Part shown: piece after piece, positions 1 to 64,000 of the stretch
Layout: each line of letters begins with the position of its first letter
Numbering within the stretch: the stretch's first letter is position 1
NCBI GenBank assembly: GCA_035457485.1
Contig: DATIBO010000006.1
Span: forward strand, 306,659 to 370,658
Origin: Candidatus Saccharimonadales bacterium
GTDB taxonomy: Bacteria; Patescibacteriota; Saccharimonadia; Saccharimonadales; EFPC-124
Direction: 5' to 3'
Length of the DNA: 64,000 nucleotides
Position numbers and translations under genes: made by a program
The notes under the pieces: model-generated
The model's input: the letters and a program-made list of their open reading frames with translations, nothing else
Told to the model about the DNA's origin: nothing
The model's database searches: none

Positions 1-706
1 GAGCTGATTTTTGCTTAGAGCCAAAAATCCATAACGAAGCTACTGCAACGTCATATAAAATAATTATCGGTACTGCAATTAGACACTGGTTTATTGGATC
101 GATTGTGGGTGTTACGATCGCTGCCAAAACAAAACTTACTAAAATCACCCAATGTTGGTTGAGCAAAAGCTTTTTTGGCTTTAGCGGTTTTATGCGATCA
201 ATGAAAATTAAAATTATTGGTAGCTGAAACATAAGCGCCGCAATCGCCAAGTTTACAAGTACAAACGACAAGTAAGAGTCGGTCGTAATCAAGGCTTGAA
301 TATTATTGGTGCTAAATTCCATTAAAAATTTTAGTGAGGCCGGTAGGGCTATAAAATAGCTAAAAGTAATACCAAGGGCTAAAAGAAAGATCGAACAAAG
401 AGTTAGGTAGAATATAAACAACTTTGCTTGATCGCGTAGAAGTGGCTTTAAAAAACTGAAAGCCTGAAAAAGTGCCATCGGGACCGCTAGCAGAGCGCCA
501 ACTAGCAAGCAAATCTTAAGCATAAGCTCAAGTCCGCCGCCCGGTTTTGTGTAATATAAAGTTTGGTTGAGGGGATGTATTAAGACCTGCAAAATATGGT
601 CATAAAGGGCATAGCCAATCCCAGCCCCAATCAGCAAAAATACAACTACCCAAAAAACTCGGGTACGCAGTTCGGTTAAATGACTGAGTAAGGTTTTCTC
701 TTCCAT
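1..706 (-). CDS. tatC: Sec-independent protein translocase TatC (C-terminal part runs off the window)
   Basis: Not in the ORF track because it is open to the window edge. My translation from the ATG at 706 is MEEKTLLSHLTELRTRVFWVVVFLLIGAGIGY... It is multi-TM with a typical TatC N-terminus. Confidence 0.8.
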   Translation of the reverse strand, partial: MEEKTLLSHLTELRTRVFWVVVFLLIGAGIGYALYDHILQVLIHPLNQTLYYTKPGGGLELMLKICLLVGALLAVPMALFQAFSFLKPLLRDQAKLFIFYLTLCSIFLLALGITFSYFIALPASLKFLMEFSTNNIQALITTDSYLSFVLVNLAIAALMFQLPIILIFIDRIKPLKPKKLLLNQHWVILVSFVLAAIVTPTIDPINQCLIAVPIIILYDVAVASLWIFGSKQKSA

Positions 707-732
707 TTAGCTCCCACCGAGCTCCCTAAGAC

Positions 733-909
733 TTAACTTTTTGAAGTTTCTTTGCTGCTAGTTTTTGCGTCGTCGCCATTAAATCCCTTGCGAACTTCGC
801 GTGCAGATTGACCAATGCTTTTTGCAAGCTCCGGAAGTTTACGTGCGCCAAAAATAAGCAACACGATAACCAAAATTATGATTAGCTCTGTTGTTCCTAT
901 CCCAAACAT
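733..909 (-). CDS. tatA: Twin-arginine translocase subunit TatA/E (58 aa)
   Basis: Below the track length cutoff. My translation is MFGIGTTELIIILVIVLLIFGARKLPELAKSIGQSAREVRKGF..., a canonical TatA TM helix plus amphipathic helix. It lies directly upstream of tatC. Confidence 0.8.
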   Translation of the reverse strand: MFGIGTTELIIILVIVLLIFGARKLPELAKSIGQSAREVRKGFNGDDAKTSSKETSKS

Positions 910-966
910 ATGTCCCTCACTTATAAGTTTGAGTTAAGTATATCATGAACCAACCAACTAAACTAA

Positions 967-1143
967 CTAGCCGCCGTATGCGCCAGAGCCAAAATTATTA
1001 GAGCTCGGCCTACCTGCAATGCGCTTTTCTATGTTGCCGAGATTGTTAAGCATGCCACTAATACCAGTTACGGTTAAAAATGCAAAACCCGCATACTGCA
1101 AAAACTGTTTTCGACTTATTTTTTTGTTTAAAAGTTCTCTCAT
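967..1143 (-). CDS. 58-aa protein with a twin-arginine-like signal (SRKQFL) and a short Gly-rich tail
   Basis: My translation is MRELLNKKISRKQFLQYAGFAFLTVTGISGMLNNLG...GSGAYGG. It has an RK variant of the S-R-R-x-F-L-K motif followed by a hydrophobic stretch. It is co-directional with tatA-tatC. Confidence 0.45.
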   Translation of the reverse strand: MRELLNKKISRKQFLQYAGFAFLTVTGISGMLNNLGNIEKRIAGRPSSNNFGSGAYGG

Positions 1144-1230
1144 ATTTGTTTTTTATCTTTAACATAATTGTACTTAAACTAATTTTAAATTCAATACCTT
1201 AAGCGTTATAAAATCATGTAGAATGTTAAT

Positions 1231-1878
1231 ATGAATTTAGTCAAGGCGTTACTGGTTTTTGCTACTTTTGCCGTCTTAACGTTGGCGAGTCCGATCTTGG
1301 CTCAAAGTTACGGATCGGGTGACTACGGAGCCTGTTTGTATGGCGAAGGCTGTCCTTCGTCTGGCGGTGGGGAATCTGGCGGCGGCACCACAACTGTTGC
1401 AACTCCGGCCGGGCTACAGGTTTCGATAAATCTAACTAACGGCCAAACGATTCCGGCTACTGGCTACCAGGTAATCGTTACGCCGCTAAATGGCCAGGGA
1501 TCCAGCTTTAAATATGTGGAATTTTTTGTCGATGGTAAATTGGCCGCAAGTATTGCGCCGGATCCTAACGGAACTGCGTATTGGTTTTGGGATGTCGTAA
1601 AATATCCCGGAACAACTCTAAAAGTTATTGTTTACGACCAAGATGGACAAGCGACAACGTATACTTTTACGGTTAAGATTGCCACGACTCCTACCGGCGT
1701 AACAAGCAAACCGACTCCAATACAAAAGGATTTAGGTTTTTTTGAACAAATCTTTGGCTATATAGCAGAAAACCCCTGGACTTGGGCTGTAGTGGTAGGT
1801 GTTCCGCTATCTATTTGGTGGATAACCCTTATTATTAGCCGACTGAGACACCGCACGCCTACTGGTTGGCAGTCTTGA
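1231..1878 (+). CDS. Secreted, C-terminally membrane-anchored protein with an Ig-like beta domain
   Basis: Track ORF. It has an N-terminal signal peptide (ALLVFATFAVLTLASPILA), a Gly/Ser linker and a C-terminal TM followed by a basic tail (SRLRHR). Confidence 0.6.
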   Translation: MNLVKALLVFATFAVLTLASPILAQSYGSGDYGACLYGEGCPSSGGGESGGGTTTVATPAGLQVSINLTNGQTIPATGYQVIVTPLNGQGSSFKYVEFFVDGKLAASIAPDPNGTAYWFWDVVKYPGTTLKVIVYDQDGQATTYTFTVKIATTPTGVTSKPTPIQKDLGFFEQIFGYIAENPWTWAVVVGVPLSIWWITLIISRLRHRTPTGWQS

Positions 1879-1892
1879 CTATAGAGTGCTAA
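1866..1892. promoter_or_regulatory. CIRCE-like HrcA operator upstream of hrcA
   Basis: TTGGCAGTC-N9-GAGTGCTAA versus the consensus TTAGCACTC-N9-GAGTGCTAA. The right arm is perfect and the left arm has 2 mismatches. The spacer holds a TTGACT -35-like hexamer. Confidence 0.6.
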
Positions 1893-1910
1893 GACAACTA
1901 AACTGTAAGT

Positions 1911-2606
1911 ATGACCGAGCGACAAGCGCGGATTTTAAGCGCAATTATCGAACAATATGCCGAAGTGGCAGTTCCAGTAGGATCTGTTACTCTTGCAAAG
2001 CTTTTTAATGTAAGTTCGGCGACGCTGCGTTCAGAGATGTCTCAACTCGAGGAGCTTGGATTTATCACGCAGCCTCATACAAGCGCAGGCCGAATCCCGA
2101 CTGATAAAGGTTATCGTTTTTACGTTAATCAAATTAGCGGAGCTCAGCAACAGCCGGATCGCAGTGTCAAAGCCATAGAGGCGCGGGTTTCTAACTATTC
2201 TTCTCACGCTGATCGAGCCATACGCAGCGCTGTAGATAGTTTGGTTGAACTTACGCACAATTTGGGCCTAGCCACAATCGGTGACCAGCTTTATATGAGC
2301 GGCATGGGTAATTTATTCGGTCAGCCGGAGTTTGCCAGCGGCCAACATGTTCGTCAGGTGGCAACCTTACTAGATAATCTTGAGCCATGGTTGCGAGAGA
2401 CCGCGCCAAACGAGCCTTTGAATGTTTACATCGGAACAGAGAACCCAATTGGCAAAGCCAGCGGTTGCACACTTATTATTAGTCGTTTCCGTTCACCATA
2501 CTCGGATAGCAGCTATATTGGGGTGCTCGGTCCAACAAGGCAAAGCTACGGTAGAGTTATGAACTTAGTGAGTCATGCCGGACGAATGTTAGAGGAGGTA
2601 CTTTAG
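1911..2606 (+). CDS. hrcA: Heat-inducible transcription repressor HrcA (short form, 231 aa)
   Basis: N-terminal winged-helix region RQARILSAIIEQYAEVAVPVGS...LRSEMSQLEELGFITQPHTSAGRIPTDKGYRFYV is typical of HrcA. It is followed by grpE. Confidence 0.85.
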   Translation: MTERQARILSAIIEQYAEVAVPVGSVTLAKLFNVSSATLRSEMSQLEELGFITQPHTSAGRIPTDKGYRFYVNQISGAQQQPDRSVKAIEARVSNYSSHADRAIRSAVDSLVELTHNLGLATIGDQLYMSGMGNLFGQPEFASGQHVRQVATLLDNLEPWLRETAPNEPLNVYIGTENPIGKASGCTLIISRFRSPYSDSSYIGVLGPTRQSYGRVMNLVSHAGRMLEEVL

Positions 2607-2716
2607 TGGAGATCTTTATTGCTGCGCTAATTGCGTTATCTTGCGTTGCCATTTACATGGTTTTTTCGCCAAACAGCGAGAGCTTTTTTGATCAACTTAA
2701 GAAAGGTAAGAAATGA
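2606..2716 (+). CDS. 36-aa single-TM mini-protein between hrcA and grpE
   Basis: The GTG overlaps the hrcA TAG by 1 nt, with GAGGAGG 7 nt upstream. The stop overlaps the grpE ATG (ATGA). Translation: VEIFIAALIALSCVAIYMVFSPNSESFFDQLKKGKK. Confidence 0.4.
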   Translation: MEIFIAALIALSCVAIYMVFSPNSESFFDQLKKGKK

Positions 2717-3153
2717 AGAAAAACGATAGTCAAATACAAGAGCTGACAAATGATTTACAACGTGTACGCGCGGATTTTGAAAACTACCGCAAACGCATGG
2801 AGATCGAAAAACTGACCTATGCCGATGCTGCTAAAGCCGCGACCGTTTTAAAATTGTTGCCAGTTATCGACAATATCGACCGAGCTGTGGCGCATATTCC
2901 GGCTGAGCTTACTAATAACAAATGGGCGCAAGGTGTTGTGGGTCTTAATAAAAATCTGGAAAAGTCGCTAGATGAGCTAGGTCTAACGCGAATTAACGCC
3001 GAAGTTGGTGTTGATTTTAATCCTGAACTTCATGAAGCAATCAGCATGGAAGACGAAGGTGGCGATCACGAAGTTATCGCAGAAGAACTGCGCCCTGGTT
3101 ATAAACTTGGCGAGAATGTAATCCGGCCAAGTATGGTGCGGGTTAAGAAATAA
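2713..3153 (+). CDS. grpE: Nucleotide exchange factor GrpE
   Basis: Track ORF with GrpE-type sequence (RVRADFENYRKRMEIE...LLPVIDNIDRA...HEA). Chaperone-operon context. Confidence 0.9.
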   Translation: MKKNDSQIQELTNDLQRVRADFENYRKRMEIEKLTYADAAKAATVLKLLPVIDNIDRAVAHIPAELTNNKWAQGVVGLNKNLEKSLDELGLTRINAEVGVDFNPELHEAISMEDEGGDHEVIAEELRPGYKLGENVIRPSMVRVKK

Positions 3154-3255
3154 TGAATCAGAACTCACATGATCAAGCTTGCTGGGCTACTTTAAATTTA
3201 CTTTGCACATAAAATTGGTATATATTTTTATTATCCTACCAAGGAGGTGATTAAT

Positions 3256-3411
3256 GTGGGTGTTTGTGGTGGTTGTAGCGGTCAGCGCACTGTGCCGTGT
3301 CAAGGACCGTGCAGTGGGACAGGGTTTATCCCTGGTACCAATATCCCGTGTCCGAAGTGCAACGGGAGTGCACGGATGACCTGTCCTTACTGCGCTGGCA
3401 AAAGTAGCTGA
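3256..3411 (+). CDS. 51-aa Cys-rich mini-protein with four DnaJ-type CxxCxG zinc-finger-like motifs
   Basis: Not in the track. GTG start 8 nt after AGGAGG. Translation: VGVCGGCSGQRTVPCQGPCSGTGFIPGTNIPCPKCNGSARMTCPYCAGKSS. An alternative overlapping ATG frame at 3254 is less patterned. Confidence 0.55.
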   Translation: MGVCGGCSGQRTVPCQGPCSGTGFIPGTNIPCPKCNGSARMTCPYCAGKSS

Positions 3412-3552
3412 TTTTAAGCTACTGCAGTAATGCATGTTAGGCCACTGTGACAAACACCGATCCTTAACGGATCTGCCATCGGCGGCTCTGCTATATTGGA
3501 GCTAAAGGCCGGTATGGCGGCGGTTGAGGATGTAAGGGGCCTTAATCGCTAA

Positions 3553-3590
3553 CCTGGTGGTGTCGTGATTTGCGACGCCACCAGGTTTTT
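3553..3590 (+). terminator. Rho-independent terminator
   Basis: A 13-bp stem (CCTGGTGGTGTCG / CGACGCCACCAGG, one G-U pair) followed by TTTTT. Confidence 0.65.
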
Positions 3591-3663
3591 ATAGTACTTA
3601 TTTTATTTTTTAAGGTTTTGTCGTAATATTTTTTAAGTCCCTTTTGTGAGAGGGGGTGAAAAA

Positions 3664-3816
3664 ATGCCCAACAAGAATTGCGGCAGATGCGGCGGTTCTG
3701 GATGGAGGCGATGCTCAAACCCTCAATGCCGAAGTGGCTGGGTGACCGGCCCTAACGGCGACAGCGCTCCGTGCGGCAAGTGCGGCGGCGCTGGCGGAGA
3801 AAGCTGCGGCTGCTAG
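3664..3816 (+). CDS. 50-aa Cys-rich mini-protein with CxxCxGxG motifs (DnaJ zinc-finger-like)
   Basis: Not in the track. ATG follows GAGAGGGGGTG. Translation: MPNKNCGRCGGSGWRRCSNPQCRSGWVTGPNGDSAPCGKCGGAGGESCGC. GC-rich. Confidence 0.6.
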   Translation: MPNKNCGRCGGSGWRRCSNPQCRSGWVTGPNGDSAPCGKCGGAGGESCGC

Positions 3817-4068
3817 TTGGCCATGGAGGCCGACAGGTGGTAGGTGGCATTTCTACCGTCAAACAACTGTCGGAATAGGTTGCTTTGCTGACTTCCAGAC
3901 AGTGCAGTAGTTTAGTACTGCTGCGGGATCTCCTGCTGGCGCCAAGTTGGGTGTTGGCAGGAGATCTTAATACTCGATTTTATTTGAACAAAAGCGTATT
4001 TATGTTATAGTTTTGTTGCAAGAAAGACTTAGCACGTTCATATCCATCACCGAACTTCGAGGTGTGCA

Positions 4069-4464
4069 ATGACCAAGTTCTCCGACCTGCTCTCCCAGAT
4101 ATGGGAAGCGCTCCCGACGATCTTCGACTTCTCGCGCGGCTACGACGTGGCCTTCGCCGGCAGCCTCGGCCTAACTCTCATCATGTGGGGCGTCTTCGCG
4201 ATCTGCGCCGGCCTGAACATGCGTAACGGCTATGGCAACGCCCCGGTTTCCACCACCGGTAGCTTCGCCTTCAACATGCTCGGGCTGACCGCCCTGATGA
4301 TCGCCGGCTACCTGATATGGGGTCGCTTCGGCGAGATCGTCATCGATGCGGTTGCCAGCGGATCGCCGGACATGGCCGTCCAGGCGCTGGGAACTTGCCT
4401 GGCCGCAGTTGTCGGCGCCATGTTCTGTCACATCTTCCTGACGAACAGCCTGGCGCGCATGTGA
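4069..4464 (+). CDS. GC-rich 131-aa integral membrane protein (about 4 TM), unknown function
   Basis: Track ORF with GAGGTG upstream and almost exclusively G/C-ending codons, unlike neighbouring grpE and dnaK. Confidence 0.7.
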   Translation: MTKFSDLLSQIWEALPTIFDFSRGYDVAFAGSLGLTLIMWGVFAICAGLNMRNGYGNAPVSTTGSFAFNMLGLTALMIAGYLIWGRFGEIVIDAVASGSPDMAVQALGTCLAAVVGAMFCHIFLTNSLARM

Positions 4465-4471
4465 TAACTGA

Positions 4472-4499
4472 CGGGGCCCGATCTTTGGGTCGGGCCCCG
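4472..4499 (+). terminator. GC-rich hairpin after the membrane-protein gene
   Basis: CGGGGCCCGA-N8-TCGGGCCCCG, a perfect 10-bp stem with a weak T-tract. Confidence 0.5.
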
Positions 4500-4534
4500 G
4501 ACGGTCTTTCTTGCAAGATCATTGAAATTATTAA

Positions 4535-4561
4535 TTGGCACTCTTGACTAGTGAGTGCCAA
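4535..4561. promoter_or_regulatory. CIRCE operator 1 upstream of dnaK
   Basis: TTGGCACTC-N9-GAGTGCCAA, a perfect inverted repeat. The spacer carries TTGACT, with TATACT 18 nt downstream. Confidence 0.7.
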
Positions 4562-4580
4562 TTTTTTTATACTAAAATAG

Positions 4581-4607
4581 TTAGCAATCCATGCGAGAGA
4601 TTGCTAA
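4581..4607. promoter_or_regulatory. CIRCE-like operator 2 upstream of dnaK
   Basis: TTAGCAATC-N9-GATTGCTAA, a perfect inverted repeat with CIRCE-like arms 19 nt after operator 1. Confidence 0.55.
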
Positions 4608-4654
4608 ACTTGAACTAGATAGGTACGCGAATTTATAAGTAAGTAGGAGAAGTT

Positions 4655-6538
4655 ATGGGAAAAATTATTGGAATCGACTTAGGTACAACTAACAGCGCGA
4701 TGGCTTACTTGGTTGCAGGCAAGCCTGAGGTTATTACAAACGCCGAAGGAAATCGCACGACTCCTAGTGTGGTTGCGATCAATAAAAACGGCGAGCGCCT
4801 CGTAGGCCAAGTTGCTCAACGTCAACGCGTAACTAACGCAAAAAATACAATTTATGGTGTAAAGCGTTTGATCGGCCGCAAGTTTGACAGCGATGAAATT
4901 CAAAAAGACCTGCACCTAATGCCTTACGAAATCGTAAAAGCTGGCGACGGCGTAAAAGTAAAAATGGGCGACAAAGAATATAGCCCCGAAGAAGTTAGCG
5001 CCATGATTTTGGCAAAACTCAAAGCAGATGCCGAAGCCTTTTTGGGCGAAAAAGTTACCGAAGCCGTTATTACAGTTCCGGCCTACTTTGATGATAGCCA
5101 GCGCCAAGCTACAAAAGACGCTGGTAAAATTGCCGGCCTTGAGGTTAAACGTATTATTAACGAACCAACTGCTGCAGCCTTGGCTTATGGACTCGAGAAG
5201 AAAAAAGAAGAAAAAATTGCTGTATTCGACCTTGGTGGTGGTACGTTTGACGTCTCTATCTTGGAACTTGGCGACGGCGTATTTGAAGTTAAAAGCACTA
5301 ACGGGGACACTCACTTAGGTGGTGAAGACTTTGACAACCGCATTATGAACTACTTTATGGAAGAGTTCAAAAAAGAGCACGGTGTTGACCTTAAGGGCGA
5401 CAACGCAGCCATGCAGCGATTAAAAGACGAGGCCGAAAAAGCTAAAAAGGAACTTTCGAGCACAAACGAGACCGAGATTAACTTGCCGTTCTTGACTGCT
5501 GACGCCGATGGTCCAAAGCACTTTGAAACCAAATTAACTCGCGCAAAACTCGAAGAGCTAGTTGCCGACTTGATCGAAAAAACAGTTGCCCCCTGCGAAA
5601 AAGCCCTAAAAGACGCAGGATTGAGCGCGAGTGACATCAACGAGATTGTTCTTGTTGGTGGTATGACTCGTATGCCGGCAGTTGTTGAAAAAGTTAAAAA
5701 GATCTTTGGCAAAGAGCCGCTAAAAGGCGTTAACCCAGATGAAGTTGTAGCGATTGGTGCTGCGATTCAAGGTGGAGTTTTGGCCGGTGATGTAAAAGAT
5801 GTGTTGCTTTTGGATGTAACTCCGTTGAGCCTTGGAATCGAAACCATGGGCAGCGTTACTACAAAATTAATCGAGCGCAACAGCACAATTCCTACGAGCA
5901 AGTCCGAGGTGTTTAGCACGGCTGCCGACAATCAGCCACAGGTAGAAATCCACGTTTTGCAAGGTGAGCGCGAGATGGCCGCTGATAACAAATCGCTTGG
6001 TAAGTTTGTACTAGATGGCATCGCGCCAGCGCCGCGTGGTGTTCCACAGATTGAAGTTACCTTTAACCTAGACGCCAACGGGATTTTGAACGTTACGGCG
6101 AAAGACAAAGGCACTGGTAAAGAACAAAGCATTACGATCCAAAACAGCGGTAACTTAAGCAAGGACGACATTGAAAAGGCGCAAAAAGAGGCCGAAGCTC
6201 ACGCCGAAGAAGACAAAAAGAAGCGCGAAGCCGTAGACGCTAAAAACATGCTTGCGCAAACGATTTACCAAGCCGAAAAGTTGGTAGCAGACAATGCCGA
6301 TAAAATTAGCGATGACGACAAAAAAACGATTGAAGAAGCTGTAACTGAGGCTAAAAAACACGAAAATTCGACCGACAAAGATGAGATCGAAAAAGCACAA
6401 AAAGATCTAAACGACAAGATCATGCCTATTGGTGCTAAAATGTACGAGAATGCGCAAAAAGAAGCGAAAACCGAGGAGCCATCCGAAGGTAAAAAAGATG
6501 AACCAGTTGAAGGTGAAGTTGTAGACGAGAAAAAATAA
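4655..6538 (+). CDS. dnaK: Molecular chaperone DnaK (Hsp70)
   Basis: [17 protein letters not shown] and [10 protein letters not shown] signatures. 627 aa. Confidence 0.98.
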
Positions 6539-6933
6539 TGACTAGCGCGACCCATTCGGTTAGTTGTAAGATTGCGATATATTCGCAAGATGGCTCAAAG
6601 GTTTTGGTGATGAAATACCCGCAGCTCGGAGCAAACGCTTACGGGCTGCCGGGTGGGCATTTGGAGCAAGGTGAAAACCCAGACGAAGCGGTTTTGCGCG
6701 AATTTAAAGAAGAAACTGGCGTAGACTACGACTTAAAAGTGCTACACGAAGATTTTTGGCTTCACGAAAACGGCAAAGTTGTTTTAGGATACATAGCGCA
6801 CGCTGACTTCAATTTACCGTCGGCGCCTGATCCAAGCTTCGAAATCGCTCAGTGGCAAAAAATAGCCGACATTAAAAGTGGAGCCGTAAACGTTGGTTCA
6901 TACAAAGATTTTGTAATTAGCAACGCCGGTTAA
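6538..6933 (+). CDS. NUDIX hydrolase
   Basis: Nudix box GGHLEQGENPDEAVLREFKEETG. The ATG overlaps the dnaK stop. Confidence 0.8.
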   Translation: MTSATHSVSCKIAIYSQDGSKVLVMKYPQLGANAYGLPGGHLEQGENPDEAVLREFKEETGVDYDLKVLHEDFWLHENGKVVLGYIAHADFNLPSAPDPSFEIAQWQKIADIKSGAVNVGSYKDFVISNAG

Positions 6934-6947
6934 GGTAGAATAAAATT

Positions 6948-7238
6948 ATGGCAGCACACGCTCACGTTCCAAAAAATGGCAAACACACTTTTTTAAATAA
7001 AATAGTGAACGTTATGGCTGTAGTAGGGCCTTTGTTTGGTTTACCGCAAGTTATTTCTATACATACAACACATCAGGTTGAGGGCTTGGCGCTTTGGTCT
7101 TGGATCGGTTTTTGCGCATACTCGATTGTGTTTTTGACATATGGTATTGTTTATAAACTGAGGCCGGTCATTTTAGCTCAAGTAATGTGGTTAACGGTCT
7201 ATACGCTGATTATTGTTGGAATTTTACTGTACAATTAG
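6948..7238 (+). CDS. 3-TM PQ-loop / SemiSWEET-like small membrane protein
   Basis: 96 aa with three hydrophobic helices and a PQ motif (GPLFGLPQVISI) in TM1. Confidence 0.5.
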   Translation: MAAHAHVPKNGKHTFLNKIVNVMAVVGPLFGLPQVISIHTTHQVEGLALWSWIGFCAYSIVFLTYGIVYKLRPVILAQVMWLTVYTLIIVGILLYN

Positions 7239-7244
7239 GAGTTT

Positions 7245-8351
7245 TTGGTGAGTAAGCGCGATTATTACGAAATTTTAGGTATTACAAAGTCAGCCTCGGC
7301 TGATGAGATTAAAAAAGCTTTTCGTAAGGCTGCCGTTAAGTATCACCCTGACAAAGGTGGTGACGAAGTTAAATTTAAAGAAGCCAACGAAGCCTACGAA
7401 GTTTTAAGTAATCCCGAAAAACGCCAGAGGTATGATCAGTTTGGTCATGCTGGGGTTGGCGGGAACGCTGGCGGAGGCGGAGGAGGAAATCCATTCGGCG
7501 GCGCAGGTGGGTACCAATATCAAAATATTAACTTTGATGATTTGGGTCTGGGTGATATCTTTGGTCAGTTTTTTGGTGGTGGCTCGGGTGGCGGTGATCG
7601 ACGACGCACCAGGCGCGGACAAGATTTAAGTGTAAATATAACGCTAACTTTTGAAGAAGCGATTTTCGGTGTAGAAAAGAAGATCGAGCTAAACACCGAA
7701 GATGTTTGTAAGCGTTGTAAGGGTGATGGTGCTGAGATCGGGTACAACTTACGCAACTGCACAACCTGCCATGGTAGCGGACAAATTAACCGAGCAATGA
7801 ATACGATTTTTGGACAAATCCAGCAAACCACAGAATGTACCACCTGTAATGGGCGCGGTAAGATTCCTGAAAAAGCTTGCTCGGCTTGTAACGGTCGCGG
7901 AATTACCCGCGAAGATCAAGAGCTTAAGCTTAAAATCCCGGCCGGAATTGATGACGGCGCAACAATTCGCCTAAACGGTCGTGGTCAAGCAGTACAGGGT
8001 GGCGAAAAAGGCGATTTATACGTAAGTGTAAAAGTTAAGCCGCACAAAAAGTTCACCCGCGAGGGCAACTTAATTATTAGCAGCGAAAAGATCGACATGG
8101 TAACTGCTGCCTTAGGGGGTGAGGTTGAAGTTGACACCGTGGATGGCGAAATAACCATGAAAATCCCAGCAGGCACACAGGGCGGAACTGACTTTAAATT
8201 GCCACATCATGGCGCGCCAAACTTGCGCAGCGGAAACAGAGGCGATCACATTGTCACCATTTATGTTGAAACTCCAACAAAGCTAAGTAAAAAGCAAAAA
8301 CAGCTGCTTGAGGAATTTAACGGGGCGAGCAAGCGCGGGTTCTTTTCTTAG
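7245..8351 (+). CDS. dnaJ: Molecular chaperone DnaJ
   Basis: J-domain (DYYEILG...KYHPDK), a G-rich linker and four CxxCxGxG repeats. The start is TTG at 7245 or GTG at 7248, after AGGAG. Confidence 0.95.
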
Positions 8352-8415
8352 CTACAGAGCGGGGGTCGGCAGGCGTATATTTTTAAGCTCAAGCTTTTCG
8401 TCGTATACTTAAAGT

Positions 8416-9945
8416 ATGTCGATAATTGGCGCAAATCACTGGAACAGGCTAACCCATACTCAGCGCCGGGACAAGATTTTACGGTTTTATAAAACCAACA
8501 GCGCAGAGCTTGTGCATGAATTTTTAAGTATTGTCCGAGCTCAAAAAGGTTATGGAATTTATGCTAGCATCGGGCCTAATTATCAGTATGCGGTTTTTGG
8601 TCGCGATTCTGTCGTAGTCGCCGAAGACATACTCGAGGTAAATCAGGCGCTTGCCAAAGAGATTATTCTGCTTTTGGCCTTTTTACAGGGGCGCGAATTT
8701 AATTTGGTCAGCGAAGAAGAACAAGGCAAGATCCATCACGAATACAGATCTCTATATTTTAGCGGCAAACTTGTGCCTAAAGCCGCTCAGACAGCCTTTA
8801 AAAAACTAGCACCACATTGGGGCGGCACCGACAAGGACATGCTCTACTATGGTTCGTTTGACGCCACGCCACGGTTCGTGAGTTTAGTTCATAAATACTG
8901 CGAGCTTTATGGTCTGGAAATATTAGACTACAAAATAAGCTCAAGGATGGGCAACGATCAGATGACTTTACGTGAGTACGTTCGTCAGGCAACCTCTTGG
9001 TTTGTCGAAAAAATCACGGCGTCGTCGTGGAAGTTATTTGAATTTAGACGTATAAATCCCGAAGGGCTCTACAACCAGGCTTGGGCGGATTCGAGCTTGT
9101 CGTATTTGCACAAAGATGGAACGATTGCCAATAGCGATAGCGGCGTTGCAGCGATAGAGTTGCAAGGCCATGCGTATGATGCTCTCCGCGCAGCCGCTGA
9201 GCTCGTGGCACTCGATGGCGGCGAGGCTAACAGCTGGCGCCATTTAGCGAGTATAGTGCGCAACAACACGCTCGAGCGCATGTGGATGGACGATGAAAAG
9301 TACTTTGCAATGGGGTTGGATCGAAGTACTAACGGCAAGACCCGTTTTGTCAGCGCACTCTCTTCCAATTCGGCGCTTTTGCTTGGAAGTGGCATGCTCA
9401 GGTTAACGCCCCACTATCGAATGTGGTCTCATATAGAGGCGCTGGTAAAAAAGCTGTTTAGCGAAGAATTCATGACAATTGTTGGCCCGCGGATACGCTC
9501 GCTCAAGTATGCTGATCTTGTAAGCTACGCCGACTACCATGGTAGTTATGTGAGTTGGCCAAAGCATACACACGCGATTGCCCTAGGATTACGAAACCAT
9601 GGTTTTTATAGACTAGCTAATTTATTAGACGACTGCGTCTTGCATGCGGTAGGTAAATCCGGTGAATTTTACGAGTTTTATTACGTAGATCGCTTAGGTA
9701 GACCAAAATACCACTACCGTCAGGAAAATCCTGATGAGCCCACTTTGCACGAATTCGCCGCCGCAGAGTTACCTGAGCAGGGACAAGCTTGGACGATCTC
9801 GGCAATTATTAATATCATAAATTACCGCCACTCCGAGCAGCCAATTCAACCAGTTTTAGGCGAAGTTAAAGCATTGGAAGACGAGATTCTACAACAGGAA
9901 AATGTAAAAAGTATAATCGAGCGCTTACCAAAAAAGTTAACTTGA
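8416..9945 (+). CDS. Amylo-alpha-1,6-glucosidase / glycogen-debranching-type six-hairpin glycosidase family protein
   Basis: 509 aa with the family-typical FGRDS motif near the N-terminus. The assignment is by sequence resemblance only. Confidence 0.55.
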   Translation: MSIIGANHWNRLTHTQRRDKILRFYKTNSAELVHEFLSIVRAQKGYGIYASIGPNYQYAVFGRDSVVVAEDILEVNQALAKEIILLLAFLQGREFNLVSEEEQGKIHHEYRSLYFSGKLVPKAAQTAFKKLAPHWGGTDKDMLYYGSFDATPRFVSLVHKYCELYGLEILDYKISSRMGNDQMTLREYVRQATSWFVEKITASSWKLFEFRRINPEGLYNQAWADSSLSYLHKDGTIANSDSGVAAIELQGHAYDALRAAAELVALDGGEANSWRHLASIVRNNTLERMWMDDEKYFAMGLDRSTNGKTRFVSALSSNSALLLGSGMLRLTPHYRMWSHIEALVKKLFSEEFMTIVGPRIRSLKYADLVSYADYHGSYVSWPKHTHAIALGLRNHGFYRLANLLDDCVLHAVGKSGEFYEFYYVDRLGRPKYHYRQENPDEPTLHEFAAAELPEQGQAWTISAIINIINYRHSEQPIQPVLGEVKALEDEILQQENVKSIIERLPKKLT

Positions 9946-10062
9946 TTTTTAAAACTTGTTGCTGGTATACTTTTAGTAGCTTATCTTACTTAAGGTGTTC
10001 TTGGGCATTTTTGAAACAATGTGCTGTCTTGCACCGTATGTAAGAGGAGGGAGAAAATTAGA

Positions 10063-11262
10063 ATGTCAAAACAACTACGTGTAGCAATGATAGCGCCGCC
10101 GTGGCTTCCGATTCCGCCTGCAGGTTATGGCGGGATTGAGAATGTCCTATATGCGCTTATTCCAGAACTTATGAAGCTGGGTGTTAAAATTGAGCTGTTC
10201 GCGACCGGCGACACAACTCTAAAAACCGATAAAAACCATTGGGTTTATAAAACTGGGCAGTATGAATATATACATAAACCTCAGTATGATTCTTTGCCAA
10301 TTAGCGTGGCGCACATGTTGGAAGCTATTAACACCATCCGTGAGGATGGTGGTTTTGATGTAATCCATGACCACAATAACTTTTTAGGTCCGTTAGCTTT
10401 TGCTTTCGCCGACAAAAGTTTGCCGCCAGTCGTTCACACAATTCATGGCCCATGCTTTACGACCCCGGATCGTATTGCTATGGGAATCCCAGACAACATG
10501 CGAATGTGGCGAAGATTTGGTACGGCTAATGTACACTTTGTACCGATTTCGCAAGCCTTGGCCGACGCTGCTCCAAAAGAGTTAAAGCCACGCTTGCTGC
10601 CAGTTGTGCACAACATGATTAACGTTGAACAGTTTCCGTTTGTGCAAAAAAAGAGTGACTACTTTATTACACTCGCAAGATTCCATCCAGAGAAAGGTCA
10701 GGCGATCGCCGTTAAAGTCTGCCAAGACCTAGATTACAAGTTAAAAATGGCTGGTGCTGTTGCAGGGATTACATCCCCACGTAAACTAAGTATGGAGCTA
10801 GCGAATCCATTAAGCGATTTTAGAGGAACTGTGGACTTTCGGTATTACAGTGATCGGATTTTTCCACACGTCGCCGATAATATTGAATACGTTGGCGAAG
10901 TTGCAGGTGAACACAAACTTAGGTTTATAAGCAAGGCCAAAGCGCTTTTGTTCCCGATACAGTGGGACGAGCCATTTGGAATGGCCGCGATAGAGGCGTT
11001 AGCCTGCGGAACTCCGGTAGTTTCTATGGATCGCGGTGCGCTACCAGAAATAATCGATCACGGCGTAAATGGATTTTTGGCCAAAAATTATCGAGAGTTC
11101 AAAAAATACACACAAATGGTCGATCAGATTGATCCAGTCGCTTGCCGCGAGTCCGTAAAACGTAAGTTCTCGGCTGAGCTGGTGGCGAAGTGTTATGTGG
11201 AGCGCTATAGAACGGTAATTGCCCTAAATAAGGGTAAAACCCCACCTCCACCAGTCTGTTAA
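10063..11262 (+). CDS. GT4-family glycosyltransferase
   Basis: RVAMIAPPWLPIPPAGYGGIE N-terminus and a C-terminal E(x7)E-type region (EPFGMAAIEALACGTPVV). Start moved to the ATG after GAGGAGGGAG. Confidence 0.8.
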   Translation: MSKQLRVAMIAPPWLPIPPAGYGGIENVLYALIPELMKLGVKIELFATGDTTLKTDKNHWVYKTGQYEYIHKPQYDSLPISVAHMLEAINTIREDGGFDVIHDHNNFLGPLAFAFADKSLPPVVHTIHGPCFTTPDRIAMGIPDNMRMWRRFGTANVHFVPISQALADAAPKELKPRLLPVVHNMINVEQFPFVQKKSDYFITLARFHPEKGQAIAVKVCQDLDYKLKMAGAVAGITSPRKLSMELANPLSDFRGTVDFRYYSDRIFPHVADNIEYVGEVAGEHKLRFISKAKALLFPIQWDEPFGMAAIEALACGTPVVSMDRGALPEIIDHGVNGFLAKNYREFKKYTQMVDQIDPVACRESVKRKFSAELVAKCYVERYRTVIALNKGKTPPPPVC

Positions 11263-11310
11263 TTGTAAAATACTATTGATAAAAAATTACTTAATCGTAC
11301 AATATGCCAC

Positions 11311-12255
11311 ATGGACAAGCCGATTGTTGGAATTTTCCGAGAAAAACGCGATAATTACTTTGAATTTAAGGCGCCGCACTATCGACAGGCCTATATTGAG
11401 ATTGGCTTAAAACTTGAACAAAAGGGGATTTATCCTGCGATTTTGGTTGGCCAAAGCACATATTTAGGTCAGGGAAAGTTCAGTAAACACTGGCATCCAG
11501 TAAAGGATGGCGATAACTTTGATTTTGAAGAGCGCGGTGAAATAACCGTTGATATGGTTTGGAATAAAGATCACTTTATTGATGACGGGAAGGTTCTAAC
11601 GGTAAACACTCGCGAGCTCAATGAAATATGCTGGTCCAAAAATAAAACCTACGAGGTTTTGAGCGAGTTTCATCCTAAAACCTTAAACGTGCAAAGCGCA
11701 CAAGAACTTAGAGACGCAATTGACTCTGTTCCAAGCGAAATGGTGGCAGTTAAGGAGATCGAGGGTAGTTCTGGTGATGGTGTTTTTGTGGGCTTAAAGC
11801 GCGATGCGTACAATACTAATCTAAAATTCCCGCTTATTGTTCAGGAATTTATAGAGACCAGCGCTGGTGTGCCTGGGATCACCGACAAACGTCATGATGT
11901 TAGAGTTGTGCTGGCCAACGGTCAACCCATTGCAGCGACGCTTAGGACTCCGCCCGAGGGTGGTTTTAAGTCTAACCTTGGATACGGGGGTGAAAATCGA
12001 TTATTAAATATAAGTGATCTGCCAGATGATTTACTGCAGATTTGCTCCAATATTGATAAAGTTTTACAAAGGTATGGCAAATTTAGGCTGTATTCTGTAG
12101 ACTTTGGACTGACGCCAAATGGTTGGCGAATGTTTGAGGCGAACGGCATGCCTGGAGTGATTGCGGTAAGTCGTGGCGAACAGGCGATTGAATATCAAGA
12201 TAAGCTGACGGATTTTTTAAAGATGATCGGCGAACGGGTCAAAGGTAAAAAATGA
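11311..12255 (+). CDS. ATP-grasp family ligase (RimK-like paralogue)
   Basis: 314 aa with an ATP-grasp-like core (VAVKEIEGSSGDGVF...IVQEFIE...DVRVVL). ATGA overlap with the next gene. Confidence 0.6.
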   Translation: MDKPIVGIFREKRDNYFEFKAPHYRQAYIEIGLKLEQKGIYPAILVGQSTYLGQGKFSKHWHPVKDGDNFDFEERGEITVDMVWNKDHFIDDGKVLTVNTRELNEICWSKNKTYEVLSEFHPKTLNVQSAQELRDAIDSVPSEMVAVKEIEGSSGDGVFVGLKRDAYNTNLKFPLIVQEFIETSAGVPGITDKRHDVRVVLANGQPIAATLRTPPEGGFKSNLGYGGENRLLNISDLPDDLLQICSNIDKVLQRYGKFRLYSVDFGLTPNGWRMFEANGMPGVIAVSRGEQAIEYQDKLTDFLKMIGERVKGKK

Positions 12256-12698
12256 ATCGACCGATTTTAGGTAAGAGCGAAAAGATTAGCTTTCCAGAAT
12301 TTGGCTTGACAGATGTTTTGGCTAAAGTTGATACCGGTGCATACACTTCGTCGTTAGATTGCGAGTTCGTAAAAGAGATCGAGAAAGATGGCAAAAAAGT
12401 CATCGAATTCGTACTTTTAAATACAAATCGCCCTGGTTATACTGGCAAAATATTTTATAGCGATGAGTATCTTTACACCGAAATCAAAAGTGCGAATGGT
12501 GTCCAGCTGCGCTATATGATCGTGACTGATCTTGTTTTGCACGAAAAAACATATTCAATCAGAATAAGTCTTAACGACAGATCAAAAATGATATATCCTG
12601 CCCTAATTGGGCGAAAATTAATTGCGTTAGGAGACTTTTTAGTGGATGTAAAAACCGGCGAAGGTCCAACCGACGACGAGGAGACGCGTGGATTATGA
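12252..12698 (+). CDS. RimK-associated retropepsin-like aspartic protease (RimB / DUF785-type)
   Basis: AKVDTGAYTSSL (D-T-G) motif. 148 aa. Coupled by ATGA overlaps on both sides. Confidence 0.65.
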   Translation: MNRPILGKSEKISFPEFGLTDVLAKVDTGAYTSSLDCEFVKEIEKDGKKVIEFVLLNTNRPGYTGKIFYSDEYLYTEIKSANGVQLRYMIVTDLVLHEKTYSIRISLNDRSKMIYPALIGRKLIALGDFLVDVKTGEGPTDDEETRGL

Positions 12699-13600
12699 AA
12701 ATCGGAATTCTATCACGAGAGCCTGAAAGCGTTGCAACAACGCGAATTTTTAATGAGGCAAAAAAACGTGGTCACGAAGTTGATATTATTAATTATACTG
12801 AATGTTATGGCACCGTTGAGCAAAGTAATCCGATTGTGCGGTACGAGGGTGAGGATTTAGGTGGTTATGATGCCATAATCCCGCGCATTGCGCAAAGTTA
12901 TACCAAGTATGGTACGGCAATTGTGCGCCAGTTCGAGATGCAGGGTGTTTTTACAACTGCAAGCTCGATTGCCATCTCGCGATCCCGTGACAAACTGCGA
13001 TCCATGCAGCTTTTGGCGCGAGCTGGGGTAGGTGTCCCAAAAACGCTTTTCGCCAGTGAGACCTCTGCCTTTGACGACGTGATTGCACAGCTAGGCGGCG
13101 CGCCGTTAATTGTTAAGGTTACGCGCGGTACTCAGGGAAACGGTGTGGTTTTGGCCGAGACCAACAAAGCCGCTAAGGCGGTAATGCAGGCATTTTATGT
13201 GGAAGGTGTGAACTTTTTGGTTCAGGAATTTGTAAAAGAATCTGCTGGCACAGATATTAGGGCTGTAGTAGTTGGAAATAGGGTTGTGGCGAGTTACATG
13301 CGTCAAAGTTTGGATGAAGATTTTCGTTCTAATATTCATCAAGGCGGAGTAGGCAAGCCAATTAAAATTACCGACGAAGAGCGCCATACTGCAATTAAAG
13401 CGGCGCGCGCAACCGGGCTACCAGTTTGCGGTGTAGATATGATGCGATCGGACCGTGGCCCATTAGTGCTTGAGGTGAATTCATCACCGGGACTTGAGGG
13501 CGTGGAACGCACAACCGGCCGCAATGTCGCCGAAAAAATAATTGAATATATTGAGCTAAACGCCAAACGACGCAGTAAAAAAGATCGCATTGGCGCCTAA
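12695..13600 (+). CDS. rimK: Ribosomal protein S6--L-glutamate ligase RimK (ATP-grasp)
   Basis: MKIGILSREP...PRI...SRDKLRSMQLLARAGVGVPKT...VKVTRGTQGNGV...EVNSSPGLEG is typical of RimK. Confidence 0.85.
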   Translation: MKIGILSREPESVATTRIFNEAKKRGHEVDIINYTECYGTVEQSNPIVRYEGEDLGGYDAIIPRIAQSYTKYGTAIVRQFEMQGVFTTASSIAISRSRDKLRSMQLLARAGVGVPKTLFASETSAFDDVIAQLGGAPLIVKVTRGTQGNGVVLAETNKAAKAVMQAFYVEGVNFLVQEFVKESAGTDIRAVVVGNRVVASYMRQSLDEDFRSNIHQGGVGKPIKITDEERHTAIKAARATGLPVCGVDMMRSDRGPLVLEVNSSPGLEGVERTTGRNVAEKIIEYIELNAKRRSKKDRIGA

Positions 13601-13631
13601 GATCGTAAAATTGCTCAGCTGGTGTTAATAT

Positions 13632-14120
13632 GTGCTTATGCCTGCTACAATTTTTTTAGCCGGGATAGGCGTAGCCTTATTTGCCTTAGCATTCTTAACT
13701 AAGCGCTCGTTTGGAGTCCTTGGTTTGGCACTTGCTGCCGGGTCACTGATTAGCGCAAATTTTGCAAATATCGTAACCACGCTGCTTGAATCCAACGGTG
13801 TTTCGGTTCAGTTTATTCCACTATCAACACTTGTGGAGTTACTTTTAGTAATCACGCCAGCGATTATTCTGTTGGTTAGCGGTCCAACTTACAGCGCAAT
13901 GTGGATGCGAATAATTGGTTCATTAGCTTTTGCGGTCTTGGCGTTGGTGTTTTTGTTGCAGCCACTCGGTGAGGCTTTGAATCTGGATGGTCCATCGTTA
14001 CAGACTTATCAGTGGTTTAGTTTAAATCAAAGCATTATAATTGTGATAGGTTTGATTTTGGCGGTTGCTGATACCTTATTTGTAAGAGGTAATAAACCAG
14101 CCAAGAAACACGGGCATTGA
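13632..14120 (+). CDS. Integral membrane protein (about 5 TM), unknown function
   Basis: Track ORF, hydrophobic throughout, GTG start. Confidence 0.55.
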   Translation: MLMPATIFLAGIGVALFALAFLTKRSFGVLGLALAAGSLISANFANIVTTLLESNGVSVQFIPLSTLVELLLVITPAIILLVSGPTYSAMWMRIIGSLAFAVLALVFLLQPLGEALNLDGPSLQTYQWFSLNQSIIIVIGLILAVADTLFVRGNKPAKKHGH

Positions 14121-14175
14121 CAAAAACAGATCAAAAATGGTAAAATTCTTCTGTTTTGTTAGTGCAAAACTACGC

Positions 14176-14252
14176 GGGACCATAGCTCAGCTGGTTAGAG
14201 CACCTGCCTTTTAAGCAGGGTGTCCTGGGTTCAAGTCCCAGTGGTCCCTCCA
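14176..14252 (+). tRNA. tRNA-Lys (anticodon UUU), CCA encoded
   Basis: I folded the cloverleaf by hand. Acceptor GGGACCA/TGGTCCC, anticodon arm CCTGC-CTTTTAA-GCAGG, T-arm CTGGG-TTCAAGT-CCCAG. A terminator hairpin follows (about 14264-14290). Confidence 0.92.
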
Positions 14253-14345
14253 GAATTTATCAAAAAGCTCCTGTGCAGGGAGTTTTTTGTTGTCTAGAAA
14301 ATGAGACAGTTTTTATCTTATAGCATATGATTTTATACTTCAGTC

Positions 14346-15269
14346 GTGTCTAAAAAGAAAATCCTGGTAACTGATAGCTTATTTATTTTCGACGAACACG
14401 TTAAACAGCTTAATGACGCTAATATATTTGTGGAGCGCTTAGATAAGTTGCGTGCCACCGAACAAGAGCTTATATCGGCTCTAAAGGGCAAAGATGGCTA
14501 TATTTTGGGCGGTGACGAGCGTGTGAGCGATGGCGTTGTTAAAAGCTTTGACAATCTTAAGGTGATTTCGGTTGCCGCAACCGACTGGCGACAGTTCGTG
14601 CCTGGGTGGCGCGAGGCGCTCAGTATGGGCATAAAAATTACTAACGCGCCGCATATTAATGCCAAGGCAGTTGCGGAATGGTTATTAAGTACTGGTTTGG
14701 CGATGAACCGCGATCTGTTTGGATTAGGCAAAATGGGTGACAAAACTTTTAATACCGTAAAAGAAATCAGCGAGCTTAAAGTGGGAGTAATTGGCCTAGG
14801 GCACATTGGTTTGGAAGCTGCTCGGCTTTTTGATGCAATTGGCGCAAACGTAGTTTATTGGAGTAAAAGCGTCAAGAATGTGAAATTCAAAAAACAAAAT
14901 CTTAACCAACTCTTAAAAACTAGCGATATCGTGTTGTTTTGTGTCTCGGCTGCTGCCGGTGAAGATTACGTTAATGCCGACAAACTGAAGATGTTAAAAA
15001 ATGGTGCAATCGTAACGTCGTTGAACATTGCCGTGACAGATGAAGAAGCGCTTTTGGCGGAGCTAAAGAACGGCAGAATCAGAGGATTCTTAGATTGGAC
15101 ACCTAAAAATCCTGAGTTTCAAAAAATATCATTTAGCAATTTTTATTGCTCAAACTCCAGCTCGGCGTTTAACACTCATAGGGCAAATAAAATGACGAGC
15201 GACATTGTCACTAGGTCGATTATTAAAATTTTAAATAGCCAAGACGATGAATATGTAGTAAATTATTAA
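14346..15269 (+). CDS. D-isomer-specific 2-hydroxyacid dehydrogenase family protein
   Basis: NAD-binding fingerprint VGVIGLGHIGLEAARL. 307 aa. GTG start. Confidence 0.7.
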   Translation: MSKKKILVTDSLFIFDEHVKQLNDANIFVERLDKLRATEQELISALKGKDGYILGGDERVSDGVVKSFDNLKVISVAATDWRQFVPGWREALSMGIKITNAPHINAKAVAEWLLSTGLAMNRDLFGLGKMGDKTFNTVKEISELKVGVIGLGHIGLEAARLFDAIGANVVYWSKSVKNVKFKKQNLNQLLKTSDIVLFCVSAAAGEDYVNADKLKMLKNGAIVTSLNIAVTDEEALLAELKNGRIRGFLDWTPKNPEFQKISFSNFYCSNSSSAFNTHRANKMTSDIVTRSIIKILNSQDDEYVVNY

Positions 15270-15272
15270 ATT

Positions 15273-15467
15273 ATGAAACACCTGTATCTTTCTAATCGCG
15301 ATAAGAAAATTTCCGGCCTTTGCGGTGGAATCGCCGAATACCTAAACGTAGACTCAACAATCATTCGACTACTTTGGGTAATTGTTACAATCTTTACGGG
15401 TGTATTCCCGGGAGTGCTGGCTTATTTAATTGGCGTGGCTGTGGTGCCGCAAGCACCAGCAAAATAG
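15273..15467 (+). CDS. PspC-domain membrane protein
   Basis: [25 protein letters not shown] is a typical PspC domain. 64 aa. Confidence 0.75.
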
Positions 15468-15507
15468 CGATTACCCGCCAAGTGCGGGTTTTTGTTAATA
15501 TTAAAGC

Positions 15508-15780
15508 ATGTGCAGGAATATTAAGACCTTATATAATTTTGATCCGCCGGCAACCGATGACGAGGTTTTTGCGGCAGCTTTACAGTATGTTCGTAAAATA
15601 TCCGGTTTCCACGAGCCGTCAGAGGTTAACAGAGAGGCTTTTGAAGATGCAGTTAAAGAAGTCGCACACGCGTCGCAGCATTTGCTGGATCACCTAAAAA
15701 CCAAAGCCCACCCGCATAATCGCGAAGAAGAAGCTAAAAAAGCGCACGAGCGGGCTTTAAAGAGGTTTGGGGGTAGGTAA
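15508..15780 (+). CDS. DUF2277-like small protein
   Basis: MCRNIKTLYNFDPPATDDEV... N-terminus is characteristic of this conserved family. Assigned from memory of the family. Confidence 0.55.
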   Translation: MCRNIKTLYNFDPPATDDEVFAAALQYVRKISGFHEPSEVNREAFEDAVKEVAHASQHLLDHLKTKAHPHNREEEAKKAHERALKRFGGR

Positions 15781-16173
15781 TTTAACTTTAATGTGTGTCG
15801 CGCCGTTTGGGATGTCGGCGCCTTCTTGGACGTCACAAAAAATCTGTTTAGTTCGATTGTCGTTTTGATGCGACTTCATGAAGCGAACACCCGCTTGACC
15901 CGAGGAGCCGGCGCTGAATTTCAGGGATTCGCGCATTGAAATTTGCTGAGAAATAAGCTCGATCTTGGTTTTATCTAAAGTGCTGGCGCGGTCAACTTTG
16001 AGTTTACGGTCTTGAAGCTTCCATTTTTTGCGCATCACCGATAATAGGGCGTGAGGTCGGTCACAAATTACGGCGACCTGACCATGGGGTATGTATGTTA
16101 GAATTTGCGATATCAATTCTTCAATCATTTTAGATCTGTTAGCAACAACAATTACATCTGAACGCGGCCTCAC
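15757..16173 (-). CDS. Hypothetical protein (138 aa)
   Basis: Track ORF with a GTG start preceded by AGGAGGG. Its 3' end overlaps the convergent gene by 24 nt. Confidence 0.5.
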   Translation of the reverse strand: MRPRSDVIVVANRSKMIEELISQILTYIPHGQVAVICDRPHALLSVMRKKWKLQDRKLKVDRASTLDKTKIELISQQISMRESLKFSAGSSGQAGVRFMKSHQNDNRTKQIFCDVQEGADIPNGATHIKVKLPTPKPL

Positions 16174-16324
16174 GTACCCTCCTCGGTCTAGCAGTAGAAT
16201 GAAATTTTTTACAGTTTGTGCTACTCTTGATATCTGTAGATAATATTTACAGCATTTACCAGTTGCTTAAGTAAATGATATATTCATAAAATAAGTCATG
16301 TCAATAACAAAGTTGTAGAATCTC

Positions 16325-17536
16325 ATGCAGTACTTCAGAAATCATGAACTAGCTAAAAGATATAACGTCTCTCAAACTACTGTTGGCAAGTGGGTGGAAG
16401 CTGCAAAAAACGGCAAACTAGATTTATCAATGATTGAGGATTCGGGTAAGTCATTTATAGCTGCAACGAATAAGAACTCGAAAGTCATCGAGGAACTGTT
16501 GGAGGATAGGAAGAAGTACGTTAATAAGCTTAGCCACAAAATCGTAACGCCAAAACCTGAGTTTTATGCCCGTTTTTCTCCTGAGCAAGTCTTGGATATC
16601 GTAAAGTCTTTAAGCGTTAATAAAGAGTTGCCGTGGTCTTATAACTACCACGGGCAAGGCGCAGCGTATTGGGATAGACAAGTTAAGATTAGACTTAGCG
16701 AATACGGGTCGCTTCCTGAAAGCGCTCTCATGAAGATGACTAAAAGTTACATAGATTCGATCACGAATGGATATAAAATAAATGTTATTGATGTTGGACC
16801 TGGAAATGCAGAGCCGGTTCGAGAATTTATAGCTGATCTTATAAAAGAGGGCAGGATGGGGCGATACATTGCAATCGATTCCAGTCCAGAAATGCTGGTT
16901 TTGGCCGAGAAAAATTTGAAAAAATGGTTTGGCGTTGGATTTAATTTTGAAGGCGATATTCGCGATGTGACTTACGAAAGATTTAGTGAGGTAATTGCTA
17001 AGGATAAAAATGATAAGTCTGTAAATTTACTTTTATTTTTAGGAGGAACTCTTTGTAATTTCCAATCAATGAATGACGCATTGAGAGTACTGTACGGAAG
17101 CATGGGTCCAGATGACTATCTTATACATAGTCAGAAATTGGATACTATTAGGAATAGGAGTATTTTTAGCTTTGAGCGGAGCAGAGGTGAGAAAAAACTA
17201 GCCTCTAATTACAGGACTGTTGTCGACCTCTTGAATATTGATGACGACTCCTTATTTAATGTAGTAATGGGGTTTGATGAAAAGCTACAGCGCAGGTATC
17301 TTGGCGTAGAATTAAGAGTGTCGTTGACCATTGACTTTAAAATTGAAGCCTGCAATTTGACACAGTCTGTAGACTTTAAAAAAGGTGATGTAATAATGCT
17401 TTGGTACTATAAGCATCAATCAGCCGAAGAAGTAATTGATCAATTTAGCGATAATGGTTTTGATGTTATTCACTCTAGTCAGACGCAGGATAGGGAGTTT
17501 ATGATAGTCGTCACTAGCTTGAAGCATGCTCGTTGA
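16325..17536 (+). CDS. N-terminal HTH fused to an EgtD-like (Methyltransf_33-type) SAM-dependent methyltransferase
   Basis: HTH-like YNVSQTTVGKWVEAAKNG, then VIDVGPGNAEPVREFI...IAIDSSPEML...LFLGGTLCNF resembling histidine-specific methyltransferases. Confidence 0.45.
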   Translation: MQYFRNHELAKRYNVSQTTVGKWVEAAKNGKLDLSMIEDSGKSFIAATNKNSKVIEELLEDRKKYVNKLSHKIVTPKPEFYARFSPEQVLDIVKSLSVNKELPWSYNYHGQGAAYWDRQVKIRLSEYGSLPESALMKMTKSYIDSITNGYKINVIDVGPGNAEPVREFIADLIKEGRMGRYIAIDSSPEMLVLAEKNLKKWFGVGFNFEGDIRDVTYERFSEVIAKDKNDKSVNLLLFLGGTLCNFQSMNDALRVLYGSMGPDDYLIHSQKLDTIRNRSIFSFERSRGEKKLASNYRTVVDLLNIDDDSLFNVVMGFDEKLQRRYLGVELRVSLTIDFKIEACNLTQSVDFKKGDVIMLWYYKHQSAEEVIDQFSDNGFDVIHSSQTQDREFMIVVTSLKHAR

Positions 17537-17573
17537 ATTCGCTAAACAGATGTAAAAATGCTAAAATAACTAT

Positions 17574-18374
17574 ATGAAAATTCTAGACGGTCTTGAGTTG
17601 GCTGGTTATATTAAGGAGCGGCAGGCTCGGCAGGTGCGGGCGTTGCGGCAGTCGCAACAAATCTTTCCTAAGTTGGCGATTGTTCGCACTATTGACGATG
17701 CGCGGATCGCGGCTTATGTCCGGCTTAAAAAAGCTTACGGTAACGATATTTTAATTGATGTAGAGGAGCATTTTGTTCGGCAAGGCGAGGCTTTGGAGCT
17801 GATCAAAAAACTCAATGCGGCGAACGATGTGACTGCGATAATTATCCAGCTGCCGCTTGCTGATCCCGCTCAGACAGAAGAGCTTTTAAACGCGGTTGAT
17901 CCTAAAAAGGATGTCGATGGCTTGGGCAAAAACGCAATTTTGCAACCTGCTACCGCACTTTCGATTATGTGGTTGCTAGATGGCTATAATATTGAACTTA
18001 GGGGTAGAAAGATTGTAATTGTTGGTCGTGGTCGTTTGGTTGGGGCTCCTCTTGAGAAAATGCTTAAAGAACTTAACTTGGATGTTACGGTTGTAACAAA
18101 AGAGACCTCTGGGAATGAACAAGTTATTCGCGACGCGGATATTTTAATTAGCGCAGCCGGTGCGCCAGGGCTTGTAAAATCTGACATGATTAAAATTGAC
18201 GCCGTTGTGGTTGACGCGGGCGTGGCTACAGATAAAGGGAAGCTCGTAGGTGATATTGATCCGGCTGCACGTGAGCGTCATGATCTTACCATTACTCCCG
18301 AAAAGGGCGGCGTTGGGCCGTTAACGGTGTGTGCTTTGTTTGATAATGTGATCCGCGCAGCCTCCTTGAATTGA
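17574..18374 (+). CDS. folD: Bifunctional methylenetetrahydrofolate dehydrogenase/cyclohydrolase FolD
   Basis: Typical FolD sequence (ILDG...QLPL...DPKKDVDG...VVGRGRLVG.P...GGVGPLT). Confidence 0.9.
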   Translation: MKILDGLELAGYIKERQARQVRALRQSQQIFPKLAIVRTIDDARIAAYVRLKKAYGNDILIDVEEHFVRQGEALELIKKLNAANDVTAIIIQLPLADPAQTEELLNAVDPKKDVDGLGKNAILQPATALSIMWLLDGYNIELRGRKIVIVGRGRLVGAPLEKMLKELNLDVTVVTKETSGNEQVIRDADILISAAGAPGLVKSDMIKIDAVVVDAGVATDKGKLVGDIDPAARERHDLTITPEKGGVGPLTVCALFDNVIRAASLN

Positions 18375-18405
18375 CTTAACTAAGCAAAAGTTATATAAGT
18401 TCGGT

Positions 18406-18663
18406 ATGAATATTTACCGACGGTACAGCGAAAGAACGCCGCTAAAAGAAGACCTCGAACATAAAGCTCAGAGGCGACGAAAGTTAGGAATGGCAGCGAT
18501 TACTGCGGTAGTTTTAGTCGTAACAGGTCAAGGAATCGAAGCTGCGGGTGACGTGGTGGATTTACTAAAAAACACGTACATATGGCAAACCAACGGTTAT
18601 GAGCCTGGTGAGCCAGTCATAAATCAGCCGCTTTTAGAGCCCGAAAACGGCGTAATGAACTAA
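18406..18663 (+). CDS. Small single-TM hypothetical protein
   Basis: Track ORF with one TM (LGMAAITAVVLVVTG). Confidence 0.4.
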   Translation: MNIYRRYSERTPLKEDLEHKAQRRRKLGMAAITAVVLVVTGQGIEAAGDVVDLLKNTYIWQTNGYEPGEPVINQPLLEPENGVMN

Positions 18664-19046
18664 GCTACGCCCAAAGCTTCTTTGACTTTTTGGGTAACCT
18701 GACTTGGAGTTAAATCAGCTTTAACAATGTAAGAATGAACATTTAAGTCTTTTAGTTCTTTCGGGGCCTCCTCTTCGCCGAGGTTTGTCAAAATTATAAC
18801 CGGAATGGTTCTGCCCCAATCTGTTGCGCGAATTTTTGCCAAAGCTTGTTCGCCGGTCATTTCGGGCATTTTCAAATCTAATAAAATCATGTCGGGTTGC
18901 ATTTCTTGGCAAAGGTCAACGCCCAGTTTGCCGTTAGACGCAACTTGAACGTCAAAACCTTCGCTCGCAAACTTCATTCGATACATTTGGGCGATCACAT
19001 CGTCATCTTCGATAATTGCGATTTTCAGAGGCTTGTCGTTTTTCAT
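18660..19046 (-). CDS. Stand-alone response-regulator receiver protein (CheY-like)
   Basis: KIAIIEDDD...DMILLDLKMPEMTG...K, with the receiver-domain acidic pocket and phospho-Asp. Confidence 0.85.
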   Translation of the reverse strand: MKNDKPLKIAIIEDDDVIAQMYRMKFASEGFDVQVASNGKLGVDLCQEMQPDMILLDLKMPEMTGEQALAKIRATDWGRTIPVIILTNLGEEEAPKELKDLNVHSYIVKADLTPSQVTQKVKEALGVA

Positions 19047-19155
19047 AGTTATTTAATTATAACCTAAAAATCCCAAAAAATCATGAGCATAAGCGCATAC
19101 ACTTTGGATGTGTATTTATATAATAAATTCTAGATATTGCAATTTTTAGGAAGGT

Positions 19156-19401
19156 ATGATATACCTAAAAACAGTCAAATCAATGACAGTTATGCTGAAA
19201 TATGCCAAAAAAAGCAAGTATCTAAACGTCAAGTTTATTGAACGTCTAGAATACATTACCCCTTATTTTTTATTCGATCTTAAAAAAATCGACAGCAATT
19301 ACAATGCGCTTAAAAAGCACCTAACTAACTTTACTATATCGACTGCCAATATTGCAAATGTAAAATTTACATCTTTTGCCGATCAAGAAGGAGTTAGATA
19401 A
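19156..19401 (+). pseudogene. Probable remnant of the N-terminus of an Orn/DAP-type decarboxylase
   Basis: The ORF contains ITPYFLFDLKKIDSNYNALKKHL. This mimics the N-terminal TPfyvyDl...l motif also present in the next gene (TPFMLTDLGVIRNHCRTFKRL). No catalytic region follows. Confidence 0.35.
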
Positions 19402-20513
19402 TGAGTTACAATAGCAACTTAAATACGCAGACCCCAACGCCATTTATGCTTACAGACCTTGGGGTGATTCGAAACCACTGCCGAACTTTTAAACGGTTAA
19501 TGCCAAAAATTGAACTTTCGTATGCAATGAAAGCCTATCCAGACGACCAAGTACTGCGCGTAGTGGGTGAAGAAGTATCTGGGTTTGACGCCGCATCTAT
19601 TGGCGAAATTGATAAACTTTTAAATATTGGTGTAGACCCAGCTAGGATCGCCTTTAATAACCCTGTCAAATCGCAACAAAACATAGATGAAGCCGTACAA
19701 AAAGGCGTGGTTAAATTTACCTTTCAGTCTAGACAAGAGCTAGATAAACTTGCTAAAAGTGGCAAAAAGCTTGAAGTTTTTGCTCGGGTAAAAATGGATG
19801 ATAGCCACAGTGTTGTTCCACTTTCGACTAAATTTGGTTGTGCGCCCGAAGATGTAACTGAACTTTTACAGTACGCCGAACGACTGGGATTGGCTGCTAA
19901 AGGTATTGCGTTTCATGTTGGCTCCCAACAAACTGGCCTAAACGAATGGACAAGCGCAATTAAAAACGGTATTCAAATCATTAGAAATGCACAAAAGAGC
20001 GGTGTAAAGGCCGATATGATCAATGTTGGTGGTGGCTTTCCGGCGCAGTACCACAAAGGTGATACGACTTTTAAGCAGGTTGCCGAACAAGTCAATGCTG
20101 CAATTGCTGACGCCGATGACATTAAATTTATCGCCGAGCCAGGACGTTATCTAGCGGCTGAATCTTCGATGATCATAACTAGTGTGATCGGTAAAGAAGA
20201 GCGCGGCGGTAAAACCTGGCTATTTTTAGATACCGGTATTTTCCAGGCCTTTGCAGGTGCTCTACGTTTTAAACCTTTCCCATACCCGCCATATTGCCAG
20301 GATAAAACAAGCGAATCGACCAAAGACTATGTTTTGACTGGCCCGACCTGCGACTCGCAAGACGTTTTTCCAGAAGAGATGACCCTGCCTGATAACGTTG
20401 GGGTTGGCGACAAAATATGTTTTCCAAATTCTGGTGCGTACACAGTAGTATACGGCTCGGATTTTAACGGTTTTAGTGTTCCCAAAAGGGTATTTATAGA
20501 TTCGGAAAGGTAA
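19401..20513 (+). CDS. PLP-dependent Orn/Lys/Arg(DAP)-type decarboxylase (alanine-racemase fold)
   Basis: YAMKAYPD (PLP Lys), HVGSQ, GGGFP, EPGRYL and a CDSQD-type C-terminal motif. Confidence 0.8.
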   Translation: MSYNSNLNTQTPTPFMLTDLGVIRNHCRTFKRLMPKIELSYAMKAYPDDQVLRVVGEEVSGFDAASIGEIDKLLNIGVDPARIAFNNPVKSQQNIDEAVQKGVVKFTFQSRQELDKLAKSGKKLEVFARVKMDDSHSVVPLSTKFGCAPEDVTELLQYAERLGLAAKGIAFHVGSQQTGLNEWTSAIKNGIQIIRNAQKSGVKADMINVGGGFPAQYHKGDTTFKQVAEQVNAAIADADDIKFIAEPGRYLAAESSMIITSVIGKEERGGKTWLFLDTGIFQAFAGALRFKPFPYPPYCQDKTSESTKDYVLTGPTCDSQDVFPEEMTLPDNVGVGDKICFPNSGAYTVVYGSDFNGFSVPKRVFIDSER

Positions 20514-20515
20514 AA

Positions 20516-21802
20516 ATGGAAATAGTAACTCACGACCCAACAGATCAAGAATTTAAGCGGGTTGATGAAGCTGCAGATCCATTATCCCAGCTAGAGCGCG
20601 ACGTTGAAAACAAAGAAATTGGAACGCCGATAGACTATGAAACTTACCGCGCATTTTGCGACGTGGCCAACGACGGTTTTAGGCGAATTGGGATTTTAGA
20701 CCCAGAAGCTTATGAGTGGGCCGTTCGCGACAAACGCACAATTCTTTGTAACATCGATGGTCGTACAGTGCCGGCTTTGGTGCCGCTTGACTACGAGGCG
20801 CGCTATAACGATATCCGGACTAAGGAGATGGTCGGAAAGCATGAGGTGATGTTGTTAACGATCCCGATAGATACTGTTGCCGAAGCAAATTTTTCGTTGC
20901 CACAAATTTTAGAAGGTCAGGGTTTGCGCGGTGATTTTGGGATTTTGGTTGAACAACTCCACGAAGGATCGGAGGCTGATATTGAGTTTAAGCGCCAAGA
21001 ACTAGCTAGGCAGTTCGCCTTTTTTGGCGATCTACAGGTTTATGAATTTACTGATCCGCGCATCGATAAACCAGATAACAAAACATCCTGGATGGCCGTT
21101 TACGACTTTAGTTTTAAGTCAGAACGCGAGTATATGGGTGAAAAAACTGGACTTAAACCCGTTGATGCTCTAACAGAAGCCTGGAAGGCTTACAAAGCCG
21201 AGAAGAGTTTACCTGACGAGCCGTCACAAGATTCCAACGCAACCTATCTTTTTACGGCGCGTGAACTTATGGAGAACCAAAGGTTACTCAACGACCTGTG
21301 GGCGATCTCGGAGGTGGGTTTCGGCGAAGTCTTAGGTGCGTACCACCCAATTTCGATGGAAGTTACAAAAAGCTTTTTTCAAGCGCACGTTACCAGCGAC
21401 GAAGTTTTAACGTCTGTAAAATTTGTTAATGGTAAGGCGGTTTGTTTTGGATTTTTAGCGCCAAACATGGAATATAACGACTGGATGGATTGCGACTCGA
21501 CAGTATTGAAGGAGTCGATTCAGGGTGCAAAAGAAAACGGCAAGCAAGTCGCTCATTTCTTTGAGCTGATAAGTGGTGGTGAAGCGGGTTTAGCGCTTTC
21601 GTCGAGTATTATCGACTTATTCTTGGAGCTTGCAAGTCGCACAGAATATCCAGATTGGCATGTGATTTTTGAATCAACGAACTTGTCCGATATGTATATT
21701 CCACGAATCGCTGAGCTCTTGATCCGACGATCGCAAAACGTTTTGTTGACTCAACCAGTAAAAAAGGCAGCCCAGCTCGATTACTGGTGTCTTGCTGCTT
21801 AA
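20516..21802 (+). CDS. Hypothetical 428-aa acidic protein tightly coupled to the decarboxylase
   Basis: Track ORF starting 2 nt after the decarboxylase stop. I recognise no family. Confidence 0.55.
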   Translation: MEIVTHDPTDQEFKRVDEAADPLSQLERDVENKEIGTPIDYETYRAFCDVANDGFRRIGILDPEAYEWAVRDKRTILCNIDGRTVPALVPLDYEARYNDIRTKEMVGKHEVMLLTIPIDTVAEANFSLPQILEGQGLRGDFGILVEQLHEGSEADIEFKRQELARQFAFFGDLQVYEFTDPRIDKPDNKTSWMAVYDFSFKSEREYMGEKTGLKPVDALTEAWKAYKAEKSLPDEPSQDSNATYLFTARELMENQRLLNDLWAISEVGFGEVLGAYHPISMEVTKSFFQAHVTSDEVLTSVKFVNGKAVCFGFLAPNMEYNDWMDCDSTVLKESIQGAKENGKQVAHFFELISGGEAGLALSSSIIDLFLELASRTEYPDWHVIFESTNLSDMYIPRIAELLIRRSQNVLLTQPVKKAAQLDYWCLAA

Positions 21803-23997
21803 TTGATGTACAATTAAAGCATGAGCTTATTTTGTCGTACTGGGCAGCAATGGACGGTTTAGTCTTTACTTTGCTGCTGTTGTATTTTATTGAGGTCATA
21901 GGCTTTTTTGTAATTGCCGGCTTGGTTATATTGCGCAAAAGAACCTCGCTTTATGTTGGGTTCTTTTTGTTTTCGCTTTTTGTGGGAATTTGGCAGTCTA
22001 TGCAGTTTTTGTCGCAGGTTGTCTCAGCTAATCATGCGGCTGCTGTCGCGTTTTTGCAGACCTCGATTGTTTTTGCTGGCCCGATGGCAGCATTCTTTTT
22101 GATTTTTGCTAGGCTTTATACAGGTCAAAAACCCAAGTATTTACTGTATGTAAGCATCGGAACTCTAACCGGTTTGATAACGCTTTTATCCGATAACGTG
22201 CAGAATGTCGAAATTGATTATTTGGGGATTGGCGTTCCTAAGCTTGACTTGTGGTATGGACTGCTGATCGGTTTTGGCGCTTTTTGCATAACATCGGGAG
22301 TAGTTAAAATTATTTTGCATTTAAAGCATGCAAAAAATCAAAATGATCGTCGGCGCGATATAACTCTAATTACTGTGATGGCAAGTGTCGGTGCTTTAGT
22401 CACATTTTCGAGTTTTTACACATCCGACTTTTCCGCGAGTATAATCGCGCAACATTTAATTCCGGCTGCGGTTTTGGCTGCAATGTTCTCGTTTTTCTAC
22501 GTGATTTATCGCGGCTTGTTTGATATTCATTTTTTTGTGATTCGTGCTTTATCATATTTGATAACAGTTTTTATCTTGACAGTGTTTGTGATAACTCCAA
22601 TTGTGTTAGGTTTAAGTTATGTTGCCAATGTTAAATTGACTTTTGGTCAAGTAATAATTTTGGCACTTGGCACGGTCTTACTACTTTACTTGTTACTTTT
22701 GATTAGACGCGTTTTTGACAAAGTAACAAAGCGTGTGTTTTTCAGGGATATATATAGCTCGCAAGATGTCATTGACAGCCTGAGCGGCGCATTAGCACGC
22801 ACAATCGATCTTGATCTGATAATTCAAAAGAGTTCAAACATTTTAACGCGGGCACTAAAACCGACTTTTGTTAGATTTATTTTAAACAACGTACATTCGG
22901 GCGAGGATCAGGAATTGCTTAACACTATCCAGGAATTCTCGTTTCCTAAAACGAACTGTATCTTATTCGATGATTACTCGGATTCTAAGCTGCCGCGAGT
23001 AATAAAAGAAAACAAGGTTGATGCAGTTGTGCGTTTAAGATCAACCAGCGCTGTAATTGGCTATATTGTTTTGGGACACAAAGAGTCTGGTCAAACATAC
23101 ACGACGCGCGACACAAGGCTTCTGAGCACTGTATCGCAGGAGTTAGCTATTGCCTTGCAGAATGCGTTGCATTTTGAGGAGATCCAAAACTTTAACCTAA
23201 AACTTAAACAAGAAGTCGAAGACGCTACGGCTCAGCTTCGTGAAACCAATAAAAAGCTGCGTAAGCTTGACGAAATTAAAGATGAGTTTATCAGCATGGC
23301 CTCGCACCAGCTTCGAACGCCGCTCACGAGCGCCAAGGGGTACATTAGCATGGTTTTAGAAGGCGATGTGGGTAGGGTGACTCCACAGCAACGTGAGTTG
23401 TTGGAACAGGCTTTTAGCAGTACTCAGCGTATGGTTTATTTGATCGGTGATTTTTTAAATGTTTCACGCCTGCAAACTGGTAAGTTTATAATTGAATGGA
23501 AGTTATCTAATTTGGCGGATATTGTCGAGCAAGAGGTCAAACAGCTGCGCGAAACCGCGAAGCGCCGCGACATTGAGTTAATTTACGACAAGCCACAAAA
23601 CTTCCCTGAGATTTACTTGGACGAGACTAAAATCCACCAGGTAATCATGAACTTTATAGACAACGCTATTTTTTACACCCGACCTCAAGGCAAAGTCGAG
23701 GTCAGGTTATCCGCGCTACCCGAAGGCTATAAACTAGAAGTAAAAGACAACGGAATCGGTGTCCCCGAAGCTGAACGCCACAAATTATTTAGTAAGTTCT
23801 TTAGAGCTGATAATGCCAAAAAAGCTCGGCCAGATGGCACTGGAATCGGTCTGTTTATGGCTAAAAAAGTAGTTAACGCACTGGGCGGTAGTTTAATTTT
23901 TGACTCTAAAGTAGGCAAGGGGAGTACGTTTGGGTTTTTGCTGCCGAGTAGTTTGAAAGAAAAACCCAGTTCAATTATTCAGACTGATCAGAATTAA
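21787..23997 (+). CDS. Multi-TM sensor histidine kinase
   Basis: About 8 TM N-terminal region, H-box SHQLRTPLTS, and N/G boxes (NAIFYT, DNGIGV, GTGIGL). The exact start is uncertain. Confidence 0.85.
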   Translation: MSCCLIDVQLKHELILSYWAAMDGLVFTLLLLYFIEVIGFFVIAGLVILRKRTSLYVGFFLFSLFVGIWQSMQFLSQVVSANHAAAVAFLQTSIVFAGPMAAFFLIFARLYTGQKPKYLLYVSIGTLTGLITLLSDNVQNVEIDYLGIGVPKLDLWYGLLIGFGAFCITSGVVKIILHLKHAKNQNDRRRDITLITVMASVGALVTFSSFYTSDFSASIIAQHLIPAAVLAAMFSFFYVIYRGLFDIHFFVIRALSYLITVFILTVFVITPIVLGLSYVANVKLTFGQVIILALGTVLLLYLLLLIRRVFDKVTKRVFFRDIYSSQDVIDSLSGALARTIDLDLIIQKSSNILTRALKPTFVRFILNNVHSGEDQELLNTIQEFSFPKTNCILFDDYSDSKLPRVIKENKVDAVVRLRSTSAVIGYIVLGHKESGQTYTTRDTRLLSTVSQELAIALQNALHFEEIQNFNLKLKQEVEDATAQLRETNKKLRKLDEIKDEFISMASHQLRTPLTSAKGYISMVLEGDVGRVTPQQRELLEQAFSSTQRMVYLIGDFLNVSRLQTGKFIIEWKLSNLADIVEQEVKQLRETAKRRDIELIYDKPQNFPEIYLDETKIHQVIMNFIDNAIFYTRPQGKVEVRLSALPEGYKLEVKDNGIGVPEAERHKLFSKFFRADNAKKARPDGTGIGLFMAKKVVNALGGSLIFDSKVGKGSTFGFLLPSSLKEKPSSIIQTDQN

Positions 23998-24898
23998 TTT
24001 CCCTCCACCGTTTGATCTCGTCTTGGGTTGGCTTTGATAAACTTACGTCAATCTTAATACTACTAAGTAATAAATCTAAAGTTCTACTGTTAAGTAATTC
24101 AATTATTTTATCTTTATCAAATCCGTGCTTGTAGTTTTTGGCCCATACGGCAATGTGATTTTTTATCTGTTTGTATTTAGGGTGTAGTTTTTTTTGAGTT
24201 ATAGATTCACGGGCTAGTTTTAAAACTTCTTTTTTGCTGAAGGTTTTAGATATTAAATACCCTGCAGTAACTGTAGTCGATTCTTTTTCTTGTAGAGTGT
24301 CGCTCATTTTGCAGTAGGCGTATGTTTTCTTACGAAGCTCTCGACTGATCGTGTCTGCTAAAATCACCGACAGCCTTGTGAAAATTGCAAGATTCTCATC
24401 GTTTTGTCCATAAGCTGTCTTAGGTAATTTAATTTTAATCCGCAATCCATTAAAGTTTTCAAGCGCAGGAATAAACTTGTAGTAGTCTAAATTTTCATGA
24501 TCAGCGTCCTGAGGGTCTTTAAAGTTACTTGTTTTTTGCCAGTCGTTGTTGTAAAGCTTATTCAAGGCATCCTTCAAGGCGTCGATTTCAAAATTAATTC
24601 TGCATGCATCCTCTGCTTCAACCTCTTTTATTGCTGCAGTAATTTGGACGTCCTCGGGTGGCTGTAGGTTTTTTAAGGATTCCTTAAAAACACTAATTGT
24701 GTTGTCGTCGTAAAAAACAAACGACAGCTTAATTAAGTGGCCACTAAATGTGTTGGCAAAGATAAAGAAGTCAATGTCTGGTACGAACCCTTTTTTAGCT
24801 AAAGTATCCTCAAGGTTTGCAATGACAATATGCTCATATAAATGAGCTATATCCCAGTTGTGGGGTTTGTAGTTTTTTGTAAAAAATATTGTCTTCAT
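23975..24898 (-). CDS. Hypothetical 307-aa protein (very AT-rich gene)
   Basis: Track ORF, convergent with the kinase gene and overlapping it by 23 nt. No recognisable motifs. Confidence 0.5.
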   Translation of the reverse strand: MKTIFFTKNYKPHNWDIAHLYEHIVIANLEDTLAKKGFVPDIDFFIFANTFSGHLIKLSFVFYDDNTISVFKESLKNLQPPEDVQITAAIKEVEAEDACRINFEIDALKDALNKLYNNDWQKTSNFKDPQDADHENLDYYKFIPALENFNGLRIKIKLPKTAYGQNDENLAIFTRLSVILADTISRELRKKTYAYCKMSDTLQEKESTTVTAGYLISKTFSKKEVLKLARESITQKKLHPKYKQIKNHIAVWAKNYKHGFDKDKIIELLNSRTLDLLLSSIKIDVSLSKPTQDEIKRWREINSDQSE

Positions 24899-24908
24899 TT
24901 TGTGATTG

Positions 24909-24936
24909 CCTCACGCCCTCTTCGAAGGGCGTGAGG
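24909..24936. terminator. GC hairpin between convergent/tandem genes
   Basis: CCTCACGCCC-N8-GGGCGTGAGG, a perfect 10-bp stem. Confidence 0.5.
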
Positions 24937-24966
24937 ACTTTGTCTTGCTGATCGGGCCTGATGAAG

Positions 24967-25179
24967 CTACCTGCGCTTCTTCTTGGCCTTACCCTTGCCG
25001 TGGCTCATCTTGCTGGAGCCAAGGCCCAGTAGGTGGTCGATGAACGTACCGCCACCGTGACCACCAGCGCCGTTGCCTCGACCGCCGCCGCTACTTCCGC
25101 GACGGGGCTGACCAGACTGACCTCGCCCGTCCATGTGGGGTTGGCTTTGTCCGGCGCCGAATTGCTTCGACTTTGCCAC
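24967..25179 (-). CDS. GC-rich 70-aa Gly-rich, strongly basic peptide
   Basis: GTG start 7 nt after GAGGGAG. Translation: MAKSKQFGAGQSQPHMDGRGQSGQPRRGSSGGGRGNGAGGHGGG...KGKAKKKRR. Composition contrasts with the flanks. Confidence 0.5.
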   Translation of the reverse strand: MAKSKQFGAGQSQPHMDGRGQSGQPRRGSSGGGRGNGAGGHGGGTFIDHLLGLGSSKMSHGKGKAKKKRR

Positions 25180-25255
25180 CGAGTTCTCCCTCGGGTATCG
25201 AAATTAAGACTACTTTCTGTAGCCCAATATATTATGAACTGTAACAACCAAATTT

Positions 25256-25486
25256 TCAATTAATAATGCGAATAAACTCGTAAATCAAATACCCAAAAAT
25301 AACAATCCCACCCGCAATCATAGCGATTAGTTTTACGCGCTTTTTGTTCTCGTGCCACCATTCACCCAGCGGCGACCGCACTACGGCAGTAACTCGAGTG
25401 ATGTTAGGTTTAGAAGCAGCTGCATCTGCACCGGAATACTTTCTATCACGCTTCTTATTTTTACGACTCATATGTTTATTATACAA
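25256..25486 (-). CDS. Small basic membrane-anchored protein (76 aa)
   Basis: Track ORF with a basic N-terminus and a C-terminal TM (LIAMIAGGIVIFGYLIY). Confidence 0.45.
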   Translation of the reverse strand: MYNKHMSRKNKKRDRKYSGADAAASKPNITRVTAVVRSPLGEWWHENKKRVKLIAMIAGGIVIFGYLIYEFIRIIN

Positions 25487-25539
25487 CTAAAACCGCCCCA
25501 TTCACAGGGGCGGCCGTAGTTGCTTAGAGCGGTCAGTTA

Positions 25540-27009
25540 TTATCGCTTAAAGATTTTGTCTAGTAGGTTTTTGCGGCTTGCGCGGTAGTACATACCAGCA
25601 CCAGCTACGCTACCAAGGCCTAGAGCGCTCATTGCGATTTCGGCAGGACCGGTTTTAACGATCTCTTTTGGTAGGATTTCCTTACAGGCGTCATCACCCT
25701 TAGGGATTCCGGGCTTACATTCCTCTACAGGAGGCTGACATTCAGGCGCGTTTGGGGTATCCTCGCAGGTATACTCACGAAGCTCGATCTCGACCTGACA
25801 TTGTTTGCTTTGCACACCGTTGGCTACGCTAAAGTCTAGCTTGGCTTTAATAACTTTTTTACCAGTTAGCTTTGCGTCGTATTCGTGCTCAACTTTTACT
25901 AAGATTTTGCCAGTTTCAACAGCAGGTTTGATGTTGTTTGCAGCTTGGCCGTCACCAAAGTCAAAGTCGACTTTGTTTAGTTTTGCGCCGTCTTTAGCGG
26001 TAGCTTGTAGTTCAAACAAGTATTTGCGTTTGCCGCTAATTAATTTAGCGCTTAGAGTGTCGCAGGCGTATACAGGAACTTTTTCTTCTTCGACAGTTAC
26101 TTCGGTAACACAGTACTCACTAGTAAAGGTTTTAGTTTTGTTGCCTGGCAAAGTTACGGTAACTGTAACTTTTACAGTGTATTTACCAGCCTTGGTGTAG
26201 CTGTGTTGGTAGGCGAACATCTCGCTCTTGTTAGTAACTTCTTTTTTATTACCGTCACCAAAGTCGTACTCAACTTTTGTGATGTTAGCATTGTTTTTTT
26301 CGTAGGTGTCAGTTTTAAACTTGAATGTGTTGCGATTGATCTTGTCGGCAGACAAAGATTTACATTTGTATTCAGGTTTAACGTTTTTACCCCAAACTGG
26401 GTTACCACAGCTGTTCATTGCAGCGAATTCTACTTCACCGTCGTCGTTGAACAAAATGAACACTGGGATTTTTTGAGTTGTAGGAGCAAAGCCAACTTCT
26501 AATATGCTCTTGTAGTAAGTTTCGGTGCCAACTTTAATTGCGACACGACGTGGGTCTTGGCGGTCTTGGCGACCAAGGCTCCATGCGTTAGTCATGTAAA
26601 CGGTGTTACCGTCCATTGAAGTCACGCGACCATCGCGCCATGCCCAGCCTTGAACGCCTTGGCTAACATAACGATCTAAGTCGGCTTGGCTTAAACCGCC
26701 ATTTGCAACGCTACTGTTAAAGTTATGTGCGTAAAGGTTTTTTAAGTCCTTAGTGGCGTTAGTGTTGTACTTACTCTTAAATTCGTTAAGGTTTTGAAAA
26801 CCACACCAAATAATAGAGTTGTCGTCACAGTCTTGCGGAAGAGCGTGAACAACGCTTTGAGTTAATGTATTGTAACCAAGCAATCCAGCAACGGCCATAG
26901 TTAGGCCTAACGCAAACATCTTTGGTTTAAACAATTTTTTAATAAAATTCACCTTGAACACCTCGTTTAAGATTTGTTTTATAGTAACATTAAACCTTAA
27001 TAATGTCAA
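25540..27009 (-). CDS. Secreted surface protein with two PKD-like repeats and a C-terminal sorting-signal-like tail
   Basis: N-terminal TM/signal, YDFGDGN and FDFGDGQ PKD signatures. C-terminus: VKTGP + hydrophobic stretch + RASRKN. Confidence 0.65.
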   Translation of the reverse strand: MTLLRFNVTIKQILNEVFKVNFIKKLFKPKMFALGLTMAVAGLLGYNTLTQSVVHALPQDCDDNSIIWCGFQNLNEFKSKYNTNATKDLKNLYAHNFNSSVANGGLSQADLDRYVSQGVQGWAWRDGRVTSMDGNTVYMTNAWSLGRQDRQDPRRVAIKVGTETYYKSILEVGFAPTTQKIPVFILFNDDGEVEFAAMNSCGNPVWGKNVKPEYKCKSLSADKINRNTFKFKTDTYEKNNANITKVEYDFGDGNKKEVTNKSEMFAYQHSYTKAGKYTVKVTVTVTLPGNKTKTFTSEYCVTEVTVEEEKVPVYACDTLSAKLISGKRKYLFELQATAKDGAKLNKVDFDFGDGQAANNIKPAVETGKILVKVEHEYDAKLTGKKVIKAKLDFSVANGVQSKQCQVEIELREYTCEDTPNAPECQPPVEECKPGIPKGDDACKEILPKEIVKTGPAEIAMSALGLGSVAGAGMYYRASRKNLLDKIFKR

Positions 27010-27076
27010 CTATGCTAATGAGTAAAATCATGTTTTTCCACAGATTTTCATCTGTTAATGAGGTATAATAAAAATT

Positions 27077-27487
27077 GTGAAAAAAGACTTGACGAACTTT
27101 GCTAAGATAATTTCTACCCCTGTTAGGGCTGGGTTTCCTAACCCGGCAGAAGATGCGCGTGGCGTGGCTCTCGATCTTAACGATTTGATTGTCAAGAATC
27201 CAATCAGCACTTTTTATGTAAGGGTCGAAGGAGACTCGATGGTAGGCGCCGGAATTAACGGGGGTGATATCGTGGTTATCGACAAATCTTTAAATCCAAA
27301 AAATGGCGATATTGTAATAGCGGCTGTAGATGGTGAGTTTACTTTAAAACACCTTAAAACCGAAGGCAGAACCAAAGCCTGGTTGATTGCTGCCAATCCA
27401 GACTACCCACCAATTTCGCTACACGAAGCCGCGGAGGCTAGTATATGGGGTGTTGTAACCTACGTAATTCATAAAACGCGAGTATAA
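27077..27487 (+). CDS. umuD: UmuD/LexA-type S24 peptidase
   Basis: GDSM (catalytic Ser) and the ...LKHL K region. 136 aa. GTG start. A umuC-like gene lies nearby. Confidence 0.75.
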   Translation: MKKDLTNFAKIISTPVRAGFPNPAEDARGVALDLNDLIVKNPISTFYVRVEGDSMVGAGINGGDIVVIDKSLNPKNGDIVIAAVDGEFTLKHLKTEGRTKAWLIAANPDYPPISLHEAAEASIWGVVTYVIHKTRV

Positions 27488-27494
27488 TTAAATT

Positions 27495-27941
27495 ATGAAT
27501 TTACAAGATCTTATTAAAAGTTATGTTCTACAAGGCCAAGTTACGCAGTTAGCGACCATTCAAGATGGCAAGCCTTGGGTCTGTACGGTTCTTTTTGACG
27601 CTGATGAAAACTTAAACCTATATTGGGTGAGCGATACAGATTGCCGACATAGCCAAGAGATTTCAAACAACCCTCAAGCGGCTGCTGCAGTGGCCATAAA
27701 GACGGATTGGCCGGTTGTTGGCTTGCAATTTGAAGGCGTGGCTGGGACGGTCGACGACGACGCGGAACTTGAGCGCGCCTTAAAAAGCTATGCAAAAAAA
27801 CATGATCGTGATGAAAAGTTTGTATCCAGCGTGATCGACGGGTCGTCTGGTAAAAAAGTCTATCGTTTAATGCCAGATCATATACAGCTGTTCAGTCCTA
27901 AAGATTTTCCAGATGAGCCGAAACAAGAATGGCGGCTGTAA
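27495..27941 (+). CDS. Pyridoxamine 5'-phosphate oxidase-like FMN-binding protein
   Basis: 148 aa with a split-barrel-type sequence (ATIQDGKPWVCTVLFDADENLNLYWVS). Resemblance only. Confidence 0.5.
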   Translation: MNLQDLIKSYVLQGQVTQLATIQDGKPWVCTVLFDADENLNLYWVSDTDCRHSQEISNNPQAAAAVAIKTDWPVVGLQFEGVAGTVDDDAELERALKSYAKKHDRDEKFVSSVIDGSSGKKVYRLMPDHIQLFSPKDFPDEPKQEWRL

Positions 27942-29212
27942 AACCGATTTACGCTCTAGTTGATTGCAATAACTTTTTTGTAAGTTGTGAGCGCGTTTTT
28001 AGACCAGATTTATGGAATAAGCCGGTCTGCGTTTTAAGTAATAACGATGGCTGCATAGTCGCGCGTAGCAACGAGGTTAAAGCTATGGGCGTAAAAATGG
28101 GCGCGCCGTATTTTGAAATGCGTGATATTTTGACTCGTAATAACGTTACGCTTTTTTCGGGGAACTTTGCGCTTTATGGAGATTTTTCGCAGCGTGTTGT
28201 GCAGATTTTAAAGCAAGAATCTCCTAACATTGAAGTTTATTCGGTGGATGAATCTTTTTTGGAAATTTCGGGTTTGCCGATTAAAGATTACTCGGAGTGG
28301 GGTCGGCAGCTTAGCGCTAGAGTTTTTAAAAATATTGGAATTCCAGTATCTGTCGGAATCGCGCCGAGCAAAACGCTGGCCAAAGCGGCGGCTGATTTTG
28401 CCAAAAAGAACCCAGACGTGCAAGGCGCCTTTAGTGTGGCTGGTAACGATAGCGAGCGCGAACGGCTTTTAAGATGGCTGCCGGTTGGTGATGTTTGGGG
28501 TGTTGGCTGGCGAACGGCGCCAAAATTGATAGGACGAGGTATTCGCACCGCTTACGATTTAAGCAAGGCCGATCTAACATGGGCGCAGAATCAGCTGAGT
28601 ATTAGGGGAGTCAAAACAGTTCGTGAACTCCGTGGCGAAAGCTGCATAAGTTTAGATGTGAACGATGAGTTGCAAAAGACCATGACTCGGAGTCGAAGCT
28701 TTGGACACACGATACGTAATTATTTTGAGCTCGAAGCAGCGATTGCTACTTTTACGGCTCAGGCAGCGGCAAAATTGCGTGATAAAAAAGAGATCGCTGG
28801 CTCAATTACAGTCTTTTTGTACGGATCGAAACACGCCGAAGTTCGCAGCGGTGGCTCCCTTGAAGTTAAATTGATGCCGCCCACCAATCACACTGGCCAA
28901 CTTATAAACTCCGCTCTGCAAGGGCTACAAAAAGTTTATGATCAAGATTTTGGATATAAAAAAGCCGGCGTGACTCTAACCAACCTGTTGCCTGAAAGCG
29001 CACGCCAGCTTGAGTTGGGTGCCGATACCAAAAAATTAGACAAGCATATAAAACTCATGCAAACCGTCGATTTAATAAATAGATCGGTCGGGGCGCGGTT
29101 GGTTCGCCATGCTAGTGAGGACCCAATGCGAACTTACTGGTTTAGTCGAAAGCAGCTAAAAAGCCCGGCCTATACAACAAGTTGGTCGGAATTACCAGTT
29201 ATTAAACGCTAA
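27929..29212 (+). CDS. umuC: Y-family translesion DNA polymerase (UmuC-like)
   Basis: N-terminus YALVDCNNFFVSCERVFRPDL...VLSNNDGC..., then SVDE, is typical of UmuC. Confidence 0.8.
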   Translation: MAAVKPIYALVDCNNFFVSCERVFRPDLWNKPVCVLSNNDGCIVARSNEVKAMGVKMGAPYFEMRDILTRNNVTLFSGNFALYGDFSQRVVQILKQESPNIEVYSVDESFLEISGLPIKDYSEWGRQLSARVFKNIGIPVSVGIAPSKTLAKAAADFAKKNPDVQGAFSVAGNDSERERLLRWLPVGDVWGVGWRTAPKLIGRGIRTAYDLSKADLTWAQNQLSIRGVKTVRELRGESCISLDVNDELQKTMTRSRSFGHTIRNYFELEAAIATFTAQAAAKLRDKKEIAGSITVFLYGSKHAEVRSGGSLEVKLMPPTNHTGQLINSALQGLQKVYDQDFGYKKAGVTLTNLLPESARQLELGADTKKLDKHIKLMQTVDLINRSVGARLVRHASEDPMRTYWFSRKQLKSPAYTTSWSELPVIKR

Positions 29213-29313
29213 GTTGTGTTGGGACCGGCCATCGTTTGCATAAACTTATCTTGCTTTTTTATAAGAAATGTTGTATAAAATATTTCTGGGAAACTAGTCA
29301 ACCGGAGGTAGAA

Positions 29314-29886
29314 ATGCACTGGGTTGTTCGAGCGGTTCTGACGGGGTCTATGCCACCGTTGAGTTCCGTCGAAAAGTCGGAGTACATCGAGAACTTCAAC
29401 GCGATTGCCGATCGGGTCACCAAGGTGACGTTGATCGAAGAGCAGAAGTCGGTGTACGCGCAGCGTAAGGCCTCGGGGCTCGACAACGCGCAGAAGAACG
29501 CGGCCGTCATGGCGAACATCGCTGTGGTTGCGGCGGGCATCATCGCCCTAATCAATGCCGACGTCAGTCTGGCGTCAATGGCGCTGGTCGCCACCTCGCT
29601 CGTCTTCATGATCCTCGCTGTGGTGATCTCGTACGTGATGTTCGCGCCCAAGTCCAAGAACTGGAAGCGTGCAAGTCGCAACGAGAACACCCGCCGGACA
29701 TCGCTCAAGCGAGTCCAAGCGGCCGCCAATGGCGATGATGCTCTTCTGGAGTACATATACCTCGAGGCGGTCGAAGGCGAGCATCACTGGAACTACCTGC
29801 TGCTACTGGAGCGCCGCGAGTTCGGGCTGATCTGCGTGCTGAGCGCGCTCGGCCTGATCCTGTCCGCGCTCAGCCTGCTCTTCTGA
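29314..29886 (+). CDS. GC-rich membrane protein (190 aa; cytosolic N-domain, central TM pair, C-terminal TM)
   Basis: Start moved to the ATG after CGGAGG. The first 26 track codons are AT-rich and unlike the rest. G/C-ending codons. Confidence 0.6.
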   Translation: MHWVVRAVLTGSMPPLSSVEKSEYIENFNAIADRVTKVTLIEEQKSVYAQRKASGLDNAQKNAAVMANIAVVAAGIIALINADVSLASMALVATSLVFMILAVVISYVMFAPKSKNWKRASRNENTRRTSLKRVQAAANGDDALLEYIYLEAVEGEHHWNYLLLLERREFGLICVLSALGLILSALSLLF

Positions 29887-29904
29887 GCGGGCGTTTCCCA
29901 CAGA

Positions 29905-29936
29905 CTCCGGTCCTGCGCAAGTGTGCGGGGCCGGAG
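29905..29936 (+). terminator. GC-rich hairpin after 29314-29886
   Basis: CTCCGG...CCGGAG outer stem with an inner GCGC/GTGC stem. No long T-tract. Confidence 0.45.
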
Positions 29937-30011
29937 TTAGGAAGAACTTATTTTGACAAAGAACATCATTTATTAGAAAATATTTCAGCACCAAATAGAA
30001 GGAGGTGCTGG

Positions 30012-30563
30012 ATGAGGAAAATCCTCATCGGACTAGCCGTGCTTAGCCTGGCGCTGAGCGGCTGTGCTATCCGCGACGAGGTCAACGAGACCACGGCCGA
30101 GATTCAGGCTGAGAACAGCCGGCAGGAACATCTGGCTCTGCTCGACAGTCTGATGTCTGGCAAGGGTTGGTACGGTTCCGGTCTCGACGCCAACGGTCGC
30201 GAGATCGCCCACGAGGAGCAGGCGGACGGCTCGTTCGCTTATCTGGTGGAGGTCGGTCACAACAACCGCTTTTGCCAGCCGGTGTTCATGATGGTGAGAA
30301 AGGCGACGGCCACAACCGAGACGAAGTTGGAGCCCAAGAACTGGGGTTTCAAGATCGTTCGACTTCAGCCGGAGCCGAAGACTCAACACTTGCCCACACT
30401 GGATCCGGTCGACGGCGAGATCCTGGCCAAGGACCTGCCTGCTGAGTGGAGGGTGATGGACCTGGATGCTGCGACCTACAAGAAGCAGCTCGAGGTGATC
30501 ACCGCCAATCCGCAGGGCGAGTCGCAGGAGCGGATCGCTAACCTCTGCAAGTCCAAGCGGTAA
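30012..30563 (+). CDS. GC-rich lipoprotein (183 aa)
   Basis: Lipobox LALSGC after a signal peptide (MRKILIGLAVLSLALSGC). AGGAGG upstream. Confidence 0.7.
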   Translation: MRKILIGLAVLSLALSGCAIRDEVNETTAEIQAENSRQEHLALLDSLMSGKGWYGSGLDANGREIAHEEQADGSFAYLVEVGHNNRFCQPVFMMVRKATATTETKLEPKNWGFKIVRLQPEPKTQHLPTLDPVDGEILAKDLPAEWRVMDLDAATYKKQLEVITANPQGESQERIANLCKSKR

Positions 30564-30593
30564 GTGTCGGGTTAGCCCGGCCGTACCCATGGC

Positions 30594-30621
30594 GGGGGAG
30601 TCGCTTCAGTGCGACTCCCCC
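30594..30621 (+). terminator. GC-rich hairpin after the lipoprotein gene
   Basis: GGGGGAGTCGC-N6-GCGACTCCCCC, a perfect 11-bp stem. Confidence 0.55.
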
Positions 30622-30646
30622 AGGAAAGAACTCATATTATAATTCG

Positions 30647-30958
30647 CTAATGCTTCTTTTTAGCTTGTCTTTCGAGTACCCATTTCATTGATGGGCTTAA
30701 CGGTTTGTCGGTCCGGTGGATACATCCCACCCAGCAACAGGGGCGACGCTTGCCTTCAGAGAGCTCATTTATTGTTCTCTCAACGTGGTTTTTGCGTGTG
30801 TCGGCTTGTTTGACCGTTGTAACCCAACAAATCCATTCATTGCGGGCAAGGGGGGTGATATTTTCCCAGGCTTGAAGTGACTTCGGGCGGGCTAGCAGCG
30901 CCGCGCGTAAGTCTGTCGACAATTTATGAACAGTTCCGCCGGAGATTTTTATGGCCAT
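30647..30958 (-). CDS. YdeI/OmpD-associated family protein
   Basis: LQAWENITPLARNEWICWV...KRRPCCW is typical of the YdeI family. Confidence 0.6.
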   Translation of the reverse strand: MAIKISGGTVHKLSTDLRAALLARPKSLQAWENITPLARNEWICWVTTVKQADTRKNHVERTINELSEGKRRPCCWVGCIHRTDKPLSPSMKWVLERQAKKKH

Positions 30959-30996
30959 AAGTTTATTTTACAGCAAATTTGGTCCGGTTCGACAAG

Positions 30997-31437
30997 CTAC
31001 GCGGTGGCGCTTGATTTCACCTCAGCGATTCGGGCGCGCACGGTATTTTGTAGGTGCGCAATAGCTTGCTCCTTGTTTTTGCGAGCATCTGTAATTATGT
31101 CAGGTGAATTTTTTAATTCGCTATGTGTATCACTCCAAAGCATCATCTCAACCATCGTTGGAATCAAGTCGATGCCACGCTCAGTTAAGATGTAAGTTTG
31201 TTTGGTTTTGCTTTTGCGCTCGGCGTCAAACTGTTTTTCAATAATTCCTGCATGCTCTAACATTTTTAATCGTTGTGCCAAAATGTTTGTGGCGATTTTT
31301 TCGTTGGATTCAAGCATTTCTTTGTAGGTCAACTTCCCCGAAAAAACCATGTCACGGACAATTAGTAAGCTCCACTTGTCGCCAAGTGTTTCCAAAGCAA
31401 AATTTAACGGACAGTCTGAACGAAGGCTTTGCAACAT
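30997..31437 (-). CDS. HxlR-family transcriptional regulator
   Basis: CPLNFALETLGDKWSLLIVRDM is an HxlR signature. Divergent from an MFS gene. Confidence 0.85.
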   Translation of the reverse strand: MLQSLRSDCPLNFALETLGDKWSLLIVRDMVFSGKLTYKEMLESNEKIATNILAQRLKMLEHAGIIEKQFDAERKSKTKQTYILTERGIDLIPTMVEMMLWSDTHSELKNSPDIITDARKNKEQAIAHLQNTVRARIAEVKSSATA

Positions 31438-31456
31438 AACGTGATTTTAGCAAATT

Positions 31457-31475
31457 AACTTGCATTTTGCAAGTT
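31457..31475. promoter_or_regulatory. Candidate HxlR operator (perfect palindrome)
   Basis: AACTTGCA-TTT-TGCAAGTT in the hxlR/MFS divergent intergenic region. Confidence 0.45.
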
Positions 31476-31581
31476 TATAATGTAACCTGCAATACATAAG
31501 CTAAAAAAGTAGGAATTTTTATGGCAAAAAATACAGATCGTGCCGCGCTCACGACGCAAATTTTAATGCGAAAGGTAAGTT

Positions 31582-32925
31582 GTGAATAAAAAAGTAATTT
31601 TGTTTTTGGCATGTTTAGCGCAATTTATTGTAATTGTAGACCTTGCCATTGTTAACGTTGCTCTACCGACAATAGGCCAACAGATGTCGTTAACTTCAAG
31701 TGCACTGCAATGGATTGTAGTTGCTTACGGTCTATTTTTTGGTGGCTTTTTATTAATGGGCGGTCGCTTAGGCGATGTTCTGGGTCGCCGCAAAGTACTT
31801 TTGAGCGGTCTTACCTTGTTTACAGCAGCGTCTTTGGTGGCTGGATTTGCGGACTCTGCCCTTGTCTTGATTGCGGCCCGTGCTGTGCAAGGTCTGGGTG
31901 CGGCATTAATTGCGCCGTCAGCTTTAGGTATTCTAGCCTCGACGTTTGCCGAAGGTAAAGAACGCGCTAAAGCCTTGGGTGTTTTTGGTGCTGTTGGTGG
32001 CGCAGCCGGATCTGTTGGAGTTGTAGCAAGCGGTTTATTAACCGATGGTCCAGGTTGGCAGTGGATATTTTTTATCAACATCCCGCTTGGTGCTTTGTTG
32101 ATTGCCTTAGCTTTGAAAAACTTACCCAAAGAGACACGTACTAAAAACGAACGCATCGATGTACTCGGTGCCGCGTCTGTTACAGGTGGACTTCTGGCCT
32201 TTATTTACGGATTAAACCATGCCGTCGAAGCCGGATGGACTTCGCCGCTGACTCTGGGTGCATTTGCAGTAGCCATCTTATTGTTTGTAGTTTTTTGGCG
32301 CAGTGAATCTCGCTCGAGTGACCCGCTTGTACCGTTTGCCGCGCTTAAAAATCGAACGTCGTCTGCTTCGTTACTGATCGGGCTGTTCACGTTCGGAGCG
32401 CTGTTTGCGTTCATATATATGACCTCGCTTTATATGCAGCAACAGCTCCACTTTTCGCCAACGCAAACTGGTGTAGCTTGGTTAGTAATGTCGGTGTCCT
32501 CGTTTGCGGCATCTATTTTTACTGGAGCTAAATTGCTTGGCCGGCTTTCTATTAAACAACTCTTATTTATAAGCTTGTCAGCAATGGTTGTAGGTGTGCT
32601 TTGGATTTTACGCGCACCGGCTGAACCTATGTTTATGCTAGATATCGTGCCTACACTTTTACTTATGGGAATTGGTGGTGGTATGGCGATCCCAGCCATT
32701 CAGGTTGGGGCACTGACTGGTGTCGAGCCTAAGCGTGTCGGCCTGATATCGGGCTTGGCCGAAACTACTCGTGAGCTTGGCGCCGTCGTCATTATCGCCG
32801 GTGTTACAACTGCGATTGTTATGCAAGATGCTTTACTGGCAGGATTTCGAGCTGGTTTTGCGGTAATTGCAAGTGCTGCGATTTTGGCGATCGTGATCGC
32901 TGCAGTCGTGTTCAGAAAAAAGTAA
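31582..32925 (+). CDS. MFS transporter, DHA2 (EmrB/QacA)-like
   Basis: VDLAIVNVALPTI, GGRLGDVLGRRKVL and 14-TM-type length. GTG start. Confidence 0.85.
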   Translation: MNKKVILFLACLAQFIVIVDLAIVNVALPTIGQQMSLTSSALQWIVVAYGLFFGGFLLMGGRLGDVLGRRKVLLSGLTLFTAASLVAGFADSALVLIAARAVQGLGAALIAPSALGILASTFAEGKERAKALGVFGAVGGAAGSVGVVASGLLTDGPGWQWIFFINIPLGALLIALALKNLPKETRTKNERIDVLGAASVTGGLLAFIYGLNHAVEAGWTSPLTLGAFAVAILLFVVFWRSESRSSDPLVPFAALKNRTSSASLLIGLFTFGALFAFIYMTSLYMQQQLHFSPTQTGVAWLVMSVSSFAASIFTGAKLLGRLSIKQLLFISLSAMVVGVLWILRAPAEPMFMLDIVPTLLLMGIGGGMAIPAIQVGALTGVEPKRVGLISGLAETTRELGAVVIIAGVTTAIVMQDALLAGFRAGFAVIASAAILAIVIAAVVFRKK

Positions 32926-32986
32926 TCTAAAAAATAACTAAATCAAAAAGACTTTCTGCAGTGGAAAGTCTTTTTGATTTTACTAA

Positions 32987-33544
32987 CTAAAGATCCTTCG
33001 CCATTTCTGGTAGGCGCTTTCTTCGGTGGTTTGCGACGCGCTCCCTAGTTGAGCATCGGCTGGAACAGTATTTTCGGCCACCACCTTTCCCTAGGTCGAT
33101 AAACGGTTTGCCGCAAATACAAATTCCGCAGACATTACGCTGCTTTTCGGCGAGTAAGATGGCAAGCGCGAATGCCGACGATGCCGCAAACCATTCTGCC
33201 CATGGCGCGTGATCGTTACTGTCGATGTGCAAGTGCCAGGGAGTTGCAGAATGAGCGCTTAGTCTAGGTTGGTGTGCGTAATCTCGGAGTAATTCATTTA
33301 TTAAGTTGACTGCAAAGTCGGTCTTTTGAGTAATAAATATGGCGTATAGTCGTTTCGATGCGGCTTTTAATTCAATTAAATCGGTTTTAGTGATCTTGGG
33401 ATTGGTCTCGCCGTAAACTTTGAGTATTTGCTCAACATCTCTTTCTGTTGAATGTGGCTGAACATGCAAAATATAAACCATATCAGCGGCGCGTTTCGCT
33501 GCGTGCGCGGTGGGTCCTAAAGAAAACTGATTTGCTTTTTCCAT
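32987..33544 (-). CDS. CGNR zinc-finger (ABATE + zf-CGNR) putative regulator
   Basis: C-terminal C..C....GGGRKYCSSRCSTRERVANHR motif. Divergent from an MFS gene. Confidence 0.75.
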   Translation of the reverse strand: MEKANQFSLGPTAHAAKRAADMVYILHVQPHSTERDVEQILKVYGETNPKITKTDLIELKAASKRLYAIFITQKTDFAVNLINELLRDYAHQPRLSAHSATPWHLHIDSNDHAPWAEWFAASSAFALAILLAEKQRNVCGICICGKPFIDLGKGGGRKYCSSRCSTRERVANHRRKRLPEMAKDL

Positions 33545-33568
33545 CGCCTCAGTATACTATTATGTAAC

Positions 33569-34744
33569 ATGAAAAAGCAACAAATACGTTACACATTAAA
33601 ACACTACCTCCTAGGCGCTATTTCGGCTCGACTTGGCGACGAGATGACCGGTCAGGCGATCTTACTGCTTGGAATTTCGTTAGGCTCAGCAGCACTAGGC
33701 TCAACATTGCTTGCTGGGCTCACGTTTTCGGCTGCAATCGGAGGCCCTTTACTCGGTGCGGTTCTTGATCGCAGTGAGCGACCAGGGCGGACGTTGGCTC
33801 TTTCGCTAGGCTTGTATGCGGTCGGAATTGGGTTAATCGCTTGGTCGATTGGTCATGTTCCGGCTACAATATCGTTCGCGCTTGCTCTGTTGGCTGGTAT
33901 TTTTATGCCTGCGATTTCGGGAGGGTGGTCTTCGCGACTAAAGTCCTTTAATCCTAAAGAGCACATGACGCGTGTTAGTGCCATAGACGCCGCCACTTTT
34001 AATATAGTTGGGCTGGCTGGCCCAGCTTTGGCGGGTATTATCGCTGGATGGCTTGGCGCGAGTTGGGCTGTGGCTGTGATCATTGCGCTACTAGTTGCCG
34101 CATTGCCCATGGCTTGGATTTTGCCTAAACACAAGATCGAATTCGAAAAACGAACATCATTTTTACAAGATGTTCTGTCTGGTTTAAAAATCATTGTTAC
34201 TAATCGAGCTTTGTTTAGGGTTACACTTTTGTCGGTAATTTCTTACATGGGTATTGGTATGTTGTGGGTAATTTGTCCGTTAATTGGCTTGACTCAAACC
34301 GGAAGTGTTGGCTTTGGTGGAATTATGATGTCTGTGCTTTCGGTCGGGGCTCTAATCGCGACATCTCTTTATGCTAAGTGGCCGACGAAGTATAGTGCAG
34401 ATTCTGTTGCGCTGACGACTACGATAATTTTGGCTACTGCTCTTTTGCTATTGGCTTTCGCGGGCAATGTTTTTGTGGTTTTGGCGGCCATGTTTGTTGC
34501 GGGCTTGGCCGACGGTCCTCAGCTAGCCGCGGTGTTTTCTGTACGTCATCGTGAGGCGCCGGAGCAGTTTAGGAGCCAAGTATTCACAACGGGCGCCAGT
34601 TTAAAAATTACTGCCGCCGCGGTAGGTGCACTTGTTGCCGGATATTTGGCCGAGCAATCGATTGTAGTGTCTGCGGTTCTAGCGGCAGGCGTTCAATTGT
34701 TGGCGGCGCTTTCGTACATTTTGGTTCGCAAGGCTAGACATTAG
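33569..34744 (+). CDS. MFS transporter
   Basis: 391 aa, 12-TM-type hydrophobic profile, D-R-x-x-R-type loop (LDRSERPGR). Confidence 0.75.
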   Translation: MKKQQIRYTLKHYLLGAISARLGDEMTGQAILLLGISLGSAALGSTLLAGLTFSAAIGGPLLGAVLDRSERPGRTLALSLGLYAVGIGLIAWSIGHVPATISFALALLAGIFMPAISGGWSSRLKSFNPKEHMTRVSAIDAATFNIVGLAGPALAGIIAGWLGASWAVAVIIALLVAALPMAWILPKHKIEFEKRTSFLQDVLSGLKIIVTNRALFRVTLLSVISYMGIGMLWVICPLIGLTQTGSVGFGGIMMSVLSVGALIATSLYAKWPTKYSADSVALTTTIILATALLLLAFAGNVFVVLAAMFVAGLADGPQLAAVFSVRHREAPEQFRSQVFTTGASLKITAAAVGALVAGYLAEQSIVVSAVLAAGVQLLAALSYILVRKARH

Positions 34745-34955
34745 AGCCACGTAATTGGGATCGTTAGGAATTTCGAAACATATATCCATGCTTCGAGCAA
34801 TGAGGGAAGAGCTAAGATTTCGACCATAAGCTTCGAAGAAATCGCCACAAACTCAGTAATGCGCGTTTTATACGGATGTAATCCTATCGGATTTAAATCA
34901 CCAACGACAGTTTTAAAGGAGCCAAATTACAGGTACCATCAAAAAGTTGTGTAGT

Positions 34956-35729
34956 TTAGGCTAACAAAACACCTCCATCTACTACAACTTGTGACCCAGT
35001 CATATAAGATGACATATCTGAGGCTAAGAACAAGGCTACCTTTCCGATTTCGTCTGGCTCGCCAAATCGCTTCATTGGAATTTTTGCCGTAAAAGCCTCC
35101 ATCCCGGGTGCTACTTTACCGTTTTTAGCGCCTGTCCCGGGTGTGATTATGCCGCCAGGTGCAATCGCATTAACACTAATGTTGTGCGGCGCGAGCTCTA
35201 ATGCTACGTTTTTTGTGAATCCCCAGACTCCATGTTTTGATGCGTCGTAAGGGGCTAGGCCGATCATAGATGGATGAAGTGCGTCGATTGAAGTAATGTT
35301 GATAATTTTGCCAGCTAATCCCTTAGCGATCATATGTTTGCTAACAATTTTTGTTGTCATAAAGACGCTTCTTAGGTTGACGCTCATAATTCGGTCAAAT
35401 TCTTCGGTGTTGAGCTCCGACATCGGCTTGATGGGGTAAATGCCGGCGTTATTAACGAGAATGTCGATCTTACCAAAAGCTGCGATTGTCATCTGACACA
35501 TGTTATCTATGTCCTGTTCTTTGGCGACGTCCGCTAGCGTGTAGCTTATTTTCCAGCCTTTGGGGTCGAGCTTGCTTTTGGCTTCATCTAGGTTAGCCTG
35601 ATTGACATCGGCAATCATTACATTGGCGCCAGCCTCGGCTAAACGGTAAGCTATTCCAAAGCCAATGCCTACGCCTGCGCCTGTTACAACTGCACTTTTA
35701 CCATTTAAGTTTAAAAGCTCAGTTTTCAT
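34956..35729 (-). CDS. Short-chain dehydrogenase/reductase (SDR)
   Basis: TGAGVGIG, NNAG and YDASK motifs. Start moved to the internal ATG (MKTELLNLNGK). Confidence 0.85.
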   Translation of the reverse strand: MKTELLNLNGKSAVVTGAGVGIGFGIAYRLAEAGANVMIADVNQANLDEAKSKLDPKGWKISYTLADVAKEQDIDNMCQMTIAAFGKIDILVNNAGIYPIKPMSELNTEEFDRIMSVNLRSVFMTTKIVSKHMIAKGLAGKIINITSIDALHPSMIGLAPYDASKHGVWGFTKNVALELAPHNISVNAIAPGGIITPGTGAKNGKVAPGMEAFTAKIPMKRFGEPDEIGKVALFLASDMSSYMTGSQVVVDGGVLLA

Positions 35730-36180
35730 TTTTAAGATCCTTAAAAATATTTTTATCACCAGCGTTGTGACCTTTGTAATGCGCTAGCCGTGCGGTAAGG
35801 AGTTTAATACTGATCACTTGGTAAGATCCGGCCCTTATTTTTGCAAGAGGCGGCAACCAGTCTGCTGAGTTTGCGTAAATCTTAGACATTTCTCTCATAA
35901 CCTGATCGATTATTCTGACATCATTTACTACTGAGACATCACCGCTGAGCTGCAAGCTACTATTGTCCGACGAGTCAACGATAGTTACCGAGACCATAGG
36001 GTTTTCTTGTATATTCTTGAATTTTTGAGTCTCGGTTTTTGTAATAAAGTAAAGCTGGTCGATTGATTTAGCGTAAATATAAATTGCTGCACCGAACGGC
36101 CTACTGCTTTTGCCTGTAGTGCCCAAAACGGCTACAGGGTGGTCCTTTATGTAGTTTACAATTTCCTGCTGGGTGGGCAT
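35719..36180 (-). CDS. Pyridoxamine 5'-phosphate oxidase family protein
   Basis: HPVAVLGTTGKSSRPFGAAIYIY... is a split-barrel-type N-terminus. Resemblance only. Confidence 0.55.
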   Translation of the reverse strand: MPTQQEIVNYIKDHPVAVLGTTGKSSRPFGAAIYIYAKSIDQLYFITKTETQKFKNIQENPMVSVTIVDSSDNSSLQLSGDVSVVNDVRIIDQVMREMSKIYANSADWLPPLAKIRAGSYQVISIKLLTARLAHYKGHNAGDKNIFKDLKNEN

Positions 36181-36258
36181 TTCAATCTCCTTTGTTGCAA
36201 ATGGGCGTCTAAAATTAGTTTATTACATTATGTTACTGCGGGCTAATTTTGACGGTTA

Positions 36259-36681
36259 TTACCGCGAGACTGAAATAGTTGCACCGTTTTCAGCGTCTGG
36301 TGCGGCGACGGTTACGATATCGTTAGAGTCCACTGCAACAGTGTATCCGGTATTGTCTGTGGTGCCGCCGCTAGGATCGAGTGGGATATCTTTTATGTAA
36401 TTTGCGAGTGGTGTTGCTAAATTGTCGCAGGTTCCGCATGTCCCTATGTCGGTTACTGCTTGACCAGCCGTTAGGCCCGTTGGTAGTGTTCCGTCATTAT
36501 CAACGATGTATTCATGAATCGCCGTCAAAACTGTATTAACGTCACTCCATCGCCTAGAGTTTCGAGAATCAGCAAAACGTCGGGCTGGATCGTACGAGAC
36601 TAGAGCTATAGAAGCTAGAATTCCGATAACCGTTATAACTATTAATAATTCTAGAATTGTAAAACCTTTTTTACTTTTCAT
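36259..36681 (-). CDS. Type IV pilin (likely major pilin)
   Basis: Prepilin leader and N-methylation site KKGFTILELLIVITVIGILASIAL. Confidence 0.85.
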   Translation of the reverse strand: MKSKKGFTILELLIVITVIGILASIALVSYDPARRFADSRNSRRWSDVNTVLTAIHEYIVDNDGTLPTGLTAGQAVTDIGTCGTCDNLATPLANYIKDIPLDPSGGTTDNTGYTVAVDSNDIVTVAAPDAENGATISVSR

Positions 36682-36727
36682 CTTTAATCTCCTTTTACTT
36701 TAAACAAAATGTGCTTGGGCTATTTTT

Positions 36728-37099
36728 TCATGGCCCCTCCTGCCAGTCTAGGATGTTGACCGTAGTGTTCCGTTCGGCTATAACATGTAGGTTTTTGGTG
36801 TAATCTTGATAACTCCCTGCAACTTTAAAGTCCCATATATTGCCAGTGTGTGAGTTAAGAGTGATCGTACAGGTTGTTGTGGGCGTTATGATGTTTGCCG
36901 GAAGTGAATTATTTGCGCGCAGATACAATAAAACATCTTCGGTGCAACCTTCGACGGCACTTAGGGTTTTGTAAGAAACCGCCATGGTTCGTGATGATTG
37001 CAGGCTATTTATAGACGAAGCAGTCAACGTTATTGTGATTATTGTTAAAATCGCAGTTAAAACTATAACGCTAATTATTGCAACGTAACCCTTTTGCAT
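36728..37099 (-). CDS. Pilus-associated protein (PilX-like N-terminal TM)
   Basis: N-terminal hydrophobic helix within the pilin gene block. The stop of the upstream gene abuts it. Confidence 0.45.
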   Translation of the reverse strand: MQKGYVAIISVIVLTAILTIITITLTASSINSLQSSRTMAVSYKTLSAVEGCTEDVLLYLRANNSLPANIITPTTTCTITLNSHTGNIWDFKVAGSYQDYTKNLHVIAERNTTVNILDWQEGP

Positions 37100-37596
37100 T
37101 ATTCGGCCCTCACTTCGCTGGCAGAAGTTAGTGTTTGGCTCGCCTTAAATTCACTGCGATCGCCGGTTAACTCACCACCAATTGTGAACTTGATGTTGTT
37201 TGAGTTGCCGTGGCTTAAGTTTTCAAAGCTCAAGGTAGCATTAACATCCTGTGGTGTTAAATTGCATGGGTTGGTTGCCGGGCAGGGGGCGGAACTTCCC
37301 CATCCGATTCGTACACGGCCAGAGCTTAAGTCTATTACTGTTGGGTTGCGGGCTGCGTCGAGCGAAGCCAAAGAGACCGAGGTCGGGGTAACTGAATTTA
37401 TTGCGCTTGCGGCTCTAATTTCGAGCTCAATTCGACTGCTTGCAAACCGCAAAGAATTGCTAAGCTTTTGTTGAGTTTGGCTTTTACTGCTAGTGTAGAT
37501 AGCATCCCAGCCAAAAATAACCGCCGACAGAACCAAAATGCTGACTAACCCCACGTAAAGAATTACTTCGATAAATGTAAAACCTGATTTTTTCAT
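37099..37596 (-). CDS. Minor (pseudo)pilin with prepilin-type N-terminus
   Basis: KKSGFTFIEVILYVGLVSIL. Confidence 0.75.
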   Translation of the reverse strand: MKKSGFTFIEVILYVGLVSILVLSAVIFGWDAIYTSSKSQTQQKLSNSLRFASSRIELEIRAASAINSVTPTSVSLASLDAARNPTVIDLSSGRVRIGWGSSAPCPATNPCNLTPQDVNATLSFENLSHGNSNNIKFTIGGELTGDRSEFKASQTLTSASEVRAE

Positions 37597-39011
37597 TGTG
37601 GCCCCGCTACGATTAATTCTGCAGAATTATCATCAGTAACGGCGTAAAGACGATCTTGGCCTGCGGAATAACTTACGCCATTGATATCGGCGCTAGTGTT
37701 GAGTGAGCCGAGTAGAACTGGCGTGGTTAAAGCTGTGTGGTTGATAACCTGGAGCTCCATAGTGTTTTCGTCGGTTGCAGCAAACAAGTAGTTGTTACTG
37801 TTAAAAAGTTCTAAGTCGTTAACGCTAGCTTGCGCGTTAAAAGTGCTGATCTGCACTGGTGAGGCTGGCGTTGTTACATCGATGTAGTGAACTAGGCCGC
37901 CTACCCGGCCAATAATTGCCGTATTAGAAAAGCTTGTGACCGATAGCGCATCGACGTTTCCTGAGGCGTCAAACGAGCTGGTTAAGCTGGGAGTGGTCGG
38001 AGTTGTTACGTTTATAATTTGCAACTCGGCGTTATTACCAGAGGTTGCAGCGTAAGCGTAGGTTTGGTCTGGTTTTACGAAGATGTCGTTGACTGAATTG
38101 GTTCCTAGGCTTAAAGTGCCCAGTAACGTAGGCGAAGAAGGCGTAGTTATATCGATTGTCAAGAAGCTGCCCGCTCTACCAAGGTAGGCGATATTGCCAA
38201 CTGCATATACGCTAAGGCCATTAGCGTTTCCGGATGCGTTAAAACTACCAATTAAAGATGGGCTTGCGGGGTTGGAAATGTCAACAATCTGGAGCTCCTG
38301 AGAGTTAGAGCTAGAGCTTACTAGCGCAGTCGAGCCAATTACATAAAGGTTTGTCGGTGCGTTGCTTAAAGTTAAGCTGCCGACAACGCTTGGGCTTGCG
38401 GGGTTGCTAATGTCCACTGCATAAAAGTTTGTTCCACTACTGGCTATAACGAAAGCATAGTTGCCCTTAACCTGAACCTTTAGGCCATTATTGTTACCAC
38501 TTAAATTAAGACTCCCAACTTGCTGAGGCGTGGCCCACCCGCTGGTGATTGCCTTTGCGAAGTTAGTTAAGTACGTGATGAACGAAACCGAATTAGTTCG
38601 TGTTGGTGAAAAGTTCCAGGTGACGGTTGAGGTTACTTTAAATAAGTCTGGGTCTGCTGTTCCGCCGCTGTCAACTATTTCGTTGCCGCTCCCGCGCTGA
38701 CCAGGAGTAAGATTTACCTGGCGCGTGAACTTGCCAATAGCTTGACTAGTTCCTGCAAATTCCCAAAAGCCGTTCGTGGTGGTTAGGCCGTGGTCGCCCG
38801 GGGTGAGGTTGTTCCAATTTTGAGCACGAATTGATCTTGTAGCTTCGATCGCCTCCTGTGATAAGTCTTTAGCTACTCCCAGCTCTTGCTCGAGTCGGTT
38901 GACGGATAAGCTGTGTAATATTGCGGTGGTACCACCCGCAAAAGCCACTGTAAATATTCCTATAGCGACGATTACCTCGATAATACTAAATCCAAAAATG
39001 CGCCGCATCAA
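37593..39011 (-). CDS. Prepilin-type N-terminus fused to a multi-repeat LVIVD-type beta-propeller (candidate pilus tip adhesin)
   Basis: FGFSIIEVIVAIGIF leader region. At least 6 repeats of the form (V/I)D(I/V)(S/T)xPxSPxxxG(S/T)(L/F). Confidence 0.7.
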   Translation of the reverse strand: MMRRIFGFSIIEVIVAIGIFTVAFAGGTTAILHSLSVNRLEQELGVAKDLSQEAIEATRSIRAQNWNNLTPGDHGLTTTNGFWEFAGTSQAIGKFTRQVNLTPGQRGSGNEIVDSGGTADPDLFKVTSTVTWNFSPTRTNSVSFITYLTNFAKAITSGWATPQQVGSLNLSGNNNGLKVQVKGNYAFVIASSGTNFYAVDISNPASPSVVGSLTLSNAPTNLYVIGSTALVSSSSNSQELQIVDISNPASPSLIGSFNASGNANGLSVYAVGNIAYLGRAGSFLTIDITTPSSPTLLGTLSLGTNSVNDIFVKPDQTYAYAATSGNNAELQIINVTTPTTPSLTSSFDASGNVDALSVTSFSNTAIIGRVGGLVHYIDVTTPASPVQISTFNAQASVNDLELFNSNNYLFAATDENTMELQVINHTALTTPVLLGSLNTSADINGVSYSAGQDRLYAVTDDNSAELIVAGPQ

Positions 39012-39427
39012 TTATCCTCTAGTGTGCCTACCGGGCTTAAGGTTAGGTTGATCGAACGATTATCGCCGCTAACTGTTAATGATAACGTTTGCGATGGTTC
39101 GCCGCGTGGGCTATTGAAGCTTACGTCGCTAAGGCCCGTAACATTCACGCTTTGCGGAATCGAAAAATCCTCACTAAAAGCAGGCGAAGAGCAACTGCTG
39201 CTATAAAGTCTGATGGTACTGGAAGTCTGGCAAACACCCCATGGCCCGCTACCCTTATTTGACATGGCATATGACTGAGCTTTAAGGAGGTAGCTTTTTA
39301 ATATCCCAACTGTCGATATAAATTGCTGTTGTCTGAGTGAATTTGCCGCAAATGGCGCGGTTGCTGTCGCCAGTATGGCAATAAGCGCGATAACCAAAAT
39401 TACTTCTAAAAAACTCACACCTTTCAT
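39008..39427 (-). CDS. Minor pilin (GspH/FimT-like) with prepilin-type N-terminus
   Basis: MKGVSFLEVILVIALIAILA. Confidence 0.7.
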   Translation of the reverse strand: MKGVSFLEVILVIALIAILATATAPFAANSLRQQQFISTVGILKSYLLKAQSYAMSNKGSGPWGVCQTSSTIRLYSSSCSSPAFSEDFSIPQSVNVTGLSDVSFNSPRGEPSQTLSLTVSGDNRSINLTLSPVGTLEDN

Positions 39428-40485
39428 ATTGATAAACTATAAGTTAGGTTGTAAATCGGGCTAAGTAGCGCGATCGCGAACAACCCCACGCTGACCCCCA
39501 AAATAAGAATAAGTACAGGCTCAATGGTTGTGGATATGTTTCTTATCGAATCGTTGACTTCTTCGCGGTAAAAACTTGATAGATATATGAGGTTTTCGTC
39601 GAGATTACCACTCTTTTCGCCTACCACAATCATTCTGGTTACTAGTGGTGGGTAAAGATTATGGTTGTCAATTTTAGCTATACTTTTACTGATCGAGGTT
39701 CCAGATTTTAGGAGTTTAGCGATTTTCTCGAGACTATCACGATATTCTTTGTTAGTTAGGGTTGGTGCTGTTGTCTCTATGGATGTGGCAACAGGTAGGC
39801 CACTCTTAAGAAGTGTGCCAAGGTTTCGTGAAAGTCGCTCTAACTGAGATGATCTAACAACGTCGCGGATGATCGGCAGGTTTAGTAGTGTACTTTGCCA
39901 CCACGGGGAAAGAATAGTGCGAGCTAAAATTACGAATAGAGAAACCAGGACAATTAAACCGATAATTATAGAAATGCCGTAGTCGCTCAAAAAGCCTAAG
40001 AAATTTAGTAAAAATTTGGTCGAGGTTGGAACCGATTCGAACGCCTGCGAGAATTCGATCAATCGCGGAAAAACAATAACGCTCACGATAATTCCAACGA
40101 CGACAAGAGTTACCAGTATGATTGCTGGATAAATCAGAGCCCCTCCGATTCGTGTTTTTAGCCGATATTCGTTCTCGAGTTGCTGCGCTAAAAAAGCTAA
40201 GTTCTCGTTAAGTGACCCCGTTGCTTCACCCGAGGCAACAACGCTTGTGTAAAAGTCATCGAAGATTTTAGGGTACTTTTTTATTGATTTGGTCAGTGTT
40301 TGCCCGTTGTTGATGCTATCGGCTATGCCGCCGAGTGCGATTTTAAGCTGTTTTGATTTTGTTTGCTCTTGCAGAGTTTTTAGAGAATCAACCGGCGAAA
40401 TTCCACTTTTTAGCATTAAAGATAAGTGTCTTGTAACCAACATTTTTTCTTTTAACAGATTCCGCGTGCCAAAAAGTTCGTTCAC
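39424..40485 (-). CDS. pilC: Type IV pilus platform protein PilC (GspF family)
   Basis: 353 aa with duplicated GspF domains and 3 TM segments. Overlaps pilB by 4 nt. Confidence 0.85.
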   Translation of the reverse strand: MNELFGTRNLLKEKMLVTRHLSLMLKSGISPVDSLKTLQEQTKSKQLKIALGGIADSINNGQTLTKSIKKYPKIFDDFYTSVVASGEATGSLNENLAFLAQQLENEYRLKTRIGGALIYPAIILVTLVVVGIIVSVIVFPRLIEFSQAFESVPTSTKFLLNFLGFLSDYGISIIIGLIVLVSLFVILARTILSPWWQSTLLNLPIIRDVVRSSQLERLSRNLGTLLKSGLPVATSIETTAPTLTNKEYRDSLEKIAKLLKSGTSISKSIAKIDNHNLYPPLVTRMIVVGEKSGNLDENLIYLSSFYREEVNDSIRNISTTIEPVLILILGVSVGLFAIALLSPIYNLTYSLSI

Positions 40486-42161
40486 ATTACTTCCTTTATG
40501 ATCCCCAAAATTTCGTCCAAACTAGTAATACCCTGTCTAACTTTATTCAGGCCATCTTCTATAAGTGGTTGCATCCCATTTTTTATGGCGAGATCGCGAA
40601 TGACCTGAGTGTCTTTTTTGTCGGTAATAGCTTTACGAATTTCTTTGTTAGTTTCGAGTACTTCAAAAATTCCTGTCCGACCGCGGTATCCTGTATTAAA
40701 ACAAACTGAGCAACCCTTACCTTTATATGCGCTAAGCTCGGAGATGCTTGAACCAAAGTACTTTTCAATTTCCTTTTTTTCATCGGCAGTAATCTCGTGT
40801 GTTACTCGACAATTTCGACATAGACTACGGACTAATCTTTGTGCAACGATTGAATTCAGCGCGCTCGCTACCAAATAAGCCTCAACACCCATTTCTGACA
40901 TGCGCGCGGGAACTGTCGCTGCATCGTTTGTATGGAAAGTGGACATCACGAGATGACCGGTAAGTGCAGCGTTTATTGCGATGTCGGCTGTTTCTTGATC
41001 TCGGACTTCGCCGACTAGAATAACATTAGGGTCTTGGCGAATTATTGAGCGTAATCCTTTTGCAAAAGTTAGACCTGCTGCCGGATTAACTTGGATTTGG
41101 CGGATTCTTTCGATCTGGTATTCCACTGGATCCTCGATTGTCATTATGTTGAGCTCCGGCTTGTTTATGAGCTTCAAAATTGCATACATTGTGGTTGTTT
41201 TGCCGCAGCCGGTCGGACCGGATGCTAAAAGCATTCCTCGCGATTTTGAGTAAGCTGACTTAATTTTTTGTAGATTGGCCGCCGAAATACCGAGTTCGTG
41301 AATTGAGAGCTCGTGAATATTTTCAGACAAAAGCCGTAGCACAATGTTTTCGCCACGAGTTGTTGGCACTATAGACACTCGAATGTCGATTTGTTTTTCA
41401 TCGGCCAGAAAGGGTATGCTACCATCTTGCGGGCTAAAATGCTCGTCTATTTTTAAATTAGATATGACCTTAATGCGTGTTATGACCTGGTCGAATAAAT
41501 TAGCCGAGATGGTCGTTACGTCATGCAAAATTCCATCGACGCGGAATCTTATTAAGGTTGAATTCTCGCTAGGTTCAATATGAATGTCCGATGCTTTGCT
41601 TCGATAGGCGTAGAGTATTAGTAGGTCTACCAGCTCGATAATATTAGGCCTAGCATCGGAGGGTCTTACCTCGGCCTGCGCTATGCTTGTTGCTAGCTCG
41701 GTTAAAAGATTACCTAAGTAATTCAACAGCGCATCAACAATGTCATTATCGGTGGCATAATAGAGTTCAATTGGTAAATTACTCTTTTGCTTGATCCAAT
41801 CGATCGTGGCCGGTTCTTGCAAGGGGGAGGATGTGGCGACTTTTAGTTTGGTCCCGTTTTTTGCAAACGCGATTAGTTTATGCTTTTGGGCGAAATCCTC
41901 AGGTACTATCTGTAGCACATCAAGTGGTAAGGATATTTGTGAAAGCTGCACGAATGGTAGCTTGTAAAGGTCGGCGACAATTTGACCCAAGATTACGTCG
42001 TCTACCAGCCCTTGATCGGAGATGACTTTTGCTAATGTTTGGCCGCTTTGCTTCGCAAGTGAATATGACTCTTGTAACGACTGAGCCTCCACAATGCCAG
42101 ACTTTCTCAAGAAATCCAAAAGAGATGTGTCGATATCAATGTTCTTCATCGTCCTTACCAT
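40482..42161 (-). CDS. pilB: Type IV pilus assembly ATPase PilB (GspE family)
   Basis: Walker A GPTGCGKTTT, Asp/His boxes, tetracysteine motif (CxxC...CxxC). Confidence 0.92.
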   Translation of the reverse strand: MVRTMKNIDIDTSLLDFLRKSGIVEAQSLQESYSLAKQSGQTLAKVISDQGLVDDVILGQIVADLYKLPFVQLSQISLPLDVLQIVPEDFAQKHKLIAFAKNGTKLKVATSSPLQEPATIDWIKQKSNLPIELYYATDNDIVDALLNYLGNLLTELATSIAQAEVRPSDARPNIIELVDLLILYAYRSKASDIHIEPSENSTLIRFRVDGILHDVTTISANLFDQVITRIKVISNLKIDEHFSPQDGSIPFLADEKQIDIRVSIVPTTRGENIVLRLLSENIHELSIHELGISAANLQKIKSAYSKSRGMLLASGPTGCGKTTTMYAILKLINKPELNIMTIEDPVEYQIERIRQIQVNPAAGLTFAKGLRSIIRQDPNVILVGEVRDQETADIAINAALTGHLVMSTFHTNDAATVPARMSEMGVEAYLVASALNSIVAQRLVRSLCRNCRVTHEITADEKKEIEKYFGSSISELSAYKGKGCSVCFNTGYRGRTGIFEVLETNKEIRKAITDKKDTQVIRDLAIKNGMQPLIEDGLNKVRQGITSLDEILGIIKEVM

Positions 42162-42519
42162 TCAAAAGCGAGATAGCCTTACTAACGACTTTTGTCAGTG
42201 AAACGTGTGACTTTACCAAGTAATCTTTTGCGCCCAGACTTTTGGCTCGCCGAATGTCTTCTGGTTGACTCAAATTTGAAAGCACAAGAACCAGCTTGTT
42301 TTTATCACGAACACTTTCTAGCACGTCCCAGCCATCTAAATTCGGCATTAAAATGTCTAAAATAATGAGATCGAAGCTATTTGACTCGATCAGAGGAATA
42401 GCTTCAACGCCGTCAAGAGCGACTGTCGCTAGAAAACCGTCGGCTTCAAATCGCTGTTTTAAAGCTTTGGCGAGAGCCTCTTCATCTTCAATTATTAAAA
42501 CGCTAAACTGTTTTTTCAT
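42136..42519 (-). CDS. Response-regulator receiver protein
   Basis: VLIIEDEE...DLIILDILMPNLDG...K. Located between the kinase and pilB. Confidence 0.85.
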   Translation of the reverse strand: MKKQFSVLIIEDEEALAKALKQRFEADGFLATVALDGVEAIPLIESNSFDLIILDILMPNLDGWDVLESVRDKNKLVLVLSNLSQPEDIRRAKSLGAKDYLVKSHVSLTKVVSKAISLLNGKDDEEH

Positions 42520-43558
42520 CTTGCAATCCTTTCTTGCGCATTCCAGTTAGAGGTATAGATACATAAAATGTTGTACCAGGATGTTTAGGTGAGCCAGACT
42601 CTGAAGGTGATGTGTACCAAATTTTTCCGCCCGCTTCTTCTATAAGGCGTTTTGCATCAAACAAACCTAAACCAACGCCACGCGGGTCGGCGAGCCTAGC
42701 TTCTTCTGATCTAAAGAATTTAGTAAACATCTGTTCTCGATATCGTGGTGAGATTCCAAATCCTGTGTCTTCGACGGTGCAAATAACGTTTTTTGCTTGG
42801 TCGAGCGAGTGTGATATATTAACTGATCCACCAGGCGGGGTGTAGGTAATTGCATTAGAAACCAATGTGCGATACACAGTTCCAAGGATATTAGGATCAA
42901 CTTTAATTACGGGTATTTCATCATGTGACTCACGTATGTAAACTCCTTTTTTGTTTGCTTCATTCTTGAAATACTCTACGGCGCTGTGCATGATTTTGAC
43001 CACATCTCCAGGTACGGGATCGATCGCAAAAGTGTTGAGTTCGATTCGCGAGGCATAGAGTAGCTCATCGGTTGTCTCAATTGCCTTGAGTGTGGCAACC
43101 TCGGCCTCGAGTAAGTAGCTTTTCTGCTCGTCGTTCAGCGTTGGGTCATGTGAAAGACTCTCGACGTACCAACGAATAACTGTTAGTGGAGTTTGAAGTT
43201 GGTGCCCAGCGAGCGAAATAAATTGGGTCTTAGCATCGTCAAGCTCTTTTTGCTTTGTCATGTCGGAGTGCACCTCGACGAAAAATTCAACCTCCTTGTG
43301 GTCATCTAATACCGGAAAAATCATCGCTCGGCTGTAAAAAATGCTGCCATCTTTACGCTTGTTTTTGAACTCACCTATAAAAGGCTTTTTTTGCAATTTT
43401 ATAGTCTGCCATAGCTTTTTATAAAACGACTTTGGCATAAGACCGCCCCAAAGTTCTTTTGAGCCAACTTTTTTACCGACAACTTCGTTAAGTGGGAATC
43501 CAGTTAGTTCCTCGACGGCTTTATTGGCGTAAAAAACCGTACCGTCAACATCAGTCAT
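42503..43558 (-). CDS. PAS-domain sensor histidine kinase
   Basis: PAS (DVDGTVFYANKAVEELTG), H-box AGHQLQTPLT, N/G boxes. The frame stays open 81 nt upstream with no canonical start, so the PAS N-terminus may be clipped or use an unusual start. Confidence 0.8.
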   Translation of the reverse strand: MTDVDGTVFYANKAVEELTGFPLNEVVGKKVGSKELWGGLMPKSFYKKLWQTIKLQKKPFIGEFKNKRKDGSIFYSRAMIFPVLDDHKEVEFFVEVHSDMTKQKELDDAKTQFISLAGHQLQTPLTVIRWYVESLSHDPTLNDEQKSYLLEAEVATLKAIETTDELLYASRIELNTFAIDPVPGDVVKIMHSAVEYFKNEANKKGVYIRESHDEIPVIKVDPNILGTVYRTLVSNAITYTPPGGSVNISHSLDQAKNVICTVEDTGFGISPRYREQMFTKFFRSEEARLADPRGVGLGLFDAKRLIEEAGGKIWYTSPSESGSPKHPGTTFYVSIPLTGMRKKGLQDEKTV

Positions 43559-43717
43559 AGTAATATGATCTGATGAGTTATCGGTTGCTAGTTTAAATAT
43601 TTGCGGGTTAATATTTTTCGTTCCAATAACTTAATAAGTTAGTATAAGCATATTGTAACATTAAATAAACTAACATAAATTTTATTTTTTAATCGATATT
43701 TCGATACAATTAATATA

Positions 43718-45124
43718 ATGAAACCGTTTCCGGCACTTACAACTCGCGAGTTACCAGAGGCGCCACGATGGACTAAAGCTATAGGTGTTGGTGTTGTGGC
43801 ACTGGGCTTGGCGATAGGAACAGGGGAGCTTATACTCTGGCCAACTCTTGTAGTTAAATTTGGACCGAATATTTTATGGGGCGCGTTTATTGGTCTTACT
43901 CTACAGTTATTTATAAATTATGAGGTCGCTCGTCATACGCTGGCAACTGGCGAAAGTTTTTTTACCTCGTCGGCACGTTTGTTTAAGTGGTTTGCGCCCT
44001 TTTGGCTAGTAGCTGCATTTTTTTTGTATATCTGGCCAGGGTGGGCAAGCGCGCTGGGAACAATCTTGAATGCTCTGATGGGATTTGGAAATCCTGTTCT
44101 GTGGGCTTGGGCAACTCTTATCTTGGTGCTGCTTATGACTTTGGTTGGCAGGCAAGCCTATCACACACTTGAAGTATCTATGAAAATTATTGTCCCAGCT
44201 TTTTTTATTCTTTTGCTTTTTGTTAGTTTCAATAATCTTAGCCTAAACGACGTCGCACAGGGTGTTAAAGGTTTGTTTAGTATTGGTTGGATTCCAGCCG
44301 GTATAGATGTGAGTTTGTTTTTTAGTGCAATTGTTTTTGCTGGAACTGGCGGAATGCTTAATTTGTGTGTTTCGTTGTGGTATCGCGATAAGCAGGTGGG
44401 GATGGCAGCTTATAGCTCGCCGATAAAAAATCCCCTAACCTCGCAGGAACAAACACAAGATGTTAGCGGCCACACTTTTGAGGCTAAAGGCCAAAACCTT
44501 GCCCATTGGAAAAAATGGCTAAGCTACGTTCGCGGTGAGCAAGTTATAATTTTTTGGTTGCTAGGGCTTATAACGCTTTTTTTACTTAGCATTAACGCCT
44601 ATGCCGTGCTTGCGCCGAGGGGAATTGTGCCCGAAGGTGCCGATGTTGCAATTGCTCAGGCAGCAATATTTGGCGAAACCTGGGGTGACGTGGGCGTAAA
44701 AGCATTTTTGATTATGGCTTTTTTGATGTTATTTTCGGTGATGTGGACCATAATAAACGCTTTTACACGCATAATTAGCGATGTTATTTTTGTTAATTCG
44801 CATGTGGGCCCGCTCCAGCGCATGTTTAGTAAGTTCAAAAATATAAGTCAAAGCAAACTTTACTATTTGTTGGTTGTCTTGTTGGTTATTATTCAGGCGG
44901 CGCTTGTACCATTTAGCCAGCCGCTGCCTTATCTGGTGCTAACATCGGTGCTTGGCGGTATGGTGATGGCTATATATGTGCCCGTAATTTTGGTTTTAAA
45001 CAATCGTCACCTTGCGCAGTCACTGCGGCCTAAACTTTTTAGCAACTTTATTTTGGTTATTGCTGCCCTAACTTATACGGTATTTTCGATCATTGTATTG
45101 TTGTCGCTATTTGGAGTGATGTAG
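43718..45124 (+). CDS. Multi-TM transporter, Nramp/APC-superfamily-like
   Basis: 468 aa, about 11-12 TM, GLAIGTGELILWP motif. Family assignment is tentative. Confidence 0.45.
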   Translation: MKPFPALTTRELPEAPRWTKAIGVGVVALGLAIGTGELILWPTLVVKFGPNILWGAFIGLTLQLFINYEVARHTLATGESFFTSSARLFKWFAPFWLVAAFFLYIWPGWASALGTILNALMGFGNPVLWAWATLILVLLMTLVGRQAYHTLEVSMKIIVPAFFILLLFVSFNNLSLNDVAQGVKGLFSIGWIPAGIDVSLFFSAIVFAGTGGMLNLCVSLWYRDKQVGMAAYSSPIKNPLTSQEQTQDVSGHTFEAKGQNLAHWKKWLSYVRGEQVIIFWLLGLITLFLLSINAYAVLAPRGIVPEGADVAIAQAAIFGETWGDVGVKAFLIMAFLMLFSVMWTIINAFTRIISDVIFVNSHVGPLQRMFSKFKNISQSKLYYLLVVLLVIIQAALVPFSQPLPYLVLTSVLGGMVMAIYVPVILVLNNRHLAQSLRPKLFSNFILVIAALTYTVFSIIVLLSLFGVM

Positions 45125-45206
45125 TGTTTAAAGCTACGAACAGATTCATAGGGCTATTTATTTGATGAAGATTAGGCTAATCTATAACCGTAACACGAGG
45201 AATTAA

Positions 45207-45761
45207 ATGCGAAAAATTATAGCAACAATATCGTTAAGCGTTGACGGTTACTTTTGTGGCCCGAATGGCGAGATCGACTGGTTTGTATTAGATAAAGAAT
45301 TTGACGATCACTCACTAGAAGTTTTGGACACGGTTGATACATTTTTGTTTGGTCGTACAACTTACGAAGGTATGGCGAACTATTGGCCAACACAGGGAGA
45401 TAAGTATAATCCAGAAGTTGCTAAACGAATGAATGGCTATGCGAAGATTGCGGTTTCTGACAAGCCGATCGATCTAAGCTGGAACAATTCGCAACAACTC
45501 CAGGGTGATTTAATCGAAGAAGTCACGAAATTAAAACAGCAAGAGGGCGCAAATATTTGCATTTACGGAAGCGGCGACATTGTGCGTCAGCTAACCGATG
45601 CAGGTTTAATTGATGAATACAACTTACTAATTGACCCGGTTATTCTTGGCGATGGCAAAACCTTGTTTAAAGGAGTGAAACATAGAACGGCTTTAAATCT
45701 TAACGAAGTCCGACAGTTCAAGTCTGGCGTAGTTTTGCATAATTATACATTGCAAAAGTAG
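45207..45761 (+). CDS. Dihydrofolate-reductase-like (RibD C-terminal domain) family protein
   Basis: ISLSVDGY...FGRTTYEGMANYW...IYGSGDIVRQL...DEYNLLIDPVILGDGKTLF. Confidence 0.75.
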   Translation: MRKIIATISLSVDGYFCGPNGEIDWFVLDKEFDDHSLEVLDTVDTFLFGRTTYEGMANYWPTQGDKYNPEVAKRMNGYAKIAVSDKPIDLSWNNSQQLQGDLIEEVTKLKQQEGANICIYGSGDIVRQLTDAGLIDEYNLLIDPVILGDGKTLFKGVKHRTALNLNEVRQFKSGVVLHNYTLQK

Positions 45762-45786
45762 CTAAAAACATAATGCGATGCTCGTG

Positions 45787-46236
45787 TTATTTTGCTTGTA
45801 AAACTTCTAGAGTATACAAAATTTCACTCGCGTGAGTTGCGGGTGTGACTTTGGGAAATTCATGCACGATTTGACCATCAGGGTTGATAATAAAAGTTTT
45901 TCGCAACGTTCCAACATGTCCTAAAAAACCTTTGCCCCACGCGCCGTAGGCCTTAATGGTGCTTTTGGCGGGGTCGCTTAAAAGCGTAAATGGTAACTTG
46001 TAGTTTTTAATAAAATTAGCGTGACTTTCGACCGAATCTTTAGAGATGCCGATCACAACGGCATCTTTTGCTATTAGCGACTCATTAGCGTCACGAAATG
46101 AACATGCCTCGGCAGTGCATCCCGGAGTTTGGTCTTTAGGGTAAAAGTACAGAACTACCCATTTGCCGGCAAAATCCGTCAGCGTTTTGACGTTGCCGTT
46201 TTGATCTTTTAGCGAAAAGTTTGGAGCTTGCTTCAT
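45787..46236 (-). CDS. bcp: Peroxiredoxin Bcp (thiol peroxidase)
   Basis: FYPKDQTPGCTAEAC active-site region. Confidence 0.88.
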   Translation of the reverse strand: MKQAPNFSLKDQNGNVKTLTDFAGKWVVLYFYPKDQTPGCTAEACSFRDANESLIAKDAVVIGISKDSVESHANFIKNYKLPFTLLSDPAKSTIKAYGAWGKGFLGHVGTLRKTFIINPDGQIVHEFPKVTPATHASEILYTLEVLQAK

Positions 46237-46304
46237 AAGTATACTTTATCATTTAGTGAGTTAAACTTAAATTCGGCCAGCTATTGAGGCTAAAACTAAA
46301 AGTA

Positions 46305-46333
46305 TTGACATGGGCGTGACGGTAAACTACAGT
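46305..46333 (+). promoter_or_regulatory. Sigma70-like promoter upstream of the lasso precursor
   Basis: TTGACA-17 nt-TACAGT in AT-rich sequence about 65 nt upstream of the precursor ATG. Confidence 0.5.
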
Positions 46334-46399
46334 TTTTATTTGTGCGTTGTACATACACACATCGCACGTACCCACGAATCCCGCAAAGGGGGTGAATGA

Positions 46400-46516
46400 A
46401 TGAACTTCGACGAGGAGTACGAGGTCCCGGCCACGCAGGAGATCGGTGGCGTGGTGGAAATCACGCTCGGCTCGGCCGGCAACGACAAGAAGGACGACAC
46501 CCAGTACTGGGTGTGA
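46400..46516 (+). CDS. Lasso peptide precursor (38 aa; predicted 23-aa leader + 15-aa core)
   Basis: Not in the track, which shows a different frame. Translation: MNFDEEYEVPATQEIGGVVEITL|GSAGNDKKDDTQYWV. AAGGGGGTG lies 5-7 nt upstream. Thr at -2, Gly1 and Asp9. Immediately upstream of C-B1-B2. Confidence 0.8.
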   Translation: MNFDEEYEVPATQEIGGVVEITLGSAGNDKKDDTQYWV

Positions 46517-46524
46517 CGTCCGAA

Positions 46525-46556
46525 CCTCGAGGCCAGGCTTGCGCCTGGCCTCGAGG
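46525..46556 (+). promoter_or_regulatory. Perfect 14-bp GC hairpin between precursor and cyclase genes (attenuator/stabiliser)
   Basis: CCTCGAGGCCAGGC-TTGC-GCCTGGCCTCGAGG. No T-tract follows. Confidence 0.6.
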
Positions 46557-46579
46557 CCCCATCTACTCAAAGGAGTAAT

Positions 46580-48349
46580 ATGCAATGGGTTGCAGGGTTC
46601 TGGCCTCGACGAGACGCCATGAACAAACCTGTGGTTTTCCCAAAAAACTCACATGCCCACAATATGCTGTGGAATGTTGGGTACGAATGTACCGAGTTCC
46701 GTCGATTTAGCTCTGGTTCCACAACCGTCACGGTTGTAGGATCATGTCTGGCTACAGACGTCGAACTCAACGCCGCACTCCCAGCCGCCGATTCCGAGCG
46801 CTGGGAGATTTTTGCACAGTGGCCAGGTTCGTACATTGCCGTTGTGCAAAGAGCGCATGAAGCAGTAGTGATTACTGATCTTGCTGGGGCGAAACCGGTC
46901 TTCTGGGTAAAAACCGACTCTGGATGGTGGTGGTCGACAGCAGCGACACCTTTGGCGGCGTTGATGCGGTCAAAGGTTAACATTCGAGCACTTCTTACGC
47001 CTCTGATGGTGGCAGGAGTAGATGCGTGGGGCGGAGAAACGCCTTACGAGAAGGTGATGGTAGTTAAGCCGGGTTCGGTTCTTCGCCTGTCACATGACGG
47101 GCCGAAGGTCGAAACTTGGTATAAGCCAACGGTATTGTCGTTCGCCGAAGGGCAGCACAATTTCCGCGCCGCTCTCACTGATTCAGTCGGTCGGCGAGCA
47201 GCCCTAGGTGACATCTCTAGCGATTTGTCGGGAGGTATCGACTCAAGCCTTATTGCGCTGCTCGCAAGCCGCTTGACGGTTGTTCACGGAGCGACCTATG
47301 TTGATCCGTGGCAAAGAAACGATGACGCCGATTATGCTCGGCGCGTCGCAGGGTTCGGCGGAATCAGGCAAATTCTTGTCGAAGGCGACCAAACAACCAC
47401 TCACTACAGCGATCTCGATGAAGCGCCATTTACGGATACACCGTCGGCCGATGGGGTCTTGTTCGGCTACAACCGAGCAAAGCTTCAAGCTGTGAAGGCG
47501 GCGGGTTCTCGACACCATCTAACCGGAGCTGCGGGTGATTGCATGCTTTTGTCTCCCTACCCATGGGTGGCGGAGCTGTATAAGCACCAGCGGCTTCAGG
47601 CTCTCCGTTGGGCGCGCCAAGAAGCTCGGCGTCGTTTGACGTCAAGTCGGCGATTCATCCTCGCAACGCGTCGACTGGCTACAACATCATTTGCCAATGA
47701 AGCCGCAAGGCTGGCAGGCGGAGTTGAGGTGGCCGAAAAGACGGCATGGTCTTCAGTCTGCTGGCTTAAGTGGATGGAGTCCGCCATCTGGCTAACCGAA
47801 CAAGGTCGCTCGATGTTGTGTGGTCGTCTCGAGGAGATATCCTACGAGTTGGATCCGCCCGAGAATCCTGGCGCGAATCTCGATTGGCAAAGTCTTAGGG
47901 CTACGGCGATCGAGCGCACGACCGCGGTTGAGTTTGCGCGTTCCATTGGAATCACGCTCCACAATCCGTTTTTCGACACTCAGGTGATTGATGCTTGCCT
48001 GTCGATTCCGGGATATGAGCGTGCTCCCCTGGACACGTTTAAGCCGCTAGCAACGCTGGGCTTTATGGCAGAGTTGCCGGAGTTTTTGCGCCAGCGTCGC
48101 ACTAAGGGCGACTTTGCCGGCACGATGCTTCACGGTATTCTGTTTAACCAGCACTGGCTGAAGCGCATGATCGAAAGTTCGGCTCTGGTAGAAATGGGGT
48201 TGATCGACAGAGATCAGCTACGTCAAAGTGTTCAATCTGCGATTTACGGATTTGACACTCAGCTGCGCGGGATTCACCACCTGACTACGATCGAAATGTG
48301 GTTGAGGTCCCGCGATCTGCGTCCTACTGTTTGGTGGGAGATGCTGTGA
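46580..48349 (+). CDS. Lasso peptide cyclase (asparagine synthetase-like, C protein)
   Basis: 589 aa with the PP-loop ATP-pyrophosphatase motif DLSGGIDSS. AAGGAG RBS. Lasso cluster context. Confidence 0.85.
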   Translation: MQWVAGFWPRRDAMNKPVVFPKNSHAHNMLWNVGYECTEFRRFSSGSTTVTVVGSCLATDVELNAALPAADSERWEIFAQWPGSYIAVVQRAHEAVVITDLAGAKPVFWVKTDSGWWWSTAATPLAALMRSKVNIRALLTPLMVAGVDAWGGETPYEKVMVVKPGSVLRLSHDGPKVETWYKPTVLSFAEGQHNFRAALTDSVGRRAALGDISSDLSGGIDSSLIALLASRLTVVHGATYVDPWQRNDDADYARRVAGFGGIRQILVEGDQTTTHYSDLDEAPFTDTPSADGVLFGYNRAKLQAVKAAGSRHHLTGAAGDCMLLSPYPWVAELYKHQRLQALRWARQEARRRLTSSRRFILATRRLATTSFANEAARLAGGVEVAEKTAWSSVCWLKWMESAIWLTEQGRSMLCGRLEEISYELDPPENPGANLDWQSLRATAIERTTAVEFARSIGITLHNPFFDTQVIDACLSIPGYERAPLDTFKPLATLGFMAELPEFLRQRRTKGDFAGTMLHGILFNQHWLKRMIESSALVEMGLIDRDQLRQSVQSAIYGFDTQLRGIHHLTTIEMWLRSRDLRPTVWWEML

Positions 48350-48615
48350 AGCTTTCTCAGGATGCATACCCTGTGTTCGACAAGCTTACGGGATCGGCGT
48401 ACGTTCTCCTGCTCAGGACTGGCAAGTGGCGTTTTTTTAATCCGTCGGCCGGAAAGCTGTTAAAGCAACTAGCCGACGGTGTAGATCTGGAAACGGCTCT
48501 ACGAAACGTCGCCGCAGGATACAGGAGGCCGGTTGACGTCGATGTCTTAAGGATCGACATGGAGCCCGTACTTCGGGCAATGATCGACCTCGGAATCCTA
48601 GAGGAGAACGAGTGA
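48346..48615 (+). CDS. PqqD-like RiPP recognition element (lasso B1 protein)
   Basis: 89 aa from a GTG overlapping the cyclase TGA (GTGA). The track gives a longer in-frame ORF from 48298. Size and position fit B1. Confidence 0.7.
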   Translation: MKLSQDAYPVFDKLTGSAYVLLLRTGKWRFFNPSAGKLLKQLADGVDLETALRNVAAGYRRPVDVDVLRIDMEPVLRAMIDLGILEENE

Positions 48616-49028
48616 CAGTTAATATGCTGCCGCCAGATAGTTCTGGCAGTGGGCTGAGCCTTGGCTACAAAGTCCTGGGTTTTCTGAGCCTTCTTTTGGC
48701 GGTCACTTCACTTCGAGTTCTGTCCTTGGCGACGTTGGTTACCACCTTGATCAAGGTGAAGCCTGATCGTGCAGCCAGCTCAAGGCAGGCAGAGGACTAC
48801 ATCCGCGCTATTCAGTGGGCAGGTAATTTCTACTTCGGTAGAGTTGCCTGCCTAGAAAGAGCTGTCGGTGTCGCAATCCTCGCGGCCATGGTCCGCAGGC
48901 GGGTTACAAGTTGCATTGGTGCTCGCTTTCGACCCAACGAGTTCCATGCTTGGACTGAGGTCGACGGCACTCCGGTCATGGAGATCGAAAGTGCCGATTG
49001 GCCCTACCAAGCCGCGGTAAGGTTTTAG
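48612..49028 (+). CDS. Transglutaminase-like cysteine protease (lasso leader peptidase, B2 protein)
   Basis: 138 aa with Cys in GRVACLERA and His/Asp in EFHAWTEVDG. The GTG overlaps the B1 stop. Confidence 0.8.
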   Translation: MTVNMLPPDSSGSGLSLGYKVLGFLSLLLAVTSLRVLSLATLVTTLIKVKPDRAASSRQAEDYIRAIQWAGNFYFGRVACLERAVGVAILAAMVRRRVTSCIGARFRPNEFHAWTEVDGTPVMEIESADWPYQAAVRF

Positions 49029-49033
49029 GGTAC

Positions 49034-49062
49034 GGTCTGCATGGCATCCAGCTATGCAGACC
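49034..49062 (+). terminator. Hairpin closing the lasso cluster
   Basis: GGTCTGCAT-N11-ATGCAGACC, a 9-bp stem 6 nt after the B2 stop. Confidence 0.5.
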
Positions 49063-49253
49063 ACTAACGATATTATTAAACTGCATCAGAGTACTGGGAT
49101 GCCAGTTACCAAAACTCTAACGAAAGTGACGCCACGCGTTGTTTAGTCAGTTGGGAGAAGTAAAGCCACATCTTTGTTTTATTAAGTTAACAAATATATT
49201 TGATTATCCTGCAACTTTCTGAGATGATGTAATTATAACTAAGGGGAGGTTCT

Positions 49254-50099
49254 ATGGTCTTAAGCTCAGTTCGCAAAATAAGCAGATTTTTTATTGGACT
49301 TTTGGTTTCGGCTTTAATGGTTTTACCAGCGGTCGGCGTTCAAGCAGCTGCACCAGGCAGTTTATATAGCTACACTCTTGATGGCGCGTCAGCGACAGTG
49401 ACGAATAATGCCGCAGCTAACACCAACGTAAACCTTAACTTACTCGGTGATTGGTCGCAAACTAGCTTTGGGGTCAAGTTCGAGGGCAACACAACTAATA
49501 AGCAGTCTGTAGGCTATGCTAAACCAGCTAGCGGCAGTACCATTAACGTTCCTGCTTCGCAAGCATTCGGCGGAAGTGTCTTGTTTAAGTACCAGGCACC
49601 AACAAGCGGAACGTGCTTTGCAGACTCGCCAAACATCACACAAATTGGCAAATATGGCGCGGGTCTTACGCAGTTTAAATTTCAAATAAGTAATTGTGGC
49701 AAGAGTCAAACTGCAGTGTTTCCCCAGTGTCGTGTTGCGGGAAGTAGTGGCGCGAACAATCCAGTAATGGGAACTCAATCCCTGATCGATGGCTACGATT
49801 ATATTTTGCAGTGTATAAAATCTCCAGATCCAGCTAGCGGGAGCGCAAGTTTGCAAATGAACTTGACTAAAATTGACCCAGTAAATGGTAATGTGACCTA
49901 CACAAACAATTTTGCGATTAACAAAACTGGAACACTTAATTCCACTCAGTATTTAAGTGTTGCCAATCAATACCCACTTAAGTCGCAGGCAAACAACACT
50001 GATCAATTTAACGGTGAAGTTTCGAAAGTTGCTTATTGCACCGGCGCAACTGTAGCCGACGCACAAATTTGTTTGGATACAGAAGTACCTCTACAGTAA
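49254..50099 (+). CDS. Secreted protein (281 aa), unknown function
   Basis: Signal peptide ending VGVQAAAPG. Thr/Asn/Gly-rich beta-type sequence. GGGGAGG RBS. Confidence 0.6.
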   Translation: MVLSSVRKISRFFIGLLVSALMVLPAVGVQAAAPGSLYSYTLDGASATVTNNAAANTNVNLNLLGDWSQTSFGVKFEGNTTNKQSVGYAKPASGSTINVPASQAFGGSVLFKYQAPTSGTCFADSPNITQIGKYGAGLTQFKFQISNCGKSQTAVFPQCRVAGSSGANNPVMGTQSLIDGYDYILQCIKSPDPASGSASLQMNLTKIDPVNGNVTYTNNFAINKTGTLNSTQYLSVANQYPLKSQANNTDQFNGEVSKVAYCTGATVADAQICLDTEVPLQ

Positions 50100-50108
50100 G
50101 TTAAGTAA

Positions 50109-51185
50109 TTGTCATATCGTTTGTATTACAATAAACATATGACACCAAAAGAAACTGGCGGTAGATATCACTCACTCTATATTATTCTTTTTATAGCATT
50201 GTGTGTGGCTCTACTCGCCAGTGCGGTCTTGGCTTGGTATTACGCGCAGGATTTGACAAAATCACCCGTTGCCGATTCTTCGGTTAGTAACCAATCGTTT
50301 ACCTTTGCGGCTGCAGGCGATTTTGATAGCGCGCCTGCTTTTGTCGACGTACTTAAGCAGATAAAAGCGAGTGACGCTAACTTCACTCTTGGTCTGGGCG
50401 ACCTAAGTTATGGCAATGTTATCGAGCGAGAGTGGTGCGATAAAGTTCACGAAACACTCGGAGCTACGCATGCTTTTGAGTTGGTATTTGGTAATCATGA
50501 CGATGTTTCGGGTAGTAAGGCAGGGCTTATGGCGGCATGCTTGCCTAACCGCATGCCTGATATGGTGGGCGACTACGGAAGCAAGTACTACTTTGACTAT
50601 AAAGGTTTGGCGCGAATCATCGGAATTACGCCCGACATTACACTTTACGGGCAAACAAACCAATATGATCAGGGGTCAGAGCAGTATAAATGGCTGTCTG
50701 ATCGTATTGACGAAGCGCAGAAGCAACAGCTTTGGGTGGTTGTTTCAATGCACAAAAACTGCCTGACGATTGGTGTTAAAGACTGCGAAATAGGCCAAGA
50801 CCTATTTAATATGCTATTACAAAAACGCGTTGATATTATTTTACAGGGTCACGAACATGGTTATATGCGCAGTAAACAGCTACGCGTGGGTGAAGATTGC
50901 ACTAGCCCTACCGTGGGATTCAAACCTAATTGTTTAGCGAGTGATTCAAACGACCTATACAACAAAGGTGATGGTTCAGTACTGGTAATCACCGGAACAG
51001 GAGGAGTAGAACCGCGTGACGCTCAGCTTGACAGCCCACTAGCTCCTTATTTTGCCAGTGTGCACGTTAAAAACGCCAACCCAGTATACGGTCCAACGAT
51101 TTTTTATGTGACTCCCGTCGCGATAACGGCGCAGCTGATAGATACGGCCGGGAATGTTCAGGACTCATTTAGGATAGAACGCTGA
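50109..51185 (+). CDS. Membrane-anchored calcineurin-like metallophosphoesterase
   Basis: GDF/GDLSY, GNHD and GHEH motifs. N-terminal TM. Start is TTG at 50109 or ATG at 50139. Confidence 0.75.
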   Translation: MSYRLYYNKHMTPKETGGRYHSLYIILFIALCVALLASAVLAWYYAQDLTKSPVADSSVSNQSFTFAAAGDFDSAPAFVDVLKQIKASDANFTLGLGDLSYGNVIEREWCDKVHETLGATHAFELVFGNHDDVSGSKAGLMAACLPNRMPDMVGDYGSKYYFDYKGLARIIGITPDITLYGQTNQYDQGSEQYKWLSDRIDEAQKQQLWVVVSMHKNCLTIGVKDCEIGQDLFNMLLQKRVDIILQGHEHGYMRSKQLRVGEDCTSPTVGFKPNCLASDSNDLYNKGDGSVLVITGTGGVEPRDAQLDSPLAPYFASVHVKNANPVYGPTIFYVTPVAITAQLIDTAGNVQDSFRIER

Positions 51186-51451
51186 TCATTGACTTTATCG
51201 GCATATGAATTGACGTGATCTAACGAGGTCCAAGTGGAGCCCATTCCGAGTTCTTTTCAAGCTTGATCTAAACTACACCCCAGGACTACGAGCAGAGGTA
51301 GCGCATTTGCAGGTCGTAGTCTTCCGGCTTTACCTCAGTTAGGCCACCACTTACATATCCACTTCAGGATCGGCTTGTTTTTAGCTCGCTCCAAAACGCC
51401 TCACTCGCATCAAATTGCTTAACGGAGGAACAAAAAACCTCCGCTAATGAG

Positions 51452-52180
51452 TTACTGGACGTCGTAAGAAATACGAACCGTGCCAGCCTGAGTTTTTATT
51501 TTCCTGATTGTCTCACGCCCTATGTCTTTTAGTGCAGCAACATGCGTCCCGCCACATGGCACGCCAAAATCACCATATAACACAACTCGGCTCGGCTTAT
51601 CTTTTGGTAGATACTCCGGCACATGTCGGCAAAGTTTTGCCATTTCCTCTTTATTGACGAAACGTATTTCAGTGGTAATACCGCGGCTCAGGATTTCGGC
51701 AATCTTTTGCGATAACTTTTCCATTACATCTTCCTTGGCCTCGTTGCCCAAGTCACCTTGGTATTCAACGTACGCACCCTGTGGAAAGTGATAGCCTTTG
51801 CCCGGAACCCAGTCGTAGCCGAGTTCGTTTACCGCCATATCTAAAACGTGTCCGCCAGAGTGAACTCGAGTATTTAGTTCACGGCGATCTTTATCTACCG
51901 CGCACTCCACGTCTTCGCCTTGCATGAACGGATAGCCTTCAAAACGCCCGATGTGTAGTACGAGTCCCTCGGCAAAGCGCACCTCCTCAACGGTAAATGT
52001 GGAATCTGGGCTTGAAATTGTGCCGGTATCGTAGGGTTGCCCGCCGCCTTGCGGGTAAAAAACCGTTTGGTCTAGGTAGACGATTGTCTTTCCATCCTTT
52101 TCTTCAACCTTTTCAACGTATGCCGTACAAGCAAGTTGTTGCATATTTTCTAAATAAAGTAGTTTCGTGTGATTCATCAT
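51452..52180 (-). CDS. AlaX-type tRNA trans-editing protein (Ala/Thr-tRNA synthetase second additional domain)
   Basis: Zinc-binding motifs HSGGHVL (HxxxH) and CGGTHV (CxxxH). 242 aa. Confidence 0.8.
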   Translation of the reverse strand: MMNHTKLLYLENMQQLACTAYVEKVEEKDGKTIVYLDQTVFYPQGGGQPYDTGTISSPDSTFTVEEVRFAEGLVLHIGRFEGYPFMQGEDVECAVDKDRRELNTRVHSGGHVLDMAVNELGYDWVPGKGYHFPQGAYVEYQGDLGNEAKEDVMEKLSQKIAEILSRGITTEIRFVNKEEMAKLCRHVPEYLPKDKPSRVVLYGDFGVPCGGTHVAALKDIGRETIRKIKTQAGTVRISYDVQ

Positions 52181-52229
52181 ATTCCTTTTTAACTTAAATA
52201 GAATTGACAGATTCAGTCATAATTATATC

Positions 52230-53351
52230 CTAAAGATATCCTGCTGCGCCGTGATTAATTTTACTGTATACAGCATCGTAAATTTCGTTTGCTTCTTGGT
52301 TTGTTAGCGATCTTTCCAGATGCCTAAGCGTAATGCGTACTAGTACATTTTTTTGATCTGGCTTGCAGCCTAGTCGTTCACGGGCAATTTGCGGCAGATC
52401 CTTGTAGAGAGTTTCGTTTAATACTTCAACACTTTCAAGAATATTTACTTTGTCTCCTAGGGCTTGACGAATATCCTCGTTTATATCTTCTTCTACATGC
52501 TTCGCTGGAATGCTATATGACATGTCACGCGTAATCGCCGGTTGGTGTGATACTTCGGTATATTTTTCAAGGTCTTTCATTTGAACAGCGATCGCAGGGT
52601 TTGTAGAGCGAAGATAGCGAATGTCTGGGATATCTTTGAGCGTCATAACCAAGCGGTCGAGTCCAATACCCATAGCCCAGCCAGAATGTTTGGCCGGATC
52701 AAGCCCAGCATCATTGAGTATTTGATCGTTGATTAAGCCGCACTCTAAGATCTCGATATCTTGGTCGCCTAGCACGGCGTTTACTTCTACGCCCTGCTTT
52801 GTGTAGGGGTGTGGGCTGTCGATAATACGCAGTTTCCAGTCTGGGGCCGCGATTTCGGCGATTCTCCTGACCGTTTCAAGTAGATCTTCTTTAACAATTG
52901 TGGGTTTTCGGCTAATACGCCAAATGTCTAATTGATGGAGCACGCCCAAGTGCTTTTTGTCGGTAACATCACGGCGGTACGCAAGGCCAGGTAGTAAAAT
53001 CACAACATCTTGCCAGTCGTTTCGCGCGGCGAGCTGCTTTAGCAGTGCTGGCGCATGTGCAGTGGTGTGGGTGCGCAAAAGGTGTTCTTGGTCGACGTAG
53101 TGTGTGTAGGTGGATGAGCGGCTTATGTTGTCTTTAGGGACAAGCAGGGCATCGTAGTTGTCTGCGGCCAATACGATCGGATTATCGCGGTGGACAATTG
53201 TCTCGCTCATTGGATGTGCTGCTCGCACGCTATCTTCGATTTTTTGGTATAGCAAGGCGACCGCGTGTGGCTCGCCGGCTTGTGTTAGGTCTGGAATTGC
53301 TAAATAGCTTTTTAGCGCTTCTTTGCTGAGTGGTTTTATATACATTTTCAT
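52230..53351 (-). CDS. pheS: Phenylalanyl-tRNA synthetase alpha-type catalytic core fused to a C-terminal FDX-ACB-like domain (mitochondrial-style single-chain architecture)
   Basis: Class II motif 2 (YRRDVTDKKHLGVLHQLD), motif 3 (GWAMGIGLDRLVM), then about 115 aa with RDMSYSIP...VRITLRHLERSLTNQEANEIY resembling an FDX-ACB domain. No pheT is adjacent. Confidence 0.7.
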   Translation of the reverse strand: MKMYIKPLSKEALKSYLAIPDLTQAGEPHAVALLYQKIEDSVRAAHPMSETIVHRDNPIVLAADNYDALLVPKDNISRSSTYTHYVDQEHLLRTHTTAHAPALLKQLAARNDWQDVVILLPGLAYRRDVTDKKHLGVLHQLDIWRISRKPTIVKEDLLETVRRIAEIAAPDWKLRIIDSPHPYTKQGVEVNAVLGDQDIEILECGLINDQILNDAGLDPAKHSGWAMGIGLDRLVMTLKDIPDIRYLRSTNPAIAVQMKDLEKYTEVSHQPAITRDMSYSIPAKHVEEDINEDIRQALGDKVNILESVEVLNETLYKDLPQIARERLGCKPDQKNVLVRITLRHLERSLTNQEANEIYDAVYSKINHGAAGYL

Positions 53352-53370
53352 TGTAATTCCTTGTTTTGTT

Positions 53371-53396
53371 AAATAAAAAAGCCCCTTTCGGGGGCT
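53371..53396 (-). terminator. Rho-independent terminator 20-45 nt upstream of the PheRS start (possible attenuator)
   Basis: On the minus strand: AGCCCC-GAAA-GGGGCT followed by TTTTTTATTT. Confidence 0.6.
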
Positions 53397-53674
53397 GCTT
53401 GGTTCATGTTGGTAAAATGCTAGCGGGTAAAGTTAGCTAAGCCCCCGTGGGTGGAGCTTGTAAAGAAAACGGCCTGGTTTTGGACTTGGTAAATCACATT
53501 GTCTATTATATCATCGTTATTTCATTATACAAATAGCTCATCCTGCATTGGAAGCTTTGACTCTTGAACTATAGGCCATAAACGAAAAGAGATCACCCAA
53601 AAGATTTAGCGTTTAACAAAGCGAGCAAACAGCAGTCTCTCATAAAAATAGGTTTGAGCTTACTTGGAGCAGCA

Positions 53675-53700
53675 TTGATACCCAAAAGGAATCGAACCCT
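53675..53700 (-). repeat. Decayed copy of the tRNA-Glu 3' end (possible att scar)
   Basis: TTGATACCCAAAAGGAATCGAACCCT versus the tRNA-Glu 3' end TGGTGATCCCAAGGGGAATCGAACCCCT (59590-59617). Confidence 0.55.
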
Positions 53701-53720
53701 AAAAATAACTGATATGACGC

Positions 53721-53782
53721 AACAAAAAAGCTCCAATAAAATAAATTATGGAACTTTTCGTATCTGTTGATAAATTTGGTGA
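53721..53782. repeat. Copy of the about 62-bp tRNA-Glu 3'-flank unit (hairpin + spacer + TGGTGA)
   Basis: Aligns with 59534-59595 with only a few substitutions or indels by hand alignment. Confidence 0.7.
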
Positions 53783-53816
53783 GCTCACTGGATAAAAAAT
53801 GGAACACTATCTACCC
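53778..53816 (+). repeat. R repeat copy 1 (about 39 bp)
   Basis: GGTGAGCTCACTGGATAAAAAATGGAACACTATCTACCC. Confidence 0.8.
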
Positions 53817-53862
53817 AAGTTTAATTTTGCTTTACCAAAAATCAATACTGCTCGGAATAGAC

Positions 53863-54426
53863 CTAGACTAACAGCTTCTGCAATTCTTCAAAAACAAAAG
53901 GTACTTCGAATATTCCATCTTCAGAGCCAAAGTGCCCTTTGTCGTGCAGTACAATACCTTTCGCCTGCAACTTATTTTTAAACAAATCCATTTGATCAAG
54001 TTTTATAAAAGGATCGTTATCAGAATGTATCGCTACAAATTTGTCACAGTGTTCTCGTATATTCGTCCAATCCAGCTCGTGATCAAAGAAGGTATCATGC
54101 TGGCCTTTGTATTCGCTAAATTTTTCGCCAAATCCGGCGATCATAATAACGCCGCCAACCTTTTCGTTTTCGGAAAGAGTTTCGAGATATCGAAGAATAG
54201 TAATGCAACCAAGACTGTGGCCAATAAGGTAAGTATTAGTAGTTGGACGGCCTACGGTTTGCATGAGTTTCTCTGTCCATTCACTAGCAGCCGGATGTTC
54301 CGGGTTTGGCATGGCCGGAACATCAACATTCCATGCACCTGTGGCTTCAAGCTCTTTCTTAAGCCAAGGCTTCCAGTTGCTCTCGGGTTTGCTCTTCCAG
54401 CCGTGTACAATAATTGCGTGATTCAT
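53863..54426 (-). CDS. YdeN/RBBP9-type alpha/beta serine hydrolase
   Basis: IIVHGW...PESNWKPWL, nucleophile elbow GHSLGC, and C-terminal D...H. Start moved to the internal ATG (MNHAIIVHGW). Confidence 0.75.
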   Translation of the reverse strand: MNHAIIVHGWKSKPESNWKPWLKKELEATGAWNVDVPAMPNPEHPAASEWTEKLMQTVGRPTTNTYLIGHSLGCITILRYLETLSENEKVGGVIMIAGFGEKFSEYKGQHDTFFDHELDWTNIREHCDKFVAIHSDNDPFIKLDQMDLFKNKLQAKGIVLHDKGHFGSEDGIFEVPFVFEELQKLLV

Positions 54427-54561
54427 GGATTTATTATAGCAATAGCCAAAGCGGCTCAGGTGGCTCCCTACGGGAATCAAACTCAATTTTACAGAGGTGG
54501 TACAAACAAAAATGTCCCAGGCTTTATTTTCTGGAACATATTTATACCTGTTGTCTAAAAT

Positions 54562-54595
54562 GGTGAACTCGCTGGATAAAAGATGGAACACTATT
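54562..54595 (+). repeat. R repeat copy 2
   Basis: GGTGAACTCGCTGGATAAAAGATGGAACACTATT. Confidence 0.8.
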
Positions 54596-54698
54596 TTGAG
54601 CAGCACCCATATGCTCTACGTAAAGCTTATTAAGTTAGGCCTCGAGCTGAAGTAAGCCTCTTCCATTTTTGCTAGAATAATTAAAGATTGGAACCAAG

Positions 54699-55292
54699 AT
54701 GATAAAAAAACATGTTGAGATATATGCAAAATATGCCGGCCTGGCCACAGTTTGTTTTGAGTGGTTGGCAGTCATACTCTTTTTTCTAATTAGGCCAGCG
54801 GATTTTAATGGCCAAAACCCCATAAGCTACTTTGCTTCATTGCCAGAGACACGAGCAATTTTTAGTGTCTGTTTGACCATAGCTGCTGTAAGTTTTTGGA
54901 TATTTACAAGATTTCATTTGCCCAAGCACTATGCTGTTCCGGTGCGACTCTTTGCCGCGTCTATGTTGGGTTACGCTTTGCTAGCACTTGTGCCATACGA
55001 CCCTAACAATGTTGCTAGTGATATAATCCACAGAATCTTAGCTCTATTTTTCTCTGTGACATTCCTCGCCGGAATTTATCTTGTCGGAAAAAATAACCGC
55101 GATGCTCAGGTGCGCTGGGTGTCATACATAGCCGCGGCTTTGAGCGGAATTATACTAATAATGTTTTTAGCTTTTCCAAAAAGTCCGATTCTATTAGTAC
55201 TAGAGGCACTCAGCGCTTTTATAGGGCAAGCTTGGATTGTATGGATTTCGTTTCATAGTTTTGCAAAAGCAAGAACTGTACAAACGAAGTGA
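54699..55292 (+). CDS. Integral membrane protein (about 6 TM; DUF998-like)
   Basis: Track ORF, hydrophobic. Family resemblance is tentative. Confidence 0.55.
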   Translation: MIKKHVEIYAKYAGLATVCFEWLAVILFFLIRPADFNGQNPISYFASLPETRAIFSVCLTIAAVSFWIFTRFHLPKHYAVPVRLFAASMLGYALLALVPYDPNNVASDIIHRILALFFSVTFLAGIYLVGKNNRDAQVRWVSYIAAALSGIILIMFLAFPKSPILLVLEALSAFIGQAWIVWISFHSFAKARTVQTK

Positions 55293-55307
55293 TGTAATAA
55301 TTGCAAT

Positions 55308-55346
55308 GGCGACCTCACTGGATAAAAGATGGAACTCATTTATTCC
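55308..55346 (+). repeat. R repeat copy 3
   Basis: GGCGACCTCACTGGATAAAAGATGGAACTCATTTATTCC. Confidence 0.75.
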
Positions 55347-55470
55347 TGGTCTCTATTAGGCCGTTGGTCTTAAATAACACAGATGACTTGCCGAATGCCT
55401 ATTTTGCGTAGTGAGAAAGTGTTACGCCCACTGCATGGTGGACTATTGGCGATAATGAGACAAGCGCTTT

Positions 55471-57222
55471 TTAGCGCTTAGCCTCATATCGATCAAAACC
55501 ATACTCCAAAAAGCCTTCGCCGCTCGTAAGATTTGGTAGTCCTTGTTGCAAATCATGTACCTGAGCAGACGGAATATCCCCTGTAATCACATACATTTGG
55601 CCTTGTACTTTCGTATCTTTAGGGACGGCGCGAAGTTTTGCCAGAGCTGACAAGACGCCAGCAATCGATTCGCTCGGGATTTCAAGCTTAAAGTGACAAA
55701 TTGGCTCACAAATTACCGTGCCCGCTTGCTCCAGAGCCACACGTAAGACCACTGGAGTTAGCTTACGAAAATGAGCCGCCGTTGTTCTAGGCGTGTCGCT
55801 GATTGGCTTGGCTGTTCCGTCCCCTGTGTAGTAACTGCAGTCAGTCATGGTAACAATACAGTCGGTAACCTCTAGATCATACAACCCTTGCTGGAGGGTA
55901 TCTTTAATATATTGTGTCATGTGCGCTACGAAGTTACCGGTGTTTTTGTAAATATATAGCGGGATGTAATGGTCTACGCCAAGTCGGAATATAACCCCCG
56001 AACCTGGTATTCCTGGCTCAATGCTTAGTCCCACCGTGGCCGAAGTAGGATTGCGCTCTTCTTGCAAGAATTCGGCCGCGTGGCCACTGCCTATTGGCCG
56101 CTCGATACAAATTGGCTGTGTCCGCTCAAATTGTGCGGCAACGCCAAAGTCATGTGCAAGCGTGGCGGCAATTACCTCCTTTTGCACTTCGCCATAGAGC
56201 GAGACGTATAACTTTTGGGTGCTTTGCCGAAGGTTAATGAGCGGATCTTGCTCGGCAAGCTGCTTGAGCGCAGCATGCAGCTTGGGCTGTTGGCCGGTAT
56301 TTTTTGCGACTACTGCCGCTTCTAGCGTTGGGGCCACGAATGAAAAGCCACTATTGCGAACGTCGCCTATTGTGTCGCCAACTTGTGCGTTTTCTAAGCC
56401 CCACACTTTGCCAATCTCGCCGGCTCTTATACTCGAAGCCTGGGCGCGGCCAAAAACTTGCAACGCACTCACTTTGCCGTATGCCAGCTTTTCGCGCGCC
56501 TTGATTGCACCTGAAAAGAGGCGCAGGTAAGCAATTTTCTCACCCCGCGGCCCGCGCTCAATCTTGAAGATAGTACCGGAGGTAGTATTACTATAGGTTA
56601 GTGAGATCGGCAATATTAGAGGTAAGGCTCGCATCAAATCCTCGACTCCAGCGCCTGTGATTGCCGACCCAAAGAACACAGGGGTTGCGTTGGAAGGCTG
56701 GCATTGTGGCTTGAGTTTAAAGCTGGCATTGGGCTGGCCGATATTTTCTACCATGCCCATTGGTACAATCTTCAGCGCTAATTTGGTTGCAATTACATCG
56801 AGCAAATCAGAATATCGAGCACCCACACGGTCAATCTTATTCACAAAAATGACAGTCGGGATTTTTAATTTTTGCAAGGCTACCGTCAAAATGCGCGTCT
56901 GCGGTTGCACTCCCTCGACGGCCGAAATGACCAACACTACGCCGTCAAGCACACTTAAAACGCGCTCGACCTCGGCAATAAAGTCCGGGTGTCCGGGTGT
57001 GTCGATTAAGTTAACGCGAGTTTCGCCAATGTCAAACGAGGCCACGGCGGATTTTATCGTGATGCCGCGCTGACGCTCAAGTACGAGCGAATCCGTTTGA
57101 GTATTGCCCGCGTCTACACTGCCGACATTTTTAATAACCCCAGCAGCATAAAGCAGCCGCTCAGTTAAACTTGTTTTACCGGCGTCTACATGAGCCAGTA
57201 TTCCTAGATTTAGATATTTCAT
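55471..57222 (-). CDS. Tet(M)/Tet(O)-type ribosomal-protection GTPase homologue (EF-G-like)
   Basis: The N-terminus LNLGILAHVDAGKTSLTERLLYAAGVIKNVGSVDAGNTQTDSLVLERQRGITIKSAV...NLIDTPGHPDFIAEVERVLSVLDGVVLVISAVEGVQPQTR...NKIDR closely parallels the Tet(M) G-domain. 583 aa. Confidence 0.75.
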   Translation of the reverse strand: MKYLNLGILAHVDAGKTSLTERLLYAAGVIKNVGSVDAGNTQTDSLVLERQRGITIKSAVASFDIGETRVNLIDTPGHPDFIAEVERVLSVLDGVVLVISAVEGVQPQTRILTVALQKLKIPTVIFVNKIDRVGARYSDLLDVIATKLALKIVPMGMVENIGQPNASFKLKPQCQPSNATPVFFGSAITGAGVEDLMRALPLILPISLTYSNTTSGTIFKIERGPRGEKIAYLRLFSGAIKAREKLAYGKVSALQVFGRAQASSIRAGEIGKVWGLENAQVGDTIGDVRNSGFSFVAPTLEAAVVAKNTGQQPKLHAALKQLAEQDPLINLRQSTQKLYVSLYGEVQKEVIAATLAHDFGVAAQFERTQPICIERPIGSGHAAEFLQEERNPTSATVGLSIEPGIPGSGVIFRLGVDHYIPLYIYKNTGNFVAHMTQYIKDTLQQGLYDLEVTDCIVTMTDCSYYTGDGTAKPISDTPRTTAAHFRKLTPVVLRVALEQAGTVICEPICHFKLEIPSESIAGVLSALAKLRAVPKDTKVQGQMYVITGDIPSAQVHDLQQGLPNLTSGEGFLEYGFDRYEAKR

Positions 57223-57313
57223 TTAAAGAATGTGCTTTCGTGTTGAGTTTGTAGTTGTGAGTTAAGATGGTCTTTTGAAACATAGAATCTCCTGTTTGTT
57301 GATTATTTTGAAA

Positions 57314-57884
57314 CTAATTATTTGTATTAAACTTTATATCTGCCGCTAAGTCCGGCCGGTACTTTGCCATAAAGTCGCGTTCGTTCGGCATCCAAATATT
57401 GAGCCACAACCAGTCGTGATTATTGGCAATTGAAATATCGCGCGACATGCCACGTTTTGTGGCAACTTCGAGCGGGCAATCTACCCATATTTTATAGCCG
57501 TAAAACCTCAATATATCTGGGTGAAACATGCTTAATCCTTCGACAATGAGGTATTGGGATCTTGGCACAACACGCCACTCTCCAAGCCGGTCGTTTTTCC
57601 AGTCGTAGACTTGGTGACTAATTTTGCAAAGCTGGTTCAAGCACTTGTTTTTGCAAGCGCGGGCGATCGTAGCTATTCCAATCTTCTGTGCGATGTCGGC
57701 AACGGCTGATAATAAAGTCGTCAGCAGCGATTACTTCGGCATTGCCAAGTTTTTCTTTGAGCTTCGCTGCCAGCGTTGACTTACCCGAGCCGCCGTAGCC
57801 AGAAATAGCGATGATGATCGGACAATTTTTGTGTTGTTTTAGTTTTTGTATAGCAGTTACAATTTCTTGCATATTTTTCTCCAA
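57314..57884 (-). pseudogene. P-loop uridine-kinase-like NTP kinase split by a frameshift
   Basis: The N-terminal ORF (57618-57884, Walker A GYGGSGKST) and the C-terminal ORF (57314-57640) overlap in different frames around an A4 run (TTGCAAAATTAG). Confidence 0.6.
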
Positions 57885-58068
57885 AAAGAAACGAGCGCCT
57901 TATGCGAAAGCTAGTAGCTTAAGCGGCGCTCGTTTCTTTATAGATTAAATATGTTTAGACACAACAAAAAACAGTGCTTAAGCGACTAGTTTAAAAGTTG
58001 TGTTCCTGCCATGTATTAAATCTTTCCTTTTATTGTATTAAAGCATAAACATGTAATGTTAGTCAAGC

Positions 58069-58093
58069 TGGCACTCCTAAAAGGAATCGAAAC
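58069..58093 (-). repeat. Second decayed copy of the tRNA-Glu 3' end
   Basis: TGGCACTCCTAAAAGGAATCGAAAC versus TGGTGATCCCAAGGGGAATCGAACC. Confidence 0.5.
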
Positions 58094-58118
58094 ATTCTCC
58101 AGAGGTAGTTTACTAAAC

Positions 58119-58150
58119 AAAAAACTCCACGATTTAATATGGAGTTTTTT
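58119..58150. terminator. Bidirectional A/T-flanked hairpin (diverged copy of the tRNA-flank hairpin)
   Basis: AAAAAACTCCA-N10-TGGAGTTTTTT. Confidence 0.6.
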
Positions 58151-58191
58151 GTCATCTGTAGAGTTTCCAAAGAAGATGAGAATGATGTCTT

Positions 58192-58230
58192 GGTGACCTC
58201 ACTGGATAAAAGATGGAACACTATTTACCC
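58192..58230 (+). repeat. R repeat copy 4
   Basis: GGTGACCTCACTGGATAAAAGATGGAACACTATTTACCC. Confidence 0.8.
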
Positions 58231-58453
58231 AGGTTTTCTATTAATCTTCGAAAGGCTAAAGCGGGTTGGAATCTATTTAAGAAAACAGGATGTTCTCTTA
58301 CGTAAAAGCTTTGTTGTTCATTAAATTAAAATGCCCAGTCTACACTGGGCACCATTTTTGCGTCGTGACAGACGTGTCGCCAACGTTGCGCATGTAGATC
58401 CGTGGTCATTGTCGTACAATGGATATCAGATTTACAAGGCAGGATGGAGACAT

Positions 58454-58951
58454 ATGACAAAAATCTTTACCGAACAAGAAAACCAATCATGGGCACAAAA
58501 ACTACCTGGCAAAATGACAAGTGCCTGTATTGCACTACGCTCATCGGACAAAGTACTCATGGTGAAGGCGAGCTACAAAGACCACTGGACATTTCCAAGC
58601 GGCATCGTTGACCCAGGCGAATCACCTAAAGCAGCTGCTATCCGCGAGACACTCGAAGAGGTTGGGCTAACGGTTCCATCTGACGATTGTCAGCTTTTGA
58701 CCGTTATCTACACAGCTGCCGCCCACGAGGCTGATCGTGACCGATTCAATTTCGCATTCGTTTCAGATGCTTTCGATGAGAACATCGATTTATCTGTTCC
58801 GAATGACGAGATTGAGAAGGCTGAGTGGGTGAACTTCAACAAAGTGGCCGAACGATCTGGCGGCAAAGGTAGCTACGCTAACTTTCAGCGACTACTGCTT
58901 GCTGCCGACAATTCGGAGCCTTACGTCGAAGTCCACCCCGCAGCGAACTAG
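58454..58951 (+). CDS. NUDIX hydrolase
   Basis: Nudix box GIVDPGESPKAAAIRETLEEVGL. Start moved to the ATG after GGAG, because the track N-terminus spans a terminator-like hairpin at 58331-58362. Confidence 0.75.
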   Translation: MTKIFTEQENQSWAQKLPGKMTSACIALRSSDKVLMVKASYKDHWTFPSGIVDPGESPKAAAIRETLEEVGLTVPSDDCQLLTVIYTAAAHEADRDRFNFAFVSDAFDENIDLSVPNDEIEKAEWVNFNKVAERSGGKGSYANFQRLLLAADNSEPYVEVHPAAN

Positions 58952-58955
58952 ATCA

Positions 58956-59279
58956 CTAGATTTCTACTAGCCGTGCCAACTCATCCCAGAAGAATTTGTA
59001 GTAGGCCGGTTCGTAGTGCACCGGGTTGAGGCCCCATGGATGAGAAGCCGACCCTACGAAGAGCTGCTGAGGGTAGACGATCTGTCGACAGCCGGACTCA
59101 GCCTTGAACATATCGTCGACGCCAGCCCAGCGTTCATTCTTCGCACTGAGTCGCTCCGGCCCCGCAAAGCTTCCGTCCCCACCTGACTGGTAGCCAGAGT
59201 AGCTGAGCGCAAACCGAGCGGAGTTCAGAACAAGTACGGCGTTGGGCAGCTGGCGACTGTCCTTGCTGGAAGCGTTCAT
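58956..59279 (-). CDS. GC-rich hypothetical protein (107 aa)
   Basis: Start taken at the internal ATG (MNASSKDSRQL...). The upstream track codons are AT-rich. No recognisable family. Confidence 0.45.
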   Translation of the reverse strand: MNASSKDSRQLPNAVLVLNSARFALSYSGYQSGGDGSFAGPERLSAKNERWAGVDDMFKAESGCRQIVYPQQLFVGSASHPWGLNPVHYEPAYYKFFWDELARLVEI

Positions 59280-59533
59280 GCTACACTTTCTTTGAGTGGT
59301 TTTCGATTGTAAATGTTCTATAAGCCGCCGAATTACATAGAAATAAAGGCGAAACACCTTCTATCTTAAATAAACTTCAGCGGCCTACTACAAACAGGTT
59401 GGCATTTTTGATTCTGATGACGAAGTAATCGATGGTTAATATTCCAAGTATTTAACCGTAACCTGGCAGGTCGGAGCCATTGCGTCCATCCGTACCCCGG
59501 TTGCTCCAGTGAGTCTTCAAAATAACAGAGTTA

Positions 59534-59589
59534 AACAAAAAAGCCCCACAAAATAAATTATGGAACTCTTTCGTATCTGTTGATAATTT

Positions 59590-59595
<6 letters not shown>
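59534..59595. repeat. tRNA-Glu 3'-flank unit (master copy) incl. terminator-like hairpin
   Basis: AACAAAAAAGCCCCACAAAATAAATTATGGAACTCTTTCGTATCTGTTGATAATTTTGGTGA, duplicated at 53721-53782. Confidence 0.7.
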
Positions 59596-59664
<69 letters not shown>

Positions 59665-59729
59665 GTAACGGTATTAACAGATGTAAATTATAACAAAATA
59701 ATGATAATTGTAAAGCCCTAAAACGGTGA

Positions 59730-59771
59730 ACGCCCCGGTAGCGTGACAGGTTCGTCACACTTCCGGGGCGT
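59730..59771 (-). terminator. Compound GC hairpin after the SPFH gene
   Basis: ACGCCCCGG...CCGGGGCGT outer stem enclosing GTGAC-N6-GTCAC. Confidence 0.5.
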
Positions 59772-59822
59772 CTTCCGCAGAGCACTTACATGTTGCGGGC
59801 GCGAGCCATCAGGCTCGCTTTG

Positions 59823-60854
59823 TTACTTGGCCGGCGCCTTCGGGTCGGGGATGGTGATCCCCAGCCCGGCTCCCCCGAGGGAGAGCAGGCCGTCCGGCAG
59901 GGCGTTCAGCGCGTCGATCTGTGCGCAGCTCGGGCACGTGTTGTACCCGCGCTGGCGCGCCTCGTTCGCGTCGGCGTCCAGCACGGCCTTGGCCTTGGCC
60001 GCCTGCGCGGCGTTGGCGTCGGCCCAGGCGGCCAGCGTCTTGTCGATGCTCGTCTGAACCTTGTCGCTGATGACCAGTTCGACGCTGTTGAACACGACCT
60101 TGATCTCGCCGACCCAGCCGCCGAGCTTGGCCAGCTCTTCCTCGAGCCGCTTCTGCACGGCCGTCTGGATCTTCTCCCGGTTCGACGTCGCCTCAGGCGT
60201 CATCGCATCCGGGTTGATCACCTCCACGGGAGTCTGACCAGGCTTGACCTCGGTGGTGGTCTGCGGCTTGACCAGCTTGCACTTCGGGTTGAGCGCAGTG
60301 CAGTCGTACTTGACGATCTCGTCGCGGATGGCCGCGTCCGAGGCCTTGATCAGCACCGCGTCCAGGAAGGCGCGCCACCCCTTGAGCTCGTCGTACGAGT
60401 CGGACGGGAAGTAGAACTCCCCGTCGGCGCCCCGGTACTTGCGCGAGCCGTAGCTCGCGTCGAACTCCTTCAGCTTCTCGGCGTCACCCGTGATCGTGAT
60501 CAGCATCTGCCCCTTGATGCCGACGTCGATGCCGTCGCGCGTGGGGAAGGCGTTGTAGTTCACGCCGGGCTCGTCGGTCTTGTATGCGCCGACGAAGTCG
60601 ATGGGCTGCGGGGAACTGGGGTAGTACCGGACCTTCGACCACCAGCCGGTCCACTTGATGTTGGAGCCGGATCCGATGGTCATGAAGGGCTTACGGTCGT
60701 CGAACGGGCCGCCGTTGCGGACGACCGCGATCTGGCCGCTCTCGGTACTGGTGTAGCTGTCGAGAACGCCGACGAAGCCGACGCTACCGATCAGCGCGAG
60801 GAGGACGAAGAAGCCCTTCGTGGGCCCCGATCGCTCTCTCAGCCAGTCGATCAT
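59823..60854 (-). CDS. GC-rich membrane-anchored SPFH/band-7 (prohibitin-like) domain protein
   Basis: N-terminal TM, then GQIAVVRNGG...-type SPFH start, and a C-terminal Ala/Lys-rich coiled region. Start at the ATG after GGGAG. Strongly G/C-ending codons. Confidence 0.6.
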   Translation of the reverse strand: MIDWLRERSGPTKGFFVLLALIGSVGFVGVLDSYTSTESGQIAVVRNGGPFDDRKPFMTIGSGSNIKWTGWWSKVRYYPSSPQPIDFVGAYKTDEPGVNYNAFPTRDGIDVGIKGQMLITITGDAEKLKEFDASYGSRKYRGADGEFYFPSDSYDELKGWRAFLDAVLIKASDAAIRDEIVKYDCTALNPKCKLVKPQTTTEVKPGQTPVEVINPDAMTPEATSNREKIQTAVQKRLEEELAKLGGWVGEIKVVFNSVELVISDKVQTSIDKTLAAWADANAAQAAKAKAVLDADANEARQRGYNTCPSCAQIDALNALPDGLLSLGGAGLGITIPDPKAPAK

Positions 60855-61063
60855 GGCAAACTCCCAGTTGTGCATGAGCAATACGGTTGCTCACCCGGAG
60901 AAGATTAAAATCCCCTCATAAAAAAGCCAGAAAGCCCTGGCCGTCTTAAGAAGAGATTTTTGTCTTCAGCGATCTAAAATATACAACTTTTTTTACTAAA
61001 CGTCAACTATTTTGTATATTGTGCACTTCTCCTTTTAAGCTCGATCTGTTATCCTATAGGTCG

Positions 61064-62479
61064 ATGAACAAGATTAAATCTTTTAAAAGGGCAAAAATTT
61101 TAGCTACGGTCGGCCCGGCTAGTGACAGTTATGAGACTATCCTAGACATGATCAAAGCAGGCGTTAACGGCTTTAGGCTTAACTTTAGCCATGGAACTCA
61201 CGAGGAACGTGACATCCAGATCCCACTTATTCGCAAAGCGAGCCGAGAAGTTGGTAAGCCGGTTGCGATTTTGCAAGATTTACAAGGTCCAAAAATTCGT
61301 TTAGGCGATTTTGAGGGCGAGATCGCTGTTAAAAATGGCGAGATCTGGACTTTGGTTTATAAGCAAGACCTTAAAAGCGACAAAGAACTGCCTGTTCAGT
61401 TCGACTTAAGCCAAAAATGCAAGCCAGGCGAGCGTGTTTACATTTTTGATGGCAAAGTTAAAACAATCATTACAGCCGTAAACCCATCCCGCGTAACTGT
61501 AAAAGTCGAAAATGACGGAATTTTAATGCAGCGCAAGGGCATTAACTTGCCAGACACCGATTTTGGTGGTGATGTTATTACCGAAAAAGACATGCGCGAT
61601 ATTGATTATGGTGCCGACAAAGATATCGACTATGTGGCAATGAGCTTTGTGCAGACGGCAGAAGACGTCTTGAAACTTAAGAGCTTGCTCGCTGAGCGTG
61701 GTTCTCGCGCTAAAGTTGTTTCTAAAGTCGAGACTCAAGCGGCAATCCGCGAAGAAAACCTAGAAGCTATTGTTATGGCTAGCGACGCAGTCATGGTCGC
61801 GCGTGGTGACTTGGCGGTAGAAACCAGCCCAGAGATCGTGCCAATTGTACAGCGCCAAATTTTGCAACTAGCGCAAAAACACGGCAAAATCAGCATTGTT
61901 GCCACACAAATGATGGCCAGCATGCAAAATAACCCAGAACCAACCCGCGCCGAAGTTAGTGACGTTGCCAACGCGGTTATTACTGGCGCTGATTGCGTAA
62001 TGCTTAGCGACGAAACCGCAAATGGAAAATACCCAGTAGAAACCGTGGCCACAATGAAGCGCGTGATTATGTACACCCAAGACCACGCCCCAGTACGACC
62101 ATTGTTTTACAGTGAAGACAATCACAACACTCAAGATGCGATCAGCTCCGCTGCGATCACATTGGCTCACCAAATTGGTGCAACTGCGATAGTTTGCGAA
62201 ACAAAATCTGGTGCAACTGCACTCAGTATTGCTGCTCATCGCCCAAGTATGCCAATTATTTCGGTCACCTCTGACGCTCGCGTAGCTCAGCAGCTTTGCC
62301 TGATGTATGCAAACAAGAGCTTCTTGCGACCAGATGGCGAAACTGCCGGATTAACCCAAGCTCAAGACTTGGTTAAAAAAGGTACTTTACACAAAGGCGA
62401 TAAAGTTGTTCTAGTTAGCGGTCGCCAACCAGGTTTAATTGGTGGAACCGACACGATAAAAGTTAGAGTTTTAGAGTAG
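61064..62479 (+). CDS. pyk: Pyruvate kinase
   Basis: KILATVGPAS, GVNGFRLNFSHG, MVARGDL and ATQMM signatures. Start moved to the internal ATG (MNKIKSFKRAKI). Confidence 0.93.
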   Translation: MNKIKSFKRAKILATVGPASDSYETILDMIKAGVNGFRLNFSHGTHEERDIQIPLIRKASREVGKPVAILQDLQGPKIRLGDFEGEIAVKNGEIWTLVYKQDLKSDKELPVQFDLSQKCKPGERVYIFDGKVKTIITAVNPSRVTVKVENDGILMQRKGINLPDTDFGGDVITEKDMRDIDYGADKDIDYVAMSFVQTAEDVLKLKSLLAERGSRAKVVSKVETQAAIREENLEAIVMASDAVMVARGDLAVETSPEIVPIVQRQILQLAQKHGKISIVATQMMASMQNNPEPTRAEVSDVANAVITGADCVMLSDETANGKYPVETVATMKRVIMYTQDHAPVRPLFYSEDNHNTQDAISSAAITLAHQIGATAIVCETKSGATALSIAAHRPSMPIISVTSDARVAQQLCLMYANKSFLRPDGETAGLTQAQDLVKKGTLHKGDKVVLVSGRQPGLIGGTDTIKVRVLE

Positions 62480-62548
62480 CTTTATTACTAATAAGTTCTG
62501 AAACGAGGGAGCTGTGGCGCGAGGCCATGCTCCCCCAGTTTCGTTCGT

Positions 62549-63082
62549 TCAGCAACCGCCGACTGTGTTGAGTGGGACGCGGAGCTGATCGGCGTACCAC
62601 CGTCGAGTGTGTGGCCGAGTGTATGGCACGGTCGGAGTCTGAAGTTCCTGACGCTGCGACTGCGTGAGTGTGGTCAGGTAGTTCATCAGAATCCGATTGG
62701 AGTGCGAGTTGTTGGGCAGCCGGCGGGCGAACAACTGTTCGCACCAGGCATCCCACATCACTCGGTTGATCAGGTACACGTTCTTGTGCGAGCCGTTGAT
62801 GACCCCGTTGGTCAGTTCGCGAACAGTTCCGCGAGCGATGATGACGCCGAGCACCAGCGCGATGACTGACGTGATCGCCCAGAACGCAGTGCGCCCGTTA
62901 CCGGTGATCTCGAACAGCTTCACGATACAGAAGATGATGATCTGAAAGATCAGCATCGAGAGGCCCGGCACCCAGCCGTGGTTGTTGTAAGCCCAGGCCT
63001 TGAGCGAGCGGGGCTTGCGGCTGATAGCCACATACGTGTTCATGTGCTTCCGATCTGCTCGTAGACGAACAAAACTTGCCAT
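62549..63082 (-). CDS. GC-rich 2-TM membrane protein (177 aa), unknown function
   Basis: Track ORF with G/C-ending codons. An AT-rich, SD-less upstream region has TATGAT 5 nt before the ATG. Confidence 0.55.
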   Translation of the reverse strand: MASFVRLRADRKHMNTYVAISRKPRSLKAWAYNNHGWVPGLSMLIFQIIIFCIVKLFEITGNGRTAFWAITSVIALVLGVIIARGTVRELTNGVINGSHKNVYLINRVMWDAWCEQLFARRLPNNSHSNRILMNYLTTLTQSQRQELQTPTVPYTRPHTRRWYADQLRVPLNTVGGC

Positions 63083-63124
63083 ACTATATCATAATTTTAT
63101 TAAAATGTACATAAGTTCAGACTT

Positions 63125-63152
63125 CCAACTGCCAGCACGGGGCGGCAGTTGG
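63125..63152 (-). terminator. Hairpin after the 63169-63672 gene
   Basis: CCAACTGCC-N10-GGCAGTTGG, a 9-bp stem with no T-tract. Confidence 0.4.
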
Positions 63153-63168
63153 GTAGTCCTCGTTCTGG

Positions 63169-63672
63169 TCAGACGTTCTTGGCTGGGAAGGCGTAGCTGA
63201 GTAGGTTCTGCAGGGCGTTGTTCCGGTCTTCGCTGGTGCTTTCGGCCGTGTTGACCGACCACCAGAAGCCGGCATTCTGCGCCAGAATGCGCTCTGCCGT
63301 GAGCACATCGATCGGACCGACCTCGGTGGCCCGAGCCCGCATCATTTGGAGCCACAGCTTGTGTAGATCCCGGCGGATGATCGTGATGCCTGCGACCCGG
63401 TTACGGCTGATGACGTCTTCTGCGACGACCGTCATCCCGAAGCCCATGAACATCACGGTGAAGATCGCGACGACCAAGACGGCCAAGTACTCAAGGAGCG
63501 AGTACGCGTCTCCCGCGTTTGCGCGCTTGATCAGCCCATTCGTGATCAGGCCGAACACAAGAACGCCCCATGTCATCAGATGCGCGAAGCGGTGGTTGAA
63601 CACCCACTTCATCACGCTGAGGCGGTCGCCGATTGCGATACGATCGCCCTCTCGCCAAAAGACATTTTTCAC
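63169..63672 (-). CDS. GC-rich 2-TM membrane protein (167 aa), unknown function
   Basis: Track ORF with a GTG start after GGAGGAGGG. Its architecture is similar to 62549-63082. Confidence 0.55.
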   Translation of the reverse strand: MKNVFWREGDRIAIGDRLSVMKWVFNHRFAHLMTWGVLVFGLITNGLIKRANAGDAYSLLEYLAVLVVAIFTVMFMGFGMTVVAEDVISRNRVAGITIIRRDLHKLWLQMMRARATEVGPIDVLTAERILAQNAGFWWSVNTAESTSEDRNNALQNLLSYAFPAKNV

Positions 63673-63791
63673 TTGCCCTCCTCCAATTCTCGGAGTTGAC
63701 TCTTGTGGAACGAGTCTACGGCCAGTAATTATACAACTTAATTAAAACTTGTCAAAATGAATTAACCGCCTGCTTATGCTTAAATACAAGT

Positions 63792-64000
63792 ATGACTTTT
63801 GATAAAAAAACCATAAAAGACGTGCCGCTGCACGGAAAGACTATTCTAGTTCGCGCCGACTACAATGTGCCGCTGACTAAAAATGGCGAAATTAGTGACG
63901 ATTACAGATTACGTGAATCGCTCCCAACCCTAAAATACCTGATTAAAGCTGGCTGCAAAATAATTATTTGCTCGCATTTAGGACGACCCGAAGGCAAAGT
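63792..64000 (+). CDS. pgk: Phosphoglycerate kinase (N-terminal part; runs off window)
   Basis: My translation is [28 protein letters not shown]..., a canonical Pgk N-terminus. Open to the window edge, so absent from the track. Confidence 0.9.

Follow-up and report, generated by a model that had tools for sequence, protein, structure and literature searches.

The window analysed here, a 64,000-bp stretch of contig DATIBO010000006.1 from a small, soil-type Candidatus Saccharimonadales metagenome-assembled genome (GCA_035457485.1), carries short GC-rich islets in the intergenic spacers of a lower-GC backbone, with conserved backbone transcription units on either side (Table 1). The GC content of the window is 45.5%, or 43.6% once the blocks listed by an earlier sequence-only reading (55–66% GC) are removed, a mild AT lean and not the AT-rich backbone described there. 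Log-likelihood segmentation, with a null set by 30 simulations of a first-order Markov model (highest score 16.7), returned 10 significant segments at seven loci, covering 7,240 bp (11.3% of the window); all ten score above every null simulation, and they reproduce the islets of that reading nearly base for base. Its block 3256–4499 holds only in part, since the sequence is GC-rich from 3680 onward and compositionally not anomalous at 3256–3680. Backbone genes (n = 55) have a GC3 of 0.432 ± 0.037 (range 0.36–0.53), and islet genes reach 0.76–0.94 (z = 9–13), with the lasso enzyme genes lower at 0.56–0.60 (z 3.5–4). The boundaries are as sharp as described: spacers separating adjacent GC-rich genes have 32–44% GC, and the non-coding 3' hairpins within the islets are GC-rich as well. 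Also in agreement with that reading, every islet ORF but 62549–63082 has an upstream Shine-Dalgarno-like (SD) site, albeit a weak one for the DUF6270 fragment, most islet genes are followed by a GC-rich hairpin, and neither an integrase nor a transposase turned up in the gene annotation of the window.

Table 1. Features of the GC-rich islets and their backbone landmarks, with the significant segments (window coordinates)
Feature	Position	Strand	GC-rich segment	Remarks
51-aa Cys-rich mini-protein	3256..3411	+		Four CxxCxGxG-like motifs, DnaJ zinc-finger-like; SD site AAGGAGGTG
Second Cys/Gly-rich mini-protein, 50 aa	3664..3816	+	3680-3848	GC3 0.69
Islet 1 proper: orphan protein, 131 aa	4069..4464	+	4082-4504	3 predicted transmembrane helices
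CIRCE (HrcA operator) upstream of dnaK	4535..4561	+		Pattern search, 0 mismatches, 0 chance matches expected
Islet 2: Gly/Arg/Lys-rich peptide, 70 aa	24967..25179	-	24908-25195	GC 0.64, GC3 0.69; HSE29316.1
Islet 3a: 190-aa protein	29314..29886	+	29316-29934	3 predicted transmembrane helices; GC3 0.81
Islet 3b: predicted lipoprotein, 183 aa	30012..30563	+	30029-30624	Lipobox LSGC; GC3 0.79; HSE29323.1
Islet 4: lasso-peptide precursor, 38 aa	46400..46516	+	46363-49017 (whole cluster)	ORF and SD site; GC3 0.92
GC-rich hairpin, perfect 14-bp	46525..46556	+		Precursor-cyclase gap
Lasso cyclase (Asn-synthase-like macrolactam cyclase)	46580..48349	+		PF00733, E 4e-29; GC3 0.56
PqqD-like B1 (leader-recognition) protein	48346..48615	+		Gene call from Logan contig; overlaps cyclase stop codon
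Lasso B2 protease (transglutaminase-like)	48612..49028	+		PF13471, E 7.5e-16; GC3 0.58
Islet 5: truncated DUF6270 gene remnant, C-terminal third	58956..59279	-	59004-59274	PF19786, profile positions 145-222 of 222 only
tRNA-Glu(UUC), backbone landmark	59590..59664	-		Promoter-like site 59714-59687 conserved in sister genomes
Islet 6: SPFH/Band-7	59724..60898	-	59724-60898	PF01145; phrog_200, E 3.6e-14
Islet 7a: orphan protein, 164-177 aa	62549..63082	-	62504-63021	2 predicted transmembrane helices; GC3 0.76-0.80
Islet 7b: 167-aa membrane protein, same orphan family as 7a	63169..63672	-	63131-63656	GC3 0.80

The first mini-protein ORF sits in the grpE-dnaK spacer and is compositionally not foreign (GC3 0.49), its high GC being due to Cys, Gly and Pro codons; its product has weak matches to BSD2_CRD, GRXCR1 and the DnaJ Cys-rich domain 1EXK. 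The gene at 4069–4464 (GC3 0.86, z 11.3; downstream GC-rich hairpin 4473–4498) encodes a protein (HSE29292.1) with no match in Pfam, NCBIfam, PHROG or PADLOC. Where islet 1 borders on the backbone, the boundary is marked by the CIRCE element, and a second, weaker copy lies at 4581–4607; the islet, previously placed inside the chaperone operon, in fact lies between two units each under separate CIRCE control. Hairpins follow the genes of islet 2 (24909–24936), islet 3a (29904–29937) and islet 3b (30594–30621), the latter two being kept apart by a 74-bp spacer of 32% GC. The product of islet 3a weakly resembles 2TM/SLATT-type effectors (PADLOC PDLC00691, E 2.6e-5), and the DUF6270 fragment has a GC3 of 0.69 across its GC-rich portion.

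Judging from gene order and profile matches, the block at 46.4–49.0 kb is a complete lasso-peptide cluster of the actinobacterial A-C-B1-B2 type. With actinobacterial clusters that have an albusnodin/ikarugamycin-family cyclase and split B1/B2 it shares this order, a cyclase (NF033561, 315 bits; cutoff 300) and a B2 (NF033537, 56.6 bits; cutoff 33) above the NCBIfam cutoffs, a leader (MNFDEEYEVPATQEIGGVVEITL) with the spacing Y-x2-P-x-T-x3-G-x5-T-x as read off the sequence, and a core (GSAGNDKKDDTQYWV) with Gly as its first and Asp as its ninth residue. It differs from them in being carried by a Saccharibacteria genome, in a cyclase that shares only about 32% identity with those of actinomycetes, in the absence of an adjoining transporter or acetyltransferase gene, in the weak match of B1 (PqqD and lasso_PqqD_Strm, both under cutoff) and in a leader Thr in the usual place of Leu. 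The plasmid-record matches of the cyclase are Actinomycetota in 45 of 46 cases, with 29–33% identity among the matches listed; A, B1 and B2 have no match in the phage collection. We note as a point against import that the lasso enzyme genes are only mildly GC-shifted and the adjoining precursor gene is extreme.

The SPFH gene of islet 6 (59823–60854) encodes 343 aa with an N-terminal membrane anchor, has a GC3 of 0.94 (z 13.5) and ends in a 3' hairpin at 59730–59771, the whole insert spanning about 59717–60990. The two nearest sister genomes, L006 (Pyk 86% identical) and L007 (79%), lack it at the orthologous tRNA-Glu|pyk site: tRNA-Glu lies about 150–170 bp from pyk there, and the site in the window is about 1.3 kb longer. 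Relative to tRNA-Glu the insert is on the 5' flank, where the promoter lies, and not at the 3' end, and the earlier description of classic insertion points is thereby weakened. Among 1.84 billion proteins, searched exhaustively, this SPFH family forms only 177 clusters, with a best non-self identity of 37%. All six relatives fetched with their contigs are on DNA of 57–74% GC; two of these contigs are clearly phage-like (L008 with RecT, Lsr2 and Acb5; L095 with Endonuclease_7 and DUF6197). Five further relatives are on IMG/VR contigs; in L009, 8 of 10 tested neighbouring ORFs match PHROGs. The sole named relatives are from Streptomyces and Nonomuraea, and none was seen in a Saccharibacteria context.

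Islet 7 lies between pyk and pgk. A promoter-like site abuts the ATG of 7a at 63082; 7b has a hairpin at 63125–63152, an upstream promoter-like site (63755–63728) with a perfect TTGACA-16-TATAAT, and a low-confidence model (pLDDT 62) of two long helices and a helical C-terminal domain. Islet 7a belongs to the pyk-pgk orphan family (leave-one-out HMM, E 4e-7). At 25 of 30 loci from more distant relatives (Pyk 44–70% identical), pyk and pgk are 20–120 bp apart; in the clade of the window the gap is 753–2039 bp. Between the window and its sisters, pyk and pgk have reached saturation at synonymous sites (pS 0.64–0.82), so a GC3 of 0.8 cannot be an inherited leftover, which implies that these orphan genes have turned over and were not inherited. 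The sequence-only reading had held that same-site homologues of the same high GC throughout the lineage would speak against acquisition: distant homologues with equally high GC3 do occur at pyk-pgk in both sisters, but the saturated sites favour repeated replacement over old residence. The DUF6270 remnant and a frameshifted copy of the orphan family in L006 are signs of islet decay. Islets 6 and 7, the two that the sister-genome comparison covers, are shown to be derived insertions. Some islet sites carry different content from one sister genome to another and so behave as hot spots, and the GC signal postdates the split from the sisters.

Assembly or binning chimeras, in which high-GC community fragments were joined into a Saccharibacteria contig, would be conceivable for a metagenome-assembled genome, as soil communities abound in high-GC DNA, and islet 1 lies outside the comparison with a second assembly. 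Two Logan contigs (SRR25158331), however, are 100% identical to the window over 19314–58349 and 59637–64000, and run gap-free through islets 2–4 and 6–7 with their junctions, although both assemblies were probably built from the same reads. Ten chimeric insertions that all fall exactly between genes and bring an ORF, an SD site and a hairpin intact would also require shared k-mers at 20 junctions, and sisters from other samples (SRR33619856, SRR14877767) have GC-rich genes at the same site. The second assembler therefore makes chimeras very unlikely, and we give this explanation hardly any weight.

The composition of the islets is foreign and actinomycete-like. The strong islets, pooled, have a relative synonymous codon usage that follows that of a Nonomuraea chromosome sample (r = 0.96) and not that of the backbone (-0.18); the correlations are 0.91–0.95 for high-GC viral contigs, 0.81 for a 62% GC Verrucomicrobiales locus and 0.80 for the sole high-GC Saccharibacteria locus at hand. 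Together with the absence of SPFH in the sisters, the pyk-pgk gaps and the lasso type, this upholds the earlier view of foreign-type DNA from a high-GC source. The seven islet proteins located by exact look-up (4069–4464, 24967–25179, 29314–29886, 30012–30563, lasso cyclase, DUF6270 fragment and 62549–63043) are each alone in their 90%-identity cluster and restricted to the source genome. No donor sequence was found, the best matches being at most 37% (SPFH) and about 32% identical (lasso cyclase, plasmid records only), and the phage and plasmid collections gave no match for the two Cys-rich mini-proteins, 4069–4464, 24967–25179, 29236–29886, 30012–30563, the DUF6270 fragment, 62549–63082 or 63169–63672.

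Could these be native, fast-evolving, lineage-specific genes, with GC3 kept high by synonymous-site selection or by GC-biased gene conversion at recombination hot spots? The orphan family is GC3-rich at a fixed locus in three genomes although synonymous divergence is saturated, the SPFH protein has a backbone-like Lys/Arg ratio (0.65; most high-GC homologues 0.14–0.39), the GC-rich tracts run from the SD site to past the hairpin with local AT-rich DNA as promoters, and the lasso precursor (0.92) adjoins enzyme genes at 0.57. Bacterial GC3 differences credited to biased gene conversion are modest, and the shift from 0.43 to 0.8–0.94 far exceeds such effects. The 3' non-coding hairpin regions are GC-rich too, the boundaries are sharp, with no spill-over into pyk or pgk, the sisters lack SPFH altogether and its family resides in high-GC genomes and phages, and DnaK and an EF-G-like GTPase, though highly expressed, have a GC3 of merely 0.45–0.50. 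A native origin is accordingly improbable to us.

Somewhat less improbable, though still unlikely, is that the proximate donors were other Saccharibacteria or Patescibacteria, or their phages and plasmids, with accessory cassettes circulating within the phylum, swapped by transformation and homologous recombination via conserved flanks such as pyk and pgk, and with a high-GC signature from an older or indirect source. Distant members of the orphan family occur at pyk-pgk of all three sister genomes and, one metagenomic singleton apart, nowhere else among 5.8 billion proteins; GC3-rich outlier genes are found at other soil Saccharibacteria loci (e.g. L031 3736–4863, at the tRNA|pyk site); tRNA-Glu is where each of the three Logan contigs breaks off, a hint of strain variation at this position; and most transfers detected in Patescibacteria stay within the phylum (PMC12455944). 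On the other side, the backbone GC3 of the three sisters is 0.37–0.56, the high-GC Saccharibacteria locus correlates less well than the actinomycete sample, no SPFH family member turned up in a Saccharibacteria context, and a pool kept within an AT-leaning phylum should have lost its GC3 by the time synonymous sites are saturated.

We thus favour horizontal import from a high-GC pool of Actinomycetota or actinophage type as the probable origin of the islets. That the epibiont's host was the donor, as proposed earlier, is unproven: close relatives were found for none of the islet proteins, phages carry part of the nearest SPFH pool, the published transfers are mostly within the phylum, and the source is an environmental genome and not a known oral TM7. 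For the entry mechanism, which we infer throughout, the modules (mostly single genes, plus the four-gene lasso cluster), none of which carries mobility genes, would have entered by natural transformation; Saccharibacteria are naturally competent (cultured members show competence and an Actinobacteria host range; PMC10633639) and the window contains a type IV pilus cluster. Integration may have proceeded by illegitimate or flank-assisted recombination, deletion may then have pared each insert to SD site, ORF and terminator hairpin, and the trimmed inserts would be transcribed off local AT-rich promoters. The encoded products, which are membrane proteins, lipoproteins, secreted proteins and peptides, plausibly act in the cell envelope, in contact with the host or in conflict.

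The islets resemble the picture from a survey of aquifer Patescibacteria (PMC12455944), in which small CPR genomes carry many singly transferred genes as well as islands, amounting to as much as 13% of genome length, from donors often unrecovered; the islets make up a comparable 11.3% of the window. In that survey Actinomycetota are rare donors, whereas the islets bear an actinomycete-like codon signature, consist mostly of single genes (0.2–1.2 kb) and had their polarity established from sister loci and not from tree reconciliation. As in integrase-borne tRNA genomic islands, foreign-composition DNA adjoins a tRNA gene and content differs among relatives, but the SPFH insert has no integrase, direct repeat or duplicated tRNA 3' end, lies upstream of the tRNA-Glu promoter, and measures about 1 kb instead of 10–100 kb. 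Phage morons are accessory genes that come singly, each equipped with a promoter and a terminator; the islets likewise set a lone ORF, complete with start signals and terminator hairpin, between resident genes, and phages carry the SPFH family (phrog_200; viral contigs), yet they sit amid chromosomal housekeeping genes with no prophage or phage genes nearby. With integron gene cassettes they share short promoter-poor ORFs, a hairpin-forming site after each and orphan membrane or secreted cargo; unlike cassettes, they are scattered and not arrayed, come without an integron integrase, have hairpins that are simple perfect GC stems, and in islet 7 have two promoter-like sites directly upstream of the genes.

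According to the log-likelihood segmentation (62% vs 43.6% GC), ten segments score above 16.7, the top score of the 30 first-order Markov simulations used as the null, and together they make up 7,240 bp (11.3% of the window), closely reproducing the coordinates of the GC-rich islets that a sequence-only reading had described in the backbone. The window has 45.5% GC overall, 43.6% outside the seven blocks of that reading and 55–66% inside them. In the backbone, GC3 (G/C share at third codon positions) is 0.432 ± 0.037 over 55 genes of 100 aa or more and never exceeds 0.53, and the islet genes lie far beyond this range (z = 8.7–13.5 in six genes). Contrary to the first block of that reading, composition is unremarkable over 3256-3680: GC3 is 0.49 in the Cys-rich ORF at 3256-3411, which owes its GC to Cys, Gly and Pro codons. 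Spacers separating neighbouring GC-rich genes have 32–44% GC, so the islet borders are truly gene-scale and as sharp as had been claimed. The expression signals were found as described, with a Shine-Dalgarno-like (SD-like) site before every islet ORF except 62549-63082 (weak before the DUF6270 fragment of islet 5) and a GC-rich hairpin after most islet genes. An extended -10 type promoter-like site with TG (TGTACA-17-TATAGT) directly abuts the ATG at 63082, suggesting that this SD-less gene may be translated from a leaderless mRNA.

Coordinates of the islet genes, the GC-rich segments from log-likelihood segmentation and selected neighbouring features (window positions)
Feature	Islet	Position	GC3
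CIRCE before hrcA		1866-1892	
grpE		2713-3153	
Second Cys/Gly-rich mini-protein	1	3664-3816	
131-aa orphan, three predicted transmembrane helices	1	4069-4464	0.86
CIRCE before dnaK		4535-4561 and 4581-4607	
dnaK		4655-6538	
70-aa Gly/Arg/Lys-rich peptide	2	24967-25179	0.69
S24 peptidase (UmuD/LexA-like)		27077-27487	
Y-family polymerase (ImpB/UmuC-like)		27929-29212	
190-aa protein, three predicted transmembrane helices	3	29314-29886	0.81
183-aa lipoprotein, lipobox LSGC	3	30012-30563	0.79
Type IV pilus cluster		36259-43558	
Lasso precursor gene	4	46400-46516	0.92
Lasso enzyme genes	4	46580-49028	0.56–0.60
DUF6270 fragment, GC-rich part	5		0.69
SPFH gene	6	59823-60854	0.94
Islet 7 gene	7	62549-63043	0.80
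Promoter-like TGTACA-17-TATAGT		63083-63111 (-)	
Islet 7 gene	7	63169-63672	0.80
Promoter-like TTGACA-16-TATAAT, perfect		63755-63728	
GC-rich segment		3680-3848	
GC-rich segment		4082-4504	
GC-rich segment		24908-25195	
GC-rich segment		29316-29934	
GC-rich segment		30029-30624	
GC-rich segment		46363-49017	
GC-rich segment		59004-59274	
GC-rich segment		59724-60898	
GC-rich segment		62504-63021	
GC-rich segment		63131-63656	

The GC-rich mosaic carries on past the window. In L005, a Logan contig of the same genome, three GC3-rich genes (7582-8112, 0.88; 8816-9364, 0.74; 12428-12763, 0.89) are found in the 8.5 kb past the window edge; they are arranged around uvrD and a Zeta-toxin/AAA_33-like kinase gene, and the first two are missing from the matching stretch of the sister locus L007. 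Inside the window, two overlapping short ORFs (57314-57640 and 57618-57884, minus strand), the upstream one with the P-loop start of such a kinase, are probably a frameshifted pseudogene, given an intact 177-aa relative at L005 8179-8712. We also note low-GC outlier ORFs at 19156-19401 (30.5% GC) and 23975-24898 (35.5% GC; a 307-aa orphan protein adjoining islet 2), which may be AT-rich acquisitions.

It is very unlikely that the islets are assembly chimeras. In a second assembly made with a different assembler (Logan, run SRR25158331; two contigs), a 45,435-bp contig aligns to window 19314-58349 gapless and with 100% identity (39 kb compared), and the other contig is identical to window 59637-64000, so islets 2, 3, 4, 6 and 7 are reproduced together with their junctions. 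Islet 5 probably falls in the remainder of the 45,435-bp contig, and an islet 1 protein is catalogued as also occurring in Logan. Furthermore, GC-rich genes also stand between pyk and pgk in sister genomes of two other runs (SRR33619856 and SRR14877767).

The sister-locus presence/absence comparison covers islets 6 and 7. Islet 6, between tRNA-Glu and pyk, encodes an SPFH/Band-7 protein (PF01145, 38 bits vs a cutoff of 23.6) with an N-terminal membrane anchor (hydrophobic residues 14–32). In the two nearest sister loci found by Pyk search, L006 (Pyk 86% identical) and L007 (79%), the SPFH site is empty, and the distance from tRNA-Glu to pyk is ~150–170 bp vs ~1.4 kb in the window. In the alignment, the insert starts on the left at ~59717-59725, just upstream of a conserved tRNA-Glu promoter-like site, and stops on the right at ~60900-60990, short of the promoter-like site of pyk. 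No repeats border it, and a single tRNA-Glu copy/fragment is present. Several islets had been said to occupy classic insertion points, a claim that is weak for the SPFH insert and for islet 1 (see below): since the SPFH insert lies on the 5' side of tRNA-Glu, the site is not an integrase-type attachment site, and an integrase-type tRNA island was rejected on this ground and for want of a direct repeat and an integrase. No integrase or transposase domain was found among the annotated genes of the window, in agreement with the earlier remark that no mobility gene accompanies the islets. Logan contigs of three sequencing runs (L005, L006 and L007) end at, or at most ~40 bp from, tRNA-Glu (window 59590-59664), a possible sign of a repeat, or of variation between strains, at this tRNA. 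Among more distant soil Saccharibacteria, L031 has a secreted trypsin-like peptidase gene between a tRNA-Glu-like gene and pyk (3736-4863; GC3 0.77 vs 0.45 for its backbone), and GC3 outlier genes, most of them without a Pfam match, are also found in L020, L023, L025 and L026.

Islet 7 consists of two genes between pyk and pgk, encoding small membrane proteins of one orphan family. The pyk-pgk gap is 1315 bp in the window, 2039 bp in L006 and 753 bp in L007. As an outgroup we used a metagenome scan with over-general Pyk motifs, which returned mostly relatives of 38–62% identity rather than close sisters; 40 further loci were analysed (Pyk 44–70% identical), and in 25 of the 30 that reach pgk the gap is 20–120 bp. 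A scan of species-representative genomes with Pyk gave only matches of 37–38% identity from unrelated phyla and no sister loci. Both loci (tRNA-Glu/pyk and pyk/pgk) are derived insertions. The inserts of the two sisters hold minus-strand membrane-protein genes with a GC3 of 0.66–0.86 (backbone 0.37 in L006 and 0.56 in L007), and when a profile built from these proteins alone is run over 1,270 ORFs, the two islet 7 proteins come out top (E 4e-7 and 1.3e-5). For the proposed import, the sister comparison thus cuts both ways: SPFH is absent from L006 and L007, but the islet 7 family is GC3-rich at the same site in both. Identity within the family is only ~25% vs 69–86% for the flanking Pyk/Pgk, and pyk and pgk are saturated at synonymous sites when window and sisters are compared (pS 0.64–0.82; dS at least 1.4 or undefined), so the GC3 of ~0.8 is not un-ameliorated inheritance from a common ancestor. 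This leaves two readings: a high-GC pool refills the site again and again, or there is active upkeep of GC3. We regard the latter, upkeep of GC3 in situ by selection or biased conversion, as highly improbable for the islets: the Lys/Arg ratio of the SPFH protein is backbone-like and the GC3 contrast within the lasso cluster (see below) is odd, both of which agree with upkeep, but non-coding hairpins are GC-rich too, borders are sharp and SPFH is plainly missing from the sisters.

In a search that depends on shared 5-residue words and may overlook distant donors, the islet 7 family was unseen outside the clade; apparent members in L046 and L026 (HMM matches with E ~0.02) were gone with a richer profile and were taken as chance. 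In the third family copy of L006 (3147-3578), GC3 is lower than in any other member (0.66); this copy matches P0129, which comes from another sample, over ~110 residues and then diverges, looks frameshifted, and may be a decaying copy. The hot spots differ in content between sister genomes, and the inserts postdate the splits from the sisters. They are also decaying, as seen from the apparently frameshifted L006 copy and from islet 5, a DUF6270 remnant reduced to its C-terminal third.

Islet 1 lies between grpE and dnaK, for which an insertion inside the chaperone operon had been proposed. CIRCE inverted repeats (the HrcA operator; chance expectation zero matches) precede both hrcA and dnaK, so hrcA-grpE and dnaK are controlled as separate units, and islet 1 sits between two heat-shock units, not within an operon. 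The ORFs at 3256-3411 and 3664-3816 between these units encode stand-alone mini-proteins of ~50 aa, consisting nearly entirely of CxxCxGxG-type zinc-finger repeats (DnaJ Cys-rich-domain-like), each preceded by a strong SD site and followed by a terminator of its own. PADLOC gave a single weak match, a 2TM/SLATT-like one to the 190-aa protein of islet 3 (E 2.6e-5), and predicted structures of the lipoprotein (pLDDT 44) and of an islet 7 protein (pLDDT 62) are of too low confidence to be compared with known folds. Genes for an S24 peptidase and a Y-family polymerase, with a PNPOx-like gene between them, lie immediately upstream of islet 3. Rfam detected nothing in the window beyond two tRNAs.

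Islet 4 (46400-49028) is a predicted complete lasso-peptide gene cluster, with precursor, hairpin, cyclase, B1 and B2. Lasso precursors have a Thr at leader position -2 and a core that starts with Gly and has Asp/Glu at position 7–9. The precursor here (leader MNFDEEYEVPATQEIGGVVEITL, predicted core GSAGNDKKDDTQYWV) has Thr at -2, Gly at the start of the core and Asp at position 9; its SD site is 6 nt upstream, and a perfect hairpin (62% GC) follows the gene. The cyclase (Asn-synthase-like; NF033561, 315 bits vs a cutoff of 300; PF00733, E 4e-29) and the transglutaminase-like leader peptidase B2 (NF033537, 56.6 bits vs a cutoff of 33; PF13471, E 7.5e-16) score above their NCBIfam cutoffs, and a candidate PqqD-like leader-recognition protein B1 has weak matches below the cutoffs (PF05402, 17.1 bits, cutoff 23.4; NF033530, 22.5, cutoff 70), with fitting position and size. 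Searching plasmid records with the cyclase gave 46 matches, 45 of them in Actinomycetota (29–33% identity among the matches listed). The precursor has G or C at 36 of 39 third positions (GC3 0.92) vs ~0.57 for the three enzyme genes (uniformly 0.46–0.64; p = 2e-6), and it may have been swapped in later than the enzyme genes. No transporter gene adjoins the cluster, and the literature searched has no account of a lasso cluster or of GC-rich islets in Saccharibacteria.

The composition of the islets is foreign and actinomycete-like. In codon usage, the strong islets, pooled to 1,209 codons, are closest to a Nonomuraea chromosome sample (r = 0.96, within a small reference set) and to high-GC viral contigs (0.91–0.95), followed by a Verrucomicrobiales locus with 62% GC (0.81) and a Saccharibacteria locus with 59% GC (0.80); against the window backbone, r of RSCU is -0.18. 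An exhaustive HMMER search over 1.84 billion representatives gave only 177 clusters for SPFH, with a best non-self identity of 37%; the top matches are metagenome singletons, and the named relatives are only Streptomyces sp. and Nonomuraea (33%, tblastn). All six SPFH relatives retrieved with their contigs are in high-GC DNA, among them one on a contig of chromosomal type (L098, 73.9% GC) and two on phage-like contigs, L008 (69% GC; with RecT, a PD-(D/E)XK nuclease, Lsr2, a DNA methylase and Acb5) and L095 (56.6% GC). A further five are on IMG/VR viral contigs (59–69% GC), and in L009 8 of 10 ORFs adjacent to the gene match PHROG families; the window SPFH protein itself matches phrog_200. Seven islet proteins were found in a collection of ~15 billion proteins, each alone in its own 90% cluster. 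Of the earlier proposal, a high-GC donor is supported, and the bacterial host as that donor is unsupported: these proteins are alone at 90% identity and SPFH reaches only 37%. No match to SPFH or twelve other islet proteins (joined query) was found by tblastn in 50,697 phage genomes; SPFH alone matched in a plasmid search that also included ten other islet proteins (an unannotated Nonomuraea record); and scans of viral contigs with the lipoprotein and the 4069-4464 protein gave no match. Exact look-ups of the SPFH protein as 352 aa and as 343 aa, and of the 4069-4464 protein in one look-up, had no success.

Taken together, the earlier observation is confirmed and its interpretation partly supported: the islets are probably horizontal gene imports into this Patescibacteria genome from a high-GC pool of actinomycete/actinophage type. 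Import into Patescibacteria of up to 13% of genome length is already documented (PMC12455944); what is new here is the many mostly single-gene, integrase-free inserts with actinomycete/actinophage codon usage, the polarity at two hot spots, and the insertion of a phage-type SPFH gene and of a full, predicted lasso-peptide cluster. For such imports, DNA would enter by natural transformation; cultured Saccharibacteria have been demonstrated to be competent and grow on Actinobacteria (PMC10633639). The window has a type IV pilus cluster (a pilin with an N_methyl motif, T2SSF/PilC and T2SSE/PilB), relevant to DNA uptake and host attachment, and adjoining it a response regulator paired with a PAS histidine kinase. 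Integration would take place in intergenic spacers through illegitimate or flank-assisted recombination, deletions would trim the inserts to SD site, ORF and hairpin, and the genes would be expressed from local AT-rich promoters such as the perfect one upstream of an islet 7 gene. Judging from predicted features alone, the cargo (envelope proteins, peptides, SPFH scaffold and lasso peptide) plausibly serves contact with the host, or conflict, at the cell surface. Circulation of the cassettes within the phylum is, we think, improbable; it is in line with an orphan family fixed at one locus and with most Patescibacteria transfers being intra-phylum (PMC12455944), but the codon usage is actinomycete-like and synonymous sites are saturated.

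In a further-reaching and doubtful reading, the islets reflect a steady flow of transcription-unit-sized DNA from the host (Actinomycetota) and actinophages into a naturally competent epibiont, without mobility genes, in which fixed hot spots such as tRNA-Glu/pyk and pyk/pgk are repeatedly overwritten. If this flow is real, a hypervariable, GC3-rich family of membrane proteins tied to one locus would be kept by replacement and not by descent, the codon signature of the islets could reveal the host range of uncultured soil Saccharibacteria, and the exact SD-to-hairpin extent might even indicate entry as transcript-sized fragments. To our knowledge, hosts are known for almost no environmental Saccharibacteria; if the host or its phages are the source of the islets, hosts could be predicted from sequence only, through the islet codon signature and any near-identical matches found in future. 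A genome below 1 Mb can consist to ~10% of recent foreign single-gene inserts without any integrase, which bears on how reduced competent epibionts renew envelope and conflict genes, and a complete lasso cluster in a Saccharibacterium would be a concrete, testable natural-product lead.

Integron cassettes were considered and rejected, as no integrase was found. Whereas integrons combine an integrase with an adjacent array of cassettes with attC, the islets of this window are integrase-free units spread across 60 kb and separated by AT-rich spacers that bear promoters.

Follow-up and report, generated by a model that had tools for sequence, protein, structure and literature searches.

Two candidate micro-genes with DnaJ-like cysteine knuckles in the grpE-dnaK spacer of a Saccharimonadales genome

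The spacer between grpE and dnaK in the window (i.e., the 64 kb of a Saccharimonadales genome analysed here) contains two short open reading frames, ORF1 and ORF2, which a first-pass annotation had taken for unannotated, free-standing mini-proteins of the DnaJ zinc-finger type. This raises the question of whether they are genes at all, what kind of protein they might encode, and whether they belong to the chaperone system in the middle of which they are situated. The account that we prefer, and to which we would give an even chance of being correct in its entirety, is that of real orphan genes with expression units of their own, which arrived as acquired cargo and encode partner-binding four-knuckle zinc modules.

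Reading frames and cysteine motifs

Both reading frames are present as described in the first-pass annotation with regard to coordinates, translations and the eight cysteines arranged in four pairs in each of them, and the ORF list confirms their position between grpE and dnaK (Table 1). The knuckles consist of C4/C7, C15/C19, C32/C35 and C42/C45 in ORF1, and of C6/C9, C17/C22, C37/C40 and C48/C50 in ORF2. ORF1 possesses three CxxCxG motifs and one CxxxCxGxG motif, but no exact CxxCxGxG, whereas ORF2 contains the exact motif twice (CGRCGGSG and CGKCGGAG), in addition to CSNPQC and a terminal CGC. The exact spacing is thus found in 2 of the 8 knuckles of the two ORFs together, both of them in ORF2, and not in several knuckles of each ORF as had been claimed. 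Knuckles 1 and 3 of ORF2 exhibit 83% identity across 23 nt (repeat D2).

With a Cys content of around 16% in about 50 aa, the two ORFs stand out within the window: of its 685 six-frame ORF segments with 40 aa or more, only ORF1, ORF2 and DnaJ combine at least three Cys pairs with at least two CxxCxG motifs. In 3 of 2000 dinucleotide shuffles of positions 3150-4070, four Cys pairs came together in one ORF of 40 aa or more. The four-pair Cys pattern of ORF1 and ORF2 is not due to chance.

At NCBI, GrpE (HSE29291.1) and the 131-aa product of a third reading frame, ORF3 (HSE29292.1), are numbered consecutively, such that apparently no protein is annotated between them, in agreement with the earlier description of both ORFs as unannotated. 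The Logan/Prodigal gene call at the ORF1 locus lies in the +1 frame instead (ATG 3254, 41 aa). The alternative in-frame start of ORF1, GTG 3247, falls within the Shine-Dalgarno (SD) sequence, and the antisense frame of ORF1 is likewise open. By codon-usage likelihood, the Cys frame has no advantage over the other frames, since the extreme Cys/Gly composition prevents this measure from discriminating among them. Concerning base composition, GC3 amounts to 0.51 in ORF1, 0.68 in ORF2 and 0.86 in ORF3, versus 0.43 in the genome. The high GC content of ORF1 stems mainly from codon position 2 (0.73) because of its Cys, Gly and Pro content. The assumption of GC-rich, acquired DNA thus holds only in part.

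Table 1. Features of the hrcA-dnaJ region, with positions within the window
Feature	Position	Strand	Remarks
CIRCE (HrcA operator) TTGGCAGTC-N9-GAGTGCTAA	1866-1892	+	ahead of hrcA; 2 mismatches to consensus
hrcA	1911-2606	+	Pfam HrcA; upstream flank
grpE	2713-3153	+	Pfam GrpE; HSE29291.1, Candidatus Saccharimonadales bacterium
Promoter-like site TTTACT-18-TATATT	3197-3226	+	ahead of ORF1; 9/12 matches
ORF1 Shine-Dalgarno AAGGAGGTGA	3241-3250	+	GGAGG 8 nt ahead of GTG 3256
ORF1	3256-3411	+	GTG start, 51 aa; 54 aa from in-frame GTG 3247
Structured 3' region of ORF1	3412-3592	+	z -4.98; 0/200 shuffles fold equally well
Intrinsic terminator, end of ORF1 3' region	3551-3587	+	17-bp stem, 9 GC pairs, TTTTTAT tail
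ORF2 Shine-Dalgarno GAGGGGGTGA	3650-3659	+	4 nt ahead of ATG 3664
ORF2	3664-3816	+	ATG start, 50 aa
Structured 3' region of ORF2	3817-3968	+	five hairpins in a row; z -6.39
Third cassette	3984-4516	+	promoter-like site 3984-4011, inverted repeat, ORF3, terminator
ORF3	4069-4464	+	131-aa membrane orphan, GC3 0.86
Two CIRCE operators	4535-4561, 4581-4607	+	downstream of all three cassettes
dnaK promoter	4544-4573	+	together with the two CIRCE operators
dnaK	4655-6538	+	PF00012; downstream flank
dnaJ	7245-8351	+	PF00684; intact four-motif CR domain

Expression signals and anatomy of the locus

The first-pass annotation had credited each ORF with a good SD sequence and a subsequent hairpin, and both statements hold. 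The SD duplex energies with the anti-SD (-15.5 kcal/mol in ORF1 and -15.4 kcal/mol in ORF2) surpass those of all 32 resident genes (median -2.2, best -12.3 kcal/mol), and energies of -12 kcal/mol or below are reached at 0.35% of random positions. Both ORFs rank within the top five SD-plus-start combinations of the 64 kb. Other strong combinations belong to a foreign high-GC3 gene (30012-30563) and to a precursor-like ORF (46400-46516) of an apparent lasso-peptide cluster.

A terminator and structured 3' regions follow the ORFs (Table 1), and the last hairpin behind ORF2 is a 19-bp stem at around 3924-3968 (inverted repeat I11). Neither structured 3' region has a further copy in the window, and an Rfam scan of the region revealed no RNA family. 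A reading of the hairpins as attC sites of integron cassettes was rejected: the structure at 3551-3587 is a GC stem with a T run, as is typical of terminators, there is no R''/R' pairing beyond AAC/GTT, no integrase was seen, and in two of the three cassettes (those of ORF1 and ORF3) the gene is preceded by its own promoter-like site. ORF1 and ORF2 would each constitute a separate expression unit, in which an AT-rich or promoter-like stretch and a very strong SD precede the roughly 50 codons of the ORF, and a structured 3' end follows them.

CIRCE matches number three in the window (at 1866, 4535 and 4581) versus 0.03 expected. Between the grpE stop and ORF1, a hairpin or terminator was looked for and none was found (folding z -0.53), whereas ORF2 is situated behind the terminator at 3551-3587. 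Since no terminator separates them, ORF1 alone could be read through from the CIRCE-controlled heat-shock operon of hrcA and grpE. The CR domain of the resident DnaJ is intact, such that the mini-ORFs replace no missing zinc domain. A duplication of this domain was rejected as a source of the ORFs, given similarity at the motif level only. The tie of the mini-ORFs to the chaperone system is one of position only.

In the third cassette, a perfect 13-nt inverted repeat (4016-4028 and 4504-4516) encloses ORF3 and its terminator (4472-4499). A search for homologues of ORF3 returned the sequence itself as its sole match, and ORF3 is clearly foreign.

Affinities and distribution

The profile search with PF00684 (gathering cutoff 32.7 bits) that the first-pass annotation had proposed matches the resident DnaJ, but neither ORF1 nor ORF2 at E<=10, and four CxxCxGxG repeats of the PF00684 type are found in neither of them. 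With hhalign against six bona fide DnaJ CR domains, only 19 columns (87% probability) and 14 columns (72%) were aligned. Both ORFs miss all curated family thresholds, and the defence-system and NCBIfam libraries yielded no matches. Sub-threshold Pfam matches of ORF1 comprise GRXCR1-2_C, BSD2_CRD (PF25436; 17.1 bits, cutoff 27) and Anti-TRAP (PF15777; 15.4 bits versus a cutoff of 32), and NF058604 RtpA scores 12.1 bits versus a cutoff of 65; ORF2 matches neither NF058604 nor any Pfam family, Anti-TRAP included. Among PDB sequences, ORF1 matches best with 1exk, the CR domain of E. coli DnaJ, and next with BSD2 and anti-TRAP.

A full HMMER scan with ORF1 of 1.84 billion representatives returned 12 matches (P0002 at 5.3e-7). 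Three of them (P0001, P0005, P0010) are repeat artefacts without Cys, and the remaining ones are multi-knuckle proteins of greater size (128-463 aa), which carry PF00684, BSD2_CRD or Anti-TRAP. With the BSD2_CRD-like P0009, ORF1 shares a single 36-bit stretch (residues 6-50) that covers all four knuckles at 51% identity, its best alignment over the full length. When ORF1 and ORF2 are aligned with ten database modules (A1), all eight Cys find counterparts in modules of BSD2-like and multi-repeat bacterial proteins; seven of the Cys columns show no variation, and the eighth is at least 90% conserved. An ad hoc HMM of the four-knuckle module, built from ten database segments without sequences of the window, matches ORF2 independently among 1082 window ORFs (15.6 bits, E 7e-4), a score equal to the per-domain score of the resident DnaJ; DnaJ itself obtains 22.8 bits, and the next ORF reaches 5.3 bits. 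The 44.3 bits obtained by ORF1 are circular, because the rows of the HMM were chosen with ORF1. Residues 6-44 of ORF2 align with a phage DnaJ CR domain, and the inner pair of ORF2 is similar to the zinc ribbon of eS31. AlphaFold2 models are of low confidence (mean pLDDT 59 and 64.5 for the two ORFs), and a Foldseek search with these low-confidence models found nothing at E<=0.001, the top match, BSD2 6ekb, being not significant.

The likeness to DnaJ zinc fingers thus stands insofar as the only sequence affinities of the two ORFs lie with the DnaJ cysteine-rich clan, but it does not extend to PF00684 itself or beyond 14-19 hhalign columns. Judged by their sequences, ORF1 and ORF2 are compact 'DnaJ cysteine-rich-like' four-knuckle modules, and each probably encodes a tiny zinc-binding protein. 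Each product would roughly correspond to a single Cys module of the DnaJ-cysteine-rich/BSD2 type, compact and with four knuckles, for which a nested hairpin with two Zn(Cys)4 centres is predicted, knuckles 1 and 4 forming the outer and knuckles 2 and 3 the inner centre. The four-knuckle micro-protein HVO_2753 binds one zinc, not two (PMC11241148).

Concerning their distribution, orthologues of ORF1 or ORF2 are present in none of the collections searched, and a word-index search of 5.8 billion proteins returned nothing for either. In phage, plasmid and viral collections (tblastn, blastn), nothing was found but phage DnaJ and an ORF of plasmid pT75-VIM, which is an unannotated multi-knuckle ORF of around 130 aa. 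GrpE-anchored scans of genome and metagenome collections revealed only relatives of at most 50% identity, none with the mini-ORFs, and the module HMM matched only full-length DnaJ at five other dnaK loci. The conservation and synteny for which the first-pass annotation had proposed a check are therefore not observed: the nearest relative (GrpE 50% identical) possesses an unrelated 146-aa ORF in the grpE-dnaK gap. The only further copy is located on a contig of the same sample that is 100% identical and hence provides no polymorphism. ORF1 and ORF2 are most likely real and lineage-specific, and they were probably acquired horizontally. They appear to share a variable grpE-dnaK spacer with the foreign membrane-protein gene ORF3 and would most likely represent lineage-specific, probably acquired cargo and not core parts of the Hsp70 machine.

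Candidate roles and comparison with known systems

The ORFs might also be products of chance or decay without a functional protein, either as remnants of a multi-CxxCxGxG repeat gene or as non-coding acquired DNA. Orthologues and NCBI annotation are absent, codon statistics are uninformative, the antisense frame of ORF1 is open too, and multi-repeat proteins of this motif are common enough to be a possible source. However, each ORF begins just ahead of knuckle 1 and ends just past knuckle 4, has a correctly spaced SD within the top 0.35%, and contains all eight Cys, and the shuffles rarely yield a four-pair ORF, such that we consider this reading unlikely. A remnant of a larger repeat gene in particular was rejected, as the spacers contain no convincing knuckle remnants in any frame. 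It is highly improbable that the product of the ORF1 locus is the 41-aa peptide of the +1 frame (MWVFVVVVAVSAL...), with the Cys frame being incidental: its ATG lies 6 nt past GGAGG, is served by the same strong SD and was predicted as a gene start in the Logan assembly, but the peptide matches no family or database entry, and its cluster holds only itself, whereas all eight Cys of the Cys frame can be aligned and its database matches reach 5e-7, and ORF2 exhibits the same architecture with an unambiguous ATG. Granted that proteins are made, they could be dedicated Hsp70 accessory factors, trans-acting like DnaJ zinc centres or like DafA and Hep1, with clients or DnaK as binding partners, and co-regulated in the heat-shock response. 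This would fit the location between grpE and dnaK, the motif type of the DnaJ CR domain and the terminator-free junction of grpE and ORF1, across which a CIRCE-controlled hrcA-grpE transcript could include ORF1. It also has precedent in small Hsp70 accessory proteins: in Thermus thermophilus, DnaK and DnaJ form a complex with DafA (PMC3727329), and mitochondrial Hsp70 has an escort in Hep1, a zinc-finger protein (PMC3461517). Nevertheless, none of the relatives examined has the mini-ORFs at this locus, all three cassettes are situated upstream of the CIRCE sites of dnaK, and ORF2 and ORF3 are each equipped with a separate SD and 3' hairpins, to which ORF3 adds a promoter-like site. Furthermore, the complete CR domain of the resident DnaJ leaves nothing to complement, the resident dnaJ did not give rise to the ORFs, and the neighbouring ORF3 is clearly foreign, all of which makes such a role distinctly unlikely. 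The narrower idea of a free-standing 'zinc-centre-only' co-chaperone, co-expressed with the heat-shock genes and encoded by ORF1 and perhaps also by ORF2, has only a small probability; with about 50 aa, it would be a DnaJ CR domain that works in trans and docks on clients or DnaK.

The ORFs had been regarded as equally compatible with secreted or RiPP-like Cys-rich peptides (e.g., cysimiditide-like, SCIFF/ranthipeptide-like, or a bacteriocin pair), in which case ORF3 could provide immunity or export. Cysimiditide precursors contain two CXXCXGXG motifs and are confined to high-GC Actinomycetota (bioRxiv 10.1101/2024.10.02.616296); ORF2 has two exact motifs and a donor-like GC3, the gene of a small membrane protein comes next, and a lasso-type RiPP cluster is present elsewhere in the genome. 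Such an origin is nonetheless a slight prospect and far from an equal one, because the ORFs lack a leader and have no maturase gene in their vicinity. Knuckles fill residues 4-45 of 51 in ORF1 and 6-50 of 50 in ORF2, leaving no leader or follower, a signal peptide is absent, and methyltransferase, radical-SAM, YcaO, Lan and peptidase-ABC genes were not found within about 10 kb. ORF1 lacks Asp, the sole Asp of ORF2 (Asp33) precedes Ser and not Gly, the two motifs of ORF2 are 23 residues apart, beyond the cysimiditide range of 14-22, and the three genes form separate transcription units. Very unlikely, too, is a function in metal buffering, as in metallothioneins, or in thiol redox chemistry, as in a zinc-thiolate redox switch, in place of protein binding. 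A Cys content of 16% in about 50 aa would suit such peptides, and DnaJ CR domains have a reported thiol-oxidoreductase activity, but bacterial metallothionein families are unmatched, metal-resistance genes are absent nearby, and the knuckles with their Gly follow the ordered pattern of structural zinc sites.

Under the preferred account of orphan genes on acquired cargo, we infer that a zinc-stabilised scaffold binds a partner protein. If translated, the two products would count among the smallest of all complete DnaJ-like zinc modules with four knuckles, the module being the whole protein. The locus would further illustrate that standard annotation of candidate-phyla-radiation genomes overlooks micro-proteins or takes the wrong frame, that such genomes acquire small foreign genes retaining donor-type strong ribosome-binding sites, and that the grpE-dnaK spacer serves as a landing site for small foreign cargo. 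A zinc-centre-only co-chaperone, if true, would found a new class of accessory micro-proteins of Hsp70, and its host would be an episymbiotic bacterium of ultra-small size. An interaction with DnaK or clients, if demonstrated, would be of real interest for chaperone biology, whereas without it the ORFs would represent one further pair of orphan zinc-finger micro-proteins.

The organization of the two modules is similar to that of the DnaJ CR domain (PF00684, 1exk) in its four Cys knuckles and the Gly after the second Cys. Despite this similarity, the mini-ORFs are free-standing, with 50 aa and without J-domain, G/F region and C-terminal domains, and the spacing of the first Cys of the knuckles (11/17/10 and 11/20/11, spanning around 45 residues) is tighter than in the resident DnaJ CR domain (17/26/14, around 65). 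Lacking a J-domain, they would not directly stimulate the ATPase of DnaK. To DafA and to Hep1/Zim17 of mitochondria, which are small Hsp70 partners, there is a functional analogy only and no sequence similarity. Cysimiditides are equally small, with two CXXCXGXG motifs and a zinc-anchored hairpin as a characteristic feature, but need an adjacent aspartimidylating O-methyltransferase and a loop Asp-Gly, both of which are absent at the mini-ORFs (bioRxiv 10.1101/2024.10.02.616296). The C(P)XCG micro-proteins of Haloferax volcanii are one-domain proteins of less than 70 aa with Cys knuckles only, among which HVO_2753 has four knuckles like the mini-ORFs, and genes of this class are often overlooked (PMC11241148). 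They are archaeal, however, defined by motif and not a homologous family, and no sequence relation is detectable; ORF2 fits the C(P)XCG definition (CGRCG, CGKCG), whereas ORF1 (CGGCS, CPKCN, CPYCA) does not.

BSD2 and the plant 'DnaJ-like zinc finger' proteins (PSA2, ORANGE) share with the mini-ORFs the four compact knuckles and the lack of a J-domain, but belong to eukaryotes, are targeted to plastids, possess additional regions at a length of 130-300 aa and have no context in common with the mini-ORFs. Anti-TRAP of Bacillus (RtpA, 53 aa) is, like the mini-ORFs, a free-standing bacterial DnaJ-like zinc-knuckle protein of about 50 aa; it possesses two knuckles and one zinc, and its structure has a C-terminal oligomerisation part, whereas the mini-ORFs have four knuckles and nothing else, and a TRAP context is absent. 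Anti-TRAP works purely through binding another protein, and proteins of the BSD2 type act by binding client proteins; in the manner of these two, the products of ORF1 and ORF2 might serve as a small adaptor, inhibitor or holdase.

Cysteine pattern and position of the mini-ORFs

The two mini-ORFs of the first-pass annotation (ORF1 and ORF2, between grpE and dnaK) were recovered with the coordinates and translations that it gave, and each contains eight Cys in four pairs (knuckles, numbered 1-4 along the peptide). The claim of several exact CxxCxGxG spacings needs correcting: there are two such motifs, both in ORF2, next to one CxxxxC and a C-terminal CxC, and none in ORF1, which possesses three CxxCxG and one CxxxCxGxG. 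Both start right before knuckle 1 and stop right after knuckle 4. The pattern is far from random: the 64-kb window yields 685 six-frame ORF segments of 40 aa or longer, and the combination of at least three Cys pairs with at least two CxxCxG is confined to ORF1, ORF2, and the resident DnaJ; a four-pair ORF of at least 40 aa occurred in 3 of 2000 dinucleotide-preserving shuffles of 3150-4070.

Between dnaK and dnaJ, a NUDIX gene is followed by a 96-aa ORF. GrpE and ORF3 (a membrane orphan) are identical to HSE29291.1 and HSE29292.1 of a Candidatus Saccharimonadales bacterium MAG, and a Logan contig (run SRR25158331) is 100% identical to the window across the shared 11.4 kb. The gap between hrcA and grpE is filled exactly by a hydrophobic mini-ORF, which overlaps hrcA at its stop and grpE at its start and may be a further missed small gene of the heat-shock operon.

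Features of the chaperone locus and of other regions of the window
Feature	Position	Strand	Remarks
CIRCE operator	1866-1892		before hrcA
hrcA	1911-2606	+
Hydrophobic mini-ORF	2606-2716	+	36 aa, VEIFIAALIALSCVAIYMVFSPNSESFFDQLKKGKK; SD -13.2
grpE	2713-3153	+
Promoter-like site	3197-3226		upstream of ORF1
+1-frame call	3254-3379	+	41 aa, MWVFVVVV...
ORF1	3256-3411	+	51 aa
ORF1 3' region	3412-3592		z -5.0; terminator 3551-3587
ORF2	3664-3816	+	50 aa
ORF2 3' region	3817-3968		z -6.4
Inverted-repeat unit	4016-4516		ORF3 and its terminator
ORF3	4069-4464	+	131 aa
Tandem CIRCE pair	4535-4561, 4581-4607		before dnaK; first overlaps dnaK -35 box
dnaK	4655-6538	+
dnaJ	7245-8351	+
High-GC3 genes	29236-30563
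Lipoprotein-like ORF	30012-30563		high GC3; strongest SD of the window
Apparent lasso-peptide cluster	46400-49028	+	GC-richer island
Precursor-like ORF	46400-46516	+	38 aa, MNFDEEYEVPATQEIGGVVEITLGSAGNDKKDDTQYWV; SD -15.2 kcal/mol
Asn_synthase-type cyclase	46580-48349	+	PF00733, 4e-29
PqqD-like ORF, weak	48298-48615	+	E 0.007
Transglutaminase-like peptidase	48612-49028	+	PF13471, 7.5e-16
High-GC3 genes	59823-60881	-
High-GC3 genes	62549-63672	-

Translation signals and transcript anatomy

The translation signals constitute the strongest argument for the mini-ORFs being genes. Predicted anti-SD duplexes reach -15.5 kcal/mol in ORF1 (AAGGAGGTGA) and -15.4 kcal/mol in ORF2 (GAGGGGGTGA), compared to a median of -2.2 and a best value of -12.3 kcal/mol in 32 resident genes, which bears out the good SDs noted before. 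Duplexes of -12 kcal/mol or lower occur at just 0.35% of random positions, and SDs are generally weak or absent in this genome. When SD-plus-start combinations were ranked by strength across the window, ORF1 and ORF2 came within the top five, together with the foreign lipoprotein-like ORF, the precursor-like ORF of the apparent lasso-peptide cluster, and a 26-codon ORF. Several of the window's strongest SDs (those of ORF1, ORF2, the lipoprotein-like and precursor-like ORFs, and 63169-63672) belong to small or foreign-looking genes.

The hairpin noted after each mini-ORF is part of a structured 3' region, with four to five hairpins and a textbook terminator at its end in ORF1, and five consecutive hairpins in ORF2; neither region matches an Rfam family or has further copies elsewhere in the window. 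This anatomy fits separate expression units.

NCBI annotation is apparently empty at these positions, and Prodigal on the Logan assembly took the +1 frame at ORF1 (from ATG 3254), sharing the SD of ORF1. This peptide, a minor possibility as the true product, has no matches anywhere searched; codon-usage likelihood does not separate the frames of the mini-ORFs, because their composition is extreme. ORF2 exhibits the same architecture with an unambiguous ATG, and GTG 3256 is therefore the more likely start of ORF1, the +1 call being considered a case in which a micro-gene was given the wrong frame. That the mini-ORFs are non-functional appears rather improbable, as two independent top-tier SDs at correct spacing are hard to square with it; most likely, both are real micro-protein genes.

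Affinities, conservation, and composition

A profile search with PF00684, proposed in the first-pass annotation, gave no match; all Pfam matches of ORF1 are below threshold and within the DnaJ-cysteine-rich clan (GRXCR1-2_C, 17.8 bits, cutoff 26; BSD2_CRD, 17.1 bits, cutoff 27; Anti-TRAP, 15.4 bits, cutoff 32). In PDB sequence searches, ORF1 best matches the cysteine-rich (CR) domain of E. coli DnaJ (1exk, E 0.024), BSD2, and anti-TRAP, and the inner pair of ORF2 (CSNPQC...CGKC) is similar to the zinc ribbon of eS31 (E 0.011). HMMER with ORF1 against 1.84 billion representatives yielded 12 matches at E<=1e-3, nine of them larger proteins (128-463 aa) with mostly repeated CxxCxGxG knuckles, themselves showing PF00684, BSD2_CRD, or Anti-TRAP signals; a BSD2-like protein aligns as a single module to ORF1 residues 6-50 (36 bits). 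Three matches were discarded as repeat artefacts without Cys.

All eight Cys are in register among ORF1, ORF2, and ten database modules. An HMM of the ten database modules alone, scored on the window's full set of 1082 six-frame ORFs, gave 15.6 bits (E 7e-4) for ORF2 as an independent test, 22.8 bits for the resident DnaJ (positive control), and 5.3 bits for the next best ORF (background); the 44.3 bits of ORF1 are circular, since ORF1 was used to select the HMM rows. With true DnaJ CR domains, hhalign aligned 14-19 columns only. Comparison ruled out that the mini-ORFs are copies of the resident dnaJ. AlphaFold2 mean pLDDT was 59 for ORF1 and 64.5 for ORF2 (inner hairpin 75-79), and Foldseek with these low-pLDDT models gave no significant matches. 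Judged from sequence, both are fairly described as compact modules with four knuckles that stand alone, are of DnaJ-CR/BSD2 type, and fall outside every curated family. Another putative free-standing multi-knuckle protein (~130 aa, many CxxCxGxG) is encoded on plasmid pT75-VIM (CP113227.1, ~151.6-152.0 kb; 2830-3228 of the stretch L008), downstream of a TPR protein gene and without a gene in the PLSDB table.

Concerning conservation and synteny, which the first-pass annotation had proposed to check, no orthologues were found in any collection searched, nor copies at the loci examined in relatives. In the closest available genome, whose GrpE is 50% identical, the grpE-dnaK spacer holds a 146-aa ORF that is unrelated, and in five other dnaK loci the module HMM matched full-length DnaJ only; the mini-ORFs are thus lineage-specific and lie in a variable spacer. 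The supposed GC-rich, acquired nature of the DNA applies to ORF2 (GC3 0.68; all eight Cys TGC) and to the clearly foreign ORF3 (0.86; reference genes 0.43), and less clearly to ORF1 (0.51), whose GC-richness at codon position 2 (0.73) reflects amino-acid composition. Composition thus points to acquisition, to a differing degree among the three. ORF3, whose only homologue is itself, lies within a perfect 13-nt inverted repeat (TTGCAAGAAAGAC / GTCTTTCTTGCAA) that closes the entire transcript in the predicted fold; a mobile cassette and an mRNA end-pairing element are both conceivable readings of this unit.

Other high-GC3 genes (0.76-0.94), several of them with strong SDs and including an SPFH/Band_7 protein, suggest repeated acquisition from high-GC donors. 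Foreign genes evidently accumulate in this genome; ORF2 and ORF3, and maybe ORF1 too, appear to be among them. The apparent lasso-peptide cluster, if correctly assigned, constitutes a RiPP cluster within a Saccharimonadales genome.

Regulation, proposed role, and known counterparts

CIRCE sites are situated before hrcA and directly before dnaK, downstream of the ORF1-ORF3 island, such that ORF2 and ORF3 are not obviously HrcA-controlled; with no terminator between grpE and ORF1, read-through of the hrcA-grpE transcript could extend into ORF1. The mini-proteins would fold around zinc, with two predicted Zn(Cys)4 sites (knuckles 1+4 outer, 2+3 inner) as in the DnaJ CR domain. A caution on the number of sites comes from the Haloferax volcanii micro-protein HVO_2753, which likewise has four knuckles and binds one zinc (PMC11241148). 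They may act through binding of another protein, since, to our knowledge, every characterised J-domain-less relative does so, with TRAP as the target of anti-TRAP and client proteins as those of BSD2 and ORANGE. Lacking a J-domain, they would not drive the DnaK ATPase, and the resident DnaJ has a complete CR domain, so that there is nothing to complement.

By their position, the mini-proteins might serve the Hsp70 system, with small Hsp70 partners known in DafA (PMC3727329) and Hep1 (PMC3461517); a co-chaperone function of ORF1 and ORF2 is considered highly improbable, and a metal-buffer role is a minor possibility. Secreted or RiPP-like peptides, the alternative of the first-pass annotation, are unlikely: the knuckles occupy the whole peptide, leaving no room for a leader or follower, and no maturase genes lie within ~10 kb of the mini-ORFs. 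Cysimiditides, the closest RiPP analogue, require an Asp-Gly loop and an adjacent methyltransferase (bioRxiv 10.1101/2024.10.02.616296), both missing here.

Neither free-standing proteins with DnaJ-like zinc knuckles nor Cys-knuckle micro-proteins are new as kinds (anti-TRAP, BSD2-type proteins, cysimiditides, C(P)XCG micro-proteins); new is that the whole protein is a complete four-knuckle module, and this in a Saccharimonadales genome.

Follow-up and report, generated by a model that had tools for sequence, protein, structure and literature searches.

An exporter-less minimal lasso-peptide operon in a GC-rich islet of a Candidatus Saccharimonadales genome

Gene content and boundaries of the islet

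The window analysed here, a stretch of 64,000 nucleotides from a Candidatus Saccharimonadales genome, contains a GC-rich islet that is, judged by its gene content, an intact minimal class II lasso-peptide operon of the split-B type (A-C-B1-B2), a known kind of cluster in an unusual phylum. We think it fairly probable that this exporter-less operon was acquired laterally from a mid-GC donor and belongs to a deep clade of such cassettes. The islet encodes a precursor (A), a cyclase (C), B1 and B2, all on the + strand:

46363..49064, no strand assigned: GC-rich islet, 2,702 bp, delimited at both ends by a change point in composition
46400..46516, + strand: precursor gene A, 38 aa, from the ORF and homologous precursors
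46580..48349, + strand: lasso cyclase C, 589 aa (PF00733, 4.4e-29; NF033561, 315 bits, cutoff 300)
48346..48615, + strand: B1, PqqD-like leader-recognition element (RRE), 89 aa, from a profile search
48612..49028, + strand: B2, transglutaminase-like leader peptidase, 138 aa (PF13471, 7.5e-16; NF033537, 56.6 bits, cutoff 33)

An earlier note on this DNA had described a lasso cluster that differs in composition from its flanks. The families and catalytic motifs of A, C, B1 and B2 bear out the cluster, and its foreign composition is seen in a GC content of 0.554 in the islet versus 0.450 in the remaining window, with about half of the islet's GC excess due to amino-acid composition. The switch to GC-rich DNA that the note had placed ∼30 nt before the precursor ATG is real, but the maximum-likelihood change point (46363) lies 37 nt 5′ of this codon; the second (49065) lies 37 nt 3′ of the B2 stop codon. 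The left flank contains bcp and genes for a RibD_C protein and Nramp, and the right flank genes for a 281-aa secreted protein, for which an exact-match look-up returned only the same contig, and a metallophosphatase. The islet does not have the hallmarks of an integrase-mobilised genomic island: neither an integrase nor a recombinase gene lies in its flanks, the repeats that flank it are limited to chance-level 12–27-mers, and no tRNA gene is nearby (the closest in the window are at 14176 and 59593). A search for phage carriage found no relative in IMG/VR.

Lasso-processing enzymes and the absence of an exporter

C is a homologue of asparagine synthetase with the PP-loop SGGIDS, in which G219, D221 and S222 are invariant, as expected for a lasso cyclase. 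Its N-terminus (MQWV) is devoid of an N-terminal Cys nucleophile, and a PDB sequence search with C gave no match. The end of C and the beginning of B1 share 4 nt, as do the end of B1 and the beginning of B2, and these overlaps would couple the translation of C, B1 and B2. An alternative B1 start at 48298 would give a protein of 105 aa. Alone, B1 scored below the family cutoffs (PF05402, E 0.007; NF033530, E 1e-4), and BLASTP produced no alignment between it and B1 of L004, a related locus described below. However, a family profile built from eight B1 sequences, the window B1 among them, matched TbiB1 (5v1u, 2.8e-11) and TfuB1 (6jx3, 5.7e-10) over the full length, in line with an RRE. In B2, Cys80, His112 and the acidic residue Glu124, located 12 positions past the His, are invariant, in agreement with a Cys protease.

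No ABC exporter, isopeptidase or methyltransferase gene was found in the islet flanks and no acetyltransferase gene in the cluster or its flanks. The ABC signature LSGGQ is present in no ORF of at least 110 aa in the 64-kb window, and tblastn searches of the window with the Streptomyces D exporter and a PCMT methyltransferase (from locus L008) gave no match. The nearest regulators, a histidine kinase and a receiver protein (42136–43558), are part of a pilus/T2SS gene block. Thus, the earlier report of flanks without an exporter, isopeptidase or immunity gene was upheld by annotation and, for the exporter, by the scans of the whole window. The special meaning it gave to the missing exporter was not upheld, as all relatives in the clade with a readable downstream flank lack one: a gene for D or PCMT occurs in 0 of 9 uncultured-clade loci within the sequence covered (L046 ends inside C). 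Isopeptidases accompanied none of the clusters examined and belong to another group of lasso clusters (PMC9266682). The cellulonodin-2 and lihuanodin clusters also have no ABC transporter, and their peptides remained in E. coli cell pellets (bioRxiv 10.1101/2021.05.19.444711). The absence of an exporter is therefore ordinary both for the clade and for this related family. No dedicated gene for export or immunity lies nearby, and the peptide may be released by a non-dedicated route or stay cell-associated.

Precursor and predicted peptide

Precursor A is composed of the leader MNFDEEYEVPATQEIGGVVEITL and the core GSAGNDKKDDTQYWV. The leader contains Y-17, P-14 and G-8, which correspond to the conserved Tyr/Pro/Gly recognition motif (bioRxiv 10.1101/2021.05.19.444711), followed by T-2 and, on the cleavage side, Leu-1. 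The core extends from G1 through D9 to V15, with the ring motif D6-K7-K8-D9 and Asp at position 10, so the combination of Thr at −2, Gly at core position 1 and Asp at position 9 followed by a tail is that of a class II precursor. The comparison set comprised 44 precursor ends from related loci together with those of L051, L053, L054 and L055. T-2, G1, T11 and Y13 are kept in all of these, and position 9 is Asp in all except L054 (Glu); in the L004 core D9 is the sole Asp. A literature search found no mention of the core sequences.

In the proposed pathway, B1 would bind the leader through the Y-17/P-14/T-2 motif, B2 would cut after Leu-1, and C would adenylate Asp9 and couple it to the Gly1 amine, the position of ring closure being a prediction. 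The expected product is a 15-residue lasso with a nine-residue ring (G1–D9), a short loop (D10-T11-Q12) and Tyr13/Trp14 as putative steric locks, and its predicted mass is 1664.743 Da ([M+2H]2+ 833.379).

Expression signals

The following elements accompany the four genes:

46305..46333, + strand: candidate sigma70-like promoter TTGACA-17-TACAGT, matching 10/12 consensus positions, the best within 45700–49400
46387..46394, + strand: Shine-Dalgarno-like AGGGGGTG, 5 nt 5′ of the precursor ATG, read from the sequence
46525..46556, + strand: perfect GC-rich hairpin of 14 bp in the A-C intergenic region, an inverted repeat with 100% complementarity
46570–46575, + strand: AAGGAG, preceding the cyclase C gene
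49034..49062, + strand: 12-bp hairpin without a U-tract, an inverted repeat (z −3.49)

The promoter candidate is located in AT-rich DNA between the divergent bcp and lasso genes, 30 nt short of the islet. It had been called the only good promoter; its position, AT-rich setting and rank as the best site stand, but four promoter-like sites were found in the region versus 2.7 ± 1.9 expected from shuffles, so the consensus match alone is not significant. Transcription probably starts at this site, the use of which we infer. GGGGGTG/GGGGTG motifs also precede the precursors of L004 and L046. The A-C intergenic hairpin (−36.8 kcal/mol, z −6.35) is the source of the structure signal of the whole transcript (z −5.1), and analogous hairpins with unrelated sequences are found in L004, L046 and L002. 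It is a candidate attenuator or mRNA stabiliser setting the ratio of A to the enzymes, a role in which it would probably raise the precursor:enzyme transcript ratio. RNA structure within the coding region of A was considered as a cause of the high GC3 of this gene (0.92) and rejected (z = −1.0, not significant). The 12-bp hairpin is positioned directly 3′ of the B2 stop codon, at the 3′ edge of the islet. Local alignments of the upstream and downstream non-coding DNA of the window with that of L004, L046 and L002 scored no better than shuffles, which indicates that the promoter regions are lineage-specific.

A deep clade of related cassettes

An exhaustive search of 1.84 billion representative proteins returned 208 matches to C below 1e-30, none of them more than 39% identical. 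The nearest relatives (35–39%) are encoded on Saccharimonadales contigs (L004, L046) or uncultured contigs, the latter including the clade members L051, L053, L054 and L055, and these six closest loci form islets of GC 0.53–0.57. L004 is labelled Saccharimonadales, the only taxon name that an exact look-up gave for proteins of the uncultured clade. GatB of L046 groups with Saccharimonadales: it shares 73–75% identity with named proteins of that order and 65% with GatB of the window genome. Only three contigs of the clade are assigned to Saccharimonadales, the remainder being unclassified. Cyclase identity within the clade is 32–39%. In neighbor-joining trees with 200 bootstraps, which are distance-based and built on proteins that are 30–39% identical, the window C pairs with that of L004 (77%) and joins the uncultured clade (83%). 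An 87-taxon tree gave the same grouping of the window C with the uncultured/Saccharimonadales clade, and the position of this clade relative to two Streptomyces groups differs between the two trees.

All clade loci with readable flanks have the exporter-less A-C-B1-B2 arrangement; their genomic contexts all differ, and only the lasso genes are common to them. In L054, a YcaO-nitroreductase gene adjoins the lasso cassette. We propose that the window cassette belongs to a clade of four-gene cassettes without an exporter, deep and diverse, that are carried by several Saccharimonadales and related uncultured genomes, and that this clade shares an older ancestry with Streptomycetaceae clusters.

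Comparison with known lasso-peptide systems

Clusters in Streptomyces and Kitasatospora that we call type 1, no description of which was found in the literature searched, encode the core GSAGN(N/D)(N/K)xDDTQYW(Q/T), also written GSAGNNNADDTQYWQ, and share with the window T-2, G1, D9, T11, Y13, the 15-residue core length and the cyclase family NF033561. The window core is identical at 13/15 positions to that of L011 and at 12/15 to that of L006. However, B of type 1 is a fused B1-B2 protein of ∼263 aa (confirmed in L005 and L006), whereas it is split in the window, and a 655-aa ABC exporter D is encoded directly downstream in 22/22 type-1 loci with a flank, whereas D is missing from the 64 kb of the window. 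The type-1 cyclases are 33–34% identical to the window C and located in a different clade, which places the window cluster outside this type.

Type-2 Streptomyces loci (core GTNNFDTADDTQYKNA and a PCMT gene) belong to the cellulonodin-2/lihuanodin family and are homologous to the window cluster; with the L008 PCMT protein as a tblastn query, the PCMT gene was found in 16 Streptomyces/Kitasatospora loci. The window cluster resembles cellulonodin-2 and lihuanodin in the nine-residue G1–D9 ring, the T-2/Y/P/G leader, the Tyr13 lock, the A-C-B1-B2 arrangement and the absence of an ABC transporter. It differs from them, and does not belong to their family, in having no PIMT-type methyltransferase and in ring positions 6–9, which are DKKD rather than DTAD and therefore lack Thr7, a residue that assists aspartimide formation (Cao et al., bioRxiv 10.1101/2021.05.19.444711). 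The window C is above the cutoff of NF033561, the NCBIfam model named after albusnodin of Streptomyces albus. However, albusnodin is an acetylated lasso peptide with a conserved acetylated Lys10 and the acetyltransferase albT (PMC9266682); the window, with Asp at position 10 and no acetyltransferase gene, is not an albusnodin cluster.

Reports of biosynthetic clusters from CPR bacteria are rare, and the RiPP clusters described in CPR genomes are of the LAP/YcaO and lanthipeptide kinds (Sharrar et al. 2020, PMC7298704). The window cluster is similarly compact and found in an ultra-small symbiotic bacterium, but that paper reports no CPR lasso cluster. No relevant work on lasso peptides of Saccharibacteria or Patescibacteria turned up in a literature search.

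Origin of the cassette

The earlier note had suggested a pathway derived from the actinobacterial host of the epibiont and re-wired to a native promoter, which is taken here as a fairly recent acquisition. Streptomyces and Kitasatospora are indeed the family's named relatives, the core is nearly that of a Streptomyces peptide, and the islet starts 30 nt past the promoter-like site. In addition, other window genes have GC3 values of 0.76–0.93, among them an SPFH gene whose sole match in the plasmid collection is from Nonomuraea, which suggests uptake of high-GC DNA. We nevertheless regard such an acquisition as unlikely. Streptomyces and Kitasatospora cyclases are 30–34% identical to C, compared with 38–39% for the closest Saccharimonadales/uncultured ones, whose islets have a similar GC content; homologues of this kind in other CPR bacteria were what the note itself had named as evidence against its proposal. 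The GC3 of C, B1 and B2 is 0.56–0.61, far below actinomycete values (0.79 for the cyclase of L006, the one measured), and the split B and missing D further distinguish the window from the Streptomyces architecture. The precursor gene seems to point the other way, with its actinomycete-like GC3 (0.89–1.0 in Streptomyces precursor-gene ends) and a similarity of 57% to Streptomyces precursors versus 31–44% to Saccharimonadales ones, and a simple single-history model does not fit these data. However, the DNA similarity of A to Streptomyces (84–90% over 49–56 nt) is confined to the core-encoding stretch, the leader-encoding DNA being unalignable, and a recent swap-in of A from Streptomyces was rejected on this ground. 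L004, L046, L053 and L055 share the precursor GC3 of ∼0.9, which thus characterises the clade and does not mark a recent arrival. What remains of the actinobacterial link is the kinship with Streptomycetaceae and the shared core; a transfer from a host into this genome is not supported.

Old, vertical inheritance in Saccharimonadales, with frequent loss and local rearrangement producing the patchy distribution and differing neighbours, is a doubtful explanation. It would fit the deep divergence within the clade, the agreement between the GC3 of C and that of the host in L004 (0.58 versus 0.59) and L053 (0.59 versus 0.58; in L046 it is below that of the host, 0.48 versus 0.54), and a window without mobility genes, att-like repeats or a nearby tRNA gene. 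However, in the window the GC3 of C exceeds that of the host by 0.11–0.14 (0.56 versus 0.45), the change points are sharp, the flanks are different at every locus, and the L004 cassette lies 290 nt from tRNA-Trp, compatible with site-specific insertion. The closest homologues of bcp (L047–L049; 86%, 72% and 70–71% identity) have different neighbours on both sides, share bcp alone and show no lasso genes; no empty insertion site was found among contigs with bcp homologues. A chimera of assembly or binning, or a decaying non-functional remnant, might be suspected in a metagenome-assembled genome with an islet of atypical composition, and mislabelling is evident in some TPA bins from the same databases. 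This is very improbable: the record is a single 889-kb contig, related cassettes lie inside other Saccharimonadales contigs, and all four reading frames are unbroken, retain conserved catalytic residues and are coupled by start/stop overlaps. Moreover, the 45-kb contig of an independent Logan assembly (SRR25158331) matches the window without a difference over 21,770 nt that include both junctions, which are therefore not an artefact of a single assembler. The lateral arrival that we favour would have been from a mid-GC donor rather than an actinomycete, because the synonymous-site GC of C is 0.56; most simply, this donor may have been another Saccharimonadales.

Implications

Related lasso cassettes, intact and without an exporter, are present in at least three Saccharimonadales genomes, and the core in the window nearly matches that of a Streptomyces peptide whose clusters all include an ABC exporter. 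The islet corrects the easy inference that GC-rich DNA in an epibiont is a gene stolen from its host, as synonymous sites point to a mid-GC donor. To our knowledge, nothing is known about small molecules in Saccharibacteria-Actinobacteria epibiosis. A speculative idea, which we hold to be improbable, is that Saccharimonadales epibionts keep a stripped-down lasso cassette and exchange it with one another, the near-Streptomyces product of which acts on, or signals to, the actinobacterial host or the competitors of that host; immunity would be unneeded because the epibiont lacks the target. If so, Streptomyces would make a near-identical molecule together with a dedicated immunity exporter, and the precursor GC3 of ∼0.9 would reflect selection on mRNA stability or translation, whatever the composition of the host genome. 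The extreme precursor GC3 across hosts is a small puzzle concerning selection on RiPP precursor transcripts, and the cassette predicts a concrete 15-residue molecule of defined mass whose effect on host actinomycetes can be examined.

Organization of the lasso operon

The GC-rich islet at 46363–49064 contains four lasso peptide genes:

46400–46516, same orientation as C, B1 and B2: ORF of the precursor A, 38 aa
46580–48349: C, Asn-synthetase homologue, lasso macrolactam cyclase, 589 aa (PF00733, 4.4e-29; NF033561)
48346–48615: B1, PqqD-like, 89 aa (PqqD, E 0.007; NF033530, E 1e-4)
48612–49028: B2, transglutaminase-like, 138 aa (NF033537, 56.6 bits, cutoff 33; PF13471)

The C protein scores 315 bits (cutoff 300) against the NCBIfam model NF033561, 'albusnodin/ikarugamycin family macrolactam cyclase', and its PP-loop (SGGIDS) is intact. 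The single-sequence Pfam and NCBIfam matches of B1 are weak. A profile built on eight B1 proteins of the related clusters, the window B1 forming its first row, matches the solved lasso leader-binding proteins TbiB1 (5v1u, 2.8e-11) and TfuB1 (6jx3, 5.7e-10) over the full length. In B2, Cys80 and His112 are retained, as is an acidic residue lying 12 positions past the histidine. Stop and start codons overlap by 4 nt between C and B1 and again between B1 and B2.

The GC content of the islet is 0.554, against 0.450 in the rest of the window. The left likelihood change point (46363) lies 37 nt 5′ of the precursor ATG, in agreement with an earlier note that described a lasso cluster with a switch to GC-rich sequence about 30 nt before this codon, and the right one (49065) lies 37 nt 3′ of the B2 stop, just beyond a 12-bp hairpin. 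A second, independent Logan assembly is identical across 21.8 kb, both junctions included. No integrase, att-like repeats or adjoining tRNA were found for the islet in the window, and no relative was found in viral contigs. The promoter named in the same note, TTGACA-17-TACAGT at 46305–46333, is indeed the top match within 45700–49400; as four promoter-like sites occur in this interval and shuffled sequence would give 2.7 ± 1.9, we treat it as a promoter candidate and not as evidence.

The left flank encodes bcp, a RibD_C protein and Nramp, and the right flank a secreted protein of 281 aa that has no family assignment, followed by a metallophosphatase. The reported lack of an ABC exporter in the flanks holds throughout the 64-kb window, in which no ORF of at least 110 aa has an ABC signature and tblastn with the Streptomyces lasso exporter and PCMT methyltransferase gave no match. 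Further to the left are:

30647–30958 (−): OmdA/YdeI 'bacteriocin-protection' domain protein
31582–32925 (+): MFS transporter (MFS_1)
33569–34744 (+): MFS transporter (MFS_1 and MFS_3 'transmembrane secretion effector')
36259–43558: type IV pilus/T2SS block (pilins, T2SSF, T2SSE) and, after it within this range, a PAS histidine kinase and a receiver-only response regulator

Within the window, only the OmdA/YdeI protein and the two MFS transporters, 12–16 kb from the operon, qualify as candidates for non-dedicated export or protection, and their link to the operon is hypothetical. The pilus/T2SS block with its kinase and regulator consists of typical Saccharibacterial genes that appear unrelated to the islet.

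Predicted peptide and the A–C hairpin

Related precursors were obtained from ∼45 loci, and Thr-2, Gly1, Thr11 and Tyr13 are present in all of them. Core position 9 is Asp in all but one, the related locus L054, which has Glu. Because Gly1 is kept throughout, position 9 is always acidic and D9 is the sole Asp in the core of L004 (a Saccharimonadales contig), the ring is predicted to join G1 and D9. The predicted product of the window is the 15-mer GSAGNDKKDDTQYWV, with a computed mass of 1664.743 Da (one water lost). Its leader carries Y-17, P-14, G-8 and T-2, which are conserved in this lasso group (Cao et al., bioRxiv 10.1101/2021.05.19.444711). The A–C spacer holds a perfect 14-bp GC hairpin (−36.8 kcal/mol, z −6.35), and hairpins of equal strength and unrelated sequence occupy the same position in L004, in the second Saccharimonadales locus L046 and in the related locus L002. 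Such a hairpin would suit the common scheme of producing or preserving more precursor transcript than enzyme transcript.

The cyclase clade and its loci

When C was searched exhaustively with HMMER against 1.84 billion representatives, 208 matches fell below 1e-30 and none exceeded 39% identity; at the top stood metagenome proteins together with HSE60792.1, the Saccharimonadales protein from L004. Scanning a single genome for each species gave 41 loci, of which the best match was L004, a Saccharimonadales MAG contig (38%); the remainder were from Streptomyces and Kitasatospora, mostly at 30–34%. By best-hit taxonomy, proposed in the earlier note as a check on an actinomycete origin, the closest cyclases are therefore Saccharimonadales or metagenomic proteins.

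Nine related loci were recovered (L002, L004, L045, L046, L051, L052, L053, L054 and L055), two of them incomplete (L046 stops within C, and the 5′ part of L045 is missing). Each one with its downstream flank available has the order A-C-B1-B2 and no exporter or methyltransferase. The neighboring genes differ at each locus (in L051 they are pilin, sortase, TilS and DinB), and the lasso genes alone are common between loci. L046 is assigned to Saccharimonadales by its GatB sequence, which shares 73–75% identity with named proteins of Saccharimonadales and Saccharimonas and 65% with GatB of the window's own genome. Other genes on the compared contigs are:

L004, 5320–5395: tRNA-Trp, 290 nt 5′ of the precursor gene
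L054, 10933–13059: 708-aa YcaO–nitroreductase fusion gene, ∼420 nt 3′ of the lasso B2
L048, 8534–11188, and L049, 3588–6263: 884–891-aa GATase_6/7 and Asn_synthase protein, 3′ of bcp

The tRNA-Trp could be an integration site for the L004 copy. The YcaO–nitroreductase gene is a second, LAP-like RiPP system adjoining the lasso cassette; YcaO/LAP-type clusters are already known from CPR genomes (PMC7298704). The gene on L048 and L049, whose bcp is ∼70% identical to that of the window, is of the true asparagine-synthetase type rather than a lasso cyclase, and the window contains no counterpart of it. The TPA MAG proteins P0022, P0309 and P0382 are 62–77% identical to Saccharimonadales bcp or GatB, and their labels in public records (Magnetospirillaceae or Candidatus Acidoferrum) are probably binning errors.

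In neighbor-joining (NJ) trees, the window cyclase is paired with that of L004 in 77% of 200 bootstraps and grouped with the uncultured-clade cyclases P0002 and P0003 in 83% of 200. In an 87-sequence tree, ∼35 uncultured representatives form a single deep clade with the window inside. The P0003 contig (232 kb, JGI sample 3300047160) carries five lasso cyclase genes of this clade in tandem over ∼17 kb, each with B-type partner genes.

The actinomycete loci fall into two groups. In type 1, with cores such as GSAGNNNADDTQYWQ, GSAGNDKADDTQYWT (L011) and GSAGNDNPDDTQYWQ (L006), B1 and B2 are fused and a 655-aa ABC exporter, D, follows immediately 3′ (22/22 loci). Type 2, with DTAD-motif cores (GTNNFDTADDTQYKNA), split B1/B2 and a PCMT methyltransferase (present in 16 loci), is the aspartimidylated cellulonodin-2/lihuanodin family, whose clusters lack an ABC transporter and whose peptides remained in Escherichia coli pellets (bioRxiv 10.1101/2021.05.19.444711). 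The window core is identical to a type-1 core at 13/15 positions, but with split B, no D and no tailoring gene the window has neither architecture. The sister of the uncultured clade is type 1 in one NJ tree and types 1 and 2 jointly in the 87-sequence tree, which leaves the direction of ancient transfer ambiguous.

Codon composition

The GC excess of the islet has two sources, amino acid composition, acting on GC1 and GC2, and GC3. The GC1 and GC2 of C (0.60 and 0.49, against 0.54 and 0.39 in host genes) are elevated because the protein is rich in Ala, Arg and Gly. Its GC3 is 0.56, against 0.45 in all host ORFs of at least 150 aa and 0.40–0.46 in the immediate neighbors. Cyclase GC3 is close to that of the host in L004 (0.58 against 0.59) and L053 (0.59 against 0.58), below it in L046 (0.48 against 0.54) and in excess by 0.07 in L051. 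Streptomyces GC3 is 0.79 in the single cyclase measured (L006) and 0.89–1.0 at precursor-gene ends.

The precursor gene stands apart, with a GC3 of 0.92 (0.94 in the core-encoding part); values of at least 0.90 occur in just 0.05% of 39-codon windows of host genes, and the maximum within C is 0.74. The related precursor genes are:

L004, 5701–5817: GC3 0.81–0.87
L046, 9795–9923: GC3 0.93
L053, 9638–9748: GC3 0.97
L055, from 7808: GC3 1.00

The cyclases beside high-GC3 precursors have GC3 of 0.48–0.59 and host genes 0.43–0.59; the L054 precursor is lower (0.71). Because high precursor GC3 recurs across lineages whose cyclases are 32–39% identical, it is no sign that the cassette arrived recently, and this recurrence suggests selection on the precursor transcript or its synonymous sites, our preferred guess. 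The coding region of A has no excess of structure over shuffled sequence (z −1.0), and DNA similarity to Streptomyces A genes (84–90%) is restricted to the 49–56 nt encoding the core. The complete precursor encoded in the window is 57% identical to Streptomyces type-1 precursors and 31–44% to those of other Saccharimonadales, an affinity opposite to that of the cyclase.

Other GC-rich genes are present in the window:

59823–60881 (−): SPFH/Band_7 gene, GC 0.65, GC3 0.93 (genome ∼0.42), ∼160 nt from the tRNA at 59593–59664
29236–30563, 4069–4464 and 62549–63745: GC-rich patches, ORFs with GC3 0.72–0.86, none with a Pfam family
29236–29886: membrane ORF in the first patch
30012–30563: lipoprotein-like ORF in the first patch

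The SPFH/Band_7 gene, with no phage match and a sole plasmid-collection match in Nonomuraea gerenzanensis (33% identity), appears to have come separately from a high-GC donor and not to have ameliorated since.

Origin and significance of the cassette

The earlier note proposed a host-derived cassette re-wired to a native promoter. Family affinity with actinomycetes, the core identity to Streptomyces type 1 and the further very GC3-rich genes of the window lend this some support, but enzyme identity, GC3 and architecture all speak against it, and we regard it as decidedly improbable; a direct transfer from an actinomycete is disfavored since far higher GC3 and protein identity would remain. The simplest reading of the composition is that the cassette had long resided in mid-GC Saccharimonadales-like genomes and passed from such a donor to this lower-GC genome. 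Strict vertical inheritance, with which the sharp islet boundaries and the GC3 excess in this genome conflict, is improbable, and a chimera or pseudogene remnant is very unlikely. On balance we favor a functional, hairpin-tuned lasso operon. Transcription would start in the AT-rich divergent bcp/lasso intergenic region, the post-A hairpin would tune stoichiometry, the product would be the G1–D9 15-mer without dedicated export or immunity, and the cassette would have been gained laterally inside a Saccharimonadales-centered clade.

The lasso genes themselves are no discovery, because the NCBI pipeline already names the cyclase family, and the absence of exporter and isopeptidase is ordinary. 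Reports of BGCs from CPR are rare (PMC7298704), and the literature searched yielded none of a lasso cluster in Saccharibacteria. What merits follow-up is the phylogenetic setting, a lasso cluster in CPR/Saccharibacteria, together with the anomalous GC3 of gene A and a core that is nearly identical to that of a Streptomyces peptide with a linked exporter.
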